Part shown: piece by piece, positions 1 through 64,000 of the stretch
Layout: every line of letters starts with the position of its first letter
How positions within the stretch are numbered: position 1 is the first letter of the stretch
Assembly (NCBI GenBank): GCA_049322955.1
Contig: JBMOPU010000012.1
Span: 886,186 to 950,185 of the forward strand
DNA: 64,000 nt
Source: Patescibacteria group bacterium
Lineage (GTDB): Bacteria > Patescibacteriota > Microgenomatia > UBA10105 > UBA927
Reading direction: 5' to 3'
Notes under the pieces: model-generated
Told to the model about the DNA's origin: nothing
Databases searched by the model: none
Seen by the model: only the letters and a program-made list of their open reading frames with translations
Made by a program: the position numbers and the translations under genes

Positions 1-656
1 GGTCGTGGACAAAATATTAAATAGAATATTATCGCTGTTGCGACGGTAAGAATAACGCCTCCATACAAGGGTGAACTAAATCCTAATCCTCCGTTAAAGA
101 AAACAGTGATTAACGCAATAGAAATTGCAGAAGGGAGAATTGAGCCATGACCTTCTAATATAGGCAGGATATATTTCATAAATAACGGCAGAGCGACATA
201 CACAGAAAAAGTAGTTGCGGCACCAAGCTTCCATAGCTCTAATAAAAAATAATTAATTCCGTAAAAAAAAGCTGCAATGAGGGGAAAATATCGATATGGA
301 AAAAGTTTATTAATTGATCGTGCAAATAAATAAATCGAAAGTAGTATCGCAAAAAACCAGAAGATAAAAGTTAAACGTTGAGCGTCGGTTATAGATAATC
401 CTAAATAGCTACCGAAGGCAAGAACGGTGTGAATGAATAATGAGCCAAAATGCATTGAGGTTTCTTGACCAAGACTATCGACATGTGTCCAGGCAAAAAA
501 ACGATTGAGATAGGTACTCTGTATGTTAATCGGATAAGCCGCGTCATTTCCCGTTACATATTGCCCCGGACCGATCCAAATAAGAGGAATTAAACTGACA
601 ATGAACAGGAGAAATAGGTCTACAAAGAGAGGAGAATTTTTAAAAACTCTACTCAT
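1..656 (-). CDS. polytopic membrane protein, N-terminal portion; the gene runs off the window start (GT-C-like, uncharacterised)
   Basis: I translated the minus strand by hand from ATG at 656..654 down to position 3 and found no stop (MSRVFKNSPLFVDLFLLFIVSLIPLIWIGPGQYVTGNDAAYP...). There are several hydrophobic helices. The ORF is absent from the ORF track because its stop lies outside the window. Its ATG overlaps the stop of the 653..1279 gene as ATGA. Confidence 0.5.
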   Translation of the reverse strand, partial: MSRVFKNSPLFVDLFLLFIVSLIPLIWIGPGQYVTGNDAAYPINIQSTYLNRFFAWTHVDSLGQETSMHFGSLFIHTVLAFGSYLGLSITDAQRLTFIFWFFAILLSIYLFARSINKLFPYRYFPLIAAFFYGINYFLLELWKLGAATTFSVYVALPLFMKYILPILEGHGSILPSAISIALITVFFNGGLGFSSPLYGGVILTVATAIIFYLIFCPR

Positions 657-1279
657 ACTTTTTTAACCGCAAATAAATCAAAGCATATGGATGGAACGCG
701 AAAAAAAATAACTTCCGAAATAAGCGAAATGAAGCCCCAAAAAAAATACGGTTTATGTCTGATACCCGCATGCTCCGTTCGTAATATTTTTAACCCTCTA
801 AGACCGTATACGACATATCCTAATTTAGTCAAATCACTAATTACCCAACCTGATTTATGAACCTGATACGGATTACCGTCGTACGCTTCTTGTTCATAAA
901 AACCATTTGGTGTTAATAGAATAATTTTTTTTCTGGCTATTTTCTCCATGGATTTAATCATTTTGATTGCCTCGCTCTTTTCAAGATGCTCGATGACATC
1001 AATTGATACAACCGCATCAAAACTCTTATTTTTATAATAATTTCCTAATCTACGTATATCCCCTAACTTATAAGAGTCGTGAAGCTTTCTTTTTTTACTT
1101 AGCTGCAGAGTTTTAGGATATATTTCGATGCCTTCACTTATAAATGTTTTACGAATATGCCCTATTGCGGAATTATATCCGCACCCCACATCCAAAACAG
1201 TTTTACAACCTCGCAGATGCCATTCAAGGCATTTAAAGAAAAAAATATTTTGAATATAGACGATAAAATTACGCAGCAT
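653..1279 (-). CDS. class I SAM-dependent methyltransferase
   Basis: Motif I VLDVGCGYN and a D-acidic motif II (AVVSIDVIEH) fit the Methyltransf_11/23 type. Length 208 aa. Confidence 0.75.
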   Translation of the reverse strand: MLRNFIVYIQNIFFFKCLEWHLRGCKTVLDVGCGYNSAIGHIRKTFISEGIEIYPKTLQLSKKRKLHDSYKLGDIRRLGNYYKNKSFDAVVSIDVIEHLEKSEAIKMIKSMEKIARKKIILLTPNGFYEQEAYDGNPYQVHKSGWVISDLTKLGYVVYGLRGLKILRTEHAGIRHKPYFFWGFISLISEVIFFRVPSICFDLFAVKKV

Positions 1280-2543
1280 AATTGCTCATGATGAAAAAAG
1301 CATTGGCGAATGTTCTTTCCCAGGTCGCATTCTTTGCATAATCATATGCACGACTTCTCATTTGTATATAACGTTTTCTATCAGATAGCAATGAAATCAC
1401 GGCGTTGCTGAACTCTCTAATGGTATCATTAACAACGAGGGCACCGCCATACTCAGCTACTTCTTTGCCTAACGGGGGGACTTTTGAGGAGATAACGGGT
1501 AGTCCGGCCGCACAGTACGCACGAATTTTACCAGCATCGGCATAAAACCTTATTGAACCTGGAAAAGATCGGTAGGGCGCAACTCCAAGCGCGCATTCAC
1601 GAAGCAAACTTGCCATTTTCGCTCCATCGGGTACATATCCGTAAAATTTAATATTTTTTTCTAAGTGAAGTTCTGCGACTAGTGATTGAAGTACGGGCAA
1701 TCGCTCCCCACCACCTATAATCCGCAACGTCGCTGTAGGGATTGCTTTTCGGATCTTTTGCATTGCGCGAATGATAAGATCTGGGCCATTCTCTTCACCC
1801 AAGGTCCCCATATAAACTAAGGCATGCTTTTTAATTTTAGTAATTTTTAAGGATTGAATTTGTGTAGCTAATAGACCGTTCGGAACATGAATGACCGGAG
1901 CTGATCTTACTGCGTTAAGCCCTGCAGAAATACGTGCCGGCTGCATAGCTTTCGAGACATCCCATATGTAATCCGAATGCATAGCCGCAAACCGATCAAG
2001 AACTAGATAAACCCGGTTAAAAAGTTTGTTGGCATACCGGTTTGGAGAATAATCCGATACGTAGTAGACGACCGTCTTCACCCTGCCGATGAAACGTAGG
2101 AGAATGCCCGCGATTGCATTGACGCTCTCAAGACCGATAAAGTAGTCAAAGCGGGTACTATCCCGAAATGCCCAATCGATCACCGACAGGAAATCCCGTA
2201 TCTTGAACGGCACCTGGGTGGCGTTGCTGTTGGTGAGCCGTAAAAACGGCGAAAGTATTCCGTACCACCAACCCATTTTATGAGAAATATATTTTTTGTT
2301 TCCGTCGTTGTATTCCTCGATTTTGTACGATATATCCTCTTCGCCCGGAACCAGCTGATCGAGTAAGACTAATTTTTTCACCCGGGGAAGCAAAAAATCA
2401 CGGAGCGGCTCGACGCTTCCGTTGGTCGGCATTCGTTTGCCGTTAGACCAGAGGGAAAAGGTCGCAAAAAAAACGGTACTGTCGGGAGAAAGGGTAAAGT
2501 TACGTACGTTTTTCATGCTGGACCCGAAGTTTTGCTTCTTCAA
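1269..2543 (-). CDS. glycosyltransferase family 4 (GT-B, Glycos_transf_1)
   Basis: C-terminal GT4 signature: VYMGTLGEENGPDLIIRAMQKI ... LRIIGGGERLPVLQSLV ... KFYGYVPD. Confidence 0.8.
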   Translation of the reverse strand: MKKQNFGSSMKNVRNFTLSPDSTVFFATFSLWSNGKRMPTNGSVEPLRDFLLPRVKKLVLLDQLVPGEEDISYKIEEYNDGNKKYISHKMGWWYGILSPFLRLTNSNATQVPFKIRDFLSVIDWAFRDSTRFDYFIGLESVNAIAGILLRFIGRVKTVVYYVSDYSPNRYANKLFNRVYLVLDRFAAMHSDYIWDVSKAMQPARISAGLNAVRSAPVIHVPNGLLATQIQSLKITKIKKHALVYMGTLGEENGPDLIIRAMQKIRKAIPTATLRIIGGGERLPVLQSLVAELHLEKNIKFYGYVPDGAKMASLLRECALGVAPYRSFPGSIRFYADAGKIRAYCAAGLPVISSKVPPLGKEVAEYGGALVVNDTIREFSNAVISLLSDRKRYIQMRSRAYDYAKNATWERTFANAFFIMSNYAA

Positions 2544-3324
2544 CCATCGCGGCTATCCCCTCCCGCAACTCGATTGAGGGAAGCCAGCCGGGAACCCTGC
2601 CGCAGTTGGGTGAAGCGATAGGATCGTGTCCCTTTTTGGTACCAGGAATCACCTTCGCGTTTGTCATGTCGGCGATCAAATTGGCAACATCAATGATACG
2701 TACCCATTCGTAACTGCTGGCGTCATAGACGGTTCGTCGCGGCTTTTTTTCGTTGAGCGCCATATAGAATGCGTTGGATAAGTCGGTAATATGTGTGAAC
2801 TGCCGCCATTCCTCGCCGTCGGTCATCATGGTGATCTTTTTTGTTTTTAGAGCCTGGTAGATAAAATCTGAGATCACGTGACTTTTGATATCCTCCCCTT
2901 CCATATAACCGTAGGCATTCCAGACCCGAACACAGACGCCGTTTAACAACCCCGTCCATACTTCTCCTAAGCGCTTGGTCACACCGTAGACCGTGTCCAC
3001 TTCCTCGGACAACTGGCTGGAAACAAACAAAAAGGGTTTTTTTGCCTTCTCCACCTGATCAAAAACATTTTTCATCAGGGCAAGATTCCAATCGAGCTGA
3101 TTTTTCTGAAGCTTCGGCACATAAAGATACTTACTCCCGCCGACATCCCACGCCAAAAAATAGACTTTATCAACTTTCGCCAGCGGGAGCTTGGCAAACC
3201 GCGCATCTTCCTTTTTTCCTCGCTTCACATCGAATCGTATTACCTTTTCGCCTTTCGCCTCCAAAAATCGGCAAAACGGCGTGCCGATAAATCCATCCGA
3301 ACCGATAACGAGATTGGTCTGCAT
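2500..3324 (-). CDS. NAD(P)-dependent sugar-nucleotide epimerase/reductase (short SDR)
   Basis: N-terminal Rossmann motif VIGSDGFIGTPF and a YxxxK catalytic motif (YGVTK). Length 274 aa. It sits directly downstream of the GME-like gene. Confidence 0.65.
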   Translation of the reverse strand: MQTNLVIGSDGFIGTPFCRFLEAKGEKVIRFDVKRGKKEDARFAKLPLAKVDKVYFLAWDVGGSKYLYVPKLQKNQLDWNLALMKNVFDQVEKAKKPFLFVSSQLSEEVDTVYGVTKRLGEVWTGLLNGVCVRVWNAYGYMEGEDIKSHVISDFIYQALKTKKITMMTDGEEWRQFTHITDLSNAFYMALNEKKPRRTVYDASSYEWVRIIDVANLIADMTNAKVIPGTKKGHDPIASPNCGRVPGWLPSIELREGIAAMVEEAKLRVQHEKRT

Positions 3325-3332
3325 ACAAGGAA

Positions 3333-4328
3333 TTATTTATCTTTGCGGTTATGACGCACCTGTTCGTTGATCCATACGTAGGTCTGGGCGAGACCGTCAT
3401 AGAGCTTGGTCGAAGGTGCCCAGCCGAGCTTCTTTTTGATGAGGCGATTATCAGATGATCTCCCGCGAACACCTAACGGTCCTTTAATGTGTTTAATCTT
3501 TAACTTTTTGCCGGCGATCTTCATCACCATTTCGGCCAGTTCATTAATACTCACCATTTCTTCGGATCCGATGTTGACCGGACCTTCAAAATCACTGTCC
3601 ATGAGCTTGCGTACTCCGTTTAAACACTCGTCGATATACAGGTATGACCGCGTCTGTTTCCCGTCCCCCCACATTTCGATGGTGCCGCCGTCTTTTGCCT
3701 GCGCAACCTTCCGACACATGGCGGCGGGTGATTTTTCCTTTCCGTTATTCCAACTTCCCTCGGGACCGAATATGTTATGGAATCGCGCGATGTGCACTTC
3801 CATACCGTAGTTACGCTTATACGCAAGATACATCCGTTCGCCGAAGATTTTCTCCCACCCGTATTCACTATCGGGTGCGGCGGGATATGCGGAAGATTCC
3901 TCGCAATTGGGGTTATTGGGATCCATCTGATTCCGTTCCGGATATATGCAGGCCGATGAGGAGAAAAAGATTTTCTTTATTTTGGCAAGTCTTCCGTAAT
4001 GCAGTGCATTGAGATTTATTTGTGCCGAATTATGCATGACGTCGGCATCATGATCTCCCGTAAAGATATATCCTGCGCCCCCCATATCGGCCGCCAATTG
4101 ATACACCTCATCAAACGGCAAGTTAAAGACTTTCTGACAAAATTTCTGATCACGAAGATCGCCGAGCAGGAACTCGTCAGCAGGACTTTTGCTGTATTCG
4201 TGACGTTTGATGTCTGCTCCCCGCACCCAATAGCCTTCAGCCTTCAGTCGCTTTACCATATGACCGCCGATAAAGCCTCCTGCACCGCACACTAACGCTA
4301 TTTTATGATTTCGTGATATTTTTTTCAT
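3333..4328 (-). CDS. GDP-mannose 3,5-epimerase-like enzyme (GME family, extended SDR)
   Basis: Rossmann motif VCGAGGFIGGH. Conserved blocks match plant GME as I recall it: LAADMGGAGYI, FSSSACIYPE, YGWEK (YxxxK), RFHNIFGPEGSW, GKEKSPAAMCRK, MWGDGKQTRSY, IDECLNGV, PVNIGSEEMVSINELAEMV, GVRGRSSDNRLIKKKLGWAP. Confidence 0.8.
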   Translation of the reverse strand: MKKISRNHKIALVCGAGGFIGGHMVKRLKAEGYWVRGADIKRHEYSKSPADEFLLGDLRDQKFCQKVFNLPFDEVYQLAADMGGAGYIFTGDHDADVMHNSAQINLNALHYGRLAKIKKIFFSSSACIYPERNQMDPNNPNCEESSAYPAAPDSEYGWEKIFGERMYLAYKRNYGMEVHIARFHNIFGPEGSWNNGKEKSPAAMCRKVAQAKDGGTIEMWGDGKQTRSYLYIDECLNGVRKLMDSDFEGPVNIGSEEMVSINELAEMVMKIAGKKLKIKHIKGPLGVRGRSSDNRLIKKKLGWAPSTKLYDGLAQTYVWINEQVRHNRKDK

Positions 4329-4344
4329 AGACTATAAAAGTAGG

Positions 4345-6360
4345 TTACTCTCGCGAATAATTATTTATTTTGATTATTATACATATTCCGGCAAAAATTA
4401 CCCATGCCAGGATGAGCAGGGGGCCTACAACGGATTGAGGAACATATCTTACAGTTGCAACTCCATGAACTCCTTTCGGAATCGTATATTCCTGCAAACC
4501 GTCGGGTGTTCGCTTTGGTTTCAATTCGATATCTTGCACTGAAAGCATCCAATACGGATTGTATGTCTCTGAAAAAATGATTGAAGCATCGCTATCACGC
4601 TCTGGTAGTACTAATGAGTATTCAGCTGGGGATATCATCGATACCGAAATTGATTGATTTGGCTGATCCACAAAAAAAGCATGGCCAAACGATATCGATG
4701 TACGCCAAATTGAAATACCGTCTATACGATCGTATCTTTCATAACGACGTGTTTCGTCAATGGCATTAATTATTGACTGCCGAGCATTATTATCCGGTTT
4801 TCCGTCTTTTACAAAAAGTTCATGTTCTACATCACTCGGAACAACAATATACTTGACTCCGTATCGTGCCAGCTGTTTATCATTTCCCTCTTCGGTGATC
4901 CAGGGAATAAACGCAGAGGTGCTGGCAATAGACAGTGTCTCTAATGAGATTGCTCGCTTGTTATCATCATAGTAACCGTATCTACTTCTGGTTGGAACCC
5001 ACAGAACCCGTGCAAAACCGTTATCCTCTCTCAGAAAATCCTTTAGTAAGACATATTCATTGGGTACTTTACCTGGAACTAATGTGCCGCGTATCCCGCC
5101 GGCATAAAAATCTCTGAAAGCGAACAACAGTAGACTCAACAATAAAGCAAAAAACCCCGTGCGAAGGTATATAAACAGTTTTTTATGTTTGATTGCGCGC
5201 ATAACAGCATCATTACTACGTTCTAACGTGTAGGCAATAAGCACCGTATAGGAGATTGAAATGAGAACATAAAATTTTGTCGGATCACGAAACATAACAA
5301 ATCCGGGAACATGCACGAACATCCACTCATAAAGAGATCCGAAAGGTTGATTAACCCCTTTTGCTAAAAATGCTCCAATGAGTCCCATAAAAGCGAAGAA
5401 CAAAATTTTTATTTTTTTCTCACGATCTTCCTTACCAAGGAACAACAGGGAACTGAAGGCAAGAATGGGAAATACAAGAAATTCGGGTCGTAAAAATGAC
5501 ATTTTTCCGAAGATATTTTCCGGCCAATTCGGATGAAGCAATGACATGGTATGAGATTGGTCTGCGAAACTGAAAAAGCGAAGCGCATCGGAAGATAAAT
5601 ATACCGGGCTCAACAAGGTATCGATGGGCGTTCGGTAAATAATTAACGGGAGGATCCAATACGCATGCAACCCGAAAATTATGAGGCCGGCACCGGTCCC
5701 GACTAACATGAGCCTAATATATACAACTTTCTTTACTCCTTTATTCAAAAAAACAAATACAATATAGGGCACAATTGCCATTACGGTGATATAAAAAATT
5801 CGCGCGTCAAACATAAGCTGAATGGCACCTATGACACCGACTAAACAGGTGGTGCGTACCAACTTGATAGATTCTCTATGGAGCAGATCCACAAGATGCA
5901 TGCTGAGATGAATAACAAGTGGTGCTATCGCAATTGCCCAAATCACTCCCATTTGTCCTCCTGAGAGAACCATAATAAAGTGCGTATTTATCACATACAG
6001 AATTCCCAGGAAAGAGAAGCGCGCCCTGACTAGGGACTGGGTAAGCCTGATGCTTGAAAATAATGCGATGATGATAAGCGGGATAAACCACACGATTCTC
6101 TCCGTAAATTCCCACGGAAGAGACATATTGGAAGCTATCCGGGCGGTGATAATGTACCACGTATCAAGAGGGGCCAATATCATTTTCCCCCCGCCCAATC
6201 CGTTTCCAAAATAGGTTGACCATGAAACCACCCATGGGTTCATGGAGCTGGAAAGCTCGACAAATCTGTATCCCCAATCGCCTGATGAAAGCGTACCGCT
6301 GATTCCCCATCGAACAAATATCGGGAGCAGTAACGTCATTGACAAGAATACGAAGATCAT
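4345..6360 (-). CDS. large polytopic membrane protein with YfhO-type C-terminal module (GT-C-like)
   Basis: Many TM helices followed by a C-terminal soluble domain ending YNPYWMLSVQD...IPKGVHGVATVRYVPQS and a final TM anchor. This is the same module seen in the YfhO-like proteins of the window. Sequence is AT-rich. Confidence 0.5.
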   Translation of the reverse strand: MIFVFLSMTLLLPIFVRWGISGTLSSGDWGYRFVELSSSMNPWVVSWSTYFGNGLGGGKMILAPLDTWYIITARIASNMSLPWEFTERIVWFIPLIIIALFSSIRLTQSLVRARFSFLGILYVINTHFIMVLSGGQMGVIWAIAIAPLVIHLSMHLVDLLHRESIKLVRTTCLVGVIGAIQLMFDARIFYITVMAIVPYIVFVFLNKGVKKVVYIRLMLVGTGAGLIIFGLHAYWILPLIIYRTPIDTLLSPVYLSSDALRFFSFADQSHTMSLLHPNWPENIFGKMSFLRPEFLVFPILAFSSLLFLGKEDREKKIKILFFAFMGLIGAFLAKGVNQPFGSLYEWMFVHVPGFVMFRDPTKFYVLISISYTVLIAYTLERSNDAVMRAIKHKKLFIYLRTGFFALLLSLLLFAFRDFYAGGIRGTLVPGKVPNEYVLLKDFLREDNGFARVLWVPTRSRYGYYDDNKRAISLETLSIASTSAFIPWITEEGNDKQLARYGVKYIVVPSDVEHELFVKDGKPDNNARQSIINAIDETRRYERYDRIDGISIWRTSISFGHAFFVDQPNQSISVSMISPAEYSLVLPERDSDASIIFSETYNPYWMLSVQDIELKPKRTPDGLQEYTIPKGVHGVATVRYVPQSVVGPLLILAWVIFAGICIIIKINNYSRE

Positions 6361-6371
6361 AATTATTTAAG

Positions 6372-7424
6372 CTACGATTGCCCTAGCTTTCGTACAATTT
6401 TTCTCAACGGTGAAATTATTCTTGATAATCTTGCTCTTATACTACTTCCGTTGTATTCCCATATGTACGCGCATAGGGCAAGTGCGATGAAATAATAAGT
6501 CCAAACTGCATACCCTTCGGCGATATCAATTTTGTTGAGTGCCACGTATACGGTCGAAAGCATATACATGGCCAAACCTACGATAAAATAGGCACTTCCG
6601 CCGATATTAAACTTTACGATTACAAAAAATAGAGTGGCAAGCTTAAAATATAGCTCTGCTTCATATCCCATTTCCTGTAGCGGTACATATACTGAACTAT
6701 ATATCCGATACGCAATAAACACTATTAATGTTGCGGTTACATACCTGTTGTTCATTATTTTCCATATCAAATACAACAGTGTCGGCAGAAGATATAAAAG
6801 AATATAGGAATAAAACTCCACGTCCTGTGATAGATTTTCAATTTTTATCTTAAAGTATTTCATAAATGTCTCTAAATCTTTCAAGGGATGTATCTTGTCT
6901 ACACGATATTTTGTTAAAAAGGCGACAGTATCAAAATGCACCTGTATACCTTCCCCTTTCGTATATTCGCTTTCAAGCGTAACGGTGTATCGTATATTTT
7001 TAGATTCAATAATCGTTGGAAATCCTAGAGGGTAAAAATTTCCCCCGTAAAGGACACGCATGTCATAGTGTCCCGTAAATAACAGTTCGCCCGTGTCCTG
7101 ATTCATTAATTTGAAAGTAATTACCCCTTCTGGATCTTCTTTAGGTAACTTGAAACGCAGTGCAATCGTTCCGAGGTTATTCATCTGGGATGTGAAACTG
7201 AACTGCACGGTTCCCGGGTTGGGCAAAGTTACATATTCATTCTCTTCTACATTTTTCTGATGATAAAAATTCAAGGAAAAAAAGCTTGCTCCCGGATAAT
7301 TAACAATCCCGTATAAAAATCCGATAAGCGCCAATATGCACGGAATAATGATCCAGGCAACACTTACCTTTAGAAGATGGTAAAGCTTAAAATATTGTTT
7401 TTTTTCCATGGAAGATTTCTTCAT
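6372..7424 (-). CDS. membrane protein with N-terminal anchor, ~200-aa extracytoplasmic domain and C-terminal TM bundle
   Basis: One TM, then a hydrophilic beta-rich stretch, then 4-5 TM helices. An A8 tract lies at codons 7-9 (coords 7398..7405). Function unknown. Confidence 0.45.
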   Translation of the reverse strand: MKKSSMEKKQYFKLYHLLKVSVAWIIIPCILALIGFLYGIVNYPGASFFSLNFYHQKNVEENEYVTLPNPGTVQFSFTSQMNNLGTIALRFKLPKEDPEGVITFKLMNQDTGELLFTGHYDMRVLYGGNFYPLGFPTIIESKNIRYTVTLESEYTKGEGIQVHFDTVAFLTKYRVDKIHPLKDLETFMKYFKIKIENLSQDVEFYSYILLYLLPTLLYLIWKIMNNRYVTATLIVFIAYRIYSSVYVPLQEMGYEAELYFKLATLFFVIVKFNIGGSAYFIVGLAMYMLSTVYVALNKIDIAEGYAVWTYYFIALALCAYIWEYNGSSIRARLSRIISPLRKIVRKLGQS

Positions 7425-7433
7425 ACACTCCGC

Positions 7434-9668
7434 TTAATTGACACTTTTTCCCTTTTTTTGTACATAGCCAGCGTAAAGTACCAATGCGATAGAGATAATG
7501 TAACCCGTTATGCTTATGAAATTACCTATATTCTGCAGTCGCTTCGGCTCAAAAATTATTTTTAATTTTATGGGCTGGTCGCCACCTTCATATCCCCGTA
7601 TATTTCGCATTTGCGCCGTATCGATCTTCCATGCATTAGCGTAGTCATACACTCTCGTATTCATTCCCGTCATATACGGTATTGTATATTTGCCCTGTTT
7701 GTCCTCCAGGTAGATCCGCCAGGTTCGGTAATATGGCTCAAGCAATACCATATATTGGACTTTATCCGCATTATTTATTGTGACAGTATATTCCCCTTCA
7801 TTATTCTTAACATACGAAAAATTATCGTTAAGTTGAACTTCAGAGAGTGAAGCGGTGAGATAAAGGACATCAGTAATATATGCGGGATTGATTTCATATA
7901 ATTCATATCGATCGCCGAAACTGGCAATAACGTTTCCGGTCATATGATTGATAAATTCATCATCCTGTAGCGTATCCAATTTATTCGAACCCCATAACCA
8001 GAGCGCATAGTTTGCAGAAGATGCAGGAAGCCGCTGTTTGTTTACGATAATGTATCGAATACCCAACTCCTGAAATATTTTTCCCACTGCTTCATAATTC
8101 CTTTCTTTTATATTCTTGATAATTGTTTGGGCAATCCCCGGACGGGACGGTATATCGAAGCTTAGCTCTCCCGTGTAATCTATTTTATTTGTTAATGGGG
8201 TAATAATTGACGGTCCGCTATAGAAATGATTCGGTAGTTTTCCGTCTTCAATATAGATATATGATGGAAAAGTAAGAGGTAACCATACGAAATGCGCTCC
8301 CGTATCCATATTTTTTAGATAACGAACCATATCATTAAAATCCTGATTCAAAGTTCCTGAAATTTTTGTGGAAAACTGCTCACTTCTATGTTGTGGAAAT
8401 AGAAAGTTAAATCCTGAATAGACGGTGAGCACAATAATTGCGCATGCAAAAAATACGGCCAATTTCTTGTGCAGGTTTCCGATAATCCAAAGACTCCATG
8501 AGAGAAGGAATGCGTACTGAAATGCTAATGGTAGCGCAAATTTATCATACGAGGTTTTGAACATTGCGAATAATGGCACATATGAGTTGAGCAGTAAAAA
8601 TAATTTAAGGCTCCAAACATCTATATTTGGAGTAAATAAAATTACGGTAAATAAAAATGAAAAAATGCTCAATAAATAGATGGTTCTCCTATTATTTCTC
8701 TTTAGTCGGGCAAAGAGTATGCCTCCCAAAAGCACCGGCCAAAGATAGAGTGAATTCAGTGGATTAAATACGATATTCATTCCCCATCCTGTTCGTTCCT
8801 GTTGAAAAAACTGCGCTAAAATTGGATTGAGATGTGAGATCGCCGCAATATAATTTGCGTTCGCACGCGAGGCCGCCTTCAACGAATCAAATGATAACGC
8901 GGCAGATGAGCCAGCTTCAGTAATCAATTGAGAAGCAATTAGATGTATTATCCAGTGCGTGTTAAGTACAAGAAATGAGCATAAAAATATTGACGTAATT
9001 TTGATAAACACTAACGGTTTCCTTTTAAATTCTAAAAAAAGCAATGGAAGAACAGAAAAAAAGAATGCCCCATACCATGGAAGAGTTATGAGAGTCGCAC
9101 TTACTGCTGAATATATCAATGCACATAAGACGGGAAGAATATACCGCTCCTCCCGAACAGATATAATAAACAAATAGAGAAGCAACGGACACACGCTAAC
9201 TGCGAAAATAGACATGAGCTCATGGGTGTATAGCGTAGTGATGACAAAATTTGATAATACATAAGATAGTGCTGCGGCTATTTTAAATACCCAGCCGAAT
9301 CCAGATGCATCTGCTTTCAATTTGCCCATCAGAAGATAGAAAAACACAAATCCTGCTGCCAAATTAACTCCGTACATGGCAAATTGCACATTATGCCAGG
9401 GAATAAGCGATATTATCCAGATAAATATATAAAAGGGAGTTAAAAATGCTGGCGATGCATAAACACCGTACGTACCGAGTCTGTTTTGCGTAATAATGGA
9501 AGATGAATAGTGTTCAAAAAACGGTTTTGGCATAACATAATACAATCGCGTATCATCCCCACCGACATGATATAGTTGACCCCAAAAGAGCAAAGGAATT
9601 AAAAAAAGCGTAACGGCGATGAATGCCACTGCATATTTTGACAGAAAATTAAATATTACTTTTTTCAT
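7434..9668 (-). CDS. large polytopic membrane protein (GT-C-like) with C-terminal extracytoplasmic domain and TM anchor
   Basis: 744 aa. About 430 aa of TM helices with an early loop motif HVGGDDTRLYY, then a ~300-aa soluble domain containing YYRTWRIYLEDKQG, then a terminal TM. Confidence 0.5.
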   Translation of the reverse strand: MKKVIFNFLSKYAVAFIAVTLFLIPLLFWGQLYHVGGDDTRLYYVMPKPFFEHYSSSIITQNRLGTYGVYASPAFLTPFYIFIWIISLIPWHNVQFAMYGVNLAAGFVFFYLLMGKLKADASGFGWVFKIAAALSYVLSNFVITTLYTHELMSIFAVSVCPLLLYLFIISVREERYILPVLCALIYSAVSATLITLPWYGAFFFSVLPLLFLEFKRKPLVFIKITSIFLCSFLVLNTHWIIHLIASQLITEAGSSAALSFDSLKAASRANANYIAAISHLNPILAQFFQQERTGWGMNIVFNPLNSLYLWPVLLGGILFARLKRNNRRTIYLLSIFSFLFTVILFTPNIDVWSLKLFLLLNSYVPLFAMFKTSYDKFALPLAFQYAFLLSWSLWIIGNLHKKLAVFFACAIIVLTVYSGFNFLFPQHRSEQFSTKISGTLNQDFNDMVRYLKNMDTGAHFVWLPLTFPSYIYIEDGKLPNHFYSGPSIITPLTNKIDYTGELSFDIPSRPGIAQTIIKNIKERNYEAVGKIFQELGIRYIIVNKQRLPASSANYALWLWGSNKLDTLQDDEFINHMTGNVIASFGDRYELYEINPAYITDVLYLTASLSEVQLNDNFSYVKNNEGEYTVTINNADKVQYMVLLEPYYRTWRIYLEDKQGKYTIPYMTGMNTRVYDYANAWKIDTAQMRNIRGYEGGDQPIKLKIIFEPKRLQNIGNFISITGYIISIALVLYAGYVQKKGKSVN

Positions 9669-10823
9669 ATGTTCCTGTTAGAGCTGATGCACTTTGGGAA
9701 TGCAAAAGCACGCTTCGCATTAACCCAAAAGCCCAGCAAAGAACTGCTATCCAGACAATATTCCAGGAAAATAGATGCAGCCAATGTATACCGAATTCAT
9801 CTTTATTTCCCAAAAGAAATAATGTCGTAGCAAGCGTATATACAATCAGCCACAACTTTGATTCTGTCCAGGAAAATGCAAGAGGTAATACAAAATATTG
9901 CGCACTTATCCCGGTCGTGGTCGCTAAAAAGATAACCAACGAATGCCCCATGCTCCGCCAACTATCCTTACGCTTAGCCAAATACATGGCAATGAGGACA
10001 TTCACCACTACAGTTGCCGCAGTCAAGGCTATATATATCATACGTACGCCACCTGATGTCCCTCCAACAGAAGACTCCATGGTAAGCGTTTGTGAGTGCG
10101 CAAGCATCCGATAAACTGATGTAAGAAAAAAAGACACACCATATTGTCCCGGTATGCCACCATAAAAAAATACTTGCGTCACTATTTCCCTCCATGCGCT
10201 GACATAAGGAAGGAATGACATGAAAAAAATAATCATTGTCGTGGCAATTCTGAGGAAACCTTTTTTACACCCCAATGACTAAAAAACAGAATAAGAAGAG
10301 GAAAAAGAACGATGTGCTTGGTCAAAAGCGCCATTGTACCGAGCAGCCATGCGATAAACGGTAATTTTTTTTGAAAACTTAGCCAAGAAAGAATAAGAAA
10401 AAGAATGGCAAAATTATCGAATTGCCCGTGCTTAGAAGAAATAATCATCGATATGGGATTAAGAAAGTAGAAGAGAAGCGGGTGAAATATTGAAATCTTC
10501 CTCGTTCGGGCAATGTGTGTTAATACAACTAAGGTAACTACATCAACTACCGACAAAAAAAGTCTGATAAATACTGCAAACGGTACGCTCGGGAATATGT
10601 TAGTGCGTATCTGATCCAAGGTTCCCAATATATAAAACCATACAGGGGTATAATTATACGCGGATTGAGCTGAATATATGTTTTCTCCCTGATGGAAAAT
10701 CTCGACATCTTTAAGATAGTTCGTTATATCGACGTTATATGGCAGTGTGGAGAACCATGCTCGAAGGATAATCCCTGAAAGGAGCAAAATGACATATATA
10801 CCATGAAAGAATTTCGCATTCAT
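9649..10823 (-). pseudogene. polytopic membrane protein split by a +1/-1 frameshift at an A6/T6 tract (pseudogene, phase-off variant or sequencing error)
   Basis: Two overlapping minus-strand ORFs (10233..10823 and 9649..10275) are in different frames and both are all-TM. Shifting at the tract 10261..10266 joins ...FFSHWGVKK to GFLRIATTMIIFF..., giving a continuous ~400-aa membrane protein. Confidence 0.45.
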
Positions 10824-10827
10824 ATGG

Positions 10828-12441
10828 CTATTTTTCCATATATTTACCCACAGTCGATTTTAGAGTTTTGTTGTTCCAGTTTAACTTGACAACCTGCGCA
10901 TCAACAGTCAAAAGCTCTGCATCAAGATAAGATTTTTCTGAAAGATAAAATCTAAAACCGATCTTTCCATGCTCATAATATCCCTCACTCCCCCAATTCC
11001 ATAAATCCTCGGCTTTAAAAAAGCTATCATATCTATATATATTTGAATTAACCACCATAGCCACATATCCGACACCTGAGTAGAGAGGGGGTAAATCTCC
11101 GGTATTTACGATAATTGTTTTTGAACTCGTATACTTGCTGGCTTGTTGCAAGGCTTGCACATAACTTGCCATCGGTCTTGCAATGTTAAGAGCGTGATTG
11201 ATATCTTTATGAAAAAAAATAGTATTTCTAAGAATAATAAATGAGAACACCACATAAATTATAATTGACTTAGAGCTATATTTCTCCAATAAAGATCTAA
11301 CTAGCGCACCAAATAATAAAGATAAGAAAATTGCCGAAATATAATAGTGACGAGATTCAAGTCGTAGACTTGTAGGTAATAAAATATACGGCACTGCTGT
11401 TACTAATACTGAAAGTAAAGTAAAGCGAATAAAGTTTTTATCGATTAATTTCTGAAATAACAAGAACGCACCCATCCCAATTCCAATAACCGGACCAACG
11501 ATATAAAAAGATATAAATTCATTAAAAATATCCGCGTTAAGTATAAAACCATATGGAATAATCTTTGTCGAGAGCACAGTGTTTCCGATAAATTTTCCTA
11601 GGAATACTTTATCGTGATCATTTATGAGTAATGATGCCAGCATGGAAGCAGGCATAACGATTGAATTTTTAATAACATTTTGTAAATCGATGCCGCCAAT
11701 GTGTAGTTCTGAAACATTTTGAAAATAGAGGTAAATACTTCCAAAACGCAAAATCAGATATAAAGATATAAAAATAGCTGAGGTTGTAAATTTTTTGACA
11801 TTTCGAGATATGATAAGTTCATACAATGCAATTATTATCACAGCGACTATTACATCTTCTTTGAACAAAAGACCAACGAAGAGCGATATATATGCAACCG
11901 TAAAACCCCAGGATATTTTTCTTTCATAATTCGCATAGATTAGCAGACCGCTAAGTAACAAGAAGGTTGAAGGTAACCCAACCAACGATGCTGCATACCA
12001 AGTGATAGTTTGACTAGCTTGCGAAAATGTTAAAAAAAATAACGCAGAATAAAAGGATATTACTTTTGTAAAAAAACGTCTCGATAAAAAATACACCAAT
12101 AAAACATTAGCAATAGAGAATATATATGTAAAAATGAAGTATGGAAGCGTGTGTAGTTGAAATTGCTTATAAACGTAATAATAGGTGAACCATGACAGAG
12201 GTACAAAATGATAACTAAATGGTTTTATCAGACAAACGAGCCCGCAATCCCTAACTGATAACACCTTTCCAAAAAGGTACCACTCATCTGCTTGAAAATA
12301 TAATCCTTTAAGAGGTACAAATAAAGCCAACGAAATAAGTATTAAAATGCCAATCAGAAGAATATCTGATTTCAGCATATTTGCTTTTACTCTGCTTGCG
12401 AATTTGGACATATTGACTCGCACCAAGGCATATTTCCGCAT
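10828..12441 (-). CDS. polytopic membrane protein (GT-C-like), uncharacterised
   Basis: 537 aa. About 11 TM helices, then a C-terminal ~150-aa soluble domain. AT-rich. Confidence 0.5.
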   Translation of the reverse strand: MRKYALVRVNMSKFASRVKANMLKSDILLIGILILISLALFVPLKGLYFQADEWYLFGKVLSVRDCGLVCLIKPFSYHFVPLSWFTYYYVYKQFQLHTLPYFIFTYIFSIANVLLVYFLSRRFFTKVISFYSALFFLTFSQASQTITWYAASLVGLPSTFLLLSGLLIYANYERKISWGFTVAYISLFVGLLFKEDVIVAVIIIALYELIISRNVKKFTTSAIFISLYLILRFGSIYLYFQNVSELHIGGIDLQNVIKNSIVMPASMLASLLINDHDKVFLGKFIGNTVLSTKIIPYGFILNADIFNEFISFYIVGPVIGIGMGAFLLFQKLIDKNFIRFTLLSVLVTAVPYILLPTSLRLESRHYYISAIFLSLLFGALVRSLLEKYSSKSIIIYVVFSFIILRNTIFFHKDINHALNIARPMASYVQALQQASKYTSSKTIIVNTGDLPPLYSGVGYVAMVVNSNIYRYDSFFKAEDLWNWGSEGYYEHGKIGFRFYLSEKSYLDAELLTVDAQVVKLNWNNKTLKSTVGKYMEK

Positions 12442-12464
12442 AGTATGTATCAGATTTACTGAGA

Positions 12465-13508
12465 TTATTCATCTATATAATTCTCTACCCCTACGGTCAT
12501 CAGATAGTAATATTTCAAATGAGGATGCCTCATAATTTGAGGCCAAAACTCGTTGTCTGATCGAGTACGAATCGTCTTCTGTATATAGGCACGCTTATTG
12601 AGTGTTTTAGGCAAGATGCTAATATTCCAAAATATAGCTCTGTATATCGCCAACGCTATGCGTCCTTTATTTTTGATAACGCAGAATAATGAGTAAAGCA
12701 TGCATATAAAAAGGTGAATTGGAAGTATAGAGATTAACTTAAATGCTCCTAAATTTTTAATATAAGAGTTTATTCGATTTTTAAAGGAATGGTATTGAAC
12801 GAATGAATTATCCATTTGTCCACTTGTAGCTCCCATCTTGTGATAGACAATTGACGAAGGAACAAAGACAACTTTATAGCCACTCAACCACACCCTATGA
12901 CATAAGTCCGTTTCCTCAAAATAAGCAAAATAGTCCGAATCAAACATTTCACTATTAACAAGTACTGCATCTAAAGTTTTTTTTCGTATCATCAAACACG
13001 CACCTTTAGCCGAGTAAGTAAGTAACTGCTTGTTATAAAATGTTCCGTTTTTCTTTGCGTAACCGTAGTGGTACAGAAAGCCTGTAGGGGTAAGATATGC
13101 GCCCACCGAATCCAAATACCCTGGATTATCCATCATTAACAGCTTACTTTGCGCGGCTCCAATTGCTTTATCTCGTAAAAAAACTCGCACGAGATTACTG
13201 ATACATGTTGATGTAGCCATCGTATCGTTATTTAAAAGGAGGATATATTCTCCATGCGCAGAAGAAAGACCGGCGTTGTTGCCTCCCGCAAAGCCAATAT
13301 TTCTCGAAAGAGAAACGGTTACAACCTCAGGAAATTTTTGCCGGACAAATTCGACTGAACCGTCGTGAGATCCGTTATCAACAAAAATAATCTCAATGTG
13401 TCTATATTGCTGTTTTCTAAGACTATTTATGCATTTTTTGAGGTGATTTTTCCCGTTAAAATTTACTATAATAACTGATACAAGCGGGTGTTTTTCTGTA
13501 TTTTTCAT
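12465..13508 (-). CDS. glycosyltransferase family 2
   Basis: VSVIIVNFNG ... IIFVDNGSHDGS ... and a DxD region. Start moved to MKNTEKHP so the gene overlaps the upstream stop as ATGA. Confidence 0.8.
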   Translation of the reverse strand: MKNTEKHPLVSVIIVNFNGKNHLKKCINSLRKQQYRHIEIIFVDNGSHDGSVEFVRQKFPEVVTVSLSRNIGFAGGNNAGLSSAHGEYILLLNNDTMATSTCISNLVRVFLRDKAIGAAQSKLLMMDNPGYLDSVGAYLTPTGFLYHYGYAKKNGTFYNKQLLTYSAKGACLMIRKKTLDAVLVNSEMFDSDYFAYFEETDLCHRVWLSGYKVVFVPSSIVYHKMGATSGQMDNSFVQYHSFKNRINSYIKNLGAFKLISILPIHLFICMLYSLFCVIKNKGRIALAIYRAIFWNISILPKTLNKRAYIQKTIRTRSDNEFWPQIMRHPHLKYYYLMTVGVENYIDE

Positions 13509-14383
13509 TTCTTTTGTAATGCAACCATAATATTGGATGCCCAAAATTTGGAGGATATCTGTTTTTCATCAATATCTTCAATTATTTTTTCTAGCATTGA
13601 AATTCGCAGAAGTGATAAAAATGCCCCGAAAAGTTTTACAAGGTGTCCCGTGTAATATACCGCTTTAACTGCATATCTTTTTCCGAATAATGACACAATG
13701 TCTTCGAGTGAGTAATGACGGTAATGCCCCACTTTTCTATCAGAATACATGTAAATGGGAATGAACAACGGGAAGACATATCGGAAAGCAAGAGGGACAC
13801 CGACAATAACTATTCCAAATTTTTTTATGTATTCATTTAATTGAACTACTACCTTTTTATCATTTTGCAGGTGTTCTATAACATGCAGAAGAATTGTCAT
13901 TTGTACGCTTCTTTTTTTTAGCCGTAATTTTGTGATGTCTGAGGCTACAAACAGAATACGATTCTGTAATTTTTTTATCTTTGCGACTGCTCTCGCATGA
14001 AAAAGCCCTTCAATAGAAAGATCGCACGCGATGACCGTGTATCCTAACTCCGCAAGAGCAATGGAAACATATCCCTGACCACATGCCGCATCCAGAATTA
14101 TTGATTTTTTGTTCGTAGGCAGGAAAGGCTGTAACCGTCGAATATATCTATTCCGCCATTCAAATTGCGTATTTGCATAGTCATTTACATACTCTTTGTC
14201 ATAATAGTTTTTTTGATGTTCATTATGTGTGTCCTCAAACACCCTGTCATCCAGAAAATTTATCACGCCGTTGGTGACTGCATACCGCTTTTTGCAACGT
14301 CCACAAATGATTGCTTTTTTACCTTGCCCTGATAGGGCGCCGCCGCAAGACGGACAGCAAATTATTCTTAAAAGATTATTCAT
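13505..14383 (-). CDS. SAM-dependent methyltransferase with N-terminal Trm112-like zinc ribbon
   Basis: CPSCGG...CGRCKK ribbon, then ILDAACGQGYVSIALAELGYTVIACD (motif I) and a DVIEH-type motif II. Confidence 0.75.
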   Translation of the reverse strand: MNNLLRIICCPSCGGALSGQGKKAIICGRCKKRYAVTNGVINFLDDRVFEDTHNEHQKNYYDKEYVNDYANTQFEWRNRYIRRLQPFLPTNKKSIILDAACGQGYVSIALAELGYTVIACDLSIEGLFHARAVAKIKKLQNRILFVASDITKLRLKKRSVQMTILLHVIEHLQNDKKVVVQLNEYIKKFGIVIVGVPLAFRYVFPLFIPIYMYSDRKVGHYRHYSLEDIVSLFGKRYAVKAVYYTGHLVKLFGAFLSLLRISMLEKIIEDIDEKQISSKFWASNIMVALQKK

Positions 14384-15540
14384 AGTGCCTTCGCAAACTC
14401 ATACTCATATATTTTATATATATCGTTCTTTTCTGCATATAGTCTGCTCTGCGTACATATGTGTGTGTGCTTTTTTTTGTCTTTATAGAGATCTAAGACG
14501 CCCTTGGCAAATGAGCATGGGTCTCCCGGTACTACGATCCCTGTGCCGTATTTGATAACGCGTTTGGAGAAACTATAGCCCTTTGTCACAATGGTAGGTA
14601 TACCCGCAGCCGCATAAATTTGAATCTTCATAGGATCTGTGGTGGTAAGAAGTGAAGAGTCATCCTTCCTATAGGGCGCCAAACCGCAGAGGTATGAACC
14701 GAGTTTGGAAGCATACGTAAATATATCCTGATACCCATGTAATCGAACATAATTTTCCAGTGAAAATTTTTTTACTTTATTCAGTATGATTGCTTCTTCT
14801 GATCCTACTCCGATAATATCCAGTCTGAATGACGGCTCATATTTATGTATTTCTTTGAGTATGTCCGGTAATAGATCAGCCCCGTTCATGCGATTAAGCG
14901 TTCCTATGAAAACAAGTGTCGGCGTTTCTAACTTTTTATGCCTCCTGGGAAAAAGCGCCACCGGAACATTTGCGGGAATCACCCGTATGGGTTTTTGCTC
15001 CTTCATCCTTCTGCTTATTTGAATATCGTTCGATAATGCCCAATTTATATCACTGTTTGCATACGCAAAGCCGTCCAGCAAACGATACAAAACGTTCATT
15101 TTCGCTCCGCTAAAACGTTTTTTTGCAATACCGTGCGAATAAAAAATAACTCTTTTACATCCCCCGATACGACGGAAAAATATCGCTATGAGAGCAAGAA
15201 GAGAATTTTGTGCAATAACGAGGTCAAAAGATTGATGACGCATCCTGAATAACACCCACAGCCCCTGAAGGAAATGCAGGATATAGGTTAACGACGGGTG
15301 TCCGACGTATGTACGAATATTCTTCGTTGCTATCTTCTTGCCATATCTGTACTCATACACCTCGATATGCGTGAGTAACGGAATTTCAGGAAGGGGGAAT
15401 TTAATAGCTGCTACGTATTGTGTTTTATGATCATTCAAATAAAGAGTCAAAAAGTCTTGCATGGCAGTAGTGGCGTAATGGGACAGTAGGAGCACCCGCG
15501 AAGACCTGTATCTCTCTTTGTTGGTATCTTTTTCGTTCAT
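14380..15540 (-). CDS. glycosyltransferase family 4
   Basis: GT-B C-terminal region: VFIGTLNRMNGADLL ... RLDIIGVGSE ... RLHGYQD. A (TG)4 + T8 simple-sequence tract lies near the 3' end (14455..14478). Confidence 0.75.
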   Translation of the reverse strand: MNEKDTNKERYRSSRVLLLSHYATTAMQDFLTLYLNDHKTQYVAAIKFPLPEIPLLTHIEVYEYRYGKKIATKNIRTYVGHPSLTYILHFLQGLWVLFRMRHQSFDLVIAQNSLLALIAIFFRRIGGCKRVIFYSHGIAKKRFSGAKMNVLYRLLDGFAYANSDINWALSNDIQISRRMKEQKPIRVIPANVPVALFPRRHKKLETPTLVFIGTLNRMNGADLLPDILKEIHKYEPSFRLDIIGVGSEEAIILNKVKKFSLENYVRLHGYQDIFTYASKLGSYLCGLAPYRKDDSSLLTTTDPMKIQIYAAAGIPTIVTKGYSFSKRVIKYGTGIVVPGDPCSFAKGVLDLYKDKKKHTHICTQSRLYAEKNDIYKIYEYEFAKAL

Positions 15541-16481
15541 ACATTCTCACACATATGTTTTATTCCCTTGTCGATAGTATATTGCTCCTTAAAGGGTGTA
15601 AGCGTAAGAAATTGTTTGTTTGAATATTTCCGATGAACAGATTGGCTTTCTGGCGGTGAGTACCTTATTTTTGATTTTGAACCTGTAATATCCACAACTT
15701 TTTTGGCCAGTTCGTATAAATTTATCCGTTGTGATCCGATAATGTTCACCGGTTCACCCGTTGCGTGCTTCTCAATAAGAAGCGTTAGTGCCCGTGCAAG
15801 ATCGGTAACGAACATAAATGTTAATTCCTTGCTTTTTGGTGCCGTAATCTTTATCGGCTTATTGGCTTTGGCAAGATGTATGAATGTCGGGATAACTCGT
15901 CCTTTTGCTACATCGTCCCCGGGTCCATATACGTTGCCCGCTCTGGCAATTGCGATGCGAAGATTCTTATCGTGATAATACTTGCCTAAAATTTCTGTAT
16001 ATCTTTTTACCCATGCATACGCGCCGATATCTTCATCAAACCAATAGCCCCGATTAAAACGCTTATCCACCACACTTGATTTTGATATTGCATAGACTTC
16101 TACAGAGCTCATTAAGAGTAGCCGTGATACCCGGTTTATTTTGCATGCATCCAAAATATTCAACGCGATTCTCGTGTTCGTCTGCAAGATTTCATGTGTA
16201 TGCGCCTGCTTATACGCCGTCCCGCCATCTAAGCCTGCGAAATGAAACACAATATCGGTGTTTTTCAGGACGCGAACGGTATTTTCGCGATTATTTAAAT
16301 CAACGACGCAAACTCGTAGATTTTTTTTCCGTACGGCATTAGGTTTCTGTTTTGATCGATGAGACACTAGTGCCGTCACCCGGGCACCATGTTCAGACAA
16401 AAATCGTACAACATGACTTCCGATAAACCCTCCGGCTCCGGTCACGGCAACTTTTTTATTAATCCAAAAGGAGTCACTCAT
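15537..16481 (-). CDS. NAD-dependent epimerase/dehydratase family protein
   Basis: VAVTGAGGFIGSHVV Rossmann motif and YAWVK (YxxxK). 314 aa. Confidence 0.75.
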   Translation of the reverse strand: MSDSFWINKKVAVTGAGGFIGSHVVRFLSEHGARVTALVSHRSKQKPNAVRKKNLRVCVVDLNNRENTVRVLKNTDIVFHFAGLDGGTAYKQAHTHEILQTNTRIALNILDACKINRVSRLLLMSSVEVYAISKSSVVDKRFNRGYWFDEDIGAYAWVKRYTEILGKYYHDKNLRIAIARAGNVYGPGDDVAKGRVIPTFIHLAKANKPIKITAPKSKELTFMFVTDLARALTLLIEKHATGEPVNIIGSQRINLYELAKKVVDITGSKSKIRYSPPESQSVHRKYSNKQFLTLTPFKEQYTIDKGIKHMCENV

Positions 16482-17314
16482 GATTTTCGCAGTATTGCAG
16501 TAAGAATACCTAGCAATCCGGCTGTGTATTCGACTGTCCTCATAATAATAAAGGCGAGTGTATCAACGGGACGGTGGAGAAACAATCTCCAGTTACGGAT
16601 ATATGCCATACGTATGGGAAAGTAACTTTTGGTTGCCGCTTTTGGTCGCTTCGCAAGGTATAACAACGAATCTCTGCCGTACATATATCGTTTTCGAAAC
16701 AGTTTTCTTAGCGTAAGCGCCCCTTCATTATGACGAAGAATTTCAGTACTCCAGTAAGTGGCGAATCCCCCTTCTTGCAACGCTACCGCCAGATCCCAAT
16801 CATCGCCACCGCCACCCAGTGATGTATCAAGCCCCCCTAATCGTTTCCATACGCTGGCCTTCACAAAACGAGGCGCTTCGATAGTTTCGTCACCCCAGTA
16901 GCATTGCCGCTCTAAATTTTTTGCCCGTGCCCAAATACCTTCACCGAATGAATCCTCCGATACGATCACCGCGTCTGCCCCTTTTTTACACAGATCAACG
17001 CAATTTTTTATTACTTTTGGGGTCAACTCCATATCTGCATCAATGATATATATGAATTCACCCTTAGCTTTTTTCGCTCCGTAATTCCGTCGGTAAGGAG
17101 CATCAAAATATCCCCGGGGCACCTTTGGGTTATAGGTATATACATGTGCGCCATACTGCTTGGCTATTACCCTTGTGTCGTCGGTGGAGTTACCGTCAAC
17201 GAGTATGATTTCAATATCTTTGTGTGTCTGTGCCCTCACGCTTCGAAGGCAATTTTCTAAAAAAACGGCGGAATTTTTTGTGGGTATGATGACGGATACT
17301 TGCCCTTTTTTCAT
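16478..17314 (-). CDS. glycosyltransferase family 2
   Basis: VSVIIPTKNS ... IEIILVDGNSTDDT ... IIDADME. Confidence 0.8.
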   Translation of the reverse strand: MKKGQVSVIIPTKNSAVFLENCLRSVRAQTHKDIEIILVDGNSTDDTRVIAKQYGAHVYTYNPKVPRGYFDAPYRRNYGAKKAKGEFIYIIDADMELTPKVIKNCVDLCKKGADAVIVSEDSFGEGIWARAKNLERQCYWGDETIEAPRFVKASVWKRLGGLDTSLGGGGDDWDLAVALQEGGFATYWSTEILRHNEGALTLRKLFRKRYMYGRDSLLYLAKRPKAATKSYFPIRMAYIRNWRLFLHRPVDTLAFIIMRTVEYTAGLLGILTAILRKS

Positions 17315-18414
17315 AATATTTCGATAAACCGGTTATACGACACTTTCCATGTGTGCTCATCACTTCCGCCGATTGCGTTTCTTTCCATCCTTTTGCGCAA
17401 CGAGGCATTTCGTATGACCAGCATCATCGCGTCTGCAAGCTCACGGATGTCTGGAGTTGTCGAAAGCAATATTCCGCTACGAAAATCAGCAATAGAATCA
17501 CACAGACCGGTCACACGCGTACCTATACTCGGCGTTCCGCAGGCGGCGGCTTCCGTCACCACCATCCCCCATCCTTCCTTTACCGACGGAAGCAAAAGCG
17601 CCCACGCCTCCTGCATGAGCTTTACCTTCTGATCCTTGGGGTGCTTATCAAAAAACAGATGATCTTTGTTAACCAGAAAAACATTTTTTTGCAGTCCGTA
17701 CTCGTTAATCATTTCTTGGAGCCGTTGTTCCATCGGTCCGTAACCGACGATAGCAAGCTTCGCATCAGGGACTGATTTGACCACGATTCGCATGGCCTCG
17801 ACACACATGTCCGGCCGTTTCATGGCGGTAAGCCGCGCCACAAAAACAAAGAGCGGAGTCTTTGACTTCTTCCCCGGTTTATAGCGATCATGGTCAATCC
17901 CTATGGGAAACGTGCTGATATGGGGAAGCGGGATGCCGAACGAAGCAATATCCTTTTTGACGCTTTCCGAATAGCACACAAACCGCGTCGTTTTATAAGT
18001 GAAGTATTCGAGCGGTTCTAAAAGGTACGCGATATGCGAAATCACGGGCGGCAGTTCATAAAAAAACACTTCCTTGGCCAGTTGATTTACGTAGGCTATT
18101 CGTTTCTCCCTTGGCACATATAAGGGTGTTTGCCAGCAAATGGTGTTGACGCAATCGATCACTTTATCGGGTTTTTCGGCAAGCGAGCGATAATACCGAA
18201 ACGCTTCCCAATAGACCGTAAATCGGTTGCCGCGACGGATAATGCGGATGCCGTCAATCGTCTCTTCCTTTTTTCCGCCGTTGTAGGTTCGGGAAAACCA
18301 CGTCACGGTATGACCGTCACGCACCAACCGTTTGGAGAGTTCATAAAGGATAACTTCCGCTCCTCCGACATCGGGATTTTTTATATCTTTCCAGTTGAGG
18401 ATCAGGATATCCAT
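17311..18414 (-). CDS. glycosyltransferase family 4
   Basis: EX7E-type motif: LLPSVKEGWGMVVTEAAACGTPSIG. Confidence 0.8.
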   Translation of the reverse strand: MDILILNWKDIKNPDVGGAEVILYELSKRLVRDGHTVTWFSRTYNGGKKEETIDGIRIIRRGNRFTVYWEAFRYYRSLAEKPDKVIDCVNTICWQTPLYVPREKRIAYVNQLAKEVFFYELPPVISHIAYLLEPLEYFTYKTTRFVCYSESVKKDIASFGIPLPHISTFPIGIDHDRYKPGKKSKTPLFVFVARLTAMKRPDMCVEAMRIVVKSVPDAKLAIVGYGPMEQRLQEMINEYGLQKNVFLVNKDHLFFDKHPKDQKVKLMQEAWALLLPSVKEGWGMVVTEAAACGTPSIGTRVTGLCDSIADFRSGILLSTTPDIRELADAMMLVIRNASLRKRMERNAIGGSDEHTWKVSYNRFIEIL

Positions 18415-18426
18415 AGATAGGCATGA

Positions 18427-19209
18427 TTATACCGCTTTTTGCGCGCAGGCGATCAGCGTCGTGCCAAAGGGCAACGCGATCCGTGTAGTGAGATAAGTAT
18501 CTAGTCGCATGGAAAACAACAGCAATCGGTTAAGCGGAGCGGCGGGCATGCGAAGCACCCCCTCAAGCACCGCCATCGTGTCATCGGTATGCGCGGGTGA
18601 GATCAGCAGTTTTTTCACAAGAAAGTGCGGCAGATACTGAAAAAAACCGAGATATCCGACAAATCGTACCGTGTATCCGCTTTTTTCCAGCGCTTCGATA
18701 AGGGCGGCTTTGGTGTACCGTCGCTTATGCCCCGATATCGTGTCATATGCACTCCATAACTCCGACCGTGCGGGAACCGTCACAAACAACATCCCTCCGG
18801 GATTGAGCAAAGACCGACATCTCTCGAGCGCTTTTGTTGCATGGGCAATATGTTCAATAACGTCAAAGATACCGACTGCATCAAATTTTTTTGCGGGTTT
18901 AAAATCAAAGAGATCGCCGACAACAAACGTTGCGGAAGGCACGCGTTTTCTTGCATATCTGATGCCATCACCGTGCATATCCAGGCCGGTCACCCGAAAC
19001 CCCATCGCGGCAAGTTCACGAAGGACATATCCCGTACCGCATCCGACTTCAAGAAACCGTTTTCCCAGGGGTTTGGGAAAATATTTCGTGATAATTGACC
19101 GGATCGCATGGTTTCTGCCGCGAAACCAAAAATGCCGTTCTTCGCGGTCGACAAGAAGCGCATAGGCTTCTTTCGGGTAATCACTTGCGGGAGATTTTTT
19201 TGCCGTCAT
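18427..19209 (-). CDS. class I SAM-dependent methyltransferase
   Basis: FLEVGCGTGYVLRELAAMGFRVTGLD and FDVIEH. Confidence 0.8.
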   Translation of the reverse strand: MTAKKSPASDYPKEAYALLVDREERHFWFRGRNHAIRSIITKYFPKPLGKRFLEVGCGTGYVLRELAAMGFRVTGLDMHGDGIRYARKRVPSATFVVGDLFDFKPAKKFDAVGIFDVIEHIAHATKALERCRSLLNPGGMLFVTVPARSELWSAYDTISGHKRRYTKAALIEALEKSGYTVRFVGYLGFFQYLPHFLVKKLLISPAHTDDTMAVLEGVLRMPAAPLNRLLLFSMRLDTYLTTRIALPFGTTLIACAQKAV

Positions 19210-19221
19210 ACATGCCCCGTA

Positions 19222-20247
19222 TCAGGTGAAGAGCGAGGCATTCTCCCGCACCCATTCATACAGTTTTGTTATGCCCTCAGTAACACCCGTTGTCGGTTCC
19301 CAACCGAATTCTTTTTTCGCTTTTCTTACGTCAGCAACAAATATTTTCTGATCACCGGGACGCCAGTCCTGCGGGCTGACGCGGATGGTTTTTTTAAATA
19401 ATTTTTCCAGCAGCGGACCGAATTCATGCCACACCGATAACGTATTTTTGGGACCGCCTCCGATATTATAGAGGCCGCCTTTTGTTTTTTTGCCTGCGGC
19501 AATCGCCATATCGTATGCGTGTATCAGATCATCAACGTACAGAAGGTCGCGCACCTGTTTCCCGTCGCCGTAAATGGTAAGTTTTTTCCCGATGGTGGTG
19601 GCGATGATAAACCACGCGACCCATCCCTGATCCTCTACGCCGAACTGTCGCGGTCCGTAAATACACGATTGACGGAACACCACGGTGTCCAATCCGTATA
19701 TCCTGCCGTAATCATGCACGTATTGATCGGCGGTTCCCTTCGAACAGCCGTACGGCGAATGAAAATCCAAGGGAGCGGATTCACTCACTCCGTGTGAAAG
19801 CTTTTCATACGCATACCGGCCGTTTTTTTCAACGACCGAAACATCTTCCATTCCCCCGTATACTTTATTGGTTGACGAATAAATAAGCTTGGCCCGGCTG
19901 GAACTTGCCCGCATCGCTTCAAGCAGGTTAAAGGTACCCAACGCGTTGATTTCAAAATCTTCCCGCGGGTCGAGTACCGATGTGGTCACGGCAACCTGCG
20001 CGGCCAGGTGCAACACGGCGTCGGCGTTTTTCAAAAAACCGACGAGCTTGGCCACGTCGGCGGGTTTCCGGAGATCTCCTTTGATAAAGGTGAGTTTGCC
20101 GCCCAAACGCTTAAGCCAGGCAAGATTTTTGTCGGTGTTTTTCCGCGAGAGATTATCAAAGACCACGACATCGGCTTTTTTGCCGAGGTAAAACGCTGCG
20201 GCATTACTGCCGATAAACCCCGCACCCCCGGTAATGACGATACGCAT
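19222..20247 (-). CDS. CDP-paratose 2-epimerase-like NAD-dependent epimerase (RfbE/Prt-like)
   Basis: MRIVITGGAGFIGSN, VVFDNLSRK, HLAAQVAVTTS, EDFEINALGTFNLLEA, IYSSTNKVYG, DFHSPYGCSKGTADQY (YxxxK), VVFRQSCIYGPRQFG, DQGWVAWF, GDGKQVRD. These blocks match Salmonella CDP-tyvelose epimerase as I recall it. Confidence 0.7.
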   Translation of the reverse strand: MRIVITGGAGFIGSNAAAFYLGKKADVVVFDNLSRKNTDKNLAWLKRLGGKLTFIKGDLRKPADVAKLVGFLKNADAVLHLAAQVAVTTSVLDPREDFEINALGTFNLLEAMRASSSRAKLIYSSTNKVYGGMEDVSVVEKNGRYAYEKLSHGVSESAPLDFHSPYGCSKGTADQYVHDYGRIYGLDTVVFRQSCIYGPRQFGVEDQGWVAWFIIATTIGKKLTIYGDGKQVRDLLYVDDLIHAYDMAIAAGKKTKGGLYNIGGGPKNTLSVWHEFGPLLEKLFKKTIRVSPQDWRPGDQKIFVADVRKAKKEFGWEPTTGVTEGITKLYEWVRENASLFT

Positions 20248-20259
20248 AACGATCCTCCT

Positions 20260-21051
20260 TTACGGGACAGATACTTTAAAATTCAGTTCCTCATCAAAGC
20301 GCCATTTGCGCTTGTTTAAGTTATCATAATACCGCAGAAAGCGTAACCGATAAAATACCGCGATCGTATCCCAGAGCATATTGAGGATTGTTTTCCACAC
20401 CCCGGTGGAAGTGATGCTGGAGGCTCCCGTAAAATCAAGCTCGACGGGCGCTTCGTAGATACGGGTGTACCCCAGGTATTTGGCGACGGCGAGTATTTCG
20501 ATATCGAACGCGAATTGTTTCACTACCAATCGCGGCAGTACATCCTCGAGCACCGTTCGCCGGTACAGCTTCATCCCTACCTGGGTATCCCGCACATTCA
20601 ATCCGAAAAGAAGCCGCACCAACTGCTGATATCCCCAGGAGAGAATTTTCCTCTCCAACGGATACATCACTTTGGAAACGGGATGCCGTTTGCTCCCGAC
20701 AATGATATCCGCGTTATACCATTTGAAATGCTCGAGCATCATGGAAAGCCCGAGCTCGCTTAAATCTCCTCCCGCATCGAGAAACCCGATCACGTCACCG
20801 TGCGACTTCCCCATACCGAAACGGACGGCATACCCTTTGCCATGGTTCGTTTTGTACCCGGTCACCGTAACTTTTGTCGAACGGACTTTTTTTGCCTCCT
20901 CAAAGCTTTTGTCATCCATCCCGTCTATTACCACGATTACTTCCGTCGGCACATGGAGCAACTCAAGCTCCGCCAGGATATTCTGCAACTGTTTGCGTAT
21001 GGTTTTTTCCTGATGATAGACGGGAATAATAAGACTTAACAGTTTCATAGG
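20260..21051 (-). CDS. glycosyltransferase family 2 (possible polyprenyl-phosphate sugar synthase)
   Basis: LSLIIPVYHQ ... VVIDGMDD ... GKGYA ... FLDAGGD. Start moved to MKLLSLII to abut the downstream gene. Confidence 0.7.
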   Translation of the reverse strand, partial: PMKLLSLIIPVYHQEKTIRKQLQNILAELELLHVPTEVIVVIDGMDDKSFEEAKKVRSTKVTVTGYKTNHGKGYAVRFGMGKSHGDVIGFLDAGGDLSELGLSMMLEHFKWYNADIIVGSKRHPVSKVMYPLERKILSWGYQQLVRLLFGLNVRDTQVGMKLYRRTVLEDVLPRLVVKQFAFDIEILAVAKYLGYTRIYEAPVELDFTGASSITSTGVWKTILNMLWDTIAVFYRLRFLRYYDNLNKRKWRFDEELNFKVSVP

Positions 21052-21052
21052 C

Positions 21053-22303
21053 TTATCGCTTCCGGCGATAGTATAGCAAAAGACCGATAAATAACCCGAC
21101 GGCAACCGTGATATTTGCGGTAATGATCGAAAAGATACTATCGTGGAATGCCACGATAGCGGCAATCTGGACAACCGACGCTCCCGCGACAAACACCCAT
21201 ACACCCGTCTTTCCATGCCCCAAGAGCGTCATAATCAACACGTAACACAGCGAGTAAAACGATAAAAATATTCCCATCCAACCCACATGCGGAGCCGCGG
21301 GATAATACGATGCGCCAAACAGTAGCCCCAAGGCGATATGAGGGAACAGAAAATATCCGGTGGTAATCCCAAAAGAAACGGTGCATACCGCGAGCAACGC
21401 CGCCATCACCAGATTTCGCGAGCCTGTATTTTGCTTGGTTCGCTCCGCCACAACCGGAAAAAGCACATATGAAACGCTGCTTGAGGCAAAGTAGACTATT
21501 TTCCCCATGACCGAAAGCGCCGCATAATAGCCCGCTTCAACGGGCGGAAGAAAATGTTTGGCAAGCAGGATATCCGTACTATAGAGCGACGTGATGCCGA
21601 GCATGGTGATAAGCGACGGTGCCGAATAGGAAACGAATTCTTTTTTGGAAATCCCGCTCGGTTTGGCGTTTGCCGAGTAGACAAAACGAAGCGGGAGAAA
21701 GTATGCACCGAAACCGACAAGTCCCGTCAAAAATCCCGCGATAACCGTTTCCACAACACCCATCGCCGCCCCTATAATGCCACCCAGTAACCTCAATACG
21801 GTCGTAACGTTGTTCATCACCATCGCGGCGGTAAAAAGCTGGAACCCCTGCAACAAGCTGGTCTGGACGACGGTCACGATCCATAACGCGGAGGTAAGAT
21901 ACATGAACAGGATGGAGACAGGATGTGAAATGTGCAAAAAATCAGCAAGTATCCCCATAAGCGGCAGGACTGCCGCGGTTCCCCCTATCGCGACGATCGT
22001 TAGCCATTTCATCGTTTCGAGGCCGAGATTTTTTGCCTTCCCTACCTCCTGTTTTGCACGAAATCCCGCGATATACTTGGTGAGCACCGTTTGGAGCACC
22101 AGTGACGGAACGTTCAACAGATAGGAAAACGAAAACAGCGAGGCAAGTTCTCCGTAGGAAACGGGTCCCAGCATTCTTCCCACCACCAGGTGATAGGCGT
22201 ACGCGCCGAGATTGGCGAGCGTCGAACCGATAAGGACGACAGCGCTTCCTCTTGCCAGGGGATGGGCGGCAATTCGCCGAAAGAAAGAAATAACCGTTTT
22301 CAT
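21053..22303 (-). CDS. Wzx-like polysaccharide flippase (MOP superfamily)
   Basis: About 12-14 TM helices in the Polysacc_synt arrangement. Start at MKTVISFF gives an ATGA overlap with the upstream gene. Confidence 0.7.
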   Translation of the reverse strand: MKTVISFFRRIAAHPLARGSAVVLIGSTLANLGAYAYHLVVGRMLGPVSYGELASLFSFSYLLNVPSLVLQTVLTKYIAGFRAKQEVGKAKNLGLETMKWLTIVAIGGTAAVLPLMGILADFLHISHPVSILFMYLTSALWIVTVVQTSLLQGFQLFTAAMVMNNVTTVLRLLGGIIGAAMGVVETVIAGFLTGLVGFGAYFLPLRFVYSANAKPSGISKKEFVSYSAPSLITMLGITSLYSTDILLAKHFLPPVEAGYYAALSVMGKIVYFASSSVSYVLFPVVAERTKQNTGSRNLVMAALLAVCTVSFGITTGYFLFPHIALGLLFGASYYPAAPHVGWMGIFLSFYSLCYVLIMTLLGHGKTGVWVFVAGASVVQIAAIVAFHDSIFSIITANITVAVGLFIGLLLYYRRKR

Positions 22304-22986
22304 GGGCGCCAGAAGCGGTAGCGAACGAGCGTAAGCAGGGCAATTACCCCGTCCCACCAGGTCAGCTTTTTCCCTTCTTCAAATTTTCTCCCGAAATAGG
22401 AAATCGGTACTTCATAAATCTGATGGCCGCTCCGCAAAAGTTTTGCAGTCACCTCCGGCTCAAAATCAAACCGCTTGGCGTTTATCGTAATGTTGGAGAG
22501 CGCGTCTTTCCGAAATGCCTTATAACCGGTTTCCATATCGGTGATATTGGTGTTGTAGAAAATGTTGGTGAGTAACGTGACAAACTTGTTGCCGAGTTCA
22601 TAGACAAACATGGTGGAAAGATGCGCGCCCAAAAATCGAGATCCGTAGACTACTTTGACGCGTTCGTTTTCAAACGGGGCAAGCAGTGTGGGATAGTCCG
22701 CCGGACTGTACTCGAGATCGGCATCTTGAATAAGGATGATGTCTCCGGTCGCTTCCCGTATTCCCCGGGAAACGGCGGATCCTTTTCCCCCGTTTTTCGG
22801 CATGACGATAAGCCGGATTTTTTTCTGCCAATGCTTGAGCAGTTGCGGTGTTCCGTCGACGGATCCGTCGTCCACGACGATGACTTCTTTTGTCCATCCC
22901 GGCACCGTTTGGGCAAACACGCGGGTAAGCACCGACTCAATCGTCGCCGCTTCGTTATAGGTGGGAATAATCACGGAAAGTTTTTT
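22300..22986 (-). CDS. polyprenyl-phosphate glycosyltransferase (GT2; Dpm1/ArnC/GtrB-like)
   Basis: LSVIIPTYNE, EVIVVDDGSVDGT, PKNGGKGSAVSRGIREATGDIILIQDADLEYSP, ETGYKAF. Confidence 0.8.
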   Translation of the reverse strand, partial: KKLSVIIPTYNEAATIESVLTRVFAQTVPGWTKEVIVVDDGSVDGTPQLLKHWQKKIRLIVMPKNGGKGSAVSRGIREATGDIILIQDADLEYSPADYPTLLAPFENERVKVVYGSRFLGAHLSTMFVYELGNKFVTLLTNIFYNTNITDMETGYKAFRKDALSNITINAKRFDFEPEVTAKLLRSGHQIYEVPISYFGRKFEEGKKLTWWDGVIALLTLVRYRFWRP

Positions 22987-22993
22987 CATACGA

Positions 22994-24052
22994 TCAGGAA
23001 AGCGACGCATAGACCGACGCCGTTTCTTTTGCCACCCGTTTCCAGGTGAATTGTTTTGCCCATTCCATTTCGTTTTTTACCAGCTGTTTGCGTTCCTTGG
23101 GCGGAAGCATAACCGACTGTCGTATGGCACGCGCCAACTCCCCGGTATTGCCCGGATCGGCACTGAGCGCGGGACCCGATATTTCGGGGATACTCCCCCG
23201 GTCACTTGCCACCACCGGCACCCCGCACATCATCGCCTCTATCACCGGGAATCCGAACCCTTCATACCATGAAGGAAGCACTACGGATCGTGCACCGGAA
23301 TAGAGCGCGGACATATCCTCATCCCGGATAAATCCGGGGCGAATCACATGTTTCCCTATCCCGAGCGACGTAATAAGCTGCAGGATATCACGGGTTTCCC
23401 GCAGTTCCGTATTGGAAAACGCGCTGCCTGCCAACACTAATGTTGTGTTTCTGCTTCGGGAAAGTTTTGCCCTGGTCAGCTTCCACGCGGCAAGAAGTCC
23501 CGTAACGTTTTTGTTCCAGTTCACGTCCCCGACATACAGCACGTATTCCTCCGGCAGATGATATCGCTGTCGCATGGCACGAATCCTCTGCTCGTCGGTG
23601 ACCCGCTTATAGGACGGCGAGGGGGCAAGGGGCACTACATGGATTTTTTCTTCCTGTTTGCCCGTCAATTTCGCGATATCTTTTTTGCTTGATCGGGAAT
23701 CGGTCACAATCGCCGCGGCTCCCATAAGCGATAATCGCTGTATTTGCCATTTTACCCTGCCGCGAATCCCGGGCGGAAATTTATCCGGAAATAGCAGCGG
23801 AATCATGTCGTGGACGGTTACCACCGTGGGATAGTGCTTAAAAAACGGCAGGGTCAGAAAAAAAGGGTCAAAAAACGGATAATGCACGACATCCGTCTTT
23901 TTGAGGATATCCTCAACCCGGGTAAAAAAGGAATACGTGTGCCCTTTTTCGTATTTTAGCAGCGCGTCAATGAGGTTTTTGGTATAGACACCCGTCCCCC
24001 GCATCCGGTGTTCGGTCGAGAGCGGCAACGTATTTATCGCGATATTCATAAT
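22994..24052 (-). CDS. glycosyltransferase family 4
   Basis: VLPSWYEGFGFPVIEAMMCGVPVVAS. Start trimmed to MNIAINTL. Confidence 0.8.
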   Translation of the reverse strand: MMNIAINTLPLSTEHRMRGTGVYTKNLIDALLKYEKGHTYSFFTRVEDILKKTDVVHYPFFDPFFLTLPFFKHYPTVVTVHDMIPLLFPDKFPPGIRGRVKWQIQRLSLMGAAAIVTDSRSSKKDIAKLTGKQEEKIHVVPLAPSPSYKRVTDEQRIRAMRQRYHLPEEYVLYVGDVNWNKNVTGLLAAWKLTRAKLSRSRNTTLVLAGSAFSNTELRETRDILQLITSLGIGKHVIRPGFIRDEDMSALYSGARSVVLPSWYEGFGFPVIEAMMCGVPVVASDRGSIPEISGPALSADPGNTGELARAIRQSVMLPPKERKQLVKNEMEWAKQFTWKRVAKETASVYASLS

Positions 24053-25587
24053 TGCCTCTTGAGTATAAACGATACGAATGCGACAGACAACGAAAGAACG
24101 CCGATAAAAACGGACAGCCGCTGCCACCATGTCTCATGCAGTGCTATCTCGCCTTCCCGTACGCCGGAAGGAATCGTAAATGACGCAAGACCGCGTCCGT
24201 CGGGTTCACTGGGTATTGTTTTTTCTCCCGTGATAAATACCCATCCCGGATAGTGCGCGACGGGAGCGGTAAGCGTCCCGCTTGCGGTGGCGGTAAGGGA
24301 TATCGCATAACGGGTCGGTGCCGTTTTTTCCGCGGAGACGGTTCCCGATGACAGAGAAAACGGCGTGGTCGCAAGCGACTTGGGATCGCCGGTTATCCAT
24401 CGGGTCTGAAACGCATTCCCGAGCGACGAGGTGCCGCGGGACAATTGTTCATGCGCAAAATACTGTGCATCCGTCCGCGGCTGATAGATAACCGGATGAA
24501 AATACCGCCAGGTAAATGCAAATGCGCACACCACGATCAGAACGCTGACGACGTTTTTTCGCGCAACCGCGGCAGCGAGTATCGGGGTCGCTATGACGAT
24601 AACCGCAAGGAGCCGCCACGGATACTGGATGAGCGAAAGCGGCGGGATCATTTGCCATACAAACACAGAGACCGGCAACATGAAAAAAACGGCGGCAACA
24701 CCGAGCAGCCGATAGAAGAGGAGTTCTTTGCGAAGGTGATTTTCTTTCCGGGAAACAAAGAGACCTGCGATAAAAATCACCATCGGCATAATCCCGATCT
24801 GGTAGGACATTTCGGTAGCGCCTCCCGTTTGTCCGCGGTAGCCGCTTCCCCAGGATGGGAGCAACAACTGGTCTAACCGGGGAAAATAATCAAACACATT
24901 CACGTTACTGAGCCCGCTAATGAACTGCCGTTCATAGAGCGCGGGTATCCAAAACACACTCGACATACCCACACCCAGGAGTATGGCAAAAAGCCCTTGC
25001 CGGCAAAACAAAAAAGCGTACAGAAAAAGTACCGGCACAAATAGCATCGCCATAATGTTATGACTGACGATAAGAAGCGCCACACCGGCGGACGCCATAC
25101 CGTATCGTTTTTTCGTAAGCGCAAAGAGTGATGCAAATATGAAGGCGATCGCCCATATCTCGCCAAGGGAACCGCGGATATACATATCAAGAAACCAGTA
25201 CGGTACAAAAGCCCCTGCCAGCGCCCCGATCGCGGCACGGAATGTACCGAATTTTTCCTTGAGCCAGAGGTATGAAAAGAGCACGGCGACAATATAACCC
25301 GTTGCGGTAACTAATTTGACGCTATCGACAAATGAAAATCCGAATACATGAAACAATGCGCCTACCAGGTTGGGAAACGGATATTGAAACGTAAACAGCG
25401 GGATCCCCAACCCATAATTTAAATCCGGAGCCCATCGGGGAAATAACGTGCCGCCGGAAAGCATCGTAAAATACTGCCAGAACCGTATAATGTGATATTC
25501 ACCGTCATGGGTCGGAATAAATCCATTCCCGAACAACGGTGACGCGGCAAAAAGTACCGGAATAAGGACAAGGATAAACGGTATCAT
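24046..25587 (-). CDS. YfhO-related polytopic membrane glycosyltransferase-like protein (HD...RW paralog family, member 1 of 5)
   Basis: N-terminal PTHDGEYHIIR...FPRWAPDLNYGLGIPLFTFQYP, mid FVPYWFLDMYIRGSLGE, C-terminal YPGWVFITGE...IPSGV then a TM anchor. Start trimmed to MIPFILVL, which overlaps the upstream stop as ATGA. Confidence 0.6.
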   Translation of the reverse strand: MIPFILVLIPVLFAASPLFGNGFIPTHDGEYHIIRFWQYFTMLSGGTLFPRWAPDLNYGLGIPLFTFQYPFPNLVGALFHVFGFSFVDSVKLVTATGYIVAVLFSYLWLKEKFGTFRAAIGALAGAFVPYWFLDMYIRGSLGEIWAIAFIFASLFALTKKRYGMASAGVALLIVSHNIMAMLFVPVLFLYAFLFCRQGLFAILLGVGMSSVFWIPALYERQFISGLSNVNVFDYFPRLDQLLLPSWGSGYRGQTGGATEMSYQIGIMPMVIFIAGLFVSRKENHLRKELLFYRLLGVAAVFFMLPVSVFVWQMIPPLSLIQYPWRLLAVIVIATPILAAAVARKNVVSVLIVVCAFAFTWRYFHPVIYQPRTDAQYFAHEQLSRGTSSLGNAFQTRWITGDPKSLATTPFSLSSGTVSAEKTAPTRYAISLTATASGTLTAPVAHYPGWVFITGEKTIPSEPDGRGLASFTIPSGVREGEIALHETWWQRLSVFIGVLSLSVAFVSFILKRQL

Positions 25588-26723
25588 AGACGCTTTTTCG
25601 GAAAAATCCGCGATCCAAAAATCATCGATATTCCGTAGATGATAAGCGGAATTGCGGTAAGTACTACCCGTGCTATCGGCGTTATCCCCCCGTATTCCCT
25701 TGTCGCTATCCACGGAATGTACCGTGCCATAAGGCCCAACGAAAGCCAAAACACAACGCCGTGCATCAACCCGTTTGTTGTTCTCGGGATACACGCCGCG
25801 ATACTGATGAACCACACGGCATACCAGGGATACATTTCTTCACGCAAGGGACTAACGAGAAATACGCCGACCATAAGCCAAAACGCGTACCGGTATTTTT
25901 TATCGATTGAAAGCTTGGGGAGGAAAAATAACGGTAACAAGGCAACCGTTGCTCCTTTGATAAGTATCGAGGCGATAAACAAAAGCACGGCTACGATTTT
26001 TACGGGCACACCTTTTCTGTCCCATAAGACAAGCGAGCCGATGGCAAGCGCCATCATGGTGCCGTCGTTGTGACCGTTTATCAGCAGTTCCGTAACGATG
26101 AGCGGATTTGCCGCAAAAAACAGCACCTGATCCGTCCGCCCGGTTTTTCGGTAAATTAACCAACAAATAATCCCATACGAAACGCCCGCCAAGAGTTTGA
26201 ACGAAAAAATACTCAAAAATATGTGACCGTTTCCCGCCATGTGCGGAATCGCGGTAATTAAAATCCAAACCGGACCGTACAAGGCGAGTTTATTGGCTGC
26301 ACGCGTGAACGAAAGCATGGGTTCATTGGGTATTTCAATCGGCATCACCACATAGGGATTTTCCCTATACTGATAGGTTACTTTGGCAGTCGCGATGTAG
26401 TTGAATATGTCATAGGAAAGCGCCGGGAACGCAAACAGGGCAAGCAGGACGATACCGATAAGCATCCGGGGAATTTTTCGGATGCTCACCGTTGCCCGAT
26501 ATCGCAAAACATCGGCATAGGCGACGTACCAAATAACCAGAAAGACCCCGAAAAGCAGGGCGGTAAGCGGTGATTGCCGATACACCAAATACCGCATCAT
26601 ATCCTCCCATTGCCGGGTATAGGGAGCAAACGGGAGCGACAAATGCGGATCAATAAATCCGTAGGAGATAACGCAAAAAAGAAGTGCCGCAAGAATCGTC
26701 AACGCATATACCAATCGTTTCAT
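25584..26723 (-). CDS. polytopic membrane protein, uncharacterised (all-TM)
   Basis: 379 aa, about 10 TM helices, no recognised soluble domain. Confidence 0.5.
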   Translation of the reverse strand: MKRLVYALTILAALLFCVISYGFIDPHLSLPFAPYTRQWEDMMRYLVYRQSPLTALLFGVFLVIWYVAYADVLRYRATVSIRKIPRMLIGIVLLALFAFPALSYDIFNYIATAKVTYQYRENPYVVMPIEIPNEPMLSFTRAANKLALYGPVWILITAIPHMAGNGHIFLSIFSFKLLAGVSYGIICWLIYRKTGRTDQVLFFAANPLIVTELLINGHNDGTMMALAIGSLVLWDRKGVPVKIVAVLLFIASILIKGATVALLPLFFLPKLSIDKKYRYAFWLMVGVFLVSPLREEMYPWYAVWFISIAACIPRTTNGLMHGVVFWLSLGLMARYIPWIATREYGGITPIARVVLTAIPLIIYGISMIFGSRIFPKKRL

Positions 26724-26726
26724 AGG

Positions 26727-27260
26727 TTATAAAAGCGCTTGTTTTGCTTCTTCCCGGATGCGGAGCGATTCCGTTAACAAAGAAGAAAGCGGCAACTTGG
26801 TCGCATCGGTTTTTTCGGGAGTCCAGGTAAATGTTTCGGGAACATGCGCGCGTATGTCGGATAACACCCGCGTATGCTCCCCTATCGCACCCAGGTATCG
26901 CGCGACAAACAACCGTACGTCTTTCCCTTCCGCCGAGGCTTTTTGAAGAAGCGGCGTTGCTTTTTGGAATTCCCTATCGGAACGTTCCAACGCGTCCACG
27001 GCGAGGAGATACTGTTTGTATTCAAATAAGGTTTTTGCCTCGACAAGATATTTATCCGCAAGCGACAGATGGTATTTGTACCGGGTAATCGAGCCGAAAT
27101 ACAGCGGTTTTTTGAGCTCGTCGATAATGCGCATGATCCGATAGAGTTTGTTTCCCGGCATAGCGGAAGGATACGGCAATACGTACTCGGCACGAACCTG
27201 CGGGGATACGCTTAAAAAGATCACAATGCCGACCAAACAGCCGAACAGTCGAACGTTCAT
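26727..27260 (-). CDS. small secreted alpha-helical protein with signal peptide (resembles the DUF5667 type as I recall it; uncertain)
   Basis: MNVRLFGCLVGIVIFLSVSPQVRA|EY signal peptide, then a charged helical region. It is the only predicted soluble secreted protein in the window. Confidence 0.45.
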   Translation of the reverse strand: MNVRLFGCLVGIVIFLSVSPQVRAEYVLPYPSAMPGNKLYRIMRIIDELKKPLYFGSITRYKYHLSLADKYLVEAKTLFEYKQYLLAVDALERSDREFQKATPLLQKASAEGKDVRLFVARYLGAIGEHTRVLSDIRAHVPETFTWTPEKTDATKLPLSSLLTESLRIREEAKQALL

Positions 27261-28024
27261 GATGCGAGAGATAATAAATACGCCTTAGGAAAATGGAGCG
27301 CTGAAAATAAGGCAAACAAAAACCCCCGCCATCCGTCGACAAATCCCTTATGACGGATAAACAGCAGGAAAAACGTACCAAGCGGTTTTCCCACAAGATA
27401 TGTTACCGCGGCGGCAATGCTTCGATTGCCTTTTTTTTCGGCAAGTTCGCGGGCGGTAAGGGCAATATACGCGGCGGATTTCTTCCAGTACTGCTTTGCC
27501 GAAACATAGGAATAGTGGTCAAGAGGATTGGAGAGTTTGCCTACCGAACCGGCTATCGTTATCTGCTCATGGACGCTTTTTTGGGGGAAACTTCCCTTCT
27601 CCCGCCTGAAGAGTCGGACGACATAATCCGGGTATTGCCCACCTTTGCGGAGCCAATCGCCCAAAAAATAATTTTTTCTCGGGATTGCGTATCCGTCAAG
27701 TGAATTGGCATTTGAGCATACCGCCCGGATTTCGGAGGCCAATTCATTACTCACCACCTCATCGGCATCGAGCTGGAGAATCCACACGCCGTGGGCATGA
27801 TCCAGTGCTTTTTGTTTATTGATGTGGAACATCGGCGGGTTGGTAGTTTCAATTACCGTAGCCCCGTGCTTTTTGGCAATGATCGCCGTGGTATCGGTAG
27901 ATGCGCCGTCCACCACCACGATTTCGTCGGCAAGCGTCCGCACCGACGCAAGACAGCGTTCGATATTTGCGGCTTCGTTATGGGTAGCCAGCGCTACGGT
28001 TATGAGGACATTCTTTTTCGCCAT
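27257..28024 (-). CDS. glycosyltransferase family 2
   Basis: ITVALATHNEAANIERCL ... EIVVVDGASTDTT ... LQLDADE. Confidence 0.8.
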   Translation of the reverse strand: MAKKNVLITVALATHNEAANIERCLASVRTLADEIVVVDGASTDTTAIIAKKHGATVIETTNPPMFHINKQKALDHAHGVWILQLDADEVVSNELASEIRAVCSNANSLDGYAIPRKNYFLGDWLRKGGQYPDYVVRLFRREKGSFPQKSVHEQITIAGSVGKLSNPLDHYSYVSAKQYWKKSAAYIALTARELAEKKGNRSIAAAVTYLVGKPLGTFFLLFIRHKGFVDGWRGFLFALFSALHFPKAYLLSLAS

Positions 28025-29715
28025 ATGAGTGCTATTGTACCAAGTGCCGCAAGAATAACGAGCGATGCCGCACTGATACCGTTGGCTACGGAGCGTAATT
28101 TTGTGTCCGAAAATACGAACCGGATATCATAGCTACCAGGATCCAAATCAAAGGTCATGAGTCCGCGATACGACGGATCCTGAAACTGCAAGGCATCGGC
28201 TTCAAGCGGGGCACCGTTTATCGTCACCCGCCATCCCGGAAAATAGAGCGTGTTCTCGACAAACCGCACGGGACCGGTCGTCTCCACATGATAGGAACGT
28301 ACGGTGCTGGTCCGTATTCCCTGGGTGATTCTGCCCTCACTGGGGATAAGGTACGCGGCGCTTTCGGGGCGGCGTTCCATAAAACGCACCGACCAAATAG
28401 GACTGCTTTCGCCGGTATCGGTGGTGCTGTTATAAATCCCCGTAAAAAACGACTCCGGATATTGTTTGTACTCCTTGGCTCGCCACATGGGAACGGTCGT
28501 AATAATCCCGACGATACAAAGGAATACGGCAATTTGTCTCCGCCGTTTGGGTGACGAAAGCACTACCGCAAGCGCTCCGATGACGGCAAGCAGAAACGTT
28601 GTGACCGACAAAAGCCTCCAGGGAAATTGGAATTTCTGAAGTATGGTAACCGTATTCCACAGCGGACTTGATAGTTGCGTCATGGCAAACAGCGTAAAGA
28701 ACAACAGCAGGATGCAGGCGATGAGAAGTTTTTGGTATTTCGAATTTTTCTCCAGTAAAAAGAATCCCACGATGAGCGCAAGCCACGGACCGGCTCCCAA
28801 CCATTTGGACAATTCATTTCCTCCGCCGTAGCTCCAGGGAGAATAAATAAACGCCGTCCACGGCACAAACCGTCCGGCAAATTCACCGGCAGTCACGATG
28901 TCACGAAGCGTATATTTTCCCTCAAAAAAACCCGGCACCCAATAAAATGCGGACAGCAAAAATCCCCATCCCACGGCAATCGCCGCGATCACCAAAAAAC
29001 GCGCACGAAGTTTTGTCTCGTGAACGGTCAAATAAATCGCATACCATGCAAGGATCGGCAAAAACATGATACTTAACGCGTTATGGGCAAGGATAAGACA
29101 TGCCACTCCCACCGCGATGACGGTACCGGGAGCAATCCCCCACCCCTTCCGTATATTTGAAAGCAAAAGCAAGCCGTATGCGATAATCGGCGGAAAGATA
29201 AATGCCATGTGTTCGCCGATTGCTCCCCGAACATACAGATCGATAAACCGATACGGTGCAAATCCGTATAGCACTGCGGCCGTCACCCCGGCCGCCACTC
29301 CCCATGAAGCACTTGCCCACAGATACATTGCCAAAATGCTGGCAATGAAACCGCTGGCAAAAACCAGCTTCGTGCTGTCAACGAATGAAAATCCCAAAAA
29401 GTGAAAGAGCGAGCCGACATACGAAGGAAGCGGATACAAAAACATAAGGATCGGATGTCCGTATCCCCAGTTCAGATTCGCCGCCCATCTCGGCACGATG
29501 TTCCCTTCCGAAAGAGACCGGTAAAAGTTTGCAATTCGCGCGATATGATCCTGCCCGTCATGCGTCACGGGAAAACCCGGATTGAGCAAATCAGAAAGCG
29601 GCAATAGCGCGACACAGAACAGACCGATCCATACTAATACGGAACGTATGTTTCGTTTCACTTTGTTTCCTCCATTATTCGTTTCTCGATAATAAACCCG
29701 CTCGGTAATTTCCAC
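28000..29715 (-). CDS. YfhO-related polytopic membrane protein (HD...RW family, member 2)
   Basis: FPVTHDGQDHIARI...VPRWAANLNWGYGHPILMFLYPLPSY, FAPYRFIDLYVRGAIGE, C-terminal YFPGWRVTINGAPL...LDPGSYDIRF then a TM anchor. Confidence 0.6.
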   Translation of the reverse strand: MEITERVYYRETNNGGNKVKRNIRSVLVWIGLFCVALLPLSDLLNPGFPVTHDGQDHIARIANFYRSLSEGNIVPRWAANLNWGYGHPILMFLYPLPSYVGSLFHFLGFSFVDSTKLVFASGFIASILAMYLWASASWGVAAGVTAAVLYGFAPYRFIDLYVRGAIGEHMAFIFPPIIAYGLLLLSNIRKGWGIAPGTVIAVGVACLILAHNALSIMFLPILAWYAIYLTVHETKLRARFLVIAAIAVGWGFLLSAFYWVPGFFEGKYTLRDIVTAGEFAGRFVPWTAFIYSPWSYGGGNELSKWLGAGPWLALIVGFFLLEKNSKYQKLLIACILLLFFTLFAMTQLSSPLWNTVTILQKFQFPWRLLSVTTFLLAVIGALAVVLSSPKRRRQIAVFLCIVGIITTVPMWRAKEYKQYPESFFTGIYNSTTDTGESSPIWSVRFMERRPESAAYLIPSEGRITQGIRTSTVRSYHVETTGPVRFVENTLYFPGWRVTINGAPLEADALQFQDPSYRGLMTFDLDPGSYDIRFVFSDTKLRSVANGISAASLVILAALGTIALIWRKRMSS

Positions 29716-31183
29716 GAAGCCGTAACGTTTCCTTTTTTAATCACGGTTTCCAACCATCCATTATAACTCCACGGTTTTTCGGGATCAGGTTCAATCAGCA
29801 GATATACGGTGTTTTCAAGCGATGTTCCCGGTACATACCCGTATCGCTTTGAAGCGTGCCAACCGAGAAGATAGTCATACGCGTAGGTATATACGGGGGG
29901 CGTAAAAACAGCAAGATTAAAACGCTCACCCCGTGCGTCAGTGTAAATGAAATCGATCGCATCAATTTTTCCGCGTATTTTCGCCGTCCCGCCATAGTCG
30001 CGATAATCATAAGTAATTATTTTCGGAAATCGGTAAAACACATTGACAAGAAGTACGCCGAGGAGTCCCAGTGCCACCCATCTGCCTACTTTTCCATGCA
30101 TGGCTTTCATACCCGTGTATGCACCGAGGATGGGATAAACAAAATACAGCAGAGAAAAATAATGGGAATATACCGGTCCCCGATACGGATAATAAATGAT
30201 AAGATGTGCAAAAATGAGAAGCAGTATCCCCGTCATATACTGTTGCTGTTCTTTCTTTTTTTCGTGATACACGTACCAGATAGCGGCCGAAAAAAGTATA
30301 AACGGAAACAGATAGGTCATTCCGGGTATACCCAATGAGAACGACTCTCGTACCGTTGCAAGCAGTGCATTGCCGTCTCCTATCACCCGGCAATCGGCTG
30401 AAACGGTTTTGCCTGTGCACCCTGGGTAACCCGCGTGCCGTACGACAGCACCCCGCGAACAATATTCCATCCGTGTCGGGCCTCAAAGAGTATCATGGGC
30501 AGAAACCCCATGAGAGCACCGGCCGCAATGACTATCCAACGACGAATATCCCGTACACGAAGCACGACTGCAAAATAGACACCAACCGCGACGAGTGCGG
30601 GTACCGCCATCGGAATTTCAAAATGATAGAGACTTGCCGCCAAAAATGCCGTGAGAAAAACGGAAACTAAGGTTTTTTTTCGCGACATCCATAGCGCATA
30701 CAAAAATGGCATAACGAGAACTCCCGAGTAATTCGGAGCCCATATCATTCTCGCTTGCGCGGTCAGGGGAAGCGATACGGCTGACAACAGCAATACAAGC
30801 CGCGCAGTAGCATTTCCGAATATCCTGTTTGATAATCTGGTCAACGCAAAAATCACTGCCAAACTCACCGCGCATAAAAACACGATCGACCAGTAAGGGT
30901 TGCCGGCACCAATGAATAACAAACCCGCGAGTATATATCGATATCCCGGTCCGTGGAAAATACCCGGCAGTCCCGCAAAACCCGCACCCGCTTCAGCACC
31001 GATAAGCGTAAATTTATGCGCAAACGCAATCGAGCTTGCCGCCATGGTATCGAGCCCCTGATCAAAACCGAATACGTAGTTGCCGTTTAGTGTCTCCACC
31101 GTACGAAGCACAATTCCCAACGCAATCGCCACCAAACCGGCCGCGGTTAAAACGTACGTACCCAACGCAGATATCCGTTTCAT
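29658..31183 (-). pseudogene. ArnT/PMT_2-like GT-C paralog interrupted by a single-nucleotide frameshift (~30386..30420)
   Basis: ORFs 30383..31183 and 29658..30470 are in different frames. Frame A ends ...GVLSYGTRVTQGAQ and frame B continues ...ALLATVRESFSLGIPGM. This matches the paralog 37382..38893 (...GVLGEGTRVVMSKRAMVWQALDYSFRVWGKMLPWM) collinearly only if the frames are joined. Confidence 0.5.
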
Positions 31184-31187
31184 AGTA

Positions 31188-32816
31188 TTATTTCGTCACG
31201 GCGATAATTGCCGTTTCTCCGTTTTTATTGGCAAACCGTTTCAGTACCTTGGCTCCTGCGGGAACCCCGTTGCTATCGTAGAGATACAGCGTATCCTCAC
31301 TCATATCTTCCGTTCGTTCGGGAAGAAATCCGAACGCGTATGAGCCTATGGTATGGGAGGCTGCAAATCCGCCGGACGTGGTACCCCCCTGTGCCAGATA
31401 TTTTTTGGGATCGTAGTTACTGTAAAAAAGGAAAAACATATACGACTGATACAGCGCTCCCTGGTTACTCATTTCAATCCGGGCATAGGTTCCCTCCTGT
31501 TGTTTTACATACGAAACGGCTTCCGATATCGCGTATTGAAACGAATCGGATTGTTCACGCGGAAAGCGTATGAAGTACCCGTTCCAAAACACGGCTACTC
31601 CGCTTATCGCTACAATCGCAATAATCACTCCGAGCAATCGTTTTCCGTCGGATTTGAGCATGCCTATGACATACCATACCCCCAAAGCGGCAACAATTTG
31701 GGGAATAGGAATCGCCGAATAAAAACGCATCGCATGCGGTGCTCCGGTCGTCAGTGCCGCCGGTATGGGAGCCGCGACAAGGTATGCCGCAAGGAGGAGC
31801 GTTACACGTGACGGAAATTTCTTCTTGGCAAGAAAAACAACGCCGGCGACCAAAAACGGGAGTTCCCACAAATACAGAAGCCCCATACCCGGCACCTTGT
31901 GGGCTTCCCGCTCACTCCCTGTAAATAGCCATCGCGGGGAAAAATGCGAAAGATAATTCCCGGCAAAAATCGCAAGACTCGTCGTATATTTGCTATATAC
32001 CACCCGACCGAAGAGATCATGCCGCGTTACCGCATCGGCGTATCGTGACGTTGCCTCCGTCATTACGGGACTATCGGGCGCAAACGCGCTTGTTCCCTTA
32101 AACCGCGACATACCTTCCGGCGAAAGACTGACAATCATTGCCGGTATCGCAATAACACTCCCCGCCATGACCGCGATAATCACCTGCTTTTTTTCACGCA
32201 GTAGTTCTTTCCAAAAAAGTAGGAGGGTGACAGCGGCAATGCAGGGTACGATCAGCTTCTGGCTTTGATACCCGTGCAGTGAAAGTGCGAAGAATACCGC
32301 CGTATATATCCAATCCCGTCCACGCTTTGCAATAACTGCGCGAAGCAGGAAGTATAATCCGAGCACCGCGAGCGTAAGTCCCAAATTTGCCTCATGGCCG
32401 AGTCGTGACAGATAAATATGCCACGGAGAAATCGCGAGAATTGCGAGCGCCAGTTCTCCGATCGCACGAGTACCCAAATATTTGTTCCCGACAAGAACGC
32501 CTATTTGATACGTCGCCCATAGCGTAATAAGAGAGAGAACAAACGCGGGCAATCGCACGGCAACTGCGGTAAGGCCGAAAACCGCGACAAACGGGATGGT
32601 GAGATAGACATACAGCGCCGGCCGAAAGTCATCGTAGGCACGTAACAGCAACGGAAATGAGTTGCCGTATTCGTCTTTGCCGGTCACCATGATCGAATAG
32701 GCGTTATAGCCTATGGAAACCTCATCCAAAGACGGCGCGGGAGGAACGCTCCCGAGGTGCACAAGTCGCAACAATGCCGCGACGACAAAAAGTGTTACCA
32801 GGATATATCGCTTCAT
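31188..32816 (-). CDS. PMT_2/ArnT-like GT-C glycosyltransferase (GT39/GT83-like)
   Basis: LRLVHLGSVPPAPSLDEVSIGYNAYSIMVTGKDEYGNSFP...RLPAFV signature. About 11 TM helices plus a C-terminal soluble domain. 542 aa. Confidence 0.8.
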   Translation of the reverse strand: MKRYILVTLFVVAALLRLVHLGSVPPAPSLDEVSIGYNAYSIMVTGKDEYGNSFPLLLRAYDDFRPALYVYLTIPFVAVFGLTAVAVRLPAFVLSLITLWATYQIGVLVGNKYLGTRAIGELALAILAISPWHIYLSRLGHEANLGLTLAVLGLYFLLRAVIAKRGRDWIYTAVFFALSLHGYQSQKLIVPCIAAVTLLLFWKELLREKKQVIIAVMAGSVIAIPAMIVSLSPEGMSRFKGTSAFAPDSPVMTEATSRYADAVTRHDLFGRVVYSKYTTSLAIFAGNYLSHFSPRWLFTGSEREAHKVPGMGLLYLWELPFLVAGVVFLAKKKFPSRVTLLLAAYLVAAPIPAALTTGAPHAMRFYSAIPIPQIVAALGVWYVIGMLKSDGKRLLGVIIAIVAISGVAVFWNGYFIRFPREQSDSFQYAISEAVSYVKQQEGTYARIEMSNQGALYQSYMFFLFYSNYDPKKYLAQGGTTSGGFAASHTIGSYAFGFLPERTEDMSEDTLYLYDSNGVPAGAKVLKRFANKNGETAIIAVTK

Positions 32817-32821
32817 GCGTA

Positions 32822-34450
32822 TTATTCCGAAATTCGTATGGCATCCGGGCCGTCAAGGTATGAAATAACCATCGGGCTTCCCGGTATTTCTTTCGGTGAT
32901 CCGATATAGAGTACCGAGCCGTCATGCTTTTCGTTTGCCCAATTCGGGATAGGACGGAATTCGTACTTATCAAAACGGTTACGCACTTCCTTAAACCCGC
33001 CCGAGGCGGTTCCTCCTGCGGCAAGGTATGCGGCGGGATCATATTTCGTATAAAAAAGGAAAAACATATGCGGTTGTTCGAGCTTTGTGGAGACCACTAT
33101 CTTGTCATATTTATGCTTATTCGCCTCAGCATACTCTACCGCCTGCTTATAACCGTACTGCCAAAACGGGGAATACTCGAGATTCATATGCACATAGTAC
33201 ATGTGGAAGTAGAAAAGCAAGTTCGCCGCTATTGCCGTGACGGCAACCACCCCTCCCGCTCCCATGACGAACCGCGATACCCCGCGGGTTTTCTTGAATA
33301 GCGATATCCCGAAAACGACACTCCCATAGAAACCTACCGCAATGCACAGTTGCAGGATCGGAAGTACCACAAGCGTCCGTATGGCATGCGGCGTTTCCGA
33401 CGTCGGGGATGCGGCAAGCGGGGCAAGCAAGATCCAGCTAACTACCAGTGTCGCGAGCTTCCCGCCTTTTTTCCAAATCGTATACAACCCGATGAACAAA
33501 AACGGCAATTCAAAAAAATAGAGTAATCCGTTATCGGGCGCGTGATGCCGGTCGTTATCTCCGGTCAAAAAGAGCCATCGCAGGGAAAAGTGACTGATAT
33601 AGCCGTCCAACAGCGTCCGTGCGTACACGATACGCCTGTTTTCCATAATCACTCCGATCCGGTCGCCGGCGCGTATATCGTCTTCCAGTTTTTTGACCGA
33701 CCGCATGAGAAGTCCGGTCGTATCGGAAAGCGTACTCGTGCCTTTCAGTCGGGTTACCGATGTTTTATCAAGCAGTACCGGAATAAGCGGCAGGACGGTA
33801 AGAAGCCCCACCATGATGCTTATGGCAATTTTCTTTTTGTCGGAAAACAGTTCTTTTCGCCAGAGAACGCTTACGACCAAAAGCAGAAGCGGCACAAAAA
33901 TACGTTCACTATGGTACGCATACAGTGAAATCCCGAACAAAAATGCCGCAAATACCATCCACGGAAGTGAGGTCAGTCCGCGAAAAAACGCCACCAACCC
34001 CCAGATATTTAACGTGACGCCGGTGTTTGCCTCAAACGCAATCCGCGAAAACTGCAGATGCCAGGGCGAAATTGCAAGGAAAAAAGAAGTAAGCAAGGCG
34101 AGCGTATCATCCTTTTTTTTCACAAGCAGGCTAACCAAATAATAGGTACCGATAACCGCCAAAATGCCCATGACCGCCGAAGGCAGTCTCGTCGCCCATG
34201 TGGTAAGCCCGAACGCGGCGACCGAAGGAATGGCGAGATACGTATAAAGCGGCGGCTTATAATCGTCAAATGACCGAAGCGTCCGCGGGAGGAATATCCC
34301 GTATTCATCTTTACCGGTTTTCAGTATCGAATAGGCGTTATACCCCAACGCCGCCTCATCCCAATCCGGGGAAACGGGCACCACACCAAGCTGCCAAAGA
34401 CGCAGGAACGCCGCAAGAATAATAATGCCGATAAAAAACAGTTTTTTCAT
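32822..34450 (-). CDS. PMT_2/ArnT-like GT-C glycosyltransferase
   Basis: PVSPDWDEAALGYNAYSILKTGKDEYGIFLP...RLPSAV. 542 aa. Tandem paralog. Confidence 0.8.
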   Translation of the reverse strand: MKKLFFIGIIILAAFLRLWQLGVVPVSPDWDEAALGYNAYSILKTGKDEYGIFLPRTLRSFDDYKPPLYTYLAIPSVAAFGLTTWATRLPSAVMGILAVIGTYYLVSLLVKKKDDTLALLTSFFLAISPWHLQFSRIAFEANTGVTLNIWGLVAFFRGLTSLPWMVFAAFLFGISLYAYHSERIFVPLLLLVVSVLWRKELFSDKKKIAISIMVGLLTVLPLIPVLLDKTSVTRLKGTSTLSDTTGLLMRSVKKLEDDIRAGDRIGVIMENRRIVYARTLLDGYISHFSLRWLFLTGDNDRHHAPDNGLLYFFELPFLFIGLYTIWKKGGKLATLVVSWILLAPLAASPTSETPHAIRTLVVLPILQLCIAVGFYGSVVFGISLFKKTRGVSRFVMGAGGVVAVTAIAANLLFYFHMYYVHMNLEYSPFWQYGYKQAVEYAEANKHKYDKIVVSTKLEQPHMFFLFYTKYDPAAYLAAGGTASGGFKEVRNRFDKYEFRPIPNWANEKHDGSVLYIGSPKEIPGSPMVISYLDGPDAIRISE

Positions 34451-34459
34451 ACTCAGTAG

Positions 34460-36094
34460 TTATTCAAACGCGACAAGCACCGGCGCTCCGTTGAGTAACC
34501 GTACGGTCTCAATCACCCGAGCCGTTGCCGGCACATCTTTGGGCGGCATGATATACAGCACCTTGCCCGAAAAATCCCCCGAGCCCTCCCGTACAAACCG
34601 GTATTTGCCGAACCCATAGACATTGTAAAATCCCGCAGCGTCAAACGATGCATCTTTTGTTGCGGTAAATTCCGAAAGCGGCGTTTGCTTGTAAAACAAC
34701 GCATAAATATACGGCCTGCCGATGCTTTCGGTTAACACCACCGTATCAAAATCTTTTTCATACTTTTCCGCAATGGCGATGGCGGACTTATAGCCGTATT
34801 GCCACTCACCGGAAAACTCTTTGGGATAATGGGCCATAAGGGTATGCCAGAAATAGGCAAAATTTGAAAGAAACAGGAGTACAACAAAAAGACTTACGCC
34901 CGTTCTCCACTTCGTTTTTATTGCCCGGATCGCCGCGACCATGCCGTAGGCGGTAGCCAGCATATAGACCGGAAGACCGTTCTCTATCCGAAGCGCATGC
35001 GGTGTTTCGCGGGCAACCGCGGTGGGGATGATGGCGCTTATGAGCCACCAGAGGAGGAATCCCCCGACAACCGGGTAATCGCGAAACAGTGCAAGCCATC
35101 CGAACATAAGAAACGGTGCGGAAACCAGAAGCAACTGCCCGACGTCCTGCACGGAGAATTTGGGATTCCCATCGCCTTTGATAAATAAGAACCGCGGTTC
35201 CAAATTATCAAAAAAATGGATGAAGTATTCCCTTGCATACCCCACCCTCCGGTTATGGAGAATCGACGAAAGCGGCGAAAAATTATCCGCTTCCCTTCTC
35301 GTGTTGGAGGTTAATACGGTGCGAAGATCGGTAAATATACTTACCTCTTCAAACCGTAGTCTCGCCTGTTTTGACACGAGATGCGGCGCGATGGGGATAA
35401 GGAGGATAAGCGCCGCAAGGATGCCGACGACAGCCTGCTTCCTTGCGCGAAACAGATCGTTTTTAACGATAAGCAAAAGTCCCCCTGCGATGAGCGGCGC
35501 CGCATAACGGGTGCTGTTAAAGGTGTAAATACCCAATATAAACGGTATCCACGCAACGTAAAAATACTTCGGTTCATTTCGACCCCGAAGCACCGCCCAT
35601 ATGCCGGAAATCAGGAAAAATACGGCAATGTTCGCCTCAAATCCCGCCCGCGACAACATGATGTGCCACGGGGTAACCGCCATCAACGATGCGGCAACCA
35701 GACCGATAGCATCCCGCTCCTTGCTGTCGCGAAAAAGCTCCCGGGCTAACACAAAGAGCATGCCTACGGTTGCCACGCCGAAAAGCGCCGAAGGGAGCCG
35801 CACCGCAAGTTCGGTAAGACCGAACAGCGCGACAAACGGTACCGTAAGATAAATGGGCAGCGGCGGCTTGTAGTCACCGAATGCCGCAAATGCATCAAGC
35901 GGCATGAATGTCCCGTGCTCATCCCTGCCGGTCGTGAGAATGGTGTACGCGTTATACCCTATCGATGCCTCATCCCAGGAAATTGCAGGGGGATTGGTGC
36001 TGACGCGAAACGTACGAAAAAAGAGTGCTACAAGAAGCACACCCGCAAGCAACGGTATCACGTACTTATGCTGTTTCATGAGTGATTTTTTCAT
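34460..36094 (-). CDS. PMT_2/ArnT-like GT-C glycosyltransferase
   Basis: PPAISWDEASIGYNAYTILTTGRDEHGTFMP...RLPSAL. 544 aa. Tandem paralog. Confidence 0.8.
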   Translation of the reverse strand: MKKSLMKQHKYVIPLLAGVLLVALFFRTFRVSTNPPAISWDEASIGYNAYTILTTGRDEHGTFMPLDAFAAFGDYKPPLPIYLTVPFVALFGLTELAVRLPSALFGVATVGMLFVLARELFRDSKERDAIGLVAASLMAVTPWHIMLSRAGFEANIAVFFLISGIWAVLRGRNEPKYFYVAWIPFILGIYTFNSTRYAAPLIAGGLLLIVKNDLFRARKQAVVGILAALILLIPIAPHLVSKQARLRFEEVSIFTDLRTVLTSNTRREADNFSPLSSILHNRRVGYAREYFIHFFDNLEPRFLFIKGDGNPKFSVQDVGQLLLVSAPFLMFGWLALFRDYPVVGGFLLWWLISAIIPTAVARETPHALRIENGLPVYMLATAYGMVAAIRAIKTKWRTGVSLFVVLLFLSNFAYFWHTLMAHYPKEFSGEWQYGYKSAIAIAEKYEKDFDTVVLTESIGRPYIYALFYKQTPLSEFTATKDASFDAAGFYNVYGFGKYRFVREGSGDFSGKVLYIMPPKDVPATARVIETVRLLNGAPVLVAFE

Positions 36095-37346
36095 CGAGAA
36101 CCTTGAGCCCGCCTAATGCATACACCATAGACAGGTAACCCAAGTGGCTGTTGTTGAAATACCGGCTCATATACCAATAAACGGTCAGAAACACCGCGTA
36201 ATAAACAATCATCCGCGACTCGTCCGGTCTCCCCATAAACCATCGCATAAGGATGACAAACGTCGGCACGGCAAAAACAATCTGCCAATATATAAACGGA
36301 TAGTAGGCATGGATATCGGTAATGATCCCCGCATCATACAGCACCATCCCCAATCCGTACCCTGAGACCGGGTAACTGGTGGCAGTTCCTCCGGAAAGAT
36401 ATAAAATAACACTCTCGATAAATGCTTTCGCATCCCACAGAACAAACGGTGCGGTAAGCACGAGTCCCGTCACGGCACAGGCGGCCGCCGAAATCCAAAA
36501 AACACGCCGGTGCGCCGCCGTTTTCAGCCATAGCGCGACAAGATAAAACGGCGCCATAAACCAAATTGTTTGCTTGCTTAACATCGCCAATGCAAATACG
36601 ACAGCACTCAGCGTGTACCGCTTATACGATAAAAACAGCAGTGCACCGACAAGCCATGAAAGAGCAAATACATCGCTCCGTCCTTCGACAAAGTAATCCA
36701 CGACGGACGGTGACAAAGCGGTGATAATCATGGCAATGCGGGCAACACCCTTGTCGCGAAACCAAAACCATAAAAAGAAGAGAAGCATCCCCATGGTAAA
36801 AAGCGATGCCATACGGCCGTCAAAAAATCCGAAGACGGGAATTCCCGTGTAATAAAAAACAAACGGAAACAACAAATACCAGGGAGGCATGACAAAGTGA
36901 TACAGTGCGGGGTTTACCGCATCGCGACCGAGCTCGGCGTAATGAAAACTTTCCACCGGAGTTCCGAAATACGTTTCCTTATAGGGGTTTTTCCCGACGA
37001 TGAGATAACGCATGGCCGCTTCCTGTTGGAGAATGATATCGTGCACCTGATACACGGGTGCGGTTTTTGCCCTATCAAACATGGCCGTGACCGTCGCCCC
37101 GCCGAGCGTTATGACAAACGTCGCGATCATCAAAAATACTTTGACAATGTTAAGGTGTTTCTTATATTTGCCTAAGAGTTCCGGAAAAAATGAGATCACA
37201 CAATGAAGGGTAAGCAATAAAAAAAGCATGCCGAAAAGCCAATACGGCGTTCCTTCCACGGGAAGTATCCGATACTTCATAACAATAGGAATGGAGAGCG
37301 CAAAAAGGAGAAGCGAATCGACGATGCTAAGCCACATACCTGTCAT
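36066..37346 (-). CDS. polytopic membrane protein, uncharacterised (all-TM)
   Basis: 426 aa, about 10-12 TM helices, no soluble domain. Confidence 0.5.
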   Translation of the reverse strand: MTGMWLSIVDSLLLFALSIPIVMKYRILPVEGTPYWLFGMLFLLLTLHCVISFFPELLGKYKKHLNIVKVFLMIATFVITLGGATVTAMFDRAKTAPVYQVHDIILQQEAAMRYLIVGKNPYKETYFGTPVESFHYAELGRDAVNPALYHFVMPPWYLLFPFVFYYTGIPVFGFFDGRMASLFTMGMLLFFLWFWFRDKGVARIAMIITALSPSVVDYFVEGRSDVFALSWLVGALLFLSYKRYTLSAVVFALAMLSKQTIWFMAPFYLVALWLKTAAHRRVFWISAAACAVTGLVLTAPFVLWDAKAFIESVILYLSGGTATSYPVSGYGLGMVLYDAGIITDIHAYYPFIYWQIVFAVPTFVILMRWFMGRPDESRMIVYYAVFLTVYWYMSRYFNNSHLGYLSMVYALGGLKVLDEKITHETA

Positions 37347-37381
37347 TGTACTAAATCAACTTATGCTTGACCATTGAGGGA

Positions 37382-38893
37382 TCATTCACGTTCGGATTTT
37401 CGCTCAAAAAGATACACCCGGCCTTCACTCCCTGCCGCGGTGTTTACTTCCTCATCCCGGATATAGGACCAGTCGCGCGCCAGCTCAATAGTCGGATACC
37501 TCCCCCGACAATGTTCGTCATAACACATCGCCTGCAAATCCCGGAGTTTCGTTACGTCGGGAGCCGACGGACACTGCCGGGTGTCGCAGACCAGCACAAG
37601 GAATCTGCTCTCGTCCCTTGTGACGGACAGAGGGACAAGACCGGCTACCGCCATAGCATACCGGTAGTGCAAATCCGAATACGAACGCGAGGTAAGAAGC
37701 GTAAAAGTGAACGGCGATTCCTTTGTCAATTGCGCTATTTGCGAAACAGCGGCTTGTGTTCTCCCGATATCATTGGTACCCGCTCTGAAAATATCGGTGT
37801 GGAAAAGATGCACCGAACCGATCACAATAACGGTTCCGATCAGACCGTAACGAACGATCGCATGTTTTATACGAGACACCACGGATGCCAGCATAAGAAA
37901 CGGTACCGGGGTAATAAATGAAAGATAATGATCATGGACAACGCCGCTGTATCGGACCATCGCGGTAACTCCGCCAAGGAACCATACCGTAAGGAATATA
38001 TTTTTTTTGGTGGGCGTAAAAAACAAAAATATACCCCATGCCCCGAGTACAACAAGCGCCGGCCATCTGCTCATCCAGGGAAGCATCTTTCCCCATACCC
38101 GAAAGCTATAATCAAGCGCCTGCCAAACCATAGCGCGCTTGCTCATCACAACTCTTGTCCCTTCGCCCAACACGCCGAAGATCCCCGTGATGTCACGAAA
38201 TCCCACCGTCATTTCATACCAAAGAAACGGTGCTATAACGATACACAATCCGAGCCCCCACCATACGGCCGCGGAAAATATTTGCCGAACCGATGCGACC
38301 CGATAATATCGGGCGGCGACGACGACAAGAAAAACAAGCCCGATAAAATACAAATTCGGGTAGTGTAACTGCACCAGCACTCCCACCGTTGCCCCTAACG
38401 CAATCCACCATACCGCCAGCCATCGCTGATACGCCCTATATAATAGGAAGAGAAAAAGCACGGAAAACAGCGGCACCAGATTCGGTTCCCAGATGATCCG
38501 ATCTGCGGTGACCATATTCGGTGATACCGCCCAAAGAAATGCGGCGAGCCGTGCGGGCACACTGCCGAAAAGTTCCTTCACGGTCTTATAAAGAAGTATG
38601 ACGGCGACGACCCCCAGAATCGCCATCCAAAGCGAAACTCCGAGCGGATTACCTCCGGCAAGATAGCCGGGGAGCAGAAGGTAATAAAAAAACGGTCCCA
38701 AGTGGTGACCGCTGAGCGTGGTGGGACCGGCAAGGGGAACGGTCCCCTGCTCGACAAACTGCCGCATGATAAGCATCGTTCTTCCCTGATCTCCAAGAAA
38801 TTCGGTGAGTGCACCGATCCGGAATAGTCGAAGAAATGCGGCGAGAATAATTATTCCCGACAGCCAATAATCAGTCGAACGCGACTTGCTCAT
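37382..38893 (-). CDS. divergent ArnT/PMT_2-like GT-C membrane protein
   Basis: FLGDQGRTMLIMRQFVEQGTVPLAGP motif in the first loop, about 11 TM helices, and a C-terminal soluble tail. Collinear with the frameshifted paralog 29658..31183. Confidence 0.6.
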   Translation of the reverse strand: MSKSRSTDYWLSGIIILAAFLRLFRIGALTEFLGDQGRTMLIMRQFVEQGTVPLAGPTTLSGHHLGPFFYYLLLPGYLAGGNPLGVSLWMAILGVVAVILLYKTVKELFGSVPARLAAFLWAVSPNMVTADRIIWEPNLVPLFSVLFLFLLYRAYQRWLAVWWIALGATVGVLVQLHYPNLYFIGLVFLVVVAARYYRVASVRQIFSAAVWWGLGLCIVIAPFLWYEMTVGFRDITGIFGVLGEGTRVVMSKRAMVWQALDYSFRVWGKMLPWMSRWPALVVLGAWGIFLFFTPTKKNIFLTVWFLGGVTAMVRYSGVVHDHYLSFITPVPFLMLASVVSRIKHAIVRYGLIGTVIVIGSVHLFHTDIFRAGTNDIGRTQAAVSQIAQLTKESPFTFTLLTSRSYSDLHYRYAMAVAGLVPLSVTRDESRFLVLVCDTRQCPSAPDVTKLRDLQAMCYDEHCRGRYPTIELARDWSYIRDEEVNTAAGSEGRVYLFERKSERE

Positions 38894-38936
38894 TCTGCTC
38901 GTATTCTTGTTATAATGCCAATAGCCTCGTACCTAT
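38894..38936 (+). promoter_or_regulatory. divergent intergenic region with extended -10 (TGnTATAAT) for the plus-strand block
   Basis: TG at 38908-38909, TATAAT at 38911-38916, about 20 nt upstream of ATG 38937. This is the only strand-switch spacer in the window. Confidence 0.35.
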
Positions 38937-40574
38937 ATGCATTCATTTAAGCACTATATCCTTGTCATTGCAATTTCGCTCCTCCCGTTTATCACCGTAT
39001 TTTCAAGCGATCTGGCCCCGCATACCCATGACAGCCCCGTACATTTTGCCCGTATTGCGGCGTACTATAAAGCGCTTTCGGAAGGGCAAATCCTCCCCCG
39101 ATGGGCGGGAGAATTAAATTATGGCTATGGCATGCCGCTTTTTAATTTCATCTACCATGTCCCTTACCTGGTTGCCGTCATTCCTGTGGCATTGGGGAGC
39201 GGCACCGTGTTTGCCTTTAAATTTTCGCTTGCCGTAAGTTTTCTTCTCTCGGGTGTGTTCATGTACCTGTTCGCCGCGACATTTTTCAAAGATACGAGGC
39301 GCGCCGCATTGGTCACGGCCCTGTATCAGTTTGCACCGTTTCACCTTATCGATCTTGTGGTACGCGGCGACATGGCCGAAGGGTATGCACTCGCGTTTCT
39401 TCCCCTGGTACTTTACTCACTGCAACGGGGATTTGAAGGAAAAACGGTCTCTGCCTCGATGCTACTTACCGCAGTCGCCACGTTGCTTCTTATCACATCG
39501 CATAATGCGATAAGTCTGGTGTTTTTCGGCGTCTGTGCCTTGTTTGCCGTCGTGTTTGCCCCTTCCCACGCCAAACGACTCCAAGCGGGTCTCGGTCTAT
39601 CGTTGGGGCTTGCGCTTGCGGCATTTTATTGGCTCCCCGCACTGGTGGAACGACGCTATACGTATGGAGATTTATTCATGAAGGACATGTATCTTTCACA
39701 TTTTGCACCCCTTTGGCATTTCTTTCTTCCGAATCTCACAAACGCCCCTTCCCTTCAAACGGGAGGGATCGCCGTTTCGTTAGGATTGGTTCCGATGCTT
39801 GGGTTCTTTGCCGCGATGATTCTGCTTGTTGGAAATAAAATATCCGCCAAACACGACAGACTCGCGCTGTGGTTTGGGCTGTTCCTCAGCGTTGCGGCGC
39901 TTTTTGTCATGCAACCGATCAGTAAGGTGTTCTGGGAAAATATTCCGATTCTTCGCATGTTTCAGTTTCCGTGGCGACTGCTAAACGTCACGACATTCTC
40001 TCTTGCCATGATCGGCGGCATCGTTTTTGTTTCCAAAAAAACATCCAGAAAAATGACACTGTTTCTTATCGCGGTCACCGTGCTTTCAAGCCTCGTGTAT
40101 TTCCGACCGCCGCTCGGGATGGATCGGGTTGACGAAGCATATTATTGGGATTATCCGTTAAATACGACGTATTTCGGCGAAACTGACATCATCTGGTCGG
40201 CAGGTCCCAAAGATAGTTATCCCGCAAACCGTTTCGAGGTTGTGGGGGGCGAAGGTACCGTTTCGGATCCCGTAAAACGGGGAACGAAACATACTTTCAC
40301 CGTCAACGCCGCAACCGACGTGCAGGTGGTCGATAAAACGCAATACTTCCCCGGATGGCGAGTATATACGGGAACGACAAAAGTGCCCGTCGAATTTCAG
40401 GATCAGAACTGGCGGGGGCTTATTACCTTTCGCCTTCCTCCCGGTACGCATCACGTAACGGTTGCCTGGGAAGATTCTCCCATCAGGAGAATCGCGAAAA
40501 TTATTACGTTCATTTCCGCTGTCGTGTGCACGGTGTTGTTTGCCCTACGAAAAAAAATCATTGCATATGGCTAG
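38937..40574 (+). CDS. YfhO-related polytopic membrane protein (HD...RW family, member 3)
   Basis: APHTHDSPVHFARI...LPRWAGELNYGYGMPLFNFIYHVPY, FAPFHLIDLVVRGDMAEG, C-terminal YFPGWRVYTG...LPPGTHHVTVAW then a TM anchor. Confidence 0.6.
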   Translation: MHSFKHYILVIAISLLPFITVFSSDLAPHTHDSPVHFARIAAYYKALSEGQILPRWAGELNYGYGMPLFNFIYHVPYLVAVIPVALGSGTVFAFKFSLAVSFLLSGVFMYLFAATFFKDTRRAALVTALYQFAPFHLIDLVVRGDMAEGYALAFLPLVLYSLQRGFEGKTVSASMLLTAVATLLLITSHNAISLVFFGVCALFAVVFAPSHAKRLQAGLGLSLGLALAAFYWLPALVERRYTYGDLFMKDMYLSHFAPLWHFFLPNLTNAPSLQTGGIAVSLGLVPMLGFFAAMILLVGNKISAKHDRLALWFGLFLSVAALFVMQPISKVFWENIPILRMFQFPWRLLNVTTFSLAMIGGIVFVSKKTSRKMTLFLIAVTVLSSLVYFRPPLGMDRVDEAYYWDYPLNTTYFGETDIIWSAGPKDSYPANRFEVVGGEGTVSDPVKRGTKHTFTVNAATDVQVVDKTQYFPGWRVYTGTTKVPVEFQDQNWRGLITFRLPPGTHHVTVAWEDSPIRRIAKIITFISAVVCTVLFALRKKIIAYG

Positions 40575-42921
40575 AAAAGAATGGTTGTTTATCATTGTCA
40601 CGGTTACGTCTCTTCTCATCCTCTTTTTTCATCAGACATTTTTTCGAGGTCTGGTGCCGTTTCCGGGGGACATTCTAGTCAGTGACTTTCAACCGTGGCG
40701 GTCGACTTCCTACCTGGGCTACGGCGCGGGAGGAATACCGAATAAAGCACAGTATCCCGATACCATACGACAAATGTATCCGTGGAAAACCGTAGCGGTG
40801 GAAGCCCTTAAAAGCGGAAAACTCCCTCTGTGGAATCCCTATAATTTCTCGGGCTCCCCGCTTCTTGCGAACTTTCAGAGTGCGGCACTGTATCCTTTGG
40901 GGATTTTTTACCTTTTCCTGCCGCAAATAACCGCCTGGACGATCCTTATTATCATGCAACCGCTCCTCGCGTTTCTTTTTACCTATTTTTTTGCACGAAA
41001 ACTGGGTATGGGAAAGCTCGCAAGTACCCTTTCGGGCATATCATACGGTTTTTCGGGGTTTATGAGTGTCTGGCTTGAGTACAACACCATAAGTCATGTC
41101 GTGTTGTGGCTACCGCTCATTTTATTGAGCATTGAAAATCTTGCCAAAAAACCGCATCGGGCGTGGCTTGCCGTTTTCGTGGGAAGCCATGTCATGGCAC
41201 TGCTTGCCGGACACCCTCAGGTGTATGCGTATCTTGCCGCCTATTCGCTTCTTTACGGATTGTTCCGTATGACCCGCGCGATGTGGCCGTATCTTTTCGG
41301 GTCAACGCTTTTGGGTATCGGCCTTTCGGGCATACAAATTATTCCGGGTATTGAACTGATACGTCAGGCGGCCCGAAGCCCGCATGATCCGGGAAACCTT
41401 TTTGCAAAGATACTGATTCATCCCGGGCAACTCATGGCACTTCCTTTCCCCAATATCTTCGGCAATCCTGCAACGCGTACCTACTGGCCAACCGATACGT
41501 TCATCGGCAAAGTAACGACCATAGGCCTTGTCCCCCTCTTCTTTTTCCTATCGACACTCCGACGAAAAGAGAGCGTCAGCAAGTGGTTTGTGTTGGCAAG
41601 CATCGCGGTCGTGATTTTGATTACGAGTAATCCGATGACTCAGATTTTGTACCGGGTACCCATCCCGCTTTTTACCTCAAGCAGTCCGACCCTTATGTCA
41701 TTCCTTCTTGCCTTTTCGCTTGCGATGGCGTGCGGACTCGGACTTGATTATTGGATCACGGATAAGCATTCCGTAAAAAAACTTGTTCGCCGAAGCATCG
41801 AAATGGCGGGCGTGTTTATCATCCTTTTTATCGCGACAAAACTTCCCTTCATCCCGGAATTTTCCCTACATGCGGGACAATCGGTAAAGGCGCTCCTCTA
41901 CGGGGCGGGAATTACCGCGGTTACCCTTGCACTGTTTTGGGTCGCCATCCGGTTTCCCCGATGGCGGATGCACGCCGTACTTGTGATGGTTATCGTCCAT
42001 GCGCTTGATATGTTTGTGTTCTTTTACCGGTTTAATCCGTTTGTTCCGCAGGCACTGGTATTTCCGGAGCACAAAATTCTTACTCGCCTTCAAACGCATG
42101 CCCCCGATCGGTACTGGGGATACGGCACGGCGGGAATACCGGCAAATTTTGCCTCACAATACGGGATATTTTCGCCCGAAGGATATGACCCGTTATACCC
42201 CAAACGATACGGAGAATTTTTATATGCCTATCGGACGGGAAGACTTATGGATATTTTCGACAATACCACACGCTCCGACGCCGCAATCAGTTCGCGATTC
42301 GGCGACGGCGGACTGACCGACAGGGTTAAACAAAAACTGATGAGTGCGTTAAGCGTCCGGTATATCCTGGACCGCACCGAAAACGCCAGCAGTGAGCAGA
42401 CCTTTCCGCCCGATGTTATCAAGAAAACAGACTCGATCGATGACTGGATACTGTATGAAAACACCCAAGCTCTGCCTCGAGCGTATGTTTCGGGGAAAAT
42501 AACCACGATAAAAAATACGGAGGATTTTGCCGATACGTTTTTTGCCCCTTCCCACAACCCGATAACTACCGCGCTGATCAGTGATACTGTCGGGGAAACC
42601 CGCGGTATCGAAGCATCAGGGTCGGCAACTATTCTTTCCTACGAACCGGAGCAAGTGGTAATACGCACCGAAAGCACCGTATCGGGCATGCTCGTCCTCA
42701 CCGACACGTTCTTTACCGGTTGGCAGGCGTCAGTGGATACATCACCGGCAGAAATACTTCCGGTCAACTGGACCCTGCGCGGCGTTTCGGTGCCGGAAGG
42801 CACGCATACGGTCACCATGCGTTATGCGCCGCGTAGCGTAACAATCGGTATTCTCTTGAGTATGGGAAGCCTGTTTGCGACAATAGTACTGCTTATTTTC
42901 GCAAAACCAAAACGATCATGA
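40567..42921 (+). CDS. YfhO-family GT-C membrane glycosyltransferase
   Basis: FPGDILVSDFQPW...QMYPWKTVAVEALKSGKLPLWNPYNFSGSPLLANFQSAALYPL, the YfhO N-terminal signature. C-terminal FFTGWQASVDTS...VPEGTHTVTMRYAP. Start taken at ATG 40567 (MARKEWLF), an 8-nt overlap with the upstream gene. Confidence 0.75.
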   Translation: MARKEWLFIIVTVTSLLILFFHQTFFRGLVPFPGDILVSDFQPWRSTSYLGYGAGGIPNKAQYPDTIRQMYPWKTVAVEALKSGKLPLWNPYNFSGSPLLANFQSAALYPLGIFYLFLPQITAWTILIIMQPLLAFLFTYFFARKLGMGKLASTLSGISYGFSGFMSVWLEYNTISHVVLWLPLILLSIENLAKKPHRAWLAVFVGSHVMALLAGHPQVYAYLAAYSLLYGLFRMTRAMWPYLFGSTLLGIGLSGIQIIPGIELIRQAARSPHDPGNLFAKILIHPGQLMALPFPNIFGNPATRTYWPTDTFIGKVTTIGLVPLFFFLSTLRRKESVSKWFVLASIAVVILITSNPMTQILYRVPIPLFTSSSPTLMSFLLAFSLAMACGLGLDYWITDKHSVKKLVRRSIEMAGVFIILFIATKLPFIPEFSLHAGQSVKALLYGAGITAVTLALFWVAIRFPRWRMHAVLVMVIVHALDMFVFFYRFNPFVPQALVFPEHKILTRLQTHAPDRYWGYGTAGIPANFASQYGIFSPEGYDPLYPKRYGEFLYAYRTGRLMDIFDNTTRSDAAISSRFGDGGLTDRVKQKLMSALSVRYILDRTENASSEQTFPPDVIKKTDSIDDWILYENTQALPRAYVSGKITTIKNTEDFADTFFAPSHNPITTALISDTVGETRGIEASGSATILSYEPEQVVIRTESTVSGMLVLTDTFFTGWQASVDTSPAEILPVNWTLRGVSVPEGTHTVTMRYAPRSVTIGILLSMGSLFATIVLLIFAKPKRS

Positions 42922-44552
42922 AACCGACCGTCAGATACATGCTCATTCTCATTGTCGCCATTGCCCTTTTACTCCGCCTGTGGGATATAACAAATGTTCC
43001 GCCGGGTGTAAATCGCGATGAGGCAAGCATCGGCATAACCGCGTATTCGCTCATGACGACGGGGAAAGACGAATACGGCAGAACGCTTCCGATTTCCTTT
43101 GAATCATTCGGCGACTGGAAATTACCTCTGTATATTTACACCACTATCCCCTTTATCACACTTTTCGGCCTGACGGAACTTGCCGTGCGCCTCCCTTCCG
43201 TACTCGCCGGAGTGGGATCGGTAGCCGCCGTATTTTTTCTTGCCCGCATGTTGTTTGCATCGGAACGTATCGCGCTTTTGGCCGCTTTCTCGCTGGCTAT
43301 TATGCCCTGGCATGTGCATATTTCCCGGGTAGAATCGGAAGCGATCGTTTCGGTATTTTTTACCCTCATAGGATCCGTCCAGTTCCTGCGCGGCATACGG
43401 ACTAAATCAGCTACATCGCTTATCGCATCGGCAATACTTTTCGGACTTACCTATTGGACCTACCACGGCACGCATGTTTCGACGACACTGTTACTTTTGG
43501 GAATGGCGGCAATTTTTTGGAAAGATATCGTCAAGGTTCCCCGATTCGGGATAGCGGTCCTCATCGGCGCCATCGTTACGTTCACTATTTTGGGTGCGAC
43601 GTTTCAGGCGGATCACACGAAAATAAGCGGCATATCGATATTCGGCGATCCGACGGTTATCCATAACGATATCGAGCTTCCGCGATTAGTGCACGATACC
43701 CCCGACTCACTTGCCGTGAAACTTTTGCATAATAAGTTCACCTATGCCGTCGTCCGCATCGCACATAATTATTTGGCCTCATACGGCCCTGAATTTCTCT
43801 TCATCAAAGGCGGCGGGAACCGCGCGCACAATATCGAAGGATACGGGAATCTGCATATCATCGAAGCGCCGTTATTGCTTCTGGGTGTTGCCGTGCTTAT
43901 AGGGCTCCTCCGGAAAAAAGAAGCGAAATTTATCCTCTGGTGGATTGCGGTCGGAGGCGTCGCCGCCTCAATCACCAAGGATGCCCCCCACTCAAACCGC
44001 ATGCTTGCCGTCGTTCCTTCTCTTGCCGTCACTGCCGCCCTGGGCGGCAACTTTCTTCTGGATCTGGTCCCGCGACCGGGGAAAAAACTGATGATGTCGG
44101 GAATTATTATCGGCTACCTTCTGTGTATGGCGATCTATCTTGATCTCTACTTCGTGCATTTTAAAAAGACGGAAGCGATGCATTGGGGATACGGCTACAA
44201 AAAACTTACCGCACTGCTTTTTGCGCCGGAGCATATGGGCAAACGGGTAATTATGACCAAACCGGAAACGTCACCGTACAGTTACATCTTGTTTTACAGC
44301 GCATACAGTCCCGCCGACTATCAGAAAACCGCAACCCGCTATCCGATCTCTTCGGATGGATTTACCGATGTTTCCGGTTTCGGAAGATTTTCTTTCCGGG
44401 CGATAGATTGGCAAAAAGATATCACGCAAAAAAATACGCTCCTTGTGGTTGCTCCCGACGAGTTCCCCCAGGGACTCGCCGGCAAGACAACGGCAACGAT
44501 TACGCTTCCCGACGGCTCGGTGCAATTTATTGTCCTGGATTTGGATAAGTAA
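42918..44552 (+). CDS. PMT_2/ArnT-like GT-C glycosyltransferase
   Basis: NVPPGVNRDEASIGITAYSLMTTGKDEYGRTLP...RLPSVL. 544 aa. ATGA overlap with yfhO-like gene. Confidence 0.8.
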   Translation: MKPTVRYMLILIVAIALLLRLWDITNVPPGVNRDEASIGITAYSLMTTGKDEYGRTLPISFESFGDWKLPLYIYTTIPFITLFGLTELAVRLPSVLAGVGSVAAVFFLARMLFASERIALLAAFSLAIMPWHVHISRVESEAIVSVFFTLIGSVQFLRGIRTKSATSLIASAILFGLTYWTYHGTHVSTTLLLLGMAAIFWKDIVKVPRFGIAVLIGAIVTFTILGATFQADHTKISGISIFGDPTVIHNDIELPRLVHDTPDSLAVKLLHNKFTYAVVRIAHNYLASYGPEFLFIKGGGNRAHNIEGYGNLHIIEAPLLLLGVAVLIGLLRKKEAKFILWWIAVGGVAASITKDAPHSNRMLAVVPSLAVTAALGGNFLLDLVPRPGKKLMMSGIIIGYLLCMAIYLDLYFVHFKKTEAMHWGYGYKKLTALLFAPEHMGKRVIMTKPETSPYSYILFYSAYSPADYQKTATRYPISSDGFTDVSGFGRFSFRAIDWQKDITQKNTLLVVAPDEFPQGLAGKTTATITLPDGSVQFIVLDLDK

Positions 44553-44553
44553 T

Positions 44554-46206
44554 ATGAAAAAATACGTCAAAGAGTGGTTCCTTCTTTTGCTGATCGTGGT
44601 TGTCGGGGCATATTTGCGGCTTGATCGCATAACCAGCATTCCCCCGTCGCTTTCCCATGACGAAACGGCGATTGCCTATAATGCGTATTCGATTCTTACG
44701 ACGGGTAAGGATGAATACGGTATCTCGTATCCGCTACTTTTTCGCTCGTTTGATGACTACAAACTTCCGGGTATGGTCTATGCGACAGTTCCCTGGGTCA
44801 AACTTTTCGGACTCACCGAACGGGCGGCAAGAACCCCCTCGGCGTTATTCGGTATTCTTTCCGTTATCGTCATGTACGGTATCGCCTTTGAATTAACAAA
44901 AAGCAGAAAGGCCGCGTTATTCCCCGCCCTCATGTTTGCCTTGTCTCCCTGGCATATCAATTTTTCGCGGCAGTTATTTGAAAGCAACGGCGCGGTATTT
45001 TGGTTTATGGCGGGAACCTACTTTTTACTCAAAAGCATAAAAAAGTATCCGATGATCATCGTTTCCGGAATATGCTATGTCGCCGCATTGTATTTCTACT
45101 ATTCAGTCCGACTGGTGATCCCGTTTATCGGTCTTTTGTATCTTGTGATGCATGGAAAAACCATGAAGACACACATAAAGACGACCGCGGTTGCCGTCAT
45201 CCTCAGTATTGCGTTATTTGCACCACTGGGGAGAGAGATGCTCTCTCCCGGGGGCATGGAGCGGATATCGATTGTCAGTGTGGTGAATGACCAACAGTAT
45301 CTGAAACGAAAAGAAGCGTATGTTGCCAAGATGGGCGTGTCGCCGACCGTATGGCAAAAAATCGTCTATAACCGGCGGGTCGCCCTGCTGGTTACCGTTT
45401 TGGAAAATTATTCGAAAAATATTTCTCCCCAAAACTTATTTATGACCGGAACCGGAACGTACGGTGCGCTCTATCCGTTTGAAGCCATTCTTTTTCCGTT
45501 AGGGCTTGTCGCGCTGTCGGGGTTTTCCCGATTCGGCGGCATGCTTGTCCTGGTGTGGCTGATCACCGCCTTTTTACCCGGAGCGTTCAGCGTCAATCAA
45601 CCCAATACGCTCCGCACGCTCGTCGCGGCGCCCGCTTTTTCGTTGCTATCGGGATTGGGTATCCTGTACGCGCTTCGTGCCGTACGGAAGAATTTCGCCC
45701 CCTGGGGAGTGACCGTCGCCGCGGGAGTACTTATGTTTCTCTTCATCTCCTCGTTTCCCAAGTTTCATTATGCTTACTTTGTCGATAACCCGACCAACAA
45801 CGCGCTTGCATTCGGTGACGGCTATAAACAGATGGTCGAGTACGTGATGCGAAACGGGAAAGACTATGATCGTATCTATATTTCCGGTTACCACTGGCGT
45901 CCGTATATATTTCTGTTGTATTGGGGCAAGGTGAATCCCGCAATCTATCAACGGTCCGGCACCCGTGAACAATTCGGGAAGTATCTGTTCAGCGGTGCAA
46001 GCTGGGACACCAACGGACTTAAATTCATGGATGCGTCGTTTTCGCTTTCCTCACTCCCCCGGGAGGGAAAGACGCTTTATATTCTTGCCTATTCCGAATA
46101 CCTGCTCCATCAAAAAGAGCTGACGGTCATAGGCGAGATACATGGAGTCCACACGCCCAAAGTATTTGTCGCGGCAACGCTCTCTCAGCCTCAGCCTGTA
46201 CGGTGA
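44554..46206 (+). CDS. PMT_2/ArnT-like GT-C glycosyltransferase
   Basis: PPSLSHDETAIAYNAYSILTTGKDEYGISYP...RTPSAL. Start at ATG 44554 (MKKYVKEW), 1 nt after the upstream stop. Confidence 0.8.
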   Translation: MKKYVKEWFLLLLIVVVGAYLRLDRITSIPPSLSHDETAIAYNAYSILTTGKDEYGISYPLLFRSFDDYKLPGMVYATVPWVKLFGLTERAARTPSALFGILSVIVMYGIAFELTKSRKAALFPALMFALSPWHINFSRQLFESNGAVFWFMAGTYFLLKSIKKYPMIIVSGICYVAALYFYYSVRLVIPFIGLLYLVMHGKTMKTHIKTTAVAVILSIALFAPLGREMLSPGGMERISIVSVVNDQQYLKRKEAYVAKMGVSPTVWQKIVYNRRVALLVTVLENYSKNISPQNLFMTGTGTYGALYPFEAILFPLGLVALSGFSRFGGMLVLVWLITAFLPGAFSVNQPNTLRTLVAAPAFSLLSGLGILYALRAVRKNFAPWGVTVAAGVLMFLFISSFPKFHYAYFVDNPTNNALAFGDGYKQMVEYVMRNGKDYDRIYISGYHWRPYIFLLYWGKVNPAIYQRSGTREQFGKYLFSGASWDTNGLKFMDASFSLSSLPREGKTLYILAYSEYLLHQKELTVIGEIHGVHTPKVFVAATLSQPQPVR

Positions 46207-46217
46207 CACACGGCGGA

Positions 46218-47936
46218 TTATTTACCGGATCGTTGTTTCGGAAGTTTTTCTATGTAGCCTAATGACAGAAGTTTTTCGAGTATTTCTTTCTCGTATCGCT
46301 TATCGAAATTAAACGAGGCATCAAGATCAAAGTTCTGGGTTTTCCCGAGTTTCCATTTGTACTCTACATCGGGAAGCGTCCCGTTTAACGTAAATAATCT
46401 GAAATAATTGGCATCCAAAAATTCCGTCATCCACCAGTTGTAGGTTTTGGGATCGCCTCCCCATGGGGCAAAATCGCGCTGGAAGACGATAAGCTTTGGC
46501 CGGGTCTTGTTAAGATCGGCCAAAAGTTCATCCTTAATCTTATTCTTTGCCGCATGATCCAAAAACCAATGATACTTACTCGGTTGTTTTTTGGAGGTCA
46601 GGTAAAACAATTCCTCAAATTCAAACGGTCCGATATAGACATAATCCGACGGGTCGACGATCGCGTTGACATAGTGAGCTATCTGCGGACGGCTATAAAT
46701 AAGGGGCGCAGTCCCCATATACTTCGGAAAAAATTTCTGTTCCATTTTCATGACAAAATAAAGCGGCGTCGCTATCCAATACAACAGCAGTGCCGCATAC
46801 AATCCTCCCAGGGCAAGTTTTTTGGAAAATGCGATATGTTCCTCATCGATAAGTTCCCTGACGGCCCAAAGGGAAAATAATCCGTTGAAAAACGATGTGA
46901 TGATATAGACAAACGCCTGATAATCGGTTTCCCGAATTGACTGGGGATTACTCCTGGCATTGGAAAACACCAGCACGGTCAGAAGCGGAATAAGAAAAAG
47001 GAATCGCTTTCGTACGAGAACCAATACAATCGCCGCGGCGGATGAAAACGCAATGGTCACCTGGACCGGATTGCCGAGCGGGAAATCTTTTGCTCCCCAT
47101 ACCGCAAGAATATAGTTATTGATAAACGTGTCAAAAATAACCGCCGCATAACGGATCGGGTTAATGGGAGCACCGGGTGCATGCGGATAATTATAAATAT
47201 AATAGTTGGTGTTATACACGACATTCGCCCAGTAATAATCCGCAACACTTCCCGTAAGCACAAGATATGCGCCAAACAGCAGATACGGGGCGGCAAGAAG
47301 CGAAACTCCCGTGAGGATGCGGGGAAACACCGGTTGCTTCCCTCGTGCCGTCACAAAAAGATACAGCGCATACAGGGAAATCGCGGCAACGATAAAGATG
47401 TAGGTCATGGAGGTGAACCAGGAAAGAAACGCAAACCATCCCACGATCATGAGGTCCTCTTTTTCGAACTTTTCACCGTAGTAATCTTTAAGAAACAACA
47501 GGGCAAACGAGGGCAAAATGAAGTAGCCTGCCAGCGTGTCGGCAAGCAACATGTGCCCCCAAAAATACGTTCCCGATACTCCGATCACAAAAAGCAGGAC
47601 GACATAAAACGAGAGATTGCGTTTGGGGAGCCGTGATTTGATAAGAAAATACGACCCGATGAGCAACATAGACAGAACGATTTCCCATCCCACGCGAAAC
47701 TTCACAAACGATTGACCGCTAAACGGCAAAATGGTCGCCGCCATGACATAGGCGCCGGGCTGGTGATGTTGAAACCAATCACGATACGGAAGTTTTCCTT
47801 CGGTGATATAGCGACCGCCGACGATGCTGTCGAACTCGTCGGGATATTTTTCATGGAATGCGTTGGTGACGAAAACCGCAAGAAGCAGAAGAAAAACGGC
47901 AACGGTTGCCCAGTATTTTTTTACCCAATGCATCAT
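46218..47936 (-). CDS. polytopic membrane protein, distant ArnT/PMT-like GT-C
   Basis: YPDEFDSIVGGRYITEGKLPYRDWF DE-aromatic loop motif after TM1, about 12 TM helices, and a C-terminal soluble domain. Confidence 0.5.
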   Translation of the reverse strand: MMHWVKKYWATVAVFLLLLAVFVTNAFHEKYPDEFDSIVGGRYITEGKLPYRDWFQHHQPGAYVMAATILPFSGQSFVKFRVGWEIVLSMLLIGSYFLIKSRLPKRNLSFYVVLLFVIGVSGTYFWGHMLLADTLAGYFILPSFALLFLKDYYGEKFEKEDLMIVGWFAFLSWFTSMTYIFIVAAISLYALYLFVTARGKQPVFPRILTGVSLLAAPYLLFGAYLVLTGSVADYYWANVVYNTNYYIYNYPHAPGAPINPIRYAAVIFDTFINNYILAVWGAKDFPLGNPVQVTIAFSSAAAIVLVLVRKRFLFLIPLLTVLVFSNARSNPQSIRETDYQAFVYIITSFFNGLFSLWAVRELIDEEHIAFSKKLALGGLYAALLLYWIATPLYFVMKMEQKFFPKYMGTAPLIYSRPQIAHYVNAIVDPSDYVYIGPFEFEELFYLTSKKQPSKYHWFLDHAAKNKIKDELLADLNKTRPKLIVFQRDFAPWGGDPKTYNWWMTEFLDANYFRLFTLNGTLPDVEYKWKLGKTQNFDLDASFNFDKRYEKEILEKLLSLGYIEKLPKQRSGK

Positions 47937-47969
47937 ATAAATTCCTTACGCTATCATATCACACGCCCG

Positions 47970-48848
47970 TCACGATTCCCGAACCGATGATTTCCGAGCG
48001 AGGATGACCATGTTATCTTTCATGGGCACATAGAGCGGAAACCGCATCAGAATTGTTTTCCTGACCACGTCATACACAAAACGCGCCAAAAAGCTTTCCC
48101 CGGTAGTTCGTGCCAGATGTAACACATACCCCAAACTCAACCATTTCCCGACCCTGTGCCATTGAAACGGCGTCAACCCCGATTTGGTGAGGAGTGTTGT
48201 CACGTTTTTCCGGTTAAAAAAGAAAATATGTTGCGGCGGGATAAAAAACGTCCAGCGGCGTTTCATTACTTTTGCGGCTATACTTTGCGTATCGCCCGTC
48301 GCGATGATGATAATGCCGTCGGGTTTAAGATATGAGGTAAGTTTTTTGACGTCGGAAAGAGGGTCCTCAAGATGTTCGAAAACATCAAACATCGTAATGA
48401 CGTCAAAACTCGCTTTGGGGTATTTCACCTCGGCAATTGTCCCTTCTTTGATGCGTGCTTTCCCGACCAGGGCTCCCGCTTTTTGTACGGCAAAGGATGA
48501 AGGATCAAAGCCGTAGGCATCGTATCCTTTTTGCAACGCGAGTTCCACGACGTACCCGAACGCGCACCCGACATCGAGAAGTTTTCCGGTCGGTTTCTTT
48601 TCCGCGACAAAGGAAAGAAACTTTTGCATGTTTTTGGTGATCAGGGGTTTATCGAGCTCGTAATCGGCATATGCGCTTCTTGTGGGGTCACCTTCGTAAT
48701 AGCCCTGCGAATAGAATTCTTTTACAAATGCCGAGTAATCTCGCTTTAAGTCGGTTTCGGCAAGGTGACACCTTCCGCAACGGTAGAGCCAATATCCGTT
48801 CTTATAGAGATATTTATCAAGCGTGGTTTTGCAAAGGAGGCATTGCAT
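47970..48848 (-). CDS. SAM-dependent methyltransferase with N-terminal zinc-ribbon (sugar C/O-methyltransferase-like architecture)
   Basis: CLLCKT...CGRCH ribbon, then LLDVGCAFGYVVE (motif I) and FDVITMFDVFEH. Confidence 0.75.
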   Translation of the reverse strand: MQCLLCKTTLDKYLYKNGYWLYRCGRCHLAETDLKRDYSAFVKEFYSQGYYEGDPTRSAYADYELDKPLITKNMQKFLSFVAEKKPTGKLLDVGCAFGYVVELALQKGYDAYGFDPSSFAVQKAGALVGKARIKEGTIAEVKYPKASFDVITMFDVFEHLEDPLSDVKKLTSYLKPDGIIIIATGDTQSIAAKVMKRRWTFFIPPQHIFFFNRKNVTTLLTKSGLTPFQWHRVGKWLSLGYVLHLARTTGESFLARFVYDVVRKTILMRFPLYVPMKDNMVILARKSSVRES

Positions 48849-48853
48849 AGCGG

Positions 48854-49774
48854 TTATGAAGGAAAAATCGAACTATCGCGGCGCCGCCAATGACGGGAAG
48901 CACGCAATCTGCTTTTATACAGAGCCGGAAACATACGAAATATCATGGCATAACCATACACCATTGCGGTGTCCCCGACAATCGCCGCCTGCACCAATCG
49001 AACGGGCATCCATAGACAATGCATGAGCCAAAGGGAAACGTCGGAGATGTTTTTCCAGAGAAATAAAAACTGGTTTCTATACACGATCCGTTTCACCGTT
49101 TCGGGAGTATAAGAGGTTTTAATCGCCCCTTCTTCATGAAAATGGTCCACAATACTTTTCGGTTCAAAGCGAATGGCATACCCCGCCTTGAGTATCTGAT
49201 ACGAAAGATCGATGTCTTCCCAATAAAACGGATTATAGATCGTATCCATACCGCCTAAGGTGTTCCATACGCTTCTTCTATACGCGGCGCTTCCGCCCGA
49301 TACCCAAGCGGTATCGGTCTTTGTCACCTCACCCTTTGCGTGGATAAAAAAGCCTTTTTCCCACCGGGCTATGCCCCTCCCGCGAAGTACGACCTCGTTT
49401 TTTTCATGACTTTTTTCCAAACACCCGACGGCGGCCAGCGTATCGTCCGCGGCAAATGCCGCAAGAAGCGGAGCCAGGAAATCTTTTTGGGGACGCACGT
49501 CGGTATTGAGTAAAACGACGATATCCCCGGTCGCTTTCGCAACGCCGCTATTGACGTTTCCGGCAAATCCTCTCTGTTTTTTGTTTTCGACCCGCACAAT
49601 CCCGGGGAATTCCTTTGCTAACACCCCTATCGAGTCATCGACGGAAGCGTCATCGGCAACGACAATTTCGGCGCCGTTTGCCGCCGCAATTACCGCGGGA
49701 AGATTTTTCCGAAGCAGTTTCGCCCCGTTCCAGTTGGGAATGACGATGCTTACCGAAAGTCGTGATGTTGTCAT
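48854..49774 (-). CDS. glycosyltransferase family 2
   Basis: VSIVIPNWNG ... EIVVADDASVDDS ... LLNTDV. Confidence 0.8.
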   Translation of the reverse strand: MTTSRLSVSIVIPNWNGAKLLRKNLPAVIAAANGAEIVVADDASVDDSIGVLAKEFPGIVRVENKKQRGFAGNVNSGVAKATGDIVVLLNTDVRPQKDFLAPLLAAFAADDTLAAVGCLEKSHEKNEVVLRGRGIARWEKGFFIHAKGEVTKTDTAWVSGGSAAYRRSVWNTLGGMDTIYNPFYWEDIDLSYQILKAGYAIRFEPKSIVDHFHEEGAIKTSYTPETVKRIVYRNQFLFLWKNISDVSLWLMHCLWMPVRLVQAAIVGDTAMVYGYAMIFRMFPALYKSRLRASRHWRRRDSSIFPS

Positions 49775-49775
49775 A

Positions 49776-52016
49776 TCAGCGATACGATAGGGTTATCCGA
49801 TGCGTACCTTCAGGAACCGTCACGCCCATAAAAAGGTAATTTACCGGATATATCCGTAGTTTTTTTCCGCCATCAATTGTAGCAGACCATCGAGTGTCGT
49901 AGCGATTGAGAATCGTCAGGATTCTTCTGTTTGCCGTCGTCGTTCTTACCGTCATGGATTCATTGCGATAATTTTCTATCGTTACCGATTCGTCGCCGGA
50001 AAGCGGTGCGGACAATATGCGCTCGGATCCGTCATATACCGCCCGTCGGAGCGTCGATTCCTCAAAGAGAAGCGGGATGATATCATCTGTTTTTGCTTCT
50101 TTCACTTCCTCCGCCAGATAGACACGGGGCAACGCGTTACGATACTCGTACACCCGCGTGTCCCCTTCACGAAACACTTCGCGAAGGAACGGCTTTGTTA
50201 CCTCGGTAAGCGACAACACATACCGAACGTTAAAATATGGCAAAAGCACGGAATCGATCGTATGAGCGGTATAGATCCGATGAAACCCTGAGACTGCGGT
50301 GGGGTCATACTTGCCACGCTCGCTTGCGGAAAGAAAACGGTCATACCGAAGCGGAGCCATGGGATCATAGCCTTCAATAGACTCGATACCGTAGTAGGCG
50401 CCGGCATTCGGAGGAAGGATACGATCGTCAAGGCTCATGACCCGAAACGGTTTTTGCTGACGGGTCAAAAATTCTATTGTCTTGGTTGTCGGGAAGAAAT
50501 ATTCCCCCGGGGTGAACGGGGTAAATTTCCAACCGAATCGGAAAAGATCAACCACGCATACCGTAAAAACGGCTAGGCCGAGAACGGTACGGATTCCTTT
50601 TGCCCGTATGGTGTGATACAGGAAAAGCAAGGCAATACCGGCAATATATAATACCGTCGGAAGCACGATATTCCGCTTTGAAACGGCAAGATTTTCCGGG
50701 GTGATATGCAGTATTGTTTCAAATACTTTGCCATATACACCGATCCAAAGAAGCCCGATACTTCCCCCTATAAAAATCGCACTTATCAAAACCCGTCGTG
50801 ATTTTCCCATCATAAAATGCCGTGCGCCGTATGCCGTAAGGACCGCAAGACAAAGGGAAACAAGCGCCATCAGACGTGTCGGTTGCAACACCGAAAACAC
50901 CGGAATTTGGAGTTGAAAAGGGAACTTGCTCAACGGATGAGGAAGCATGAAAAACAATGCGGCAAACAATATCGACGAAAAAAAGCGGGGTTCGCCGGGA
51001 AGAAATAGGGCGCTTAACGCCAACAGTAACGGAACCATTCCGATATACCCCACAAATTCCCCGTAATTCCACTCTCCCCAGTAATTGAGCGTTGCGGGAT
51101 TTCCGAAAAAATCAGGAGCGATAAATTGGATGATATGCTCCCACGGCATAAACCATCCGGGATTTTTCCAGGCCGAAACTTCCGTCCCTCTTGCGGACTG
51201 AGAAAAAAATCCGATGAACGGTTGCCATTGCGGCAGAGTAATCAGGAGAATAACGGCTCCCGCGATAAGGAGCGCACGATACCGTTTCCCGTAATGCGGT
51301 GAATTCCATTGCCATAGGGCGTAGCATACGGCAAAAATTCCGCCGTACAGCGCGATTTGCATATGTCCTCCGAAAAGCATCATGCTCGCGGCCAAAACGA
51401 TAAGCACAATCGGGTGCACCCGTTGTTTTTTTTCGGCGGCCAGCAAATCGAGTCCCAGGAGCATAAGCGGAATCCAAAGGGCGGTGTGAACTATGGTCCC
51501 CCACGTAAGCCATGCGACACTAAATCCTCCGAATGCCCACGCGAGCGCGCCAAGCAGAGATGCCCCTGTCCCCAGTCCTCTGCGGGCAAGATAAAGGTAG
51601 GCAAAAAGGAGCATCAACACCGGTTGAACGGTAATCAGCAGTGTCCAGGCGGAAGGAAAATCAGTCACAAAAAAAAGCAAATTAAACGGGTAAAAGGGCG
51701 CCGCTTGAATATTTGCATCCAACGGAACGCCGGCAAACGAATACGGATTAAGTTTCGGCACCGTTCCCTGTTTCCATGCATCAATAACCGTTTTTTTCCA
51801 GGGTATCTGCTGACGGACGGGATCGGTAATCAAAAAGTTTTTATAGGGAACTCCGCGCGGATTTGTATCCGCATACAGATCCCGCCAGGGATGATACAGA
51901 CCGACGAGGGTATCCGTCGGAACGGGTAATTTTCTATGAAGAATCGTCGGATAAAAAAACACCGATGCGAGACCGACGCATACGGCAACCACTATCCAAA
52001 AATGAACCCGCTTCAT
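49776..52016 (-). CDS. YfhO-family GT-C membrane glycosyltransferase
   Basis: YHPWRD...IPWKKTVIDAWKQGTVPKLNPYSFAGVPLDANIQAAPFYPF and C-terminal YDTRWSATIDGG...VPEGTHRITLSY. Confidence 0.75.
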   Translation of the reverse strand: MKRVHFWIVVAVCVGLASVFFYPTILHRKLPVPTDTLVGLYHPWRDLYADTNPRGVPYKNFLITDPVRQQIPWKKTVIDAWKQGTVPKLNPYSFAGVPLDANIQAAPFYPFNLLFFVTDFPSAWTLLITVQPVLMLLFAYLYLARRGLGTGASLLGALAWAFGGFSVAWLTWGTIVHTALWIPLMLLGLDLLAAEKKQRVHPIVLIVLAASMMLFGGHMQIALYGGIFAVCYALWQWNSPHYGKRYRALLIAGAVILLITLPQWQPFIGFFSQSARGTEVSAWKNPGWFMPWEHIIQFIAPDFFGNPATLNYWGEWNYGEFVGYIGMVPLLLALSALFLPGEPRFFSSILFAALFFMLPHPLSKFPFQLQIPVFSVLQPTRLMALVSLCLAVLTAYGARHFMMGKSRRVLISAIFIGGSIGLLWIGVYGKVFETILHITPENLAVSKRNIVLPTVLYIAGIALLFLYHTIRAKGIRTVLGLAVFTVCVVDLFRFGWKFTPFTPGEYFFPTTKTIEFLTRQQKPFRVMSLDDRILPPNAGAYYGIESIEGYDPMAPLRYDRFLSASERGKYDPTAVSGFHRIYTAHTIDSVLLPYFNVRYVLSLTEVTKPFLREVFREGDTRVYEYRNALPRVYLAEEVKEAKTDDIIPLLFEESTLRRAVYDGSERILSAPLSGDESVTIENYRNESMTVRTTTANRRILTILNRYDTRWSATIDGGKKLRIYPVNYLFMGVTVPEGTHRITLSYR

Positions 52017-52019
52017 AGA

Positions 52020-53072
52020 TTATTTCTCCCATCCCGCAATCAGCGCATCAAACGCACGGGTAAATTCCGCGTCACTAAAATCCTTGGCTTTTGCAATTCC
52101 CTTACCCGCCATTGATTGCATGGTTTTTTTATCGTCGATGAGCGCTTTGGTGAAACGGACTAATTCTTCCGGCGTATGCCATACACGACCGGTTACGCCG
52201 TCTTGGACAATCTCCAGTTGTCCGCCCGCGGCATACACAAGCGGAACAATACCCGCACTCATCGCCTCGGCGGTGGTTATCCCGAAATGTTCCATGTTCA
52301 CGGGATCGGTTACCCCGAATCCCGCGGCATGCCAATAAAACTGACTCGTCTGATACAGTGCAAGCAGTTCATCGTTGGTTATATTCGGGCAAAGCATAAC
52401 CGGGGTATTTTTCACCTTTTCACTCAGACGGGCAAAATATGCCTCATCGGACGGAATAAGCCCGCCCGCGAGCACTAACTGCCACCCTTTCAATAGATCG
52501 GACCGGTATCCGTCAAGAAACGCATCAATAAGCACGTCCTGTTTTTTTGCCTGGAAATATCCGGTAAATCTCCCCACCGAAAGTATCTGCTGTTTCCGCT
52601 TCCTGTTATGCCCGGGCGGCACCTGTTGAACGGGAGGATAAATTACCACCGCTTTTTCCCCTATCTGCGCATCCAACTGGTTCTTGGTAAATTCCGAATT
52701 GCATACGACGGCGTCATATCGACGCATTTTCCACGGATCAACAAGTACGGAGGCAAACGGCACCTGGAAGTGCAAAATATTATGTCTCGCCAATGTCCCG
52801 GGGATGCTTCCGTCACTCAGGAAAAAAATCAGATCATACTTTCGTGATTGCCAGAGTTTTTCAAAAATGTTGCCGTTTTTAAAAATATTCGGAACAACTT
52901 GAATACCCGACAGATCCAAACCGAATCGTTTTTCAGACTGGCTTATTATTTTCGGATCATCCCAAAACAGGGAAACCTGATGTTTTTTTGCCCAGTGGCT
53001 TGCAAGCGTCAGCGTGTATCGCTCGCCGCCGCCGAGACCGTCAAAGTAAGGATTATAAAACCCGATCTTCAT
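52020..53072 (-). CDS. glycosyltransferase family 4
   Basis: FGITTAEAMSAGIVPLV GT-B motif. Start trimmed to MKIGFYNPY, giving an ATGA overlap. Confidence 0.8.
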   Translation of the reverse strand: MKIGFYNPYFDGLGGGERYTLTLASHWAKKHQVSLFWDDPKIISQSEKRFGLDLSGIQVVPNIFKNGNIFEKLWQSRKYDLIFFLSDGSIPGTLARHNILHFQVPFASVLVDPWKMRRYDAVVCNSEFTKNQLDAQIGEKAVVIYPPVQQVPPGHNRKRKQQILSVGRFTGYFQAKKQDVLIDAFLDGYRSDLLKGWQLVLAGGLIPSDEAYFARLSEKVKNTPVMLCPNITNDELLALYQTSQFYWHAAGFGVTDPVNMEHFGITTAEAMSAGIVPLVYAAGGQLEIVQDGVTGRVWHTPEELVRFTKALIDDKKTMQSMAGKGIAKAKDFSDAEFTRAFDALIAGWEK

Positions 53073-55375
53073 TTTTTTGCCTTTCTGCGGAACATGAGAC
53101 CTAATCCTAGTGTAGCAAATCCGCTTACGATAGATCCCCACCATATATACGACGGCATATAGTGCATGCGCACCGTATGCGTACCCGCGGGAACGGCGAT
53201 CGCCCGAAACGCATAATCCGCACGATAGACGGGGGTTTTTATTCCGTCAACGGCCGCATGCCATCCCCTGTCATAGGCGTCGGAAAGGAAAAGAAGCGCG
53301 TCAGATGAGGTTTCAACGCCGATGATCACTTCATTGGGCGTGTAGGAAAGGATTGTCGCACTTCCCGTTCCGGGCTTCGGCGTAAGATGCGGCGTCGTTT
53401 CAAGGACCAGCGTACTCCGTCGATCCATCCCCTCCTTATACAACATATCGAGAACGGGCTGGTCGCCCGTTGCCGAGACAAACGAATACGCCAAAAATGC
53501 GCGGGGGTAACTTTCGGTGTTTTCGAGAATTTCAAAATGCTCATCCTCCCAGACGCGGTTGTAAGCGGGATATTCCCAAAACGGATATGCCCACGGAAGT
53601 CTGCCGTCGCTTTTTTTATGGAAATAATATCGCACCCCGAGAAGATTCAGCATGTCTTGGCTGTACTTGCCGTGTTTGTCAAAAACGACGACCGACCGGT
53701 CCACGGGACGCAGTATGCCTTCGCTGACGGATCCTATGAGCTTTCCGTATCGGTAACTATAGACCGCATCGTATCCCTCGATAAGCGGGATACCGAACGC
53801 AGAGCCCACTTCATTGCCGATGTTGCCGAATGCACGCGTATAACGTTGCCCGGTAAGACGTCGTAACTGTGTGATCGCGGGAACCTCAGGATACACCAGC
53901 GACTGCGGATCAAAGGGCATCCATTTTGCCGTAAAGCGATACATATCCACTCCCGTGATGAGCACAAATACCAACGGCAGGAGCCTAACAACCTTTCCGG
54001 AAAACATGATGCCCGACACAACAACCGCCATCCACAGGACGGCAAATCCCGTGGGAAGGGCAAGATTACGCATGGCGATGGCGAGTTTATCGGACGGAAG
54101 CGGCCGCGCGATGATAAGCGTCCCCCACAACACGAGCAACACGCCTCCCACACCGAGCACGCTCCCTATCAGCGTTTTTTTATTTCGTTTTGCCCACCAG
54201 TTCCGTACGGTATCCGTACCGTACGCGGAAAGCACGGCAAGGGAAAAACTCGCCAGAATGATGATCCGTGACGCGGAGCTTGTCGATAAGACCGGAATTT
54301 TGAGGAAGAACAAAAGATCAACAAGCGGTGTCTGGTATGCAAAAAGTAACGGAAGCACCGACATCACCGCAAAGAACCGCACCTCGCGAAGCCGTCTTCC
54401 GAAGACGGCGGCTATGACCGCAAAAAACAGCGGGGCTACGCCGACATATCCGGCCCATTCCGCATAGTGACCGAACCAATCGTTTCTTGTTACGGGATTG
54501 CCGTAAAAGTCAGGGGCAAGGAGCGTGGGGAAATATTGCCACGGAATCACTTCTCCCTTGATAAATAGCGTACTGCGCACCGCTTCCGTATAGGCTATAA
54601 AACCGGAAAAAATTTGCGGGGCGGCAATAAGTACCCCCGCCAATACGGCAAAAACCGCTCCGGGTACTTTGTGCCTATTCGTTTTATCAAACCATACAAG
54701 CACACAATACCCCAAAACATACAACAGTACGTACAGACTCATTTGAAAATGCCCGGAAAGAAACGAAAGTGCTATCGCTCCGGCGACAAGGAAACCTCCC
54801 GACCGGTATGCGGTGCCGATCAGGAGATCTATACCCAACAGCGCATACGGAAGGAATAACACGGCATACCCTAACGTCCCGTACGCCATCCATACGGTCA
54901 TAAATCCGCAGAACATAAATGCGATGCTTCCGATCAGCCGAGCTTCGACGCTTAAGGCTCGCCGTGACAGGAAAAGATACATACCCGCACCCGCAAGCAG
55001 AGGCTGGAGCAAAATCATCAGGCTCCATGCGAGTTTTTCCGGAAACAAAAATAACAGATTAACGGGGGAAAACACCGCCGTTTGATACGTCCCTACATGG
55101 CTGGTTCCCGAAAAACTGTACGGATTCCACAGAGGAAGTTGTCCCTGTTTCCACGAAGAGACGGTCAACCGCTTCCAGGGATAGATCTGGGTAATGACGT
55201 CAGGCATCGCATTATTTTTCACCGGCATCGCATACGTCGCCGCCCAGGGGGTAAAAAACGTGGCAAGGTAACTCCCGGGAAACGGCATGTTGCCCGAAAG
55301 AATCGGTGCCCCCAAAAGACCGGTGAGAAACAGAATGACACCGAAAGGCAAAAATCGATGTAACAGTTTATTCAT
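53069..55375 (-). CDS. YfhO-family GT-C membrane glycosyltransferase
   Basis: IYPWKRLTVSSWKQGQLPLWNPYSFSGTSHVGTYQTAVFSPV and C-terminal YDRGWHAAVDGI...VPAGTHTVRMHYMP then a TM anchor. I verified the start ATG at 55375 (MNKLLHRF). Confidence 0.75.
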   Translation of the reverse strand: MNKLLHRFLPFGVILFLTGLLGAPILSGNMPFPGSYLATFFTPWAATYAMPVKNNAMPDVITQIYPWKRLTVSSWKQGQLPLWNPYSFSGTSHVGTYQTAVFSPVNLLFLFPEKLAWSLMILLQPLLAGAGMYLFLSRRALSVEARLIGSIAFMFCGFMTVWMAYGTLGYAVLFLPYALLGIDLLIGTAYRSGGFLVAGAIALSFLSGHFQMSLYVLLYVLGYCVLVWFDKTNRHKVPGAVFAVLAGVLIAAPQIFSGFIAYTEAVRSTLFIKGEVIPWQYFPTLLAPDFYGNPVTRNDWFGHYAEWAGYVGVAPLFFAVIAAVFGRRLREVRFFAVMSVLPLLFAYQTPLVDLLFFLKIPVLSTSSASRIIILASFSLAVLSAYGTDTVRNWWAKRNKKTLIGSVLGVGGVLLVLWGTLIIARPLPSDKLAIAMRNLALPTGFAVLWMAVVVSGIMFSGKVVRLLPLVFVLITGVDMYRFTAKWMPFDPQSLVYPEVPAITQLRRLTGQRYTRAFGNIGNEVGSAFGIPLIEGYDAVYSYRYGKLIGSVSEGILRPVDRSVVVFDKHGKYSQDMLNLLGVRYYFHKKSDGRLPWAYPFWEYPAYNRVWEDEHFEILENTESYPRAFLAYSFVSATGDQPVLDMLYKEGMDRRSTLVLETTPHLTPKPGTGSATILSYTPNEVIIGVETSSDALLFLSDAYDRGWHAAVDGIKTPVYRADYAFRAIAVPAGTHTVRMHYMPSYIWWGSIVSGFATLGLGLMFRRKAKK

Positions 55376-56135
55376 GCGACTTTTTTTGCTGTAATTCCCA
55401 CAACTTCGCATACGTGATAAACAAGCTAAAGCCCTGATAGATGCTTTCGATCCATCCGACCGTACCGGCACGCCATCCGCCGAGTGTGAAAAACGAATGG
55501 AAAAAGCCCGTAAGGGTAACGCGGATCATGCGCCACCAGGTCATGGCAGGATGACGGGCGACAAAACGCAACTCGGCTTCCGTTTCACTCCACTCATTTG
55601 TTTTATCGACCATTTCCGCAAGCGTCCGATGCGTATCATGGAGAAGCTCTCCTTCCAGTCGCGCCACTTTCCCTTCAATACGCGCCGTTTCATGAAGTTC
55701 TCCTTCCCACCCGCGAAATGCCGAAACCCGAAACAGCCTCAGCATCCATTCACCTCCCGGCCATGGGTGCCCCAGATAGTAGTTTTTCCGATACAGCTCG
55801 TAGCCGGCAATCGGGGTTTCATTTTTCCCCGAAAGCACGGCTTCTATCGCCCGTGCCAGTGTCGGGGTCACCATCTCATCGGCATCAACAGAAAGCACCC
55901 ACGCACCCGATACATACTTCATCGCATGATTGCGAAGCGTCGCAAACCCTTCATGACGCACCGTAATCACCCGTGCCCCCGCGTGTTTTGCGACAATTGC
56001 GGTCTCGTCTGAGGAGCCGTTGTCTATAACGATAATTTCTCCCAAGTCGCCCAAGGCACCGATACACCCACCGATACGCGGTGCTTCGTTTCTGGCGACA
56101 ATAACGATACTAAGCGTTTGTTTTTTTCGGTTCAT
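55368..56135 (-). CDS. glycosyltransferase family 2
   Basis: LSIVIVARNEAPRIG...EIIVIDNGSSDETA...LSVDADE. Start trimmed to MNRKKQT. Confidence 0.75.
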   Translation of the reverse strand: MNRKKQTLSIVIVARNEAPRIGGCIGALGDLGEIIVIDNGSSDETAIVAKHAGARVITVRHEGFATLRNHAMKYVSGAWVLSVDADEMVTPTLARAIEAVLSGKNETPIAGYELYRKNYYLGHPWPGGEWMLRLFRVSAFRGWEGELHETARIEGKVARLEGELLHDTHRTLAEMVDKTNEWSETEAELRFVARHPAMTWWRMIRVTLTGFFHSFFTLGGWRAGTVGWIESIYQGFSLFITYAKLWELQQKKSHE

Positions 56136-57030
56136 AGCGCATTCCCCACCGCATAAAGAAAAAATCTCCGACGGCCTGCCGTTTTTCCCGGTTTGTTCCG
56201 AAAAGAAACGTACCTCCCTCACGGAGTAAGGCTATTTTCGTCCGGAGGGATGCATACCGCATCCCGAGGAGTAATCGGTTTCTCGTGATGTAATAATCGT
56301 GTATCGGATTACCGGCTCCTCCCGATGAACCCGCGTTGACGTGCCAAATGACCGATGTCGGTTGATACATGAGCCGATACCCCGCTCTCTTTGCGCGAAG
56401 GCAAAAATCCAGATCCTCAAGATAAAGGTAATACGCGTCATCAAGCATACCGACGGATTCGATCACCCGCCGGTCTATCATCATCGAGCAACCCGTCACG
56501 AACGGAGTTTCCGTACGCTGGTCATATTGTCCGTGATCCACTTCGTCAACGCCGCGGTGTGATGCATAGACATTATCCCAATCAACGAGTCCTCCCGCAT
56601 ACCAAAACACGCGACCCCGTTCTTTTTTGGTATAGCGGGATTTGTGAAATTCATGTCCCGGCGCAAAATATATTTTTGAACCGGCAATCCCCACGCTATC
56701 TTCTTCAAACGCATCGAGCAGTGAAAGTGCTTCAGGGTCGACAATCGTATCATTATTGAGTAACCACACATAATCTGCTCCCAGTTTCATCGCATAGGTC
56801 ATACCCACGTTGTTGCCGCCGGTAAAACCGCGGTTCGTATCGAGTTTTAACAAGGTTACCTTCGGAAAATCCCGTGCAAGAATCGCGACGGAATCATCGG
56901 TCGAACCGTTATCCACGACGATCGTGAGCACCTCGACGGTATTGCGGCGAAGTTTTTCAAGCGATCGAAGACACACCGACGTGTCTTTATGGCCGTTCCA
57001 GTTCACGATGACGATGGCAACTTTTTTCAT
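56110..57030 (-). CDS. glycosyltransferase family 2
   Basis: VAIVIVNWNG ... VVDNGSTDDS ... LLNNDT. Confidence 0.8.
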   Translation of the reverse strand: MKKVAIVIVNWNGHKDTSVCLRSLEKLRRNTVEVLTIVVDNGSTDDSVAILARDFPKVTLLKLDTNRGFTGGNNVGMTYAMKLGADYVWLLNNDTIVDPEALSLLDAFEEDSVGIAGSKIYFAPGHEFHKSRYTKKERGRVFWYAGGLVDWDNVYASHRGVDEVDHGQYDQRTETPFVTGCSMMIDRRVIESVGMLDDAYYLYLEDLDFCLRAKRAGYRLMYQPTSVIWHVNAGSSGGAGNPIHDYYITRNRLLLGMRYASLRTKIALLREGGTFLFGTNREKRQAVGDFFFMRWGMRYEPKKTNA

Positions 57031-57032
57031 GG

Positions 57033-57932
57033 TTATTTTCCCAGTTTTCGCGTAATCTTATGACGAAGTTTTCCCAAAACGGATTTTGTTTCCTCGATCC
57101 GCGCGGTACTTATCCAATACGACACCTCTTTTCCCGTTTTTTTCATTTCGGCAATGACCGTTTCGACGGGAATCTCCATATCGACAAACCGTTCACGCTC
57201 CCAAAGCTTTATGAAAATGAGAAAGGAATAGAACGCCTGAAGCAGGGCAAGCACTAATCCGTGCAACCCGTCCTTATACCCTCCCTGGGCAAAATAGAGT
57301 TTGATAAAATCGGAAGCGGGAAAACGGATCGCATCCTGCCACGTGACGGTATATCCCAGAGAAACATATTTCTGCACCTCATTTTCGGTGTACACCCGCT
57401 CCATTTTTTCCAAATACTGTCCGACGCTATCATAGTTATAGTGCGTATAGGGATTTTTGAGCGTGCCGAGCTTTCCTGCAACATCGATATACTCATGGAC
57501 ATGCTTTTGGGGATACTTTCCCGCGCCATTTTTGAAAAGCCGTAACTGAAGATCGGGCCACCATATGCCGTGTTGAATCCACTTGCCGAAAATCATGTTT
57601 TTGCGCGGTATCCAATATCCGTCCGCATCGTCTTGTGAAATTGCGGCGCGTATTTCTTCCGAAAGAGGGAGAGTCACTTCTTCATCGTCATCCAGGCAAA
57701 GAATCCAATCCCCGCTTGCTTTGGAAAAACCGAAATTCTTATTCACGTTCAGCATCAGATTATTCGGTCGCGAAAAAACTTTTGCGCCGAACTTTTTGGC
57801 CACTTGCGACGTGTCGTCGGATGATTCGTTATCGACGACAATAATCTCGTCGGCAAGCTTTTTTACGGAAGCAAGGGTTCTTGCCAGACTTTTTGCCCGG
57901 TTATGGGTACTGATGACGACGGATAGTTTCAT
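57033..57932 (-). CDS. glycosyltransferase family 2
   Basis: LSVVISTHNRAKSL ... EIIVVDNESSDDT ... CLDDDEE. Confidence 0.8.
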   Translation of the reverse strand: MKLSVVISTHNRAKSLARTLASVKKLADEIIVVDNESSDDTSQVAKKFGAKVFSRPNNLMLNVNKNFGFSKASGDWILCLDDDEEVTLPLSEEIRAAISQDDADGYWIPRKNMIFGKWIQHGIWWPDLQLRLFKNGAGKYPQKHVHEYIDVAGKLGTLKNPYTHYNYDSVGQYLEKMERVYTENEVQKYVSLGYTVTWQDAIRFPASDFIKLYFAQGGYKDGLHGLVLALLQAFYSFLIFIKLWERERFVDMEIPVETVIAEMKKTGKEVSYWISTARIEETKSVLGKLRHKITRKLGK

Positions 57933-59380
57933 TGGGTGCTCCTCCTTATCATGCCGACAAATGCGTGTATTTTATTTTTTTCCAAGAAAAAAAGCGTGCC
58001 CGCATAGATCCCCATGCCGATAATTCCCAACAGAACGAGGTATATATAGGTATGCGGCACGACCGTAAGCGACACCCAATAGGAAATCCCCTGCACGACG
58101 GTTGCGATAATAGGCCCTTTGACGTTATCGATAAACGAAAAATCGGCAATCCCTTTCGCCACTCGGATAACGAGAATGATCGACAATGACACGACAAGGA
58201 GCGCAAGAGCGACACCGTTATAACCGAAAAATCGCATGAACAGCAGGGTACATGCCCACGTACCGACCGTCCATCCCACCATAAACGTTAACGTTGTGCG
58301 TATTTTCCCCACGGCATTTAACGCATTCATCAGCGGTGTCGAAAGTGCCGCGATAGCCGAGGAAAAAACAAAAAAGTAAAACGACAAAAGCGCGGGTTCC
58401 CATTTGGCATAGCGGGGTATGAGACCGACCATCGGATGGACAAAAAACAGCAACCCCGTCGATAGCGGCAGAATAGCGGAAGCCAAACCGAACATTGTTT
58501 TATCAATTGCTTTTTCCAGAAGCTTTTTGTCATGTTGGAGCCGTGAATACGTGGGAAACGTCACGCGGATGACGCTATCCATGATAAGCCTCAGCGGAAC
58601 CTCCGCCCATTTTTTCGCCCATCCGATGTATCCTACTTCCGCAAACGGTAAAACCCTACCCAAAAAAACCGTCATAAGATCGTCCTTTAACAGAGCCAAA
58701 AACGAATTCATCTGGAACGGAATACCAAATTTCATCAGCCGCTTTGCGCTTGCCCGGGAGACCGTGAATCGGGGAAACCAAGGCTCAACAATGTACATTG
58801 TGATAAGTCCGACAATCCCCCGCACCAATACCGCCCAGGTGAAACTTGTTATGCCCTGTCCTTTCCAGGCGAGAAAAACGGCCACGCCGTAAAAACCGAG
58901 CGTTTCCACGATATGGGGAATAACCAAACGATCAAAGGAAAGTTTCCGTTCAAGTAATACCGAGGGAATGGTCTTGAGACTCGAAAGAAAGAACGATACG
59001 GCGAGTGCGCGAAACAACCACACTCCCGACGCGTCAAGCCGATAAAACGATGCGATAAATTCGGATAATACCAGACTAATGACAACGAGCGTGAGAACCA
59101 GCGCCTGTTGAATGACAAACGTGGTATTTAAGTCGTCGAGCGTCACCTCATCCTTTTTTTGCACCAATGCGGCGGCCAATCCGATGTCGGAAAAATATCC
59201 CAGGAACGAAATAATCGCGGAAACGACATAAAAAACGCCGAAGACGTCCGGGGTCAAAAAAAGCGTTAATAAAAATGTCGCTCCGAACGCGACTACCTGA
59301 AGGATAAACGTGCGAACGGTGAGGGCCACAACTCCGACAACCGAGCGTTTTTTTATAACCTCCAAATCAATGTCTGGCAT
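57929..59380 (-). CDS. Wzx-type oligosaccharide flippase (MOP superfamily, Polysacc_synt)
   Basis: 483 aa, about 14 TM helices. N-terminal KRSVVGVVALTVRTFILQVVAFGATFLLTLFLTPDVFGVFYVV is typical of Wzx/TagG-like flippases. Confidence 0.8.
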   Translation of the reverse strand: MPDIDLEVIKKRSVVGVVALTVRTFILQVVAFGATFLLTLFLTPDVFGVFYVVSAIISFLGYFSDIGLAAALVQKKDEVTLDDLNTTFVIQQALVLTLVVISLVLSEFIASFYRLDASGVWLFRALAVSFFLSSLKTIPSVLLERKLSFDRLVIPHIVETLGFYGVAVFLAWKGQGITSFTWAVLVRGIVGLITMYIVEPWFPRFTVSRASAKRLMKFGIPFQMNSFLALLKDDLMTVFLGRVLPFAEVGYIGWAKKWAEVPLRLIMDSVIRVTFPTYSRLQHDKKLLEKAIDKTMFGLASAILPLSTGLLFFVHPMVGLIPRYAKWEPALLSFYFFVFSSAIAALSTPLMNALNAVGKIRTTLTFMVGWTVGTWACTLLFMRFFGYNGVALALLVVSLSIILVIRVAKGIADFSFIDNVKGPIIATVVQGISYWVSLTVVPHTYIYLVLLGIIGMGIYAGTLFFLEKNKIHAFVGMIRRSTQ

Positions 59381-60149
59381 ACGGTAGCTTTCTCCACGGC
59401 CGCGTGGTATATAACCGCCACAATCCTTTCAAGTCCCCAAGCGCCGTTTTCATGACACGCACCGTAGACCCGGGATTATCGATCCACGTCACCGGTTCTT
59501 CGTAAATCCGATACCCGCTCTTCTCACCGACGATCAGGAGTTCACTGTCAAAAAACCATTCGTTATCTTTCACCTGCGGCATGAGCTCGCGTACGACCCT
59601 TCGGGAGACCGCCTTAAATCCGCATTGCGCATCGGTGAAATTCACCCAGAAAAAAAGCTTGATAAGGCTGATATATCCTTTTGATGTAATCGACCGAAGG
59701 GTGCTTCTGCCGAATACTCTCGCTCCCTTCGTATTTCTGCTCCCTATTGCCATGTCAAAACCGCGCTCGAGCGCATGCAAGAGCGGCGGCAGGTGCTTCA
59801 GATCGGTCGAAAGATCTATATCCATGTAGGCAAGATAATCATAGTCGCCTTTGCGCCAGACGTGCTTCACCGCCCTTCCCCGTCCTTTTTGCGAAAGATG
59901 TTCTACCGACACGGATTGATACGTACGACTGAGTTCACGCGCGATTTTCAAAGTGGCATCGGTGCTTGCGTTATCGGCGATCGTTATATGCCAGGAAAAA
60001 TCGGAGAGATTTTTTGCCAGGTAACGGATGAGGGTGCCGACACTCGTTTTCAATTCCACCGCTTCGTTATACACGGGAAGCACGATATTAACGCTTGGTT
60101 TTGTGCTGCTTGGCATAAAGATAATAAATAAAAATAATAAGGCTAACAA
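59367..60149 (-). CDS. polyprenyl-phosphate glycosyltransferase (GT2; Dpm1/GtrB-like)
   Basis: VNIVLPVYNEAVEL ... ITIADNASTDATL ... QKGRGRAV ... YMDIDLSTDL. Confidence 0.75.
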   Translation of the reverse strand: MLALLFLFIIFMPSSTKPSVNIVLPVYNEAVELKTSVGTLIRYLAKNLSDFSWHITIADNASTDATLKIARELSRTYQSVSVEHLSQKGRGRAVKHVWRKGDYDYLAYMDIDLSTDLKHLPPLLHALERGFDMAIGSRNTKGARVFGRSTLRSITSKGYISLIKLFFWVNFTDAQCGFKAVSRRVVRELMPQVKDNEWFFDSELLIVGEKSGYRIYEEPVTWIDNPGSTVRVMKTALGDLKGLWRLYTTRPWRKLPYARH

Positions 60150-61737
60150 GCGAAATACCGTTGCCGATAACCCGTATCGGCGTATCGGTAAAACGCATGG
60201 TTATATACGACTGACCCGCGGCAAGAGTAAGCTCGGGCAATCCGTTTTTGACGGTCGGCCGTACTTCTTTATCGTCAATAAAATACCGCCAACCGGGAAA
60301 CGGCGCTTTGTTGATACGAACGGGCATCTCTTCCGCCGCAATGACGGACCATACTTCCCGGGTCGTGGTTTTTGTCAGCAACCGCGCCGACAGGCCGTTT
60401 CCTTCCTCTATTGTAGCAAAATCAGCTTCTTTCGGTGTGTCCGGCCGGGGGACGGAACGCGGAAGGTATTCATCGGAAATTTTTGATACCCGCCACCTGA
60501 CATCGGAAGGGGCTTCAAATGCGGTACTTGGTTTCTCATAGGTATATTGGGGCATAAACCATTTGCCGTTTAACAGTATAACCCCGACGCAAATGGCTAT
60601 GGTTGCCGCCCATTTGGCAACGGCGTTTTTTACCGGGAGCATCGCAAAACTTCCCAAGAGTGACGTGCCGAACATAAGAATCCCCAGAAAACGCCAGGGA
60701 TATTGAAGGTAGGCAAAGCCGGGGATGCTATCCCACAACCATTTTGAAGCTTCGGTCGCAAACAATACTCCTACAAATGCCGCGGCGACCGCAACTCCTA
60801 TAAGTCCGGCCATTCGTTTCGGCCGCAATACAAGCGCCGTCACCAGTCCGGCAAAACCGAGAAGCAGATGGGCTTTCCCGACCATAAACGACATGCCGTC
60901 AACACATCCTTTCGCGGATCCGCCGAATCCCCAGAGTGATGCGTACAGTTGGGTGATACATACGAAGTGATCCTTATAATCGGCACTGGCACTCACCTGG
61001 CCGGAAACCCCGGTAAACTGCATTTCAAACATTGCAGGGAGCCAGAAAAAACCCGCAAGCCCCATACCGAGAAGCAGCGGAACGGATGCGGAAAGCGTTT
61101 CGCGAAGCCGGTCGCGATTACGAAGATATCGAACCATCCGATACAGGACAAAGGAACACCCGACGAAGATCGTCACCGCAAATCCCATGAGGGTATGGGA
61201 GAGGATCACTCCTCCGATCCCGATCGCTCCCGCCGCCGCCGACTTCTTTGTTGCGGGTTTTCCCCATCCCGTAATCCAGTAGGCAATAAGGGGGAAAAAC
61301 ACGAGGGACCAATATTCACCCACCGCCCCCCGAACGTATATCTGTACCGCATGATAGGGCGCAAAAAGAAAGAGTACGCCGGCAAGAAGTCCGTACGGCA
61401 GTTCGATAAGCAGCGTTACCAACAATGCGGGCAGTAGGATCCCTGCGGCAAACATGATTTTGGTTGCCAAAACGGCGGGGACACCCACGGCATACAGCAA
61501 CCCGCCGAAATAATACGGTAACGGTCCGTAAAAATTAAAAATCGGATAACCGTATCCGTACCCTAACTCATTGACCCATCGGACGGGAAACTGGAAATCA
61601 CGAAGCGCCCTTCCCATTTCGATGACACGGGCAACCTGCGTATCATCGTGCATCGGGAAGAACCCCGGAGATACGAGCGGCCGGACGGCAAAAAAACCCG
61701 CAAGCGCAAGCAAAATATACGGTAGGACTCGTTTCAT
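60088..61737 (-). CDS. YfhO-related polytopic membrane protein (HD...RW family, member 4)
   Basis: FFPMHDDTQVARVI...FPVRWVNELGYGYGYPIFNFYGPLPYY, FAPYHAVQIYVRGAVGE, C-terminal PFPGWRYFIDDKEV then a TM anchor. I verified the start ATG at 61737 (ATGA overlap). Confidence 0.6.
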   Translation of the reverse strand: MKRVLPYILLALAGFFAVRPLVSPGFFPMHDDTQVARVIEMGRALRDFQFPVRWVNELGYGYGYPIFNFYGPLPYYFGGLLYAVGVPAVLATKIMFAAGILLPALLVTLLIELPYGLLAGVLFLFAPYHAVQIYVRGAVGEYWSLVFFPLIAYWITGWGKPATKKSAAAGAIGIGGVILSHTLMGFAVTIFVGCSFVLYRMVRYLRNRDRLRETLSASVPLLLGMGLAGFFWLPAMFEMQFTGVSGQVSASADYKDHFVCITQLYASLWGFGGSAKGCVDGMSFMVGKAHLLLGFAGLVTALVLRPKRMAGLIGVAVAAAFVGVLFATEASKWLWDSIPGFAYLQYPWRFLGILMFGTSLLGSFAMLPVKNAVAKWAATIAICVGVILLNGKWFMPQYTYEKPSTAFEAPSDVRWRVSKISDEYLPRSVPRPDTPKEADFATIEEGNGLSARLLTKTTTREVWSVIAAEEMPVRINKAPFPGWRYFIDDKEVRPTVKNGLPELTLAAGQSYITMRFTDTPIRVIGNGISLVSLIIFIYYLYAKQHKTKR

Positions 61738-63326
61738 GATGAGTGCGTTAGGCGCCGCAACACAATGCAATAACAGATAAACGACAGGATACTTATCAAA
61801 TCCGCGGCCAATCGAAACGGTGTCTCACGAAAATCGGCGGATACGACATGGGTTCCTTTGGGAATTTCGATACGCATGACTCCCAATCGGTTCGCATAAT
61901 CAATAGGCGTCAATCGGTTGTCAACGGTAATCCCCCATCCGGGATAATAAATTTTATTGATCTGAATCGTGCTTGACTCTTTTGCTTCCGCGGTAAAGGT
62001 GATTTTTTCGCCGGAAAACGTGCGCGTTGAAAGGAGAGCGTCGCCGTTTATCACTTCCAAGGTTTCCACGGGACGATTCACGGGGATATCATGCACCCAT
62101 CGGGGCATATACTCGTTTGCGACGGTAGTCGTCGCTTCGTTTGTCACGTAATAGCCCGTGTCACGCCGTACGGGAGAAACCTCACCCAATAGAACGGATG
62201 CCGTTGATAACCAAACTGAAAAAAGTACCGCGGATAAGGCGACCCGCCGCCAACCCGAAAGATGTTCAAAAACCGCGGCGATAATCCACGGCCCGAACAG
62301 TACGGGCAATAACAACGCGCGGTACGGAAACTGAAAAAGGACGGAAAATGCGGATATGTTCCATACGGGAGCAGTAATCGGAAGCGCAAGTATGATTCCC
62401 GCTATCGCCCAAAAAAATGCAACCGATTCAAACCGGGTAATTTTTTTCCGTAAGCCCAGAAATACCGCAAGCGCAACCACGGTGCCCAACCCGATAAGTC
62501 CGGCATTCAGCGGCGTAATAAAGTACGATGACGGATCCGAAATGACGACGGCATCAAACCGAACCAAATGTTTCTCCAGAAGGGCGGGAATCCAGAAAAA
62601 ACTGGCAAACCCCACGCCGATTGCGCCGGCGGTCAAAAACATGCCTCTTGCCGGAACGCTCATCGCAAGGGTGGCGATTGCAATCCCCAAAAGGAGCGCC
62701 GCCGAATTATGGCTTATGATAAGAAGCCCTATCATGGGGGCAAACAACCACCCCCACCCTCTGACAATGGCGGTGACGGCCCAGGATGCGGCGGCGATCG
62801 CCAGTACTTCTCCCACCGACCCACGATGATACATATCAAAAAGGAGATACGGAGCAAAGACAAGACTTACTGCCCCCATGGTCCGTGCCCATCTTCCGTA
62901 TGTTTTCCGAAGTCCCGCGTAGACGGCAATAACGGCCGAGACAACGGAACCGGCAAGGATGATTTTTACCGCATCCTGAAATGACGCGCCGAGAATATGC
63001 AGCAGGGATCCCAAGTAGAGAAACCCCGGATACAGAAAGTTACTCACCGGATAGCCGTAACTGTTGTTCAATCTTCCCAAAAATCGCACCGGGAATTGTC
63101 CGTCGGCGAGACTTTGATAGAATGCCGACAGCCGGATTATCATCCACTCACCGTCGTCCGTAATAAAAAATCCCGATCGCATCAGGGGTGTCAGAACAAG
63201 AAAAAGTGCCGCCGCAATAAGGAGCAACGACCAACGGGAGAAAAATCCCGAAGGACTCTCCCTATCACGGTTCGGGGCAAGTGAGTGGCCGGAGTTTTTT
63301 TGCATTGATGGTTTTTTCTTTCTCAT
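61734..63326 (-). CDS. YfhO-related polytopic membrane protein (HD...RW family, member 5)
   Basis: FFITDDGEWMIIRL...FPVRFLGRLNNSYGYPVSNFLYPGFLY, FAPYLLFDMYHRGSVGE, C-terminal YYPGWGITVDNRL...IPKGTHVV then a TM anchor. Confidence 0.6.
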   Translation of the reverse strand: MRKKKPSMQKNSGHSLAPNRDRESPSGFFSRWSLLLIAAALFLVLTPLMRSGFFITDDGEWMIIRLSAFYQSLADGQFPVRFLGRLNNSYGYPVSNFLYPGFLYLGSLLHILGASFQDAVKIILAGSVVSAVIAVYAGLRKTYGRWARTMGAVSLVFAPYLLFDMYHRGSVGEVLAIAAASWAVTAIVRGWGWLFAPMIGLLIISHNSAALLLGIAIATLAMSVPARGMFLTAGAIGVGFASFFWIPALLEKHLVRFDAVVISDPSSYFITPLNAGLIGLGTVVALAVFLGLRKKITRFESVAFFWAIAGIILALPITAPVWNISAFSVLFQFPYRALLLPVLFGPWIIAAVFEHLSGWRRVALSAVLFSVWLSTASVLLGEVSPVRRDTGYYVTNEATTTVANEYMPRWVHDIPVNRPVETLEVINGDALLSTRTFSGEKITFTAEAKESSTIQINKIYYPGWGITVDNRLTPIDYANRLGVMRIEIPKGTHVVSADFRETPFRLAADLISILSFICYCIVLRRLTHSS

Positions 63327-63344
63327 ACCCGTACCGCCCTACCG

Positions 63345-64000
63345 TTACTTTTTTGCGGCACCGAAATCGGCAACCGGAGCATCCACTCTATAGAACCGCA
63401 TCATCCGCTTGTCTTCTCTCATCCCTTTTCGATACTCGCCGATAAGCGTCATCGGCCAATCCGGTTTTGTCTGTGTTTCGTTCAAGACAAAGTAGGTGGC
63501 GCTTTCGCTTGCCGCGGTAACGATATCATCAGGCATGGTTTCTGGAAGCGGCCACATACCGGTGATACGTACGTTCGGATTATCGACAAGATAAATTTCG
63601 ATCGCGTACGGAAGCAGTCCGAATGTTCCTTCCGTAAATACCTGTATTTTTTGATGCGCCGCCTCGGCGGTAAGATAGGTAACCACTTCCTTTACTCCGT
63701 ACCCTGCCGGCCAATCATCCAAAAATTGCCCGCGTTCGGATTCGGGTATGGGGGCGGCAACGGGATTGGTAATAATAAACCAATCCATAAAGAGTGAAGG
63801 GACGACGAGCACGAAGACAAGAAGCAGGCGTGCCATCCGATTTTTCATCGCGTCCCATACCGTAACCGCCGTTGAAGCCGCAACGATAAGCAGCGGCATC
63901 ATCATAAAAAAGATAAAACGCGGGTACAGTATTTTTGCAAATGTCGCAAGTGCCGCAAACGGAAGCGCCCACCAGACATACAGGAACCATCGCTCCCTGT
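63345..64000 (-). CDS. membrane protein, C-terminal portion; the gene continues beyond the window end
   Basis: I translated the minus frame upstream of 63905 through position 63996 and found no stop (...RERWFLYVWWALPFAALATFAKILYPRFIFFMMMPLL...). There are hydrophobic helices, then a ~140-aa soluble tail. Confidence 0.45.
   Translation of the reverse strand, partial: RERWFLYVWWALPFAALATFAKILYPRFIFFMMMPLLIVAASTAVTVWDAMKNRMARLLLVFVLVVPSLFMDWFIITNPVAAPIPESERGQFLDDWPAGYGVKEVVTYLTAEAAHQKIQVFTEGTFGLLPYAIEIYLVDNPNVRITGMWPLPETMPDDIVTAASESATYFVLNETQTKPDWPMTLIGEYRKGMREDKRMMRFYRVDAPVADFGAAKK

Follow-up and report, generated by a model that had tools for sequence, protein, structure and literature searches.

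Gene content of the locus

From its sequence, the stretch of 64,000 nucleotides analysed here (the window) appears to form the middle of a larger locus for cell-envelope glycans, at least about 79 kb long. In this locus a few lipid-linked sugar donors probably feed many specialised GT-C membrane enzymes in a fixed assembly line and not as interchangeable modules. The host, whose genome measures about 1 Mb, belongs to Candidatus Gottesmanbacteria (Microgenomates, CPR/Patescibacteria), and a contig of 990,597 bp is recorded with proteins that match g39 and g07 at 100% identity. Of the 53 ORFs in the window, 51 are complete and two are truncated at its ends; 49 lie on the minus strand, and all intergenic gaps measure at most 45 bp. 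An earlier note on this DNA had described almost nothing but glycan machinery with an unusual density of GT-C genes, and this observation was confirmed: all ORFs except g06 and g25 belong to glycan-synthesis families, and GT-C genes occupy 55% of the bases in the 64 kb, which is an extreme density. Its interpretation was supported in part. Coordinates below are positions in the window, on the minus strand unless marked plus.

The locus runs past both window ends. Neither the window nor its fetched flanks (10 kb on the left, 5 kb on the right) showed an initiating phosphoglycosyltransferase, a Wzy polymerase or a GtrA flippase. Just outside the window a PQ-loop protein is encoded; MPDU1 belongs to the PQ-loop family.

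Membrane enzymes with the GT-C fold

The membrane proteins proved overwhelmingly to be of the GT-C fold and not transporters, as judged from Pfam, profile and structure comparisons. In place of the "about 25" GT-C proteins proposed before, 21 are confident, one is probable (g10) and two are possible (g00 and g08/g09), the count having changed because the nine polytopic proteins formerly left as "other" were reassigned individually; g05 and g07 became YfhO-like, g24 and g33 GT87-like and g39 a GT-C protein, whereas g06 was dropped. The eight PMT_2-like, three YfhO and five YfhO-related proteins of the earlier count were recovered with Pfam and as paralog families, and together with two divergent YfhO-like proteins, two GT87-like proteins and g39 they make up the 21.

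Among the PMT_2-like proteins, Pfam assigned g30 (31188..32816), g31 (32822..34450), g32 (34460..36094), g37 (42939..44552, plus) and g38 (44554..46206, plus), the last three also exceeding the cut-off of Pfam PMT (PF02366). The divergent subfamily of g34 (37382..38893) was recognised by Pfam and by a profile-profile link to PMT_2 (99.6%). The ORFs g28 and g29 are a single gene (29658..31183) for a PMT_2-like protein of about 500 aa with a frameshift near 30398-30419, and g52 (63345..64000) belongs to a PMT_2 protein of 510 aa of which the truncated window includes the C-terminal part. An Asp in the first loop is invariant in nine of nine PMT_2-like proteins. The YfhO proteins above the Pfam cut-off are g36 (40567..42921, plus), g42 (49776..52016) and g44 (53069..55351). 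The YfhO-related paralogs (PTPS_related/YfhO-related, here family B) comprise g35 (38937..40574, plus) and g50 (60088..61737), both over the PTPS_related cut-off, as well as g27 (28000..29685) and g51 (61734..63326), placed by paralog family, and g23 (24046..25587), placed by paralog family and profile links. All members of family B have D32, which lies in the H-D motif conserved among them, and profile-profile comparison connects the family with YfhO (99.7%) and with PMT_2 (94.9%).

Eleven membrane ORFs lack a direct Pfam match. The GT87/MptA-like g24 (25584..26681) belongs to a family in which 7 of 32 members match GT87, and a paralogue of it is recorded as PF26314 MptA_B_family. For the GT87/PMT_2-like g33 (36066..37346), the Pfam GT87 score of 23.6 bits falls just short of the cut-off (25), and hhalign against the PMT_2 family gave 96%. 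The Pfam-less family of g39 (46218..47936) was confirmed as GT-C by structure prediction and structure comparison, with AftA, AftB, AftD, Emb and PimE among its structural neighbours. It is the most conserved protein among those compared from g27 to g42, and its named homologues are all from Patescibacteria.

Candidate donor synthases, flippases and soluble enzymes

Pfam and NCBIfam reproduced the earlier counts of ten GT2, five GT4, four SAM methyltransferases, four SDR epimerase/dehydratases and two MOP flippases. Outside the left-hand end of the window, the GT2 enzymes are g15 (16478..17314), g19 (20260..21048), g21 (22300..23010), g41 (48854..49774), g46 (56110..57030), g49 (59367..60116) and the Glyco_tranf_2_4 subgroup of g26 (27257..28024), g45 (55368..56135) and g47 (57033..57932). 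The same part encodes the GT4 enzymes g16 (17311..18414), g22 (22994..24049) and g43 (52020..53072), the methyltransferases g17 (18427..19209) and g40 (47970..48848), and the dTDP-glucose 4,6-dehydratase/GalE-like SDR g18 (19222..20247), which scores under the equivalog cut-offs. A small secreted DUF5667 protein, g25 (26727..27260), is kept within the cluster in 32 loci.

Three GT2 enzymes, g19, g21 and g49, are of the Dpm1/ArnC/GtrB type, as had been proposed, with P. furiosus DPMS (5mlz), ArnC and GtrB as their closest solved relatives. All score far under the NCBIfam equivalog cut-offs, g19 being the weakest. Candidate functions are a GtrB/ArnC/PpgS-like polyprenyl-P-sugar synthase for g19, a DPMS/AglJ-like polyprenyl-P-hexose synthase consisting of the catalytic domain only for g21 (PDB 5mlz 4e-21; AglJ 1e-33) and a DPMS-like polyprenyl-P-hexose synthase for g49 (PDB 5mlz 2e-16); g21 and g49 align with 5mlz over the entire catalytic domain. 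The flippase g48 (57929..59380) was identified by direct match (Polysacc_synt_3 1e-50; NCBIfam MOP flippase 113 bits), and the divergent g20 (21053..22303) by family only, with Polysacc_synt_3 matches in 14 of 18 family members and an hhalign value of 36% against g48. Both are of the Wzx/PST type, no GtrA domain occurs in the window, and, being Wzx-like, they may flip diphosphate-linked oligosaccharides rather than monophosphate sugars.

The three-component logic of synthase, flippase and GT-C enzyme suggested by the earlier note is plausible because both MOP flippases directly adjoin DPMS/GtrB-like GT2 genes (g21-g20-g19 and g49-g48); the idea of a multiplied system was not supported, the ratio being 3 : 2 : at least 21 and not one of repeated triplets. 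In the assembly line that we favour, each step of which is read from family membership and gene order, the SDR enzymes would provide modified nucleotide sugars, and cytoplasmic GT4 and GT2 enzymes would assemble lipid-linked primers or units. The catalytic-domain-only DPMS/GtrB-like g19, g21 and g49 would transfer single sugars to polyprenyl phosphate, and g20 and g48 would flip lipid-linked sugars across the membrane to its outer face. There the GT-C enzymes, at least 21 in number and seemingly of five groups that separated long ago (PMT_2-like, YfhO, family B, GT87-like and the g39 family), would each be responsible for one particular sugar or linkage. Their acceptor would be a lipoglycan, a polymer of the envelope or proteins of the surface, and methyl decorations would presumably be supplied by the methyltransferases.

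Alternatively, the locus might serve mainly protein O-glycosylation, with PMT_2/PMT-like and YfhO-like enzymes assigned to individual classes of secreted, S-layer or pilus proteins; models for such glycosylation are POMT, TMTC and TMEM260 of animals and Pmt of Actinobacteria. The PMT matches of g32, g37 and g38, the DPMS-like synthases and the retention of secreted g25 inside the cluster are consistent with that role. We nevertheless consider it unlikely as the main one, since the MIR and PMT_4TMC domains were absent from the Pfam results on the window proteins, the GT87/MptA-like and YfhO families are known in glycolipid and polymer pathways, and the 12 cytoplasmic GT2/GT4 enzymes, Wzx-type flippases and methyltransferases suggest a polymer.

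Comparison with known systems

The assembly of lipoglycan and arabinogalactan in mycobacteria and corynebacteria (Ppm1, PimE, MptA/B/C, EmbA/B/C, AftA-D and Pmt) is a comparable system, in which one or two polyprenyl-P-sugar donors supply many specialised GT-C enzymes that work one after the other outside the membrane; the window shares with it the GT87/MptA-like and PMT-like families and, in g39, a structural likeness to its enzymes. The mycobacterial GT-C genes, however, are dispersed over a 4.4-Mb genome, whereas at least 21 are packed here into one 64-kb block in a CPR bacterium whose genome is about 1 Mb in size; here, too, YfhO-type families predominate and the DPPR/DprE arabinose pathway is absent. 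A similar economy of few donors and many fixed-step GT-C paralogs is found in the Dol-P-sugar pathways of the ER lumen (ALG3/9/12/6/8/10, PIG-M/V/B/Z, POMT and DPY19), which the neighbouring PQ-loop protein also recalls, but the present system is bacterial, has no orthology with them at sequence level and lacks a conserved STT3-type WWDXG motif in g39.

Nucleotide-sugar SDRs, GT2 and GT4 enzymes, a Wzx-type flippase, methyltransferases and a low-GC, strain-replaceable cassette are likewise features of Wzx/Wzy O-antigen and capsule loci, from which the present one differs in lacking, in the window and fetched flanks, the initiating phosphoglycosyltransferase and a recognisable Wzy. We know of no O-antigen or capsule locus in which GT-C genes reach 55% of the DNA. 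The joint encoding of a GtrB/DPMS-like GT2, a flippase and GT-C enzymes is shared with the three-component systems, namely Gtr of Shigella and Salmonella, YfhO/CsbB/GtcA of Bacillus and Listeria LTA and the C. youngae pentofuranose system (PMC11127046, PMC5836110, PMC8035078), and a MOP-superfamily (MATE) flippase in place of GtrA has a precedent (PMC11127046). Those systems have their components at 1 : 1 : 1 and are accessory, serotype-converting or prophage-borne, in contrast to the ancient, conserved core of the window, which has Wzx/PST-type flippases and no GtrA/GtcA domain.

Conserved core and variable left end

Paralogs within the window are only 25-35% identical, whereas seven other Gottesmanbacteria species genomes carry one-to-one orthologs (47-85% identity) in the same order. 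The order g32 to g19 is retained in Levybacteria-type and other Microgenomates genomes, and distant Microgenomates retain the g21-g20-g19 and g49-g48 adjacencies. The median GT-C density in 49 related loci is 9 genes per 21 kb, a value biased upward because these loci were chosen around a family B gene. Judged by these sequences, the core (about 16-64 kb) is ancient and gene-for-gene conserved across species and classes, and not hypervariable. Kept gene order is no proof that the enzymes act one after another on one product; it would agree just as well with several independent products or with protein O-glycosylation.

Only the low-GC left end varies between strains, from position 1 to about 16 kb and about 7.5 kb past the window edge. 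At 35-41% GC, this island is replaced by other glycan genes in the sister strain CAYUZE01, with the recombination breakpoint near position 14028, within the methyltransferase gene g12 (13505..14383). The leftmost ORF of the island within the window is g00 (1..656), a possible YfhO-like GT-C (hhalign only 42-59%; weak central DUF5667 match); this polytopic protein has 1154 aa, of which the N-terminal 218 aa lie inside the window edge. It is followed by the methyltransferase g01 (653..1279; Pfam Methyltransf_11), the GT4 g02 (1269..2516; Glycos_transf_1 7e-21) and the SDRs g03 (2500..3324; Pfam Epimerase 2e-19) and g04 (3333..4328), the top NCBIfam match of the latter being GDP-L-fucose synthase, under the curated cut-off. 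Two divergent YfhO-like GT-C proteins are g05 (4345..6339), which has no direct Pfam match and aligns with the g07 profile (98.0%) and family B (93%), and g07 (7434..9668), whose 13-sequence profile aligns with the YfhO family over 548 columns (hhalign 98.3%, E 1.5e-14). Between them, the near-orphan membrane protein g06 (6372..7424; four homologues only) is not GT-C-like; one TM is followed by a beta-rich domain of about 160 aa, predicted to be extracytoplasmic, and then by four TM (alignment; AF2 pLDDT 54). The overlapping ORFs g08 and g09 (9649..10823; 190 and 196 aa) are possibly one split gene for a GT87-like GT-C (hhalign 85.5% against the g24 family; faint Alg6_Alg8 match). A probable PMT_2-like GT-C, g10 (10828..12441), carries the first-loop Asp and scores 23 bits with Pfam PMT_2, under the cut-off, and 83.9% by hhalign with the g34 family over 404 aa. 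The GT2 g11 (12465..13508) precedes g12, and the GT4 g13 (14380..15540) and the NDP-sugar dehydratase/epimerase-like SDR g14 (15537..16481) follow it.

On a reading that goes back to the earlier note, the locus would be a multiplied three-component system generating combinatorial or variable surface glycans for evasion of phages or hosts. The replaced island, its GT-C proteins g05, g07 and g10 with very few homologues, the frameshifted g28/g29, which is missing from the sister strain, and the uneven identity to that strain along the locus (91% over 14028-29601, 82% over 31177-40198) could be taken in that sense. Such a generator is nonetheless quite doubtful in view of the syntenic core, the old paralogs and the supply of at least 21 GT-C enzymes by just three synthases and two flippases. 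Moreover, the window contains no long simple-sequence (phase-variation) tracts, homopolymers being at most 8 nt, and only one short repeat, and no such tract coincides with the frameshift. An artefact, in which the assembly would be chimeric or the membrane proteins transporters, is exceedingly improbable despite the step in GC content near 14-16 kb (about 39% to about 50%) and the Pfam-less membrane ORFs, since these ORFs were placed in GT-C by profile and structure comparisons, synteny recurs in other species, the step lies within a single Logan contig that matches the window at 100% identity, and almost all of the window is also present in independent assemblies of other samples (at least 99% identity over 1-22540 and 36223-64000).

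The earlier note had proposed to check in genomes of the lineage whether the locus is conserved or hypervariable; the core is conserved, and the left end varies between strains. The variation at the left end and in g28/g29 is ordinary, resembling that of serotype cassettes and not the work of a dedicated diversity generator, and the swapped low-GC cassette probably sets the strain-specific outer decoration.

Gene layout, extent and assembly of the locus

The window holds 53 ORFs (g00–g52, numbered from left to right), of which 51 are complete and two, g00 and g52, are truncated at its ends. The minus strand carries 49 of them, the plus strand only g35–g38 (38937-46206). Neighbouring genes abut or overlap, the largest intergenic gap being at most 45 bp. 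Roughly the first 16 kb have a GC content of 35-41%, against about 50% in the rest of the window. Neither tRNA genes nor Rfam families were found in the window, promoter and terminator scans gave counts not clearly above the shuffled expectation, and an exact database look-up of g51 returned no record.

Annotation with Pfam and NCBIfam reproduced exactly the soluble-enzyme counts that an earlier note had drawn from the sequence: ten GT2 glycosyltransferases (g11, g15, g19, g21, g26, g41, g45, g46, g47 and g49), five GT4 glycosyltransferases (g02, g13, g16, g22 and g43), four SAM methyltransferases (g01, g12, g17 and g40) and four SDR nucleotide-sugar enzymes (g03, g04, g14 and g18). Since all NCBIfam matches of the SDRs and GT2s are below the curated cut-offs, the sugars cannot be named. 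Thirty-two related loci keep a small secreted DUF5667 protein, g25 (26727-27260), between g24 and g26; it might serve as an acceptor, a scaffold or a chaperone. A weak DUF5667 match also occurs mid-way along the full-length g00 (L004:10624-14088).

Named Candidatus Gottesmanbacteria MAGs contain homologues of g35 with 65-72% identity. A 990,597-bp contig encodes proteins 100% identical to g39 and g07, its locus tags ACOY3M_04935 to ACOY3M_05095 corresponding to g07–g39, and a related complete chromosome measures 995 kb. Complete relatives include OY969569.1. To the left of the window, the 1154-aa g00 is accompanied by an acetyltransferase, two GDSL proteins and further SDRs; to the right, g52 is completed, and a PQ-loop protein, a GT-C protein of the MptA_B family, a GT2 and another PMT_2 protein are encoded. 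The locus thus continues past both edges, which brings it to a minimum of about 79 kb, some 8% of a genome of ~1 Mb. In the left flank, within the low-GC island, L004:14459-18995 encodes a hexapeptide acetyltransferase and two GDSL/SGNH proteins of 963 and 347 aa, which suggest O-acetylation of the glycan, or removal of O-acetyl groups from it. Many of the related MAG contigs (L017, L021, L022, L024-L027 and others) carry the title 'uncultured Gammaproteobacteria bacterium'; in gene order they agree with Gottesmanbacteria, the genes sharing 48-83% identity, and the title looks like a placeholder or an erroneous taxonomic label.

In assemblies made independently from other samples, identity to the window is at least 99% over 1-22540 and 36223-64000, 91% over 14028-29601 and 82% over 31177-40198. 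The species is present in samples such as SRR32167788, SRR15237809 and SRR32910792. Furthermore, a single contig 100% identical to the window crosses the GC step. A chimeric assembly, which the earlier note had named as one of two outcomes that would overturn its claim, is rejected on the basis of these independent matches and of synteny in other species. The other outcome, membrane proteins that are mostly not of the GT-C type, for example transporters instead of glycosyltransferases, is likewise rejected, the profile and structure comparisons placing the Pfam-less proteins in GT-C.

GT-C membrane enzymes

Pfam, BLAST, profile and structure comparisons identified 21 confident GT-C genes, which together amount to 35.2 kb or 55% of the window. 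The estimate of about 25 in the earlier note is thereby upheld for these 21, with one further probable and two possible members. Matches above the Pfam cut-off were obtained to PMT_2 for g30, g31, g32, g34, g37, g38 and the full-length g52, to YfhO for g36, g42 and g44, and to PTPS_related for g35 and g50; the cut g52 is counted here because its full-length form (510 aa) scores 49.9 bits to PMT_2. Further assignments (g23, g27, g51, g28/29, g33, g24, g05 and g07) were made through BLAST or profile links. Thus g23, g27 and g51 are joined to g35 and g50 by BLAST at 25-32% identity, forming the five-member paralogous family B, in which Asp D32 is invariant within a conserved H-D motif and a QxPxR motif is also conserved. 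In profile-profile comparisons, family B matched YfhO at 99.7%, g34 matched PMT_2 at 99.6% and g33 matched PMT_2 at 96%, and a g07 profile of 13 sequences matched YfhO at 98.3% (E 1.5e-14, 548 columns) and g05 at 98.0%. The g24 family has a GT87 match in 7 of its 32 members, and a paralogue of g24 situated just outside the window is recorded as MptA_B_family. Searches of the PDB by sequence and by profile gave no useful match for g31, family B or the families of g20, g24 and g39.

The GT-C fold, a polytopic N-terminal module with an extracytoplasmic domain, is predicted for g39; for the other GT-C candidates the hydropathy count gave 5-11 TM segments. The invariant acidic residues of the first loop are an Asp within a D-E/D-Q motif in nine PMT_2-like proteins, D32 in family B and D33, E34 and D36 in the g39 family, and this loop is presumably located on the outer face of the membrane, as in the family generally. 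Of the less certain members, g10 is a probable GT-C protein by its PMT_2 score (23 bits) and hhalign match (84% over 404 aa), and g00 and g08/09 are possible ones by weak profile matches, which for g00 are 23-59% by hhalign against GT-C profiles. The polytopic protein g06 (6372-7424) is not GT-C-like. It is a near-orphan with four homologues among 5.8 billion sequences, consists of one TM segment, an extracytoplasmic beta-rich domain and four TM segments, and its AF2 model is of low confidence (pLDDT 54).

The protein g39 (46218-47936) has no Pfam match, and among the 120 homologues listed almost none has one (PF26265 in one); those of these homologues with a named source all belong to Patescibacteria. 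AlphaFold models g39 with confidence (pLDDT 92.1, pTM 0.91), and residues D33, E34 and D36 are invariant in the family. A profile search of 1.84 billion representatives yielded 1470 relatives, some of the distant ones having an N-terminal GtrA domain or a PMT_2 match. Two such distant relatives of about 670-710 aa, P0204 and P0232, join a GtrA_DPMS_TM domain at the N-terminus to the GT-C body, an architecture that would be a flippase-transferase fusion. These fusions, together with the DPMS-like GT2 neighbours of the GT-C genes, lend indirect support to polyprenyl-phosphate-linked sugars as the donors of the GT-C enzymes.

Putative polyprenyl-phosphate-sugar synthases and flippases

Three short GT2 proteins, g19, g21 and g49, group with one another by BLAST. 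Among solved structures, g21 and g49 are closest to the dolichol-P-mannose synthase of P. furiosus (5mlz), matched over the whole catalytic domain (4e-21 and 2e-16, respectively), with ArnC and GtrB next, and g19 matches GtrB/ArnC weakly. None of the three comes near the NCBIfam equivalog cut-offs, and all lack a membrane domain, the C-terminal TM domain being missing; they are therefore best regarded as candidate polyprenyl-P-sugar synthases at the level of the family.

Two putative flippases accompany them. A clear MOP/Wzx-type protein, g48, matches Polysacc_synt_3 (1e-50) and the NCBIfam MOP flippase model (113 bits), and g20, with no direct match of its own, belongs to a family in which 14 of 18 members match Polysacc_synt_3. 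Each directly adjoins a DPMS-like GT2 (g21-g20-g19 and g49-g48), and both adjacencies are retained in distant Microgenomates. GtrA (PF04138, GtrA_DPMS_TM) had no match in any window protein, and GtcA is likewise absent. It is plausible that g20 and g48 move monophosphate-linked sugars, since a MATE/MOP-type flippase takes the place of GtrA in the three-component system described by Kelly et al. 2024 (PMC11127046). Amid GT-C genes about 950-1260 bp past the right end of the window, a PQ-loop/SemiSWEET-like membrane protein of 104 aa is encoded (L010:2673-2987, minus strand). The eukaryotic MPDU1, required for the use of Dol-P-Man and Dol-P-Glc, is also a PQ-loop protein and, the locus having no GtrA, the 104-aa protein may speculatively be considered a candidate lipid-P-sugar flippase.

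Conserved core and variable left end

The genes g27-g42 occur in identical order and orientation in seven other Gottesmanbacteria species genomes as one-to-one orthologs with 47-85% identity. Furthermore, the order g32-g31-g30-g28/29-g27-g26-g25-g24-g23-g22-g21-g20-g19 is found again in genomes of the Levybacteria type and of other Microgenomates, as is that of g51-g50-g49-g48-g47...g41. Among 49 related loci of at least 15 kb, found with a 2-sequence alignment as query, the median was 9 GT-C genes per 21 kb, a value biased upward because the loci were picked around a family B gene. Paralogs within the window share only 25-35% identity by BLAST, so that the duplications must be ancient, with every copy retained; recent tandem duplication is rejected on the same values.

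Variation is concentrated at the left end. Down to position 14028, inside the methyltransferase gene g12 (13505-14383), the sister strain CAYUZE010000002.1 shares 91% identity with the window, and beyond this point it has different low-GC glycan genes. In the place of g12 it carries a 129-aa ORF (L001:15865-16254), apparently a truncated g12 remnant, and past this follows a set with 36% GC composed of a GT2, a pyruvyl transferase, another GT2 and a 552-aa protein. The low-GC island itself reaches about 7.5 kb past the left edge of the window. The question raised in the earlier note, whether the locus is conserved or hypervariable, is thus answered in favour of conservation for the core, in gene order and orthologs, and only the left end varies.

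Within the core, g29 and g28 are the N- and C-terminal halves of one PMT_2-like gene of ~500 aa (29658-31183), interrupted by a frameshift near 30398-30419. The syntenic gene is intact in four other Gottesmanbacteria genomes and missing from CAYUZE010000002.1, and the split reflects either gene decay or an assembly error. The same region is the sole part of the window without same-species cover. Long simple-sequence tracts of the kind associated with phase variation were not seen in the window, which contains no homopolymer above 8 nt and one (TG)5, with none at this frameshift. The identity to one sister contig (L001, L022) falls from 91% over 14028-29601 to just 82% over 31177-40198, a step that suggests mosaic recombination within the conserved core.

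Comparison with known glycosylation systems

The locus was compared with several known systems. Of the components of YfhO-family systems (LTA/WTA), the YfhO domain occurs in g36, g42 and g44, and GtcA is absent from the window. A Wzx/Wzy locus is matched by its Wzx flippase (g48, and the g20 family too); Wzy_C or O-antigen-polymerase domains had no match among the window proteins, g06 and g00 being left with no family assignment, and Bac_transf or Glycos_transf_4 matches indicative of an initiating phosphoglycosyltransferase (WbaP/WecA type) were found neither in the window nor in the called flank genes. Compared with protein O-mannosyltransferases (GT39, PMT), PF02366 exceeds the cut-off here in g32, g37 and g38 only, and MIR and PMT_4TMC domains had no match in the window proteins, so that the N-terminal and C-terminal parts of a PMT do not occur together. 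A Gtr-type system, finally, is a serotype-variable accessory module with its three components at 1:1:1, whereas the ratio of synthases to flippases to GT-C enzymes here stands at 3 : 2 : at least 21, with a core kept across classes.

The earlier note had viewed the locus as a multiplied three-component (synthase, flippase, GT-C) system generating combinatorial diversity. The three-component logic is still plausible; for the core, the combinatorial reading is disfavoured by both the component ratio and the conservation. On the best reading, a few lipid-phosphate-sugar donors would instead be flipped outward and used by many specialised GT-C enzymes in a fixed extracytoplasmic assembly line, whose product or acceptor might be an envelope polymer, a lipoglycan or surface proteins. 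The swappable low-GC cassette would probably provide a strain-specific outer decoration. Such a scheme is closer to mycobacterial lipoglycan/arabinogalactan assembly and to the ER-lumen pathways than to Gtr-type serotype modules.

Significance for Microgenomates

CPR/Patescibacteria are ultra-small, mostly uncultured bacteria with a minimal metabolism and, to our knowledge, their cell surface is almost unknown. The use of ~8% of a ~1-Mb genome for this locus, more than half of the window being GT-C genes, and the deep retention of gene order point to a complex envelope glycan, assembled outside the membrane, that is of great importance to these organisms. All enzyme superfamilies of the window are known already; the scale, the packing into a single block of a ~1-Mb genome and the deep conservation in Microgenomates appear to be undescribed, full-text literature searches on the topic having returned no paper on such a GT-C expansion.

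Glycomics, cryo-ET and enrichment studies thereby gain a well-defined target, and the many diverged GT-C enzymes of the locus, the Pfam-less g39 among them, form a large natural collection on which specificity for donors and acceptors can be studied. The question of which protein flips polyprenyl-P-sugars also becomes testable here, with no GtrA, MOP flippases beside DPMS-like synthases and a PQ-loop protein close by. We tentatively propose, while judging the proposal as a whole somewhat more apt to fail than to hold, that Microgenomates with genomes of ~1 Mb keep an ancient, lineage-defining GT-C pathway of well over 20 enzymes, comparable in complexity to that of the mycobacterial cell wall or the ER lumen. 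In the same joint proposal, the pathway would include at least one new GT-C family, g39-like and without a Pfam model, Wzx-type MOP flippases (or the PQ-loop/MPDU1-like protein) would assume the role of GtrA for polyprenyl-monophosphate sugars, and the product would be an undescribed envelope glycoconjugate central to episymbiosis.

Follow-up and report, generated by a model that had tools for sequence, protein, structure and literature searches.

Four putative glycan-tailoring methyltransferases in a 64-kb glycosylation locus of a Patescibacterium

The 64-kb stretch of DNA analyzed here as a whole, referred to below as the window, comes from an uncultured, Microgenomates-like Patescibacterium (CPR); homologues of its genes carry the name Gottesmanbacteria. 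A Pfam scan of about 52 major ORFs identified it as a glycosylation island, in which glycosylation genes make up nearly the whole content: about ten GT2 and five GT4 glycosyltransferases, four NDP-sugar epimerases/dehydratases, a Wzx-like flippase (positions 57929-59380), and about 20 GT-C-like membrane proteins. One of the GT2 proteins (GT2_236) most closely resembles AglJ (117 bits, below threshold). No window ORF matched a nucleotidyltransferase or an aminotransferase (DegT_DnrJ_EryC1), and the sugar pathways therefore cannot be reconstructed from the window. Four genes for class I SAM methyltransferases, here called MT1 to MT4, lie on the minus strand exactly where an earlier note on this DNA had placed them and, as it had stated, are surrounded by glycosyltransferase genes, which belong to the GT2, GT4, and GT-C types (Table 1). 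No further methyltransferases were found among the major ORFs scanned.

Table 1. Methyltransferase genes of the window, their zinc ribbons, and their neighbors
Feature	Positions	Strand	Basis
Multi-pass membrane protein, N-terminal part, leaves window at left end	1..656	-	Translation, junction sequence
MT1, minimal class I SAM methyltransferase, 208 aa, hydrophobic C-terminal tail	653..1279	-	Pfam Methyltransf_11, 37 bits, 4e-9
GT4 upstream of MT1	1269..2516	-	Pfam Glycos_transf_1, 7e-21
Pair of NDP-sugar epimerase/reductase genes, MT1 cassette	2500..4328	-	Pfam Epimerase
Low-GC (33-45%) variable cassette containing MT2	4345..17314	-	Per-gene GC content; comparison with L028
GT2 downstream of MT2	12465..13508	-	True ATG at 13508 overlaps MT2 stop (ATGA)
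MT2, Zn ribbon and class I SAM methyltransferase, 292 aa	13505..14383	-	Pfam Methyltransf_25/11, 45-46 bits
MT2 Zn ribbon, residues 10-30, CPSC...CGRC	14294..14356	-	Conserved Cys
GT4 partner upstream of MT2	14380..15540	-	Stop overlaps MT2 start (ATGA)
GT4 downstream of MT3, 12-nt gap	17311..18414	-	Pfam, junction sequence
MT3, class I SAM methyltransferase without Zn ribbon, 260 aa	18427..19209	-	Pfam Methyltransf_23, 83 bits, 2.5e-23
dTDP-glucose-4,6-dehydratase-like gene upstream of MT3, 12-nt gap	19222..20247	-	Pfam GDP_Man_Dehyd/Epimerase
572-aa protein, about 8 TM segments, no Pfam match, conserved downstream partner of MT4	46218..47936	-	
MT4, Zn ribbon, class I SAM methyltransferase, and family-specific C-terminal extension, 292 aa	47970..48848	-	Pfam Methyltransf_23, 96 bits, 2e-27
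MT4 Zn ribbon, residues 3-27, CLLC...CGRC	48768..48842	-	Conserved Cys
GT2 upstream partner of MT4, 5-nt gap	48854..49774	-	Pfam

All four proteins pass the Pfam gathering thresholds for class I methyltransferase domains (Methyltransf_11, 25, or 23). Their translations contain the motif I loop of the D/E-x-G-x-G/A-x-G-like form (LDVGCGYN in MT1, LDAACGQG in MT2, LEVGCGTG in MT3, and LDVGCAFG in MT4) and the acidic residue that closes strand 2, and these motif residues are invariant within the MT2 and MT4 family alignments. Pairwise identity among the four is 24-31% and confined to the Rossmann core; judged by this comparison, they are not recent paralogues, and each belongs to its own subfamily and its own conserved gene cassette. 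A housekeeping rRNA, tRNA, or ubiquinone assignment, which the earlier note had regarded as incompatible with its proposal, was obtained for none of them: the NCBIfam equivalog models for UbiG/UbiE, RlmA, CmoM/CmoB, PrmA, and PrmC all stay below their cut-offs, the best score being that of UbiG on MT3 (59 bits versus 103), while CmoM reaches 51 bits versus 366 on MT2. The proposed translational coupling of each methyltransferase to GT2 or GT4 genes through ATGA overlaps holds for MT2, which shares one ATGA with the upstream GT4 and another with the downstream GT2, but not for the others. The ATGA of MT1 is shared with the start codon of the downstream membrane protein, and the stop of the upstream GT4 lies 11 nt inside MT1; MT3 is separated from its neighbors by 12 nt on either side, and MT4 by 5 and 33 nt.

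The cassette comprising two epimerases, GT4, MT1, and the large membrane protein is kept at 52-77% identity in four other loci (L019, L020, L021, and L028), in the last two of which the membrane protein is 1153-1159 aa long. The second epimerase is similar to GDP-L-fucose synthase (GDPFucSynFcl, 116 bits), although below the NCBIfam cut-off of 500. Homologues of MT1 range from Gottesmanbacteria to Chloroflexota and one Micrarchaeota archaeon, and GT2, GT4, or dehydratase genes mostly adjoin them; for the Dojkabacteria locus L025 no annotated neighbor was recovered.

MT2 lies in a variable low-GC region. Mapped by BLAST onto the relative L028, its flanks reach 67-90% identity, GT2_278 no more than 34%, and the remainder is missing; a non-orthologous GT2, a PglD-like acetyltransferase, and a DegT aminotransferase stand there instead. 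The CxxC...CxxC ribbons reported earlier for MT2 and MT4 were confirmed by conservation. In MT2 the knuckles are CPSC (residues 10-13) and CGRC (residues 27-30), numbered as in the full translation (family alignment numbers are one lower, the start codon being trimmed), and all four cysteines are invariant in 13 homologues of 43-100% identity. The designation of this ribbon as Trm112-like was not borne out: Trm112p (PF03966) scores 20.9 bits against a gathering cut-off of 22 and matches at E<=0.01 in only three of the 13 family members. Altogether 14 homologues of MT2 were found, of which those at 43-47% identity are always located directly downstream of a GT4 gene within sugar-modification clusters; the GT4-MT2 pair is kept in three loci (L007, L008, and L009). 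The AF2 model of MT2 (pLDDT 85) has as its top Foldseek matches the sugar 4'-O-methyltransferases AtmM and RebM (TMq 0.57-0.60, E ~1e-12 to 1e-13).

MT3 sits in a dehydratase/GT2/GT4 backbone, where the dehydratase-like gene scores 187 bits versus a cut-off of 365 with the NCBIfam model dTDP_gluc_dehyt. By sequence, TylM1 and DesVI, which dimethylate the amino group of dTDP-aminosugars, are its nearest relatives of solved structure (E 1e-11); the TylM1 alignment spans only the SAM-binding core, residues 6-143, and falls short of full-length similarity. Homologues of MT3 are found in glycan loci beside DegT aminotransferases or GT2 genes, and at 39-44% identity the gene overlaps that of a DegT aminotransferase. 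In L028 an aminotransferase is encoded three genes downstream of MT3 together with an acetyltransferase, a pairing that suggests N-acetylation rather than N-methylation. In L029 MT3 adjoins not a dehydratase but a GT2 similar to polyprenyl-P-sugar synthases.

The cassette of GT2, MT4, and the 572-aa membrane protein lies within a YfhO/PMT_2 block. Orthologues of the membrane protein show 52-55% identity in L014 and L017, GT2 still precedes MT4 in homologues as distant as 55% identity (in L014 the two genes overlap by 4 nt), and the wider context GT2-GT2-YfhO-GT4-YfhO-GT2-MT4-(YfhO)-membrane protein is preserved at 55-59%. The MT4 family numbers 1,425 cluster representatives at E<=1e-30 and includes natural fusions to GT2 (four cases), to an RmlD-like epimerase, and to GtrA_DPMS_TM; the fused GT2 domains of P0288 and P0339 are nearest to polyprenyl-phosphate sugar synthases such as AglJ, ArnC, PpgS, and PgfS, all below threshold. 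Within the ribbon (CLLC, residues 3-6; CGRC, residues 24-27), 32 homologues of 55-100% identity share C6, C24, and C27 without exception, and C3 is nearly invariant (at least 90%).

The evidence on the earlier assignment of this ribbon to a Methyltransf_13-like domain is divided. Pfam detects neither Methyltransf_13 (PF08421) nor Methyltransf_14 (PF08484) in any of the 32 MT4-family members; profile-profile and fold comparison nevertheless link MT4 to TcaB9-type enzymes. The best whole-length fold matches of its AF2 model (pLDDT 91) are the NDP-sugar C3-methyltransferases TcaB9, KijD1, and MtmC, and hhalign relates it to Methyltransf_13/23/14 proteins of 402-426 aa with a probability of 97.6%. 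This alignment extends from the second knuckle, which is matched to a CxxC of the Methyltransf_13-bearing proteins, to the catalytic His motif, and stops at template position 251 of 421. In it, P205, Q206, and H207 of MT4 stand opposite the invariant H-E-H of those proteins, and Pro204 opposite the Tyr/Cys before it; the Y-x-E-H motif of the TcaB9 active site consists of Tyr222/Glu224/His225. MT4 also has C-terminal motifs of its own: GKWLS..Y.LHLA.T, which is invariant, and P.Y.P, which is nearly so and precedes an invariant DN. By these profile and fold comparisons MT4 is related to TcaB9-type NDP-sugar C-methyltransferases but truncated at the C-terminus. Phosphoethanolamine and lipid methyltransferases also occur among its top structural matches, an observation that counts against a sugar role.

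In the unrelated genomes examined, homologues of the four enzymes are located by glycosyltransferase, NDP-sugar epimerase, or aminotransferase genes, L025 aside. Synteny kept in such distant genomes shows that the association of the methyltransferases with glycosylation genes is not a coincidence, and together with the domain fusions in the MT4 family it supports the link to a carbohydrate pathway suggested before. The gene neighborhood evidence is circumstantial, which counts on the other side, as does the lack of nucleotidyltransferase and aminotransferase genes in the window. We consider it probable that MT1 to MT4 are cytoplasmic tailoring methyltransferases of a very large locus for the assembly of a cell-envelope glycan or glycoconjugate, and their likeliest role is to methylate sugars ahead of export. 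Because SAM is confined to the cytoplasm and all four proteins lack a signal peptide, methylation must take place on the cytoplasmic face. We infer that the acceptors are nucleotide-activated sugars, or else sugars and oligosaccharides linked to polyprenyl phosphate, the atom methylated and the stage of methylation being likewise predictions. Methylation would precede flipping by the Wzx-like protein, after which the many GT-C-type enzymes may carry out the transfer.

A more specific form of this explanation, fixing both the stage and the chemistry, is that at least one of the enzymes, especially the TcaB9-like MT4 or the TylM1-like MT3, acts, as in deoxysugar pathways, on a nucleotide-activated sugar that has yet to be transferred, and methylates either a carbon of a 4-keto-6-deoxy intermediate or the nitrogen of an amino sugar. 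It is a possibility that we hold only tentatively. For MT4 it is suggested by the hhalign match, by His207, which aligns with the catalytic His in YHEH, and by the fusion of an RmlD-like epimerase/reductase to a family member; however, MT4 lacks the C-terminal domain (292 versus about 410 aa), has Pro and Gln for the Tyr and Glu of the motif, and belongs to a family in which Pfam finds neither Methyltransf_13 nor Methyltransf_14 (32 members). For MT3 the relationship to TylM1 and DesVI, the overlap of its homologues with DegT genes, and the 4,6-dehydratase-like gene directly before it point the same way, whereas the confinement of the TylM1 match to the core and the different neighbor in L029 do not, and the lack of an aminotransferase in the window means that MT3 has no local amino-sugar substrate.

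The earlier note had also offered methyl groups as chain-termination signals. On this reading a methyl at the non-reducing end would halt elongation of the polymer and label the glycan for export, as happens with WbdD in E. coli O8/O9a or in S-layer glycans with 2-O- and 3-O-methyl caps. Methyltransferases are known to cap glycans with a terminal methyl during assembly on polyprenol (PMC3482155; PMC3560663), and the adjoining GT2 and GT4 genes could serve as polymerases. The known systems depend on an ABC transporter, with the cap recognized by the export machinery, but the approximately 52 window ORFs gave no match to an ABC transporter (ABC_tran, ABC2_membrane), a kinase, or a coiled-coil ruler, and the locus encodes Wzx-like flippases and GT-C enzymes instead; moreover, WbdD is absent from the sequence and fold matches of the methyltransferases. 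Capping is thus unlikely here. Even less can be said for the four genes being passengers of the locus that act on RNA, small molecules, lipid head groups, or proteins (e.g., pilins or surface proteins that await export), a reading that we regard as very improbable. The class I fold is generic, the top structural matches include phosphoethanolamine N-methyltransferases, BioC, UbiG, and RlmA(I), and no family-specific NCBIfam model names a sugar methyltransferase. Against this are the synteny with glycosyltransferase genes kept by all four families across distant lineages, the fusions of MT4 homologues with GT2, epimerase, and GtrA domains, and the housekeeping scores, all far below their cut-offs. 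UbiG or UbiE roles are further disfavored by the general lack of quinone biosynthesis in Patescibacteria.

A role in glycan tailoring can be compared with several known systems. TcaB9, KijD1, and MtmC (Methyltransf_13, 23, and 14) share with MT4 the order of an N-terminal four-Cys ribbon and a Methyltransf_23-type SAM domain, but are about 120 aa longer, carry the C-terminal Methyltransf_14 domain, for which MT4 has no Pfam match, and are only 13-15% identical to it; Y-H-E-H has become P-P-Q-H, only the His being kept, and no 4-keto-sugar pathway is evident beside MT4. RebM and AtmM, class I enzymes working on a sugar already joined to its acceptor, resemble MT2 in fold, at an identity of only 15-16% and with other natural-product methyltransferases scoring nearly as high; they lack an N-terminal Zn ribbon, and their substrates are indolocarbazole glycosides rather than cell-surface glycans. 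TylM1 and DesVI, which dimethylate dTDP-3-amino-3,6-dideoxyhexoses, recall the pairing of distant MT3 homologues with DegT aminotransferases, although they match MT3 in the core only and the sugar aminotransferase is missing from the window. The terminating kinase-methyltransferase WbdD of E. coli O9a is likewise of class I and modifies, at the cytoplasmic membrane, a glycan linked to polyprenol (PMC3482155), but its kinase and coiled-coil domains, phosphate methylation, and ABC transporter partner are features not seen here. AglP, the SAM methyltransferase of Haloferax volcanii N-glycosylation, is likewise encoded in a glycosylation cluster, a likeness of gene setting; the present host is a bacterium, and the window gave no match to an STT3/AglB-type oligosaccharyltransferase. 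The mycofactocin proteins MftF and MftM form a pair of a GT2 and an oligosaccharide methyltransferase, as occurs in the window, but NCBIfam scores are far under the cut-offs (MftF, 70 bits versus 280 for GT2_306; MftM, 38, 22, and 21 bits versus 200 for MT2, MT1, and MT4) and no mycofactocin genes are present. In glycan loci, methyltransferases of this sort are a normal feature; they do not represent a novel type of system.

The window encodes four class I methyltransferases, all intact; two have a conserved Zn ribbon, and each of the four lies in a conserved glycosylation cassette. Our ORF listing reproduced exactly the four minus-strand genes claimed by the earlier note (MT1 to MT4, numbered by coordinate); all four products were assigned to the class I SAM-dependent methyltransferases at the Pfam gathering thresholds, and all retain SAM-binding motif I. 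Since their mutual identity is 24-31% and confined to the Rossmann core, they are not recent paralogues or duplicates. No fifth methyltransferase was found among the ~52 major ORFs scanned in the window. Neither the four proteins nor their neighbours reached a curated NCBIfam cut-off; MT1-MT4 were nowhere near the cut-offs of the UbiG/UbiE, rRNA, tRNA and protein methyltransferase equivalogs, and the link to carbohydrates that the earlier note expected a confident rRNA, tRNA or ubiquinone assignment to overturn stands in this respect. PDB sequence searches with the methyltransferases yielded generic class I similarity only, the match of MT3 to TylM1 being core-restricted.

Features of the window discussed in the text (window numbering)
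Feature	Positions	Strand	Size	Remark
MT1	653-1279	-	208 aa	Pfam Methyltransf_11, 37 bits, above gathering threshold
MT2	13505-14383	-	292 aa	Pfam Methyltransf_25/11/23, 42-46 bits, above gathering thresholds
MT3	18427-19209	-	260 aa	Pfam Methyltransf_23, 83 bits, above gathering threshold
MT4	47970-48848	-	292 aa	Pfam Methyltransf_23, 96 bits, above gathering threshold
GT2_236	22300-23010			GT2 glycosyltransferase
GT2_260	59367-60149			GT2 glycosyltransferase
Membrane protein	25584-26723		379 aa	No Pfam match in window scan
DUF5667 protein	26727-27260			
Dense GT-C-like regions	28000-46206, 49776-55471, 60088-63326			
Plus-strand block	38937-46206	+		Four genes, sole plus-strand block of the window
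Candidate variable cassette	4345-17314		~13 kb	11 genes including MT2
Genes without counterpart in L028	4345-16481			
ORF calls with over-extended start codons	12465-13544, 1269-2543			
Overlapping ORF calls	20260-21216, 21053-22357			Overlap of 164 nt

The window is ~6% of its contig, which measures about 1 Mb, and forms a glycosylation super-locus devoted almost wholly to glycan assembly. It contains five GT4 and about ten GT2 genes, four NDP-sugar epimerase/dehydratase genes, one Polysacc_synt_3 (Wzx-like) flippase, and one DUF5667 protein. Of the multi-pass membrane proteins, about 20 in number, many match GT-C families (PMT_2, seven or eight genes; YfhO, three; PTPS_related, two; GT87). 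Several form paralogue arrays, namely five PMT_2 proteins (27-36% identity), three YfhO (29-31%) and five PTPS_related-like (25-32%). The GT-C-like proteins are extraordinarily dense in three regions, and for several additional multi-TM proteins Pfam gave no match. No ABC transporter, kinase, sugar aminotransferase or nucleotidyltransferase was detected by Pfam among the ~52 major ORFs, and the 64 kb gave no Pfam match to an initiating phosphoglycosyltransferase (Bac_transf or Glycos_transf_4) or to an STT3- or Wzy_C-type enzyme. A tRNA scan of the window for island boundaries found none.

The 379-aa membrane protein has orthologues in the homologous loci L028 and L029 (52-54% identity) annotated as PF26314 MptA_B_family, a GT-C mannosyltransferase family of mycobacterial type. 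The adjacent DUF5667 protein is kept in the glycan loci of L010, L028 and L029, always adjoining a GT2 gene. GT2_236 and GT2_260 are most similar to polyprenyl-/dolichyl-phosphate hexose synthases (best models AglJ with 117 bits, Dol-P hexose transferase, ArnC and PpgS, all below threshold), and likely supply lipid-linked sugar donors to the GT-C enzymes.

All four methyltransferase genes lie inside tightly packed, same-strand, operon-like arrays. The earlier note had each of them coupled to GT2 or GT4 genes by ATGA overlaps; the junction sequences bear this out for MT2, but not for MT1, MT3 and MT4. The stop codon of the GT4 gene upstream of MT2 overlaps the MT2 start (ATGA), and the downstream GT2 gene, whose true ATG is at 13508 and whose product starts MKNTEKHPLVSVIIVNFN, overlaps in turn the stop codon of MT2. 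MT1 overlaps its upstream GT4 gene by 11 nt (ATGCTGCGTAA), and the ATGA at its stop codon is shared with the gene of a multi-pass membrane protein, which lies downstream and runs off the window. MT3 is separated by 12 nt on either side, and MT4 by 5 nt upstream and 33 nt downstream. Start-codon over-extension was seen in two ORF calls, and two other calls overlap (see the table); the GT2 of this overlapping pair has 318 aa in the window versus 267 aa in its L028 orthologue, so that translation probably begins further downstream than at the listed ATG.

The CxxC...CxxC ribbons reported in the earlier note are present in MT2 (CPSC, residues 10-13; CGRC, residues 27-30) and MT4 (CLLC, residues 3-6; CGRC, residues 24-27). 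All four cysteines are invariant in 13 MT2 homologues down to 43% identity; among 32 MT4 homologues, the most distant at 55% identity, the first cysteine is nearly invariant and the other three are fully so. Both ribbons are therefore real features under selection. The Pfam labels proposed for them did not hold formally: Trm112p scored 20.9 bits with MT2 against a cut-off of 22 and matched 3 of the 13 family members, and Methyltransf_13 matched none of the 32 MT4-family members. The ribbons may have a structural role or serve as docking modules.

The MT1 cassette, epimerase-epimerase-GT4-MT1-large membrane protein, is kept at 52-77% identity in four other loci (L019, L020, L021 and L028). Most of the more distant relatives (34-42% identity; Saccharibacteria, Chloroflexota and a Micrarchaeota archaeon) have GT2, GT4 or dehydratase genes on their flanks; at the Dojkabacteria locus L025 no annotated neighbours were recovered. 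The best solved relative of MT1 is 3cc8, and its hydrophobic C-terminal tail, seen in the translation, could be a membrane anchor. MT1-type cassettes also occur in MAG records titled 'uncultured Gammaproteobacteria bacterium', with the order epimerase-(epimerase)-GT4-MT1 and neighbours up to 84% identical to those of the window in L020 and L021, and with flanking GT2 genes in L026 and L027, which points to mislabelled bins or lateral transfer.

The MT3 family is large (>7,000 matches). The L028 orthologue (8001-8783 of that locus) sits in the same backbone and is 60% identical, versus 72-90% for the flanking genes. The L029 homologue (57%; 8001-8810 of that locus) has a polyprenyl-P-sugar-synthase-like GT2 on one side and a Wzx-like gene on the other, having relocated to directly after the GT2_236 orthologue. 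MT3 evolves or changes place faster than the backbone does. In homologues of 39-44% identity the gene overlaps that of a DegT aminotransferase, and the best matches of MT3 among solved structures are TylM1 and DesVI (E 1e-11, MT3 residues 6-143 only).

MT2 is rare (14 homologues) and directly follows a GT4 gene with a Gtf3_C domain in three independent contigs, inside sugar-modification clusters. Locus L009 repeats the window cassette epimerase-GT4-GT2-epimerase-GT4-MT2-GT2, without MT3. The best fold matches of the MT2 AF2 model (pLDDT 85), in which a hydrophobic stretch is part of the predicted fold, are the sugar 4'-O-methyltransferases AtmM and RebM (TMq 0.57-0.60). Numerous natural-product methyltransferases match it as well, and RlmA(I) does so loosely.

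Comparison with L028 separates MT2 from the other three genes. The flanks share 67-90% protein identity, GT2_278 only 34%, and a run of window genes has no counterpart in L028, which carries there a PglD-like acetyltransferase, a DegT aminotransferase and a non-orthologous GT2. The GC content of the 11-gene block is 33-45% versus about 50% elsewhere in the window, and no transposase, integrase or tRNA was found at its borders. The block has the look of a variable cassette of the serotype kind within a conserved glycan locus; its low GC content and its replacement in L028 suggest that MT2 rides on a horizontally exchangeable cassette. MT1, MT3 and MT4 are part of the conserved backbone.

MT4 has 466 homologues at 55-100% identity; relatives bear the name Candidatus Gottesmanbacteria. 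The order GT2-GT2-YfhO-GT4-YfhO-GT2-MT4-(YfhO)-membrane protein (~575 aa) with convergent PMT_2 genes is kept at 55-59% identity in Gottesmanbacteria GW2011_GWA2_47_9 and in other lineages, and in L014 the GT2/MT4 junction is a 4-nt overlap. A family HMM run against 1.84 billion cluster representatives found 1,425 at E<=1e-30, mostly full-length (~290 aa), so that the family comprises at least 1,425 clusters at 50% identity. Among the best matches are fusions of MT4-like domains to GT2 (P0288, P0293, P0339 and P0392), to an NAD-epimerase/RmlD-like domain (P0308) and to GtrA_DPMS_TM (P0282), as well as methyltransferase-methyltransferase tandems; the fusions link the family to GT2, epimerase and GtrA modules. 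The fused GT2 domains of P0288 and P0339, the two checked, are most like synthases of polyprenyl-phosphate sugars (AglJ, ArnC, PpgS and PgfS, all below threshold). They are not of the same type as GT2_306, the upstream neighbour of MT4, which looks EpsD/MftF-like; similarity is limited to the N-terminal GT-A motif (22-28% over 65-95 residues).

The best whole-length Foldseek matches of the MT4 AF2 model (pLDDT 91) are the NDP-sugar C3-methyltransferases TcaB9, KijD1 and MtmC (TMq 0.59-0.63, ~316 columns), the best E-value belonging to the uncharacterised 3cc8. The MT4 family aligned with three Methyltransf_13/23/14 proteins from L007 and L010 (hhalign probability 97.6%, E 4e-12) from the second CxxC knuckle to the invariant H-E-H of TcaB9-type proteins, which is aligned to P-Q-H207 of MT4. 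However, MT4 lacks their C-terminal Methyltransf_14 domain and has invariant C-terminal motifs of its own; it is therefore a truncated relative of the TcaB9 type and is not filed as a TcaB9-family member. The literature found on TcaB9 was a general review only. The MT4 family is large and uncharacterised; its ~290 aa combine a Zn ribbon and a SAM domain with a C-terminus specific to the family.

Because SAM is cytoplasmic and MT1-MT4 have no signal peptides, methylation must occur on the cytoplasmic face; its substrate would be a nucleotide-sugar, or else a sugar or oligosaccharide linked to polyprenyl phosphate, modified ahead of flipping and of use by GT-C enzymes. Nearby genes that resemble those of dTDP-glucose-4,6-dehydratase and GDP-fucose synthase (sub-threshold NCBIfam matches) suggest 6-deoxyhexoses, which are frequently O-methylated. 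For MT4 and MT3, precursor-level C- or N-methylation is plausible, although MT4 misses the C-domain and motif residues, and the window has no aminotransferase that would fit such a role of MT3. In a more speculative proposal, which we consider unlikely, NDP-sugar C-methyltransferases gave rise to the MT4 family, with loss of the nucleotide-sugar-binding C-domain, and the family methylates polyprenyl-P-linked sugars cytoplasmically; the GT-C enzymes of this locus (YfhO, PMT_2 and the 572-aa partner) would receive methylated lipid-linked donors and transfer the sugar outside the membrane. The fusions to polyprenyl-P-sugar-synthase-like GT2 and GtrA flippase-type domains and the conserved GT2-MT4-membrane protein module speak for it.

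Substrates other than carbohydrates are highly improbable for these methyltransferases, being contradicted by the synteny and the fusions. The observation in the earlier note holds, and its interpretation, O-methylation of the glycan or chain termination, holds in part: a chain-terminating cap as in WbdD (PMC3482155) has little probability, as the window has no ABC transporter or kinase context.

Methyltransferases are commonplace in polysaccharide loci, and a polysaccharide or glycoconjugate locus with tailoring methyltransferases is an ordinary arrangement, here in an under-studied lineage; nothing found requires a new mechanism. Patescibacteria are uncultured, reduced-genome episymbionts, to our knowledge with an essentially unknown surface chemistry, and our literature search on glycan methylation in CPR, Patescibacteria or Gottesmanbacteria found nothing specific. 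That one locus carries four distinct tailoring methyltransferases, with MT2 on a low-GC variable cassette and MT4 in a core module that is widely conserved, is of use in predicting the chemistry of surface glycans and serotype-like variation between strains; for biochemical characterisation, the MT4 family is a sensible choice. As a functional analogy for lipid-linked methylation, AglP of the Haloferax Agl pathway (PMC3871713) comes closest.

Follow-up and report, generated by a model that had tools for sequence, protein, structure and literature searches.

A GDP-mannose 3,5-epimerase homolog and its conserved gene neighbours in a glycosylation locus of a Patescibacteria genome

Relation to described GDP-mannose 3,5-epimerases

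The closest described relatives of the protein studied here are the GDP-mannose 3,5-epimerase (GME or GM35E) of Arabidopsis (AtGM35E, 377 aa; PDB 2C54, 2C59, 2C5A and 2C5E) and that of Methylacidiphilum fumariolicum (MfGM35E; UniProt I0K0X9). The latter was the first bacterial GME to be characterised, in 2019; it is 50.5% identical to the Arabidopsis enzyme and was proposed to feed surface-polysaccharide (LPS) synthesis (PMC6678494). Further bacterial cases are BlmG, from bleomycin biosynthesis, and the A201A pathway (PMC6678494), in both of which a glycosyltransferase receives its GDP-L-gulose or GDP-L-galactose from a GME-type enzyme (PMC6678494; PMC8787198). The fingerprint of GM35E consists of the triad S143/Y174/K178, the pair C145/K217, which provides the acid and base for the C5 and C3 epimerisations, R306, which acidifies the catalytic Cys, R243, located at the diphosphate, and N203 (Arabidopsis numbering; PMC8787198), and it is accompanied by a glycine motif GxxGxx(G/A) for NAD+ (PMC6678494). 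GMER has His at the position of K217, which tells the two enzymes apart, and Lys in the role of R306; it needs a 4-keto-6-deoxy substrate and consumes NADPH (PMC8787198).

We analysed a GME-like gene and its neighbours (Table 1) within a 64-kb window, by which we mean the whole stretch of DNA considered (64,000 nucleotides, part of a 990,597-bp contig). The reading frame of the gene is complete, running from an ATG start to a stop codon over 331 codons, and an identical protein is present at NCBI under no other label than "NAD-dependent epimerase/dehydratase family protein". When the protein was compared with all PDB chains using phmmer, the top matches were the four Arabidopsis GME entries, with 2c59 scoring 343 bits (E 1.6e-101; query residues 5-327 against chain residues 27-345), and the GME of Myrciaria dubia (8sg0) scored 331 bits. 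The best family other than GME, represented by human UDP-xylose synthase, reached 97.7 bits, and the score thus dropped by approximately 245 bits from GME to every other family. A pairwise alignment to the Arabidopsis enzyme gave 52.2% identity across 314 columns.

Table 1. Genes of the GME cassette and the adjoining membrane protein, with positions in the 64-kb window
Feature	Position	Strand	Length	Accession or domain evidence
GDP-mannose 3,5-epimerase (GME/GM35E) ortholog	3333..4328	minus	331 aa	MFZ5535458.1
SDR2, compact nucleotide-sugar SDR	2500..3324	minus	274 aa	MFZ5535457.1; Pfam Epimerase, 70 bits
GT4-family glycosyltransferase, third cassette gene	1269..2543 (public gene call from 2516)	minus	415-424 aa, by start codon	
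Class I SAM-dependent methyltransferase (MT), often fourth cassette gene	653..1279	minus	208 aa	Pfam Methyltransf_11/25/31
AftD-like GT-C-fold membrane glycosyltransferase	4345..6360	minus	664-671 aa	predicted fold

All eight fingerprint residues are present in the query. In the pairwise alignment, S125/Y156/K160 correspond to the Arabidopsis triad and conform to the SDR pattern [ST]...Yx3K, C127/K199 correspond to the Cys/Lys acid-base pair, and R290, R227 and N185 correspond to R306, R243 and N203, respectively; the NAD motif reads G15-A-G-G18-F-I-G21. We extended the comparison to 99 aligned GMEs, comprising 31 with a linked SDR2 gene, 62 without, 5 of undetermined linkage and the plant enzyme, and found the eight positions to be invariant. 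The features of GM35E that can be read from a sequence, namely similarity, glycine motif, triad, Cys/Lys pair and the Arg and Asn residues, are thus all found in the query. The product of the gene is a specific GME homolog, beyond chance or a generic SDR likeness, and the long collinear similarity put forward in the original prediction was borne out, as was the presence of the Cys/Lys pair, which it had named as a check. The same prediction had read GDP-L-galactose/GDP-L-gulose chemistry from the gene: while scores and residues establish the GME identity, the chemistry is what we infer as the best reading, because the protein is a specific homolog in which the GM35E fingerprint, Cys/Lys pair included, is complete. 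Judged from its sequence, the protein is very probably a canonical GDP-mannose 3,5-epimerase (EC 5.1.3.18) that uses NAD+ and is self-sufficient, and it adds a member to a known and already characterised bacterial enzyme family.

The putative mechanism is modelled by analogy on the Arabidopsis and Methylacidiphilum enzymes. Tyr156, Lys160 and Ser125, with bound NAD+, would oxidise C4 of GDP-alpha-D-mannose, after which Cys127, acidified by Arg290, and Lys199, acting on opposite faces, would withdraw and return the protons at C5 and C3, and NADH would reduce C4 again as the last step. At equilibrium, the product mixture would be expected to contain both the 5-epimer, GDP-L-gulose, and the 3,5-epimer, GDP-L-galactose.

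The query shares with AtGM35E the triad, the Cys/Lys pair, the residues equivalent to Arg306, Arg243 and Asn203 and the extended-SDR architecture, but it lacks the N-terminal (~22 aa) and C-terminal extensions of the plant protein and carries GxxGxxG where the plant enzyme has GxxGxxA. Its role would probably be the supply of a glycan precursor in a CPR bacterium, whereas the plant enzyme serves ascorbate or pectin synthesis. MfGM35E, compared through its published description, is like the query a bacterial, self-sufficient enzyme with GxxGxxG and approximately 50% identity to AtGME; however, it comes from another phylum, and the cassette of GME, SDR2, GT4 and MT belongs to the clade of the query. 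BlmG and the A201A enzyme act in antibiotic gene clusters of actinomycete secondary metabolism, in contrast to the cell-surface glycosylation locus found here, and the step that follows in the A201A pathway is carried out by a GDP-L-galactose pyranose/furanose mutase and not by an SDR, while the next gene of the query locus encodes a compact SDR.

Prokaryotic GMEs had been described as sporadic, and this did not hold. A homolog search with the query matched at least 8000 proteins, the best 120 clusters all being at least 76% identical to it, and in a scan in which each species was represented by a single genome, 126 genomes encoded a relative. We kept 80 of these GMEs, which are 60-97% identical to the query. 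Their hosts include Gottesman-, Woese-, Taylor- and Saccharibacteria and Paceibacterota among the CPR, many Acidobacteriaceae, Verrucomicrobiota (with GMEs 68-69% identical to the query), Kiritimatiellales and Lentisphaerota, Crocinitomicaceae and other Bacteroidota, Alphaproteobacteria, Dehalococcoidales and two DPANN-type archaea. Bacterial GME copies are common, one of them has been characterised (PMC6678494), and several close homologs of the query are already named GDP-D-mannose 3',5'-epimerase by JGI. At NCBI, the many relatives of the query are labelled only "NAD-dependent epimerase/dehydratase" and NCBIfam holds no GME model, which together constitute an annotation gap; therefore, the annotations probably understate by far how common GDP-L-galactose/GDP-L-gulose chemistry is among DPANN archaea and uncultured bacteria. 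In the literature we came across no account of GME or GDP-L-galactose from Patescibacteria/CPR and, likewise, no demonstration of L-galactose or L-gulose in a CPR glycan.

The compact SDR and the conserved cassette

The short SDR gene noted beside the GME is real, and it starts 8 nt past the GME stop codon. SDR2 is not a pseudogene; its family has approximately 847 homologs, mostly 265-286 aa long. The best PDB match by sequence scored only 28.6 bits, but the AF2 model (pLDDT 89.7) shows a nucleotide-sugar SDR fold. Foldseek found no specific structural neighbour for this model, as ~50 different NS-SDR structures tied at ~20% identity, with UXS, TunA, GalE, MoeE5 and GME among the matches. In the family alignment, the invariant residues are G8xxG11xxG14, D32, S103, Y113xxxK117, N136, K147 and R174. 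Asp32 lies at the end of beta2 and suggests, by SDR rules, the use of NAD rather than NADP, and Asn136 and Arg174 occupy the positions of N185 and R227 of the GME, which are sugar-diphosphate contacts. The catalytic Ser and Tyr are 9 residues apart in SDR2 in comparison with 28 in the GME, and the near-invariant S103-Q104-L105 places Gln-Leu where the GME has Ala-Cys.

The 4,6-dehydratases RmlB and Gmd carry a Thr-Asp/Ser-Glu acid/base motif after strand beta5. SDR2 has Ser-Gln-Leu in place of this motif and scored 32.8 bits against the RmlB model of NCBIfam, for which the cut-off is 365. We found no Gmd-like dehydratase in the GME cassette or elsewhere in the 64-kb window: the window has two further SDRs, SDR341, which resembles CDP-tyvelose 2-epimerase (348 bits to 9rl0), and SDR314, a distant relative of GME and UXS, neither of them being a Gmd. 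With no dehydratase motif in SDR2 and no Gmd in the window, the 6-deoxy route via SDR2, which had been suggested from the position of the gene, found no support and was rejected. The most economical reading is that SDR2 would be a simple C4-type oxidoreductase or epimerase, and not a dehydratase, a decarboxylase or a 3,5-epimerase.

The mildly new element of the locus is a conserved cassette, found in Microgenomates-type genomes, in which the GME is followed by the compact SDR and the GT4 and often by a methyltransferase. Among the 80 genome loci, 13 had an SDR2 homolog (56-84% identical) directly 3' of the GME, and all 13 are of CPR/Microgenomates type. A GT4 homolog (50-60% identical) adjoins the GME-SDR2 pair in each of these, and a methyltransferase homolog (38-62% identical) is found in 7 of them as well as in several metagenome loci. 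The GT4 itself is recognised by Pfam Glycos_transf_1 (75 bits), and its best PDB match is the MshA-like 3c4q (32 bits). No such cassette was seen beside the sampled GMEs of Verrucomicrobiota or Acidobacteria. In the metagenome loci, the association depends on the similarity of the SDR: where SDR2 was at least 65% identical and enough sequence was available upstream, the GME was directly upstream in 15 of 15 cases, whereas at 44-64% identity this was seen in only 4 of 52. The distant members adjoin GT2-like genes, FkbM-type and other methyltransferases and Wzx or ABC exporters, and we saw no second sugar-modifying enzyme recurring beside them.

The arrangement suggests that SDR2 may further modify the product of the GME. 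In such a two-step pathway, the GME would make GDP-L-galactose/GDP-L-gulose, SDR2 would alter it, for example by epimerisation at C4 (or C2) to GDP-L-glucose, GDP-L-allose or a talose-type sugar, and the GT4 would transfer the resulting rarer L-hexose. This would extend the GME explanation and is compatible with it, and we regard it as a possibility that is less likely than not. It is favoured by the close spacing of the two genes, by the constant presence of GME upstream of the more similar SDR2 genes and in the 13 genome loci, and by the near-monophyly of the SDR2-linked GMEs, which fall into a clade of 31 linked, 5 unlinked and 1 undetermined sequences. The retention of GxxGxxG, Asp32, S103, Y113, K117, Asn136 and Arg174 and the confident model of a nucleotide-sugar SDR fold are also as expected for an enzyme of this kind. 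On the other hand, 48 of the 52 loci of distant SDR2 members are polysaccharide loci lacking a GME, so the SDR2 family can act on some other, common nucleotide sugar. Within the linked clade, the GME of the closest relative, a sister genome (L002), is 97% identical to the query and yet stands without SDR2, as do four others. L002 has the same upstream GT-C genes and carries UXS-like and GalE-like genes where SDR2, GT4 and MT stand in the query locus; because of this, we consider the GME a self-sufficient module and the SDR2-GT4-MT genes an optional, clade-specific addition. A specialised active site in the linked GMEs was rejected, as no column of the 99-sequence alignment separates them from the unlinked ones.

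A more elaborate version of the two-step pathway is a little less likely. It holds that the GME of Microgenomates-type CPR is tied to an undescribed, miniaturised SDR of 274 aa, in which the Ser-Tyr loop has shrunk from ~28 to ~9 residues, and that this enzyme makes a rare GDP-L-hexose from GDP-L-galactose/GDP-L-gulose, which a dedicated GT4 then installs in the envelope, possibly in O-methylated form. If true, the GME and the miniaturised SDR would together provide a new route, of two enzymes, to an L-sugar that bacterial glycans are not yet known to contain. With so tightly conserved an SDR downstream, the final sugar could possibly be neither L-galactose nor L-gulose. A review of GM35E sees a need for further GMEs from bacteria and archaea, as well as for enzymes or glycosyltransferases acting on what GMEs make; for biocatalysis, the cassette offers candidates for both.

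Product specificity and family assignment

A canonical GME remains our preferred reading of the query also when its specificity is considered. The protein could belong to the GME family and have a shifted specificity, acting mainly as a 5-epimerase towards GDP-L-gulose, in the way proposed for BlmG, or using another GDP-hexose. Enzymes of the family do give several epimers, L-gulose, L-galactose and altrose (PMC8787198), in ratios that are not readable from the sequence, and BlmG, 42% identical to AtGME, has been proposed as the source of L-gulose in bleomycin biosynthesis (PMC6678494). However, the catalytic and substrate-contact fingerprint of the query is identical to that of the plant enzyme and does not vary among the 99 homologs, and we consider a shift of this kind improbable.

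The Pfam domains of the query, Epimerase and GDP_Man_Dehyd, are common to other nucleotide-sugar SDRs, and these domains, the generic NCBI annotation and the absence of a GME model from NCBIfam are what could be said for a GME-like GDP-L-fucose synthase, GalE, ADP-heptose 6-epimerase or UDP-xylose synthase. This reading is hardly credible, as the best NCBIfam match, Fcl, reached 116.5 bits against a curated cut-off of 500, RmlB 71.2 against 365.1 and Gmd 23.1 against 415, GDP-fucose synthase and GalE structures scored at most 87 bits in the PDB search (GalE at most ~85), far below the GMEs, and the base is Lys199 instead of the His of GMER/Fcl/WcaG, with Arg290 instead of Lys acidifying the Cys, although those enzymes, too, are 3,5-epimerising SDRs of GDP-sugars with a catalytic Cys. 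Neither GalE (70.7 bits, cut-off 262.3) nor ADP-heptose 6-epimerase (66.6 bits, cut-off 274.6), the two families that the original prediction had weighed against a GME, is the best characterised homolog, and a generic SDR, GMER, GalE or heptose epimerase was rejected on the curated cut-offs and the catalytic residues.

The surrounding glycosylation locus

The genes from ~22.3 kb down to 653 are all on the minus strand, co-directional and separated by tiny gaps or overlapping. The gaps flanking the GME are 16 nt on the upstream and 8 nt on the downstream side, and no terminator-like sites were found between the genes on the coding (minus) strand. Promoter and terminator scans gave results no higher than the shuffled expectation, and neither tRNAs nor Rfam families were detected in the window. 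Glycosylation genes make up almost the entire 64-kb window. Beyond the genes of Table 1, it encodes seven or more GT-C proteins of PMT_2 type, one GT87 and three YfhO proteins, a set of five PTPS-related membrane proteins that are paralogs of one another, roughly twelve GT2 and six GT4 enzymes, five methyltransferases and one Wzx-type flippase. Pfam and NCBIfam scans found no nucleotidyltransferase, and hence no mannose-1-phosphate guanylyltransferase (GDP-mannose pyrophosphorylase), and no phosphomannomutase among ~50 ORFs of the window. These enzymes would supply the substrate GDP-mannose in this reduced genome, and we count their absence from the window as a point against the GME activity.

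The base composition varies along the locus. The GC content is 47.7% in the GME, 48.4% in SDR2 and 45.3% in the GT4, and ~50% in the rest of the window, while it is 33-42% in the membrane-protein, GT2 and methyltransferase genes from 4345 to ~16500 and in the methyltransferase of the cassette. The pattern agrees with a conserved sugar-supply cassette set in a glycan-locus backbone that varies and may have been exchanged.

The source genome is a MAG of Patescibacteria (CPR, Gottesmanbacteria-like). Most likely, the product of the GME would supply an L-hexose to a cell-surface glycan, with the adjacent GT4 serving as a cytoplasmic transferase, the methyltransferase as a possible tailoring enzyme and the AftD-like GT-C protein as one of the many extracytoplasmic glycosyltransferases of the locus. 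The cells of CPR are ultra-small and host-dependent, and here a large block of a ~1-Mb genome is given to glycosylating the surface; if the glycan contained an L-hexose, the envelope would have a concrete trait that can be tested for.

The membrane protein encoded upstream of the GME, 671 aa in its longer form, gave no Pfam or PDB sequence matches, and the same searches were empty for a 744-aa membrane neighbour; nor did phmmer match the membrane neighbours to the GT-C paralogs of the window. For the 671-aa protein, ~10 TM segments were predicted and the AF2 model had a pLDDT of 86.7. A Foldseek search of the PDB with this model returned GT-C proteins as all of its top 11 matches, AftD being the first (E 2.7e-7), followed by AglB, PglB, AftA and ArnT. 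Homologs 29-35% identical recur in five cassette loci (L004, L005, L008, L009 and L010), and the residues G20-D21 after the first TM helix are invariant in the family. GT-C glycosyltransferases are marked by a polytopic N-terminal membrane domain of GT-C fold and by an Asp that is conserved in the first loop outside the cytoplasm; the protein agrees with this description, and its predicted fold points to an AftD-like enzyme. It shares the predicted fold and the invariant Asp just past the first TM helix with GT-C enzymes such as the arabinofuranosyltransferase AftD of mycobacteria, but it is only ~12% identical to AftD, with a TM-score of ~0.5, and half its size.

Glycosylation content of the region

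Glycosylation genes fill the entire window (1..64000), about 6% of the 0.99-Mb contig, and for a CPR organism with so reduced a genome this outlay is striking. Membrane proteins of the GT-C type number roughly 20 (PMT_2, YfhO, GT87, PTPS-related and AftD-like), accompanied by about 12 GT2 and about 6 GT4 glycosyltransferases, five methyltransferases and one Wzx flippase. The five PTPS-related paralogs resemble one another (phmmer E values of 1e-30 to 1e-80). A separate tandem set is formed by PMT_2 paralogs. The glycan locus reaches outside the window, as the same contig encodes three further genes past the methyltransferase that often accompanies the GME-SDR2-GT4 cassette, that is, the genes for the GDP-mannose 3,5-epimerase homolog (GME), a compact SDR and a GT4 glycosyltransferase.

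One of the membrane proteins, labelled "hypothetical", gave neither a Pfam nor a PDB sequence match but was confidently predicted from its model to be an AftD-like GT-C glycosyltransferase. Its homologs in CPR genomes number more than 1000, none of them carrying an annotation.

Features of the glycan locus (window coordinates unless marked L001, a locus on the window's own contig)
Feature	Coordinates	Strand	Size (aa)	Remark
SDR2, "mini" nucleotide-sugar SDR	2500..3324	-	274	family of ~847 proteins
Membrane protein	4345..6360	-	671	predicted AftD-like GT-C glycosyltransferase
SDR314, nucleotide-sugar SDR	15537..16481	-	314	closest solved relative GME, just 89 bits
SDR341	19222..20247	-	341	strong CDP-tyvelose 2-epimerase homolog
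PTPS_related paralogs (five)	24046..25815, 28000..29715, 38937..40574, 60088..61770, 61734..63326		530-590
PMT_2 paralogs	31188..36094			tandem
Protein with no Pfam match	L001 13673..20996 (shared span)		1154	outside window start
Hexapeptide acetyltransferase	L001 13673..20996 (shared span)			outside window start
Protein with GDSL-lipase domain	L001 13673..20996 (shared span)		>960	outside window start

Nucleotide-sugar SDRs accompanying GME

Among solved structures, SDR341 matched 9rl0 with 348 bits and 1orr with 323 bits; judged by sequence, it is a putative second type of uncommon nucleotide-sugar epimerase within the GME locus. SDR314 carries Ser-Val-Glu where GME has Ser-Ala-Cys. In the family of SDR2, the loop from Ser to Tyr is strongly shortened, and we found no close solved or named relative of the protein, the top PDB sequence match reaching 28.6 bits. 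Members of this family adjoin GME in one clade and elsewhere occur without a GME partner, in polysaccharide loci.

Module exchange and taxonomic spread

The GC content falls to 33-42% in a trough at 653..16500, compared with about 50% elsewhere, which spans genes for membrane proteins, GT2 glycosyltransferases and methyltransferases. Within it, the GME-SDR2-GT4 cassette forms an island of near-genomic composition (45-48% GC). In the nearest relative, L002, GME is 97% identical and the upstream GT-C genes are 96% and 94% identical, while downstream of GME the SDR2-GT4-methyltransferase genes are replaced by UXS-like and GalE-like genes (L002 8001..11239). Modules have thus been exchanged in this part of the locus.

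The record titles of L002, L006, L007, L010, L011, L013 and L014 include several "uncultured Gammaproteobacteria bacterium" MAGs. The GME loci of the MAGs so titled are 72-97% identical to the CPR locus, CPR-type cassette included, and the titles seem to be either placeholders or mistakes. Two archaeal MAGs, one a Pacearchaeota (DPANN) genome and the other an unclassified archaeon (L054 and L076), also encode GME homologs, with 63-65% identity to the query. This suggests either that ultra-small bacteria and archaea have exchanged the gene or that their copies go back to a common source.

Follow-up and report, generated by a model that had tools for sequence, protein, structure and literature searches.

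How a strongly AT-rich block of genes came to lie within an otherwise GC-richer glycan locus is the question raised by the 64,000-nt stretch of DNA analysed here (the window), which is part of a glycan locus of more than 80 kb on a 990,597-bp contig of a metagenome-assembled genome (MAG; locus tag ACOY3M_04935). The host, a relative of Candidatus Gottesmanbacteria among the Patescibacteria, has a genome of about 1 Mb. A sequence-only reading of the window had suggested either horizontally acquired GT-C cassettes or relaxed or strongly divergent selection as the cause, within a hypervariable surface-modification island.

Composition of the block and its flanks

The existence of an AT-rich block amid a GC-richer locus is confirmed by GC per bin and per gene, by a Mann-Whitney test (p = 2.5e-49, block versus flank, 100-bp bins) and by CUSUM change points at about 3.9-4.3 kb and about 17.5 kb. 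In 1-kb bins, GC is 0.33-0.455 over 4001-17000 versus 0.45-0.54 over 17001-64000. Genes from 4345 to 17314 have GC 0.333-0.452 and GC3 0.301-0.424, and those from 17311 to 63905 have GC 0.458-0.524 and GC3 0.45-0.59. GC is 0.389 (38.9%) for 4345..17314 as a whole and 0.491-0.505 in each 13-kb window of 17315-64000, where GC3 is about 0.51-0.59. Sliding GC, GC3 and tetranucleotide analyses, proposed in the sequence-only reading as checks, all separate block from flank; for Markov-normalised tetranucleotide z-scores, r is 0.74-0.89 when flank segments are compared with one another and only 0.41-0.58 between block and flank.

The block does not end at 14383, as first read. Its right edge lies at about 17.3 kb and is graded, with the three genes of 14380..17314 (GT4, epimerase, GT2) at intermediate values (GC 0.41-0.45, GC3 0.39-0.42). 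The left edges are sharp, GC3 passing for example from 0.33 to 0.61 over a single intergenic gap, and the GC profile of the block is V-shaped, with its minimum at 10828..12441. The features that frame the block are as follows.

1..1279, minus strand: start of AT-rich block 2, comprising a methyltransferase (653..1279) and the N-terminus of a 1154-aa protein (composition)
1269..3324, minus strand: GC-normal GT4 and epimerase between the two AT-rich blocks (composition, family match)
3333..4328, minus strand: left-hand anchor gene, a conserved, GC-normal epimerase (family match, relatives)
4345..17314, minus strand: AT-rich block 1, variable cassette slot of the glycan locus (composition, variation among relatives)
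7700..14040, minus strand: core specific to this strain, with other genes in its place in the sister strain (sliding identity; GC 0.33-0.38)
17311..18414, minus strand: right-hand anchor gene, a conserved, GC-normal GT4 (family match, relatives)

Positions 1..1279 are AT-rich, as had been noticed, but belong to a separate block that continues about 7.7-9 kb past the window start. Beyond it, from about 7.8 kb left of the window start, GC is 0.48-0.55 and GC3 0.57-0.64 for at least 9 kb, in a stretch 98.5% identical to the sister strain (GCA_964449585.1, an independent MAG from another data set); flank GC in five related genomes is about 0.47-0.53. Because GC jumps back to about 0.52 past block 2, the AT-rich parts are the outliers, and not the GC-rich part, the converse that the sequence-only reading had considered.

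Gene content of the block

Four genes of block 1, one of them split, specify membrane glycosyltransferases of the GT-C fold. The others encode an accessory membrane protein, cytoplasmic glycosyltransferases (two GT2, one GT4), a nucleotide-sugar epimerase/dehydratase and a methyltransferase.

4345..6360, minus strand: 671-aa polytopic membrane protein, GT-C-like (about 9 TM helices, then a soluble domain and one more TM helix at the C-terminus)
6372..7424, minus strand: 350-aa membrane protein, presumed accessory subunit (conserved position between the 744-aa and 671-aa genes)
7434..9668, minus strand: 744-aa GT-C-fold glycosyltransferase, AftD/STT3-like (AF2 model, Foldseek)
9649..10823, minus strand: split GT-C-like gene, two ORFs (sequence, intact homologue in relative L022)
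10828..12441, minus strand: 537-aa GT-C-fold protein, ArnT/OST-like (AF2, Foldseek; weak PMT_2 match)
12465..13508, minus strand: GT2 glycosyltransferase, 347 aa from the ATG at 13508 (Glycos_transf_2, E 1.8e-23)
13505..14383, minus strand: SAM-dependent methyltransferase (family match), holding the right-hand breakpoint (about 14040)
14380..15540, minus strand: GT4 glycosyltransferase, shared intermediate-GC block end (family match)
15537..16481, minus strand: NAD-dependent sugar epimerase/dehydratase, shared block end (Epimerase, E 1e-42)
16478..17314, minus strand: GT2 glycosyltransferase, right edge (family match)

GT-C enzymes typically move sugars from polyprenyl-phosphate carriers at the outer face of the membrane. 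That the block encodes such proteins is supported at the level of predicted fold for 7434..9668 and 10828..12441, and through profile homology for 4345..6360. The AF2 model of the 744-aa protein (pLDDT 76, pTM 0.78) has AftD (6w98, E 2e-7) and STT3 as its best Foldseek matches, and a GGDD motif at residues 36-39 is invariant in this rare family, which has 13 homologues in 5.8e9 proteins, the closest (69% identical) being the sister strain's own copy. The 537-aa protein, whose gene is the most AT-rich of the block (GC 0.333), is a near-orphan with 6 homologues in the same 5.8 billion proteins, the best 40% identical; Q50, D52, E53 and W54 are invariant among them, the PMT_2 match (E 8.9e-5) falls below the cutoff, and every one of the top 23 Foldseek matches of its model (pLDDT 69) is a GT-C enzyme, led by ArnT (E 4.8e-4). 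The 671-aa protein gave no match in a Pfam search and is, judging from profile comparison with the 744-aa family (hhalign probability 99.9%, E 4e-36), a distant paralogue of that protein; it has 2306 cluster representatives, some relatives carry PF09586 YfhO or PF11847, and starting at 6339 instead yields 664 aa, the length of the protein in the Logan assembly.

Like AftD, STT3/AglB/PglB, ArnT (5ezm) and YfhO, these proteins have a polytopic N-terminal domain, whose first outer loop is predicted to hold an invariant acidic motif, and an extracytoplasmic C-terminal domain, and their best structural matches are exclusively GT-C. Unlike those enzymes, they have no Pfam, NCBIfam or PDB sequence match above threshold, their models are of moderate confidence with TM-scores of only 0.34-0.45, and no curated model exists for either the 671-aa or the 744-aa family. 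The locus also shares with the three-component extracytoplasmic glycosylation systems CsbB/GtcA/YfhO and GtrA/GtrB/GtrC (PMC5836110, PMC11127046) nearby GT2 enzymes resembling polyprenyl-phosphate sugar synthases, but family searches of the window ORFs found no GtrA-type small flippase.

The 350-aa protein matched nothing in family searches; in relatives L022, L024 and L025 its gene is invariably flanked by those for the 744-aa and 671-aa proteins, and its dN/dS is 0.13 against the sister strain. What had been taken as one gene at 9649..10823 is two ORFs, 10823..10233 (196 aa) and 10236..9649 (195 aa), corresponding to a single intact 383-aa gene in L022 (58% and 48% identity); the frame breaks near 10240-10250, at an ATGA stop/start overlap, and a weak Alg6_Alg8 match is present. 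The genes 12465..13508 and 13505..14383 had been counted among the membrane-protein genes, but by TM prediction their products are not polytopic.

Replacement of the core between strains

Sliding identity to the sister strain is 93-100% over 25737..14338, gives way to non-homologous or 58-77% identical sequence from 14040 to about 7700, and is 87-99% over 7700..3400. Both breakpoints of the core are intragenic, in the methyltransferase (about 14040) and the 744-aa gene (about 7700-8300). The sister's replacement core consists of other genes that are AT-rich too (0.32-0.38), in an island bounded by GC 0.50-0.56. With flank identity of 98-100% across about 13 kb, the two strains probably belong to one species. 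The sister retains a 129-aa remnant of the methyltransferase, and amino acid identity is 57.6% for the adjacent GT2 (12465..13508), 94% for the GT4 14380..15540 (dN/dS 0.27) and 99% for the epimerase 15537..16481. Synonymous divergence is raised in both anchors (dS 0.32 and dN/dS 0.06 for the GT4, 0.31 and 0.05 for the epimerase) relative to the left flank (dS 0.03-0.09), and is about 0.005 for genes 15537, 19222 and 20260. Against the sister, dN/dS is 0.10-0.27 in block genes and 0.03-0.15 in most flank genes, values that reflect purifying selection. Positions 1269..3324 fall within an 11.1-kb stretch that the sister strain lacks, and they show synteny with L004 and L007.

Between the same two anchors, L007, L005 and L004 carry 2.9, 6.1 and 6.7 kb of unrelated, GC-normal genes (left-hand anchor 85-86% identical in amino acids), and L006 carries at least 10 kb of different, AT-rich genes. 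The right-edge GT2 (16478..17314) has homologues in L003 (97%), L022 (78%), L006 (60%) and L010 (57%). With near-identical edges and a different core in the sister, and slot contents that vary among relatives, the description as a hypervariable surface-modification island holds.

Replacement flexible genomic islands encoding exposed glycans are swapped through homologous recombination, and synonymous substitutions peak at their borders (PMC4033161). The present block resembles these and other 'glycotype' islands of aquatic prokaryotes (for example the Pelagibacterales O-chain cluster, PMC11898729) in holding different genes of the same general function at the same position, in its raised border-gene dS, in its near-identical segments beside highly divergent ones, and in the absence of integrase, tRNA and IS hallmarks, homologous recombination being the apparent exchange route: no tRNA or flanking repeats were found at the block, and family searches found no integrase, phage or defence families. 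It differs in being nested, with only the core distinct from the sister and the breakpoints within genes, and in its CPR host, for which 'same species' is drawn from local identity only.

Probable origin of the AT-rich cassette

We consider it likely that the AT-rich block is an exchangeable cassette within a very large locus for cell-surface glycans, brought in by recombination from a lower-GC gene pool. The block would be a self-contained sugar-modification module, drawn from genes common to lower-GC relatives and swapped by homologous recombination anchored in the GT4 17311..18414 and the epimerase 3333..4328, with conserved genes inside the block as further anchors. Such exchange would produce different cores in strains of probably one species. 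The older block ends, common to the sister strain, would have drifted partly toward host composition (GC3 about 0.40), the strain-specific core still being undrifted (GC3 0.30-0.38). Horizontal acquisition from a foreign, lower-GC source is thus retained as the best-supported cause of the AT-richness, but no close donor of the core genes was found among 5.8 billion proteins. L022 shares the window's gene order (57-78% amino acid identity) and has low GC (0.33-0.44), anchor genes included, across the 22 kb seen of its 85.5-kb contig; it nests among mid-GC lineages in the anchor GT4 tree, and its tetranucleotide signature does not match the block (r = 0.32-0.41), nor does that of any other low-GC locus fetched.

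Alternatively, the block may have been inherited vertically and become AT-rich in place, through relaxed selection or regional AT-biased mutation or repair. The split gene, the lack of a donor, the graded right edge and dN/dS somewhat above that of most flank genes (0.13-0.27 versus 0.03-0.15) would all fit. We nevertheless regard this as unlikely: dN/dS is well below 1 and the block genes are conserved in L022, L024 and L025; the sister's core differs by whole-gene replacement, not point changes; the same slot is GC-normal in L004, L005 and L007; and the left edges are sharp. Moreover, all three codon positions are shifted in block genes, as is amino acid usage (FYMINK 35% in the block versus 28% outside, GARP 19% versus 27%), which requires long residence under AT pressure. 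Relaxed selection, among the other causes first suggested, is not supported, the split gene being the sole decay seen.

Slightly less probable again is that low GC is selected in these genes whatever their ancestry, as Phe/Ile/Leu/Lys-rich membrane proteins or through rare-codon low expression, an effect discussed for wzx and wzy. The lowest-GC genes of the block do encode polytopic membrane proteins, and processing genes are lowest in GC in many polysaccharide clusters, for causes that are unresolved (PMC3715488). The comparison within the locus largely refutes this account, since GC3 is normal for 17 polytopic membrane proteins encoded outside the block (0.51-0.59 for at least 17 polytopic membrane or GT-C genes) and the soluble GT2, GT4, methyltransferase and epimerase genes within it are AT-rich as well; together with the shifts in codon positions and amino acids, this means that the AT shift is not a membrane-protein effect. 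Block-2 orthologues are also GC-normal in L007, where that of the methyltransferase 653..1279 (GC3 0.29) is 71% identical with GC3 0.58.

A mis-joining of AT-rich sequence from another low-GC organism to a 50%-GC contig is very improbable, even though the sequence is metagenomic, low-GC relatives with similar genes (such as L022) could share the sample and the same reads probably underlie both the NCBI and the Logan assembly. The Logan assembly of SRR32167788, made by a second assembler, shows 100% identity over 7311..22540, and its proteins (L002) are 100% identical from 14383 down to the window start, so that it spans all junctions. Both the 17.3-kb and the 4.3-kb junction recur in the sister strain, where identity stays at 93-99% straight through them. 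At the GC boundary (17311-17314) the first 4 nt of the GT2 16478..17314 are also the last 4 nt of the anchor GT4, and the GC change there is gradual.

The recombining cassette that we favour lies in a monoderm, ultra-small bacterium which, unlike the hosts of O-antigen clusters, is without LPS. Unlike O-antigen and capsule clusters, its locus is far larger, its membrane enzymes are GT-C transferases and not Wzx/Wzy, its sole Wzx-type flippase (57929..59380) is 40 kb from the block, and among the window ORFs a scan found no initiating phosphoglycosyltransferase and family searches recognised no Wzy or Wzz. The likeness lies in composition and history: the galactose-initiated O-antigen set of Salmonella has an AT-rich serotype-specific centre (28-37% versus 51-52%; here 33-39% versus about 50%), and O-antigen (rfb) and capsule clusters of Enterobacteria show intermediate GC near the conserved flank, lowest GC in polytopic membrane 'processing' genes, and mosaic segments of differing history exchanged via conserved flanking genes (PMC3715488). 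The donor would be a low-GC lineage, the product a surface glycan and the selective driver phage or host recognition, behind an AT-rich variable centre of the pattern long known from O-antigen and capsule loci.

Extent and composition of the AT-rich block

The compositional mosaic described by the sequence-only reading, a markedly AT-rich run of membrane-protein genes within a more GC-rich locus, is real. In 1-kb bins GC is 0.33-0.455 at 4-17 kb versus 0.45-0.54 at 17-64 kb, and the genes of 4345-17314 have GC 0.333-0.452 and GC3 0.301-0.424, against GC 0.458-0.524 and GC3 0.45-0.59 for all genes of 17311-63905. The block as a whole (4345..17314) is 38.9% GC, while every 13-kb stretch of the other 47 kb lies at 49.1-50.5% (block versus flank, Mann-Whitney on 100-bp bins, p = 2.5e-49), and CUSUM change points fall at ~3.9-4.3 kb and ~17.5 kb. 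The shift is seen at all three codon positions and extends to amino-acid usage: membrane proteins of the block hold 35% FYMINK and 19% GARP residues, versus 28% and 27% outside it. Correlations of Markov-normalised tetranucleotide z-scores reach r = 0.74-0.89 between flank segments but only 0.41-0.58 between block and flank. The right edge, first placed at 14,383, had to be moved: the composition of genes 14380..17314 being intermediate, we set it at ~17.3 kb, where the two genes that meet at the GC boundary share a 4-nt overlap (17311-17314). Within these limits GC falls and rises again in a V, lowest at 10828..12441.

Genes of the AT-rich block and the two GC-normal anchor genes that flank it
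3333..4328, minus strand: epimerase, left anchor
4345..6360, minus strand: 671-aa protein, distantly paralogous to the 744-aa protein over its full length (hhalign probability 99.9%, E 4e-36)
6372..7424, minus strand: membrane protein, always between the 744-aa and 671-aa genes (synteny in relatives)
7434..9668, minus strand: 744-aa protein with ~8 TM helices, a ~300-aa soluble domain and a C-terminal TM helix (hydropathy prediction)
9649..10823, minus strand: split gene, 196-aa and 195-aa ORFs that are one intact 383-aa gene in the low-GC relative L022 (alignment)
10828..12441, minus strand: 537-aa protein, near-orphan with 6 homologues, best identity 40% (homologue search)
12465..13508, minus strand: GT2 (family match)
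13505..14383, minus strand: SAM methyltransferase (family match)
14380..15540, minus strand: GT4 (family match)
15537..16481, minus strand: epimerase/dehydratase (family match)
16478..17314, minus strand: GT2 (family match)
17311..18414, minus strand: GT4, right anchor

A second AT-rich stretch, block 2, begins at the window edge. On a Logan contig the AT-rich segment 1..1279 extends ~9 kb leftward at GC 0.27-0.38, and at its left end GC3 climbs from 0.33 to 0.61 over one intergenic gap and keeps that level for at least 9 kb. Since GC recovers beyond block 2 and the flanks of related genomes stand at ~0.47-0.53, it is the AT-rich parts that are the outliers; the converse possibility raised by the sequence-only reading, a low-GC genome with an unusual GC-rich segment, does not hold.

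Block 2
Window 1279 to about -7715 (window 1..1279 plus 4941..13935 of the left-extension locus L026), ~9 kb, no counterpart in the sister strain: methyltransferase; 1154-aa protein with a weak DUF5667 match; 125-aa ORF (27% GC); hexapeptide acyltransferase; 963-aa fusion of a GT-C-like membrane domain and an SGNH/GDSL hydrolase; second GDSL protein

This content suggests glycan O-acylation or de-acylation. The methyltransferase of block 2 (653..1279) is 71% identical to its orthologue in the relative L007, with GC3 of 0.29 in the window and 0.58 in L007; one gene family therefore occurs in both compositions.

The glycan locus and its predicted GT-C enzymes

The entire window is a single, tightly packed glycan-biosynthesis locus, nearly all on the minus strand, with GT2, GT4, SAM methyltransferase and sugar epimerase/dehydratase genes and at least 14 genes that match GT-C-type families (PMT_2, YfhO, PTPS_related, GT87-like), some below threshold. 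Together with at least 16.7 kb leftward (L026) it forms one locus of >80 kb, ~8% of the 990.6-kb contig, with an estimated 20 or more genes for polytopic membrane proteins. Three PMT_2 genes of ~542 aa each stand in tandem at 31188..36094. At the window edge, a 186-aa ORF (63345..63905) that had no match in a family search resembles the C-terminal part, or a remnant, of a gene for a larger membrane glycosyltransferase. Scanning genomes with the anchor GT4 placed Candidatus Gottesmanbacteria MAGs as the nearest named relatives. Several 'binchicken'/SRP co-assembly MAGs in our comparison (loci L003, L005, L007, L008, L009 and L016) are titled 'uncultured Gammaproteobacteria bacterium' in GenBank and carry a locus of the Patescibacteria type, in synteny with that of named Gottesmanbacteria MAGs; these titles look like placeholder taxonomy.

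The four candidate GT-C proteins of the block (4345..6360, 7434..9668, 9649..10823 and 10828..12441), with 8-10 TM helices predicted by hydropathy, had no above-threshold match among curated GT-C families (PMT_2 scored 23.2 bits where 26.1 is required), and NCBIfam offered nothing usable for the membrane proteins (MmpA, 31 bits, cutoff 210). PDB sequences, searched with the 671-aa and 744-aa proteins and with profiles of their families, returned noise alone; a fold search had to take their place. The AlphaFold model of the 744-aa protein (pLDDT 76, pTM 0.78) matches AftD (E 2e-7) and STT3 (E 4e-6 to 1e-3); its rare family has an invariant GGDD at residues 36-39 (G36-G37-D38-D39). For the 537-aa protein (pLDDT 69) every one of the 23 best structural matches is a GT-C enzyme, led by ArnT at E 4.8e-4, and D52-E53 is invariant in the family. 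With model pLDDT of 69-76 and TM-scores of 0.34-0.45, we assign these two proteins to the GT-C fold with moderate confidence, and predicted topology would put the acidic motif in the first extracytoplasmic loop. The 671-aa family, whose sole link to GT-C is the hhalign alignment to the 744-aa family, counts 2306 cluster representatives with a cutoff of E <= 1e-3 and 608 with E <= 1e-30, has no Pfam or NCBIfam model, and includes some members with YfhO or PF11847 matches; D28 is invariant, and those members that carry a name belong to Microgenomates (Levybacteria, Gottesmanbacteria) and the Patescibacteria group. Family searches with the protein of 6372..7424 gave no match.

The split gene, which a weak Alg6_Alg8 match (16.4 bits against a cutoff of 25) links to GT-C, breaks frame near 10240-10250 with an ATGA stop/start overlap. 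It is either a pseudogene or an enzyme functional in two pieces, unless the split reflects a consensus error or indel. Slippage in the T7 run at 10223-10229 was considered as the cause and rejected, as the alignment to L022 puts the frame change slightly upstream, at the break itself.

Replacement of the core and the origin of the block

Comparison with a sister strain (GCA_964449585.1, loci L003 and L024), its kinship judged from local identity (98.5% across 5.85 kb of left flank and 98-100% from window position 19 kb to 25.7 kb), shows where the two differ. The two are 93-100% identical over window 25737..14338, the GC boundary at 17.3 kb included, until identity ends within the methyltransferase gene at ~14040. 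From there to ~7700 they hold different genes: a GT2, the 537-aa GT-C, the split GT-C-like gene and a 744-aa allele of divergent sequence in the window; a GT2, a pyruvyl transferase, another GT2, a 552-aa protein, a methyltransferase and a 745-aa allele of its own in the sister. Between ~7700 and 3400 identity is back up to 87-99%. The sister's core is likewise AT-rich (GC 0.32-0.38), between island edges at GC 0.50-0.56. An 11.1-kb stretch (window 3356 to about -7767) that includes block 2 is absent in the sister. Recombination between paralogous epimerase genes was rejected as the source of this difference, its junctions lying at gene ends or in intergenic sequence, without chimeric genes or repeats.

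Both anchor genes are kept in more distant relatives, and the slot between them varies in size and content: 2.9 kb in L007, 6.1 kb in L005 and 6.7 kb in L004, all filled with unrelated GC-normal genes, and 10 kb or more in L006, where the genes are AT-rich but of a different set. All slot versions compared consist of GT2/GT4/GT-C genes, methyltransferases and sugar epimerases. The exchanged core and the differing slots of L004-L007 bear out the earlier suggestion of a hypervariable surface-modification island. A further relative, L022, shows the gene order of the window with amino-acid identities of 57-78%, is low in GC (0.33-0.44) across the 22 kb seen, anchors included, and is nested among mid-GC lineages on the anchor GT4 tree.

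The best explanation for these observations is that the block is a replacement-type hypervariable glycan island. A cassette slot flanked by conserved anchor genes would be refilled via homologous recombination, and the AT-richness would derive from a cassette pool common to lower-GC relatives. The shared ends, the older parts on such a history, have GC3 ~0.40, against ~0.30-0.34 in their L022 orthologues, and the strain-specific core has 0.30-0.38. Homologues of the 744-aa and 537-aa proteins reached at best 69% and 40% identity in our donor search, and the tetranucleotide signature of the block matches none of the low-GC loci fetched.

AT drift in situ or relaxed selection, the latter proposed from sequence alone, fits worse. 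Block genes differ from the sister's at dN/dS 0.10-0.27, compared with mostly 0.03-0.15 in flank genes (leaving out the near-identical genes 15537..16481 and 20260..21216, whose ~0.9-1.2 comes from very few differences); this is purifying selection, and entire genes have been exchanged. Nor does the nature of the genes account well for their composition, as the GT-C paralogs in other parts of the locus have normal GC and the soluble enzymes of the block are AT-rich. Mis-assembly also fits worse, the junctions being common to a second assembler and an independent MAG, and window 7311..22540 matching a Logan contig of SRR32167788 at 100% identity.

Replacement flexible genomic islands are exchanged by homologous recombination and show peaks of synonymous change at their borders (PMC4033161). 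The glycan island shares their features: the same slot holds different genes in close strains; the alternative contents have the same general function, a presumably surface-exposed glycan; hallmarks of site-specific or transpositional mobility are lacking; and synonymous change peaks in the bordering conserved genes. Against the sister, dS is 0.32 in the anchor GT4 (dN/dS 0.06) and 0.31 in the anchor epimerase (dN/dS 0.05), compared with 0.03-0.09 in left-flank genes; the genes with left ends at 15537, 19222 and 20260 stand at ~0.005, and the methyltransferase 18427..19209 (87% amino-acid identity overall) at 0.49. Within this methyltransferase lies a 300-bp patch, 18538..18837, with 75% identity to the sister and 90-100% on both sides, probably a short recombination tract. 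Adjoining the 98-100% identical stretch, GC-normal 28423..25738 is ~74% identical to the sister; its contents include a DUF5667 protein (26727..27260) and a GT2 (27257..28024, dS 1.5), and it looks like a second allelic replacement without a GC signal.

A mobile element or prophage was considered and rejected: the tRNA search found none, flanking repeats are short and at chance level, Pfam, PHROG and PADLOC gave no integrase, transposase or phage family, and the PHROG matches are generic GT2 and methyltransferase domains only. A defence system was likewise set aside, the sole PADLOC match being a generic methyltransferase domain.

With Wzx/Wzy O-antigen and capsule clusters, where the central region is serotype-specific, the block shares low GC within higher-GC surroundings, and it agrees with what is classically described for Salmonella O-antigen clusters. 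Unlike Wzx/Wzy clusters, it does not bring flippase, polymerase and initiating phosphoglycosyltransferase together. A single Wzx-type flippase gene (Polysacc_synt_3, 57929..59380) lies outside the block, and the scanned window ORFs of at least 150 aa gave no match to Wzy, O-antigen ligase, Bac_transf or an MraY-type initiating transferase. Three-component GtrA/GtrB/GtrC and GtcA/CsbB/YfhO systems combine a polyprenyl-phosphate GT2 synthase, a small GtrA-family flippase and a GT-C transferase. The locus has predicted GT-C genes, and GT2 genes of its conserved backbone (22300..23010, 20260..21216, 59367..60149) resemble polyprenyl-phosphate sugar synthases, all below cutoff (AglJ, dolichyl-phosphate hexose transferase, ArnC, PpgS); a GtrA-family flippase had no match in the window or block 2.

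Implications for surface variation in Patescibacteria

A low-GC, recombination-swapped centre with conserved anchor genes on either side is the classical signature of antigenic sugar-coat variation. The phenomenon is well known, and meeting it here is expected rather than surprising. To our knowledge, candidate-phyla-radiation (CPR) bacteria are not yet culturable and their surface chemistry is essentially unknown, and the collection of papers that we searched yielded no account of islands of this kind in Patescibacteria. The locus indicates that the same signature operates in these bacteria too. It also points to uncharacterised GT-C glycosyltransferase families that deserve a curated model, and the anchors GT4 17311..18414 and epimerase 3333..4328 provide defined handles for cataloguing cassette diversity in metagenomes, with the warning that such islands are likely break points of MAG assemblies and bins.

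Taken together, these results allow a broader reading, on which we place a little less than even weight: that ultra-small, Gottesmanbacteria-related patescibacteria devote ~8% of a 1-Mb genome to a >80-kb glycan supercluster, in which AT-rich cassettes moving between GC-disparate lineages, built on two GT-C families without a curated model, one rare (13 homologues) and the other widespread (>2300 cluster representatives), set strain identity, or glycotype. If true, this would open a way to study how episymbiotic CPR cells alter the surface by which phages and host cells recognise them.
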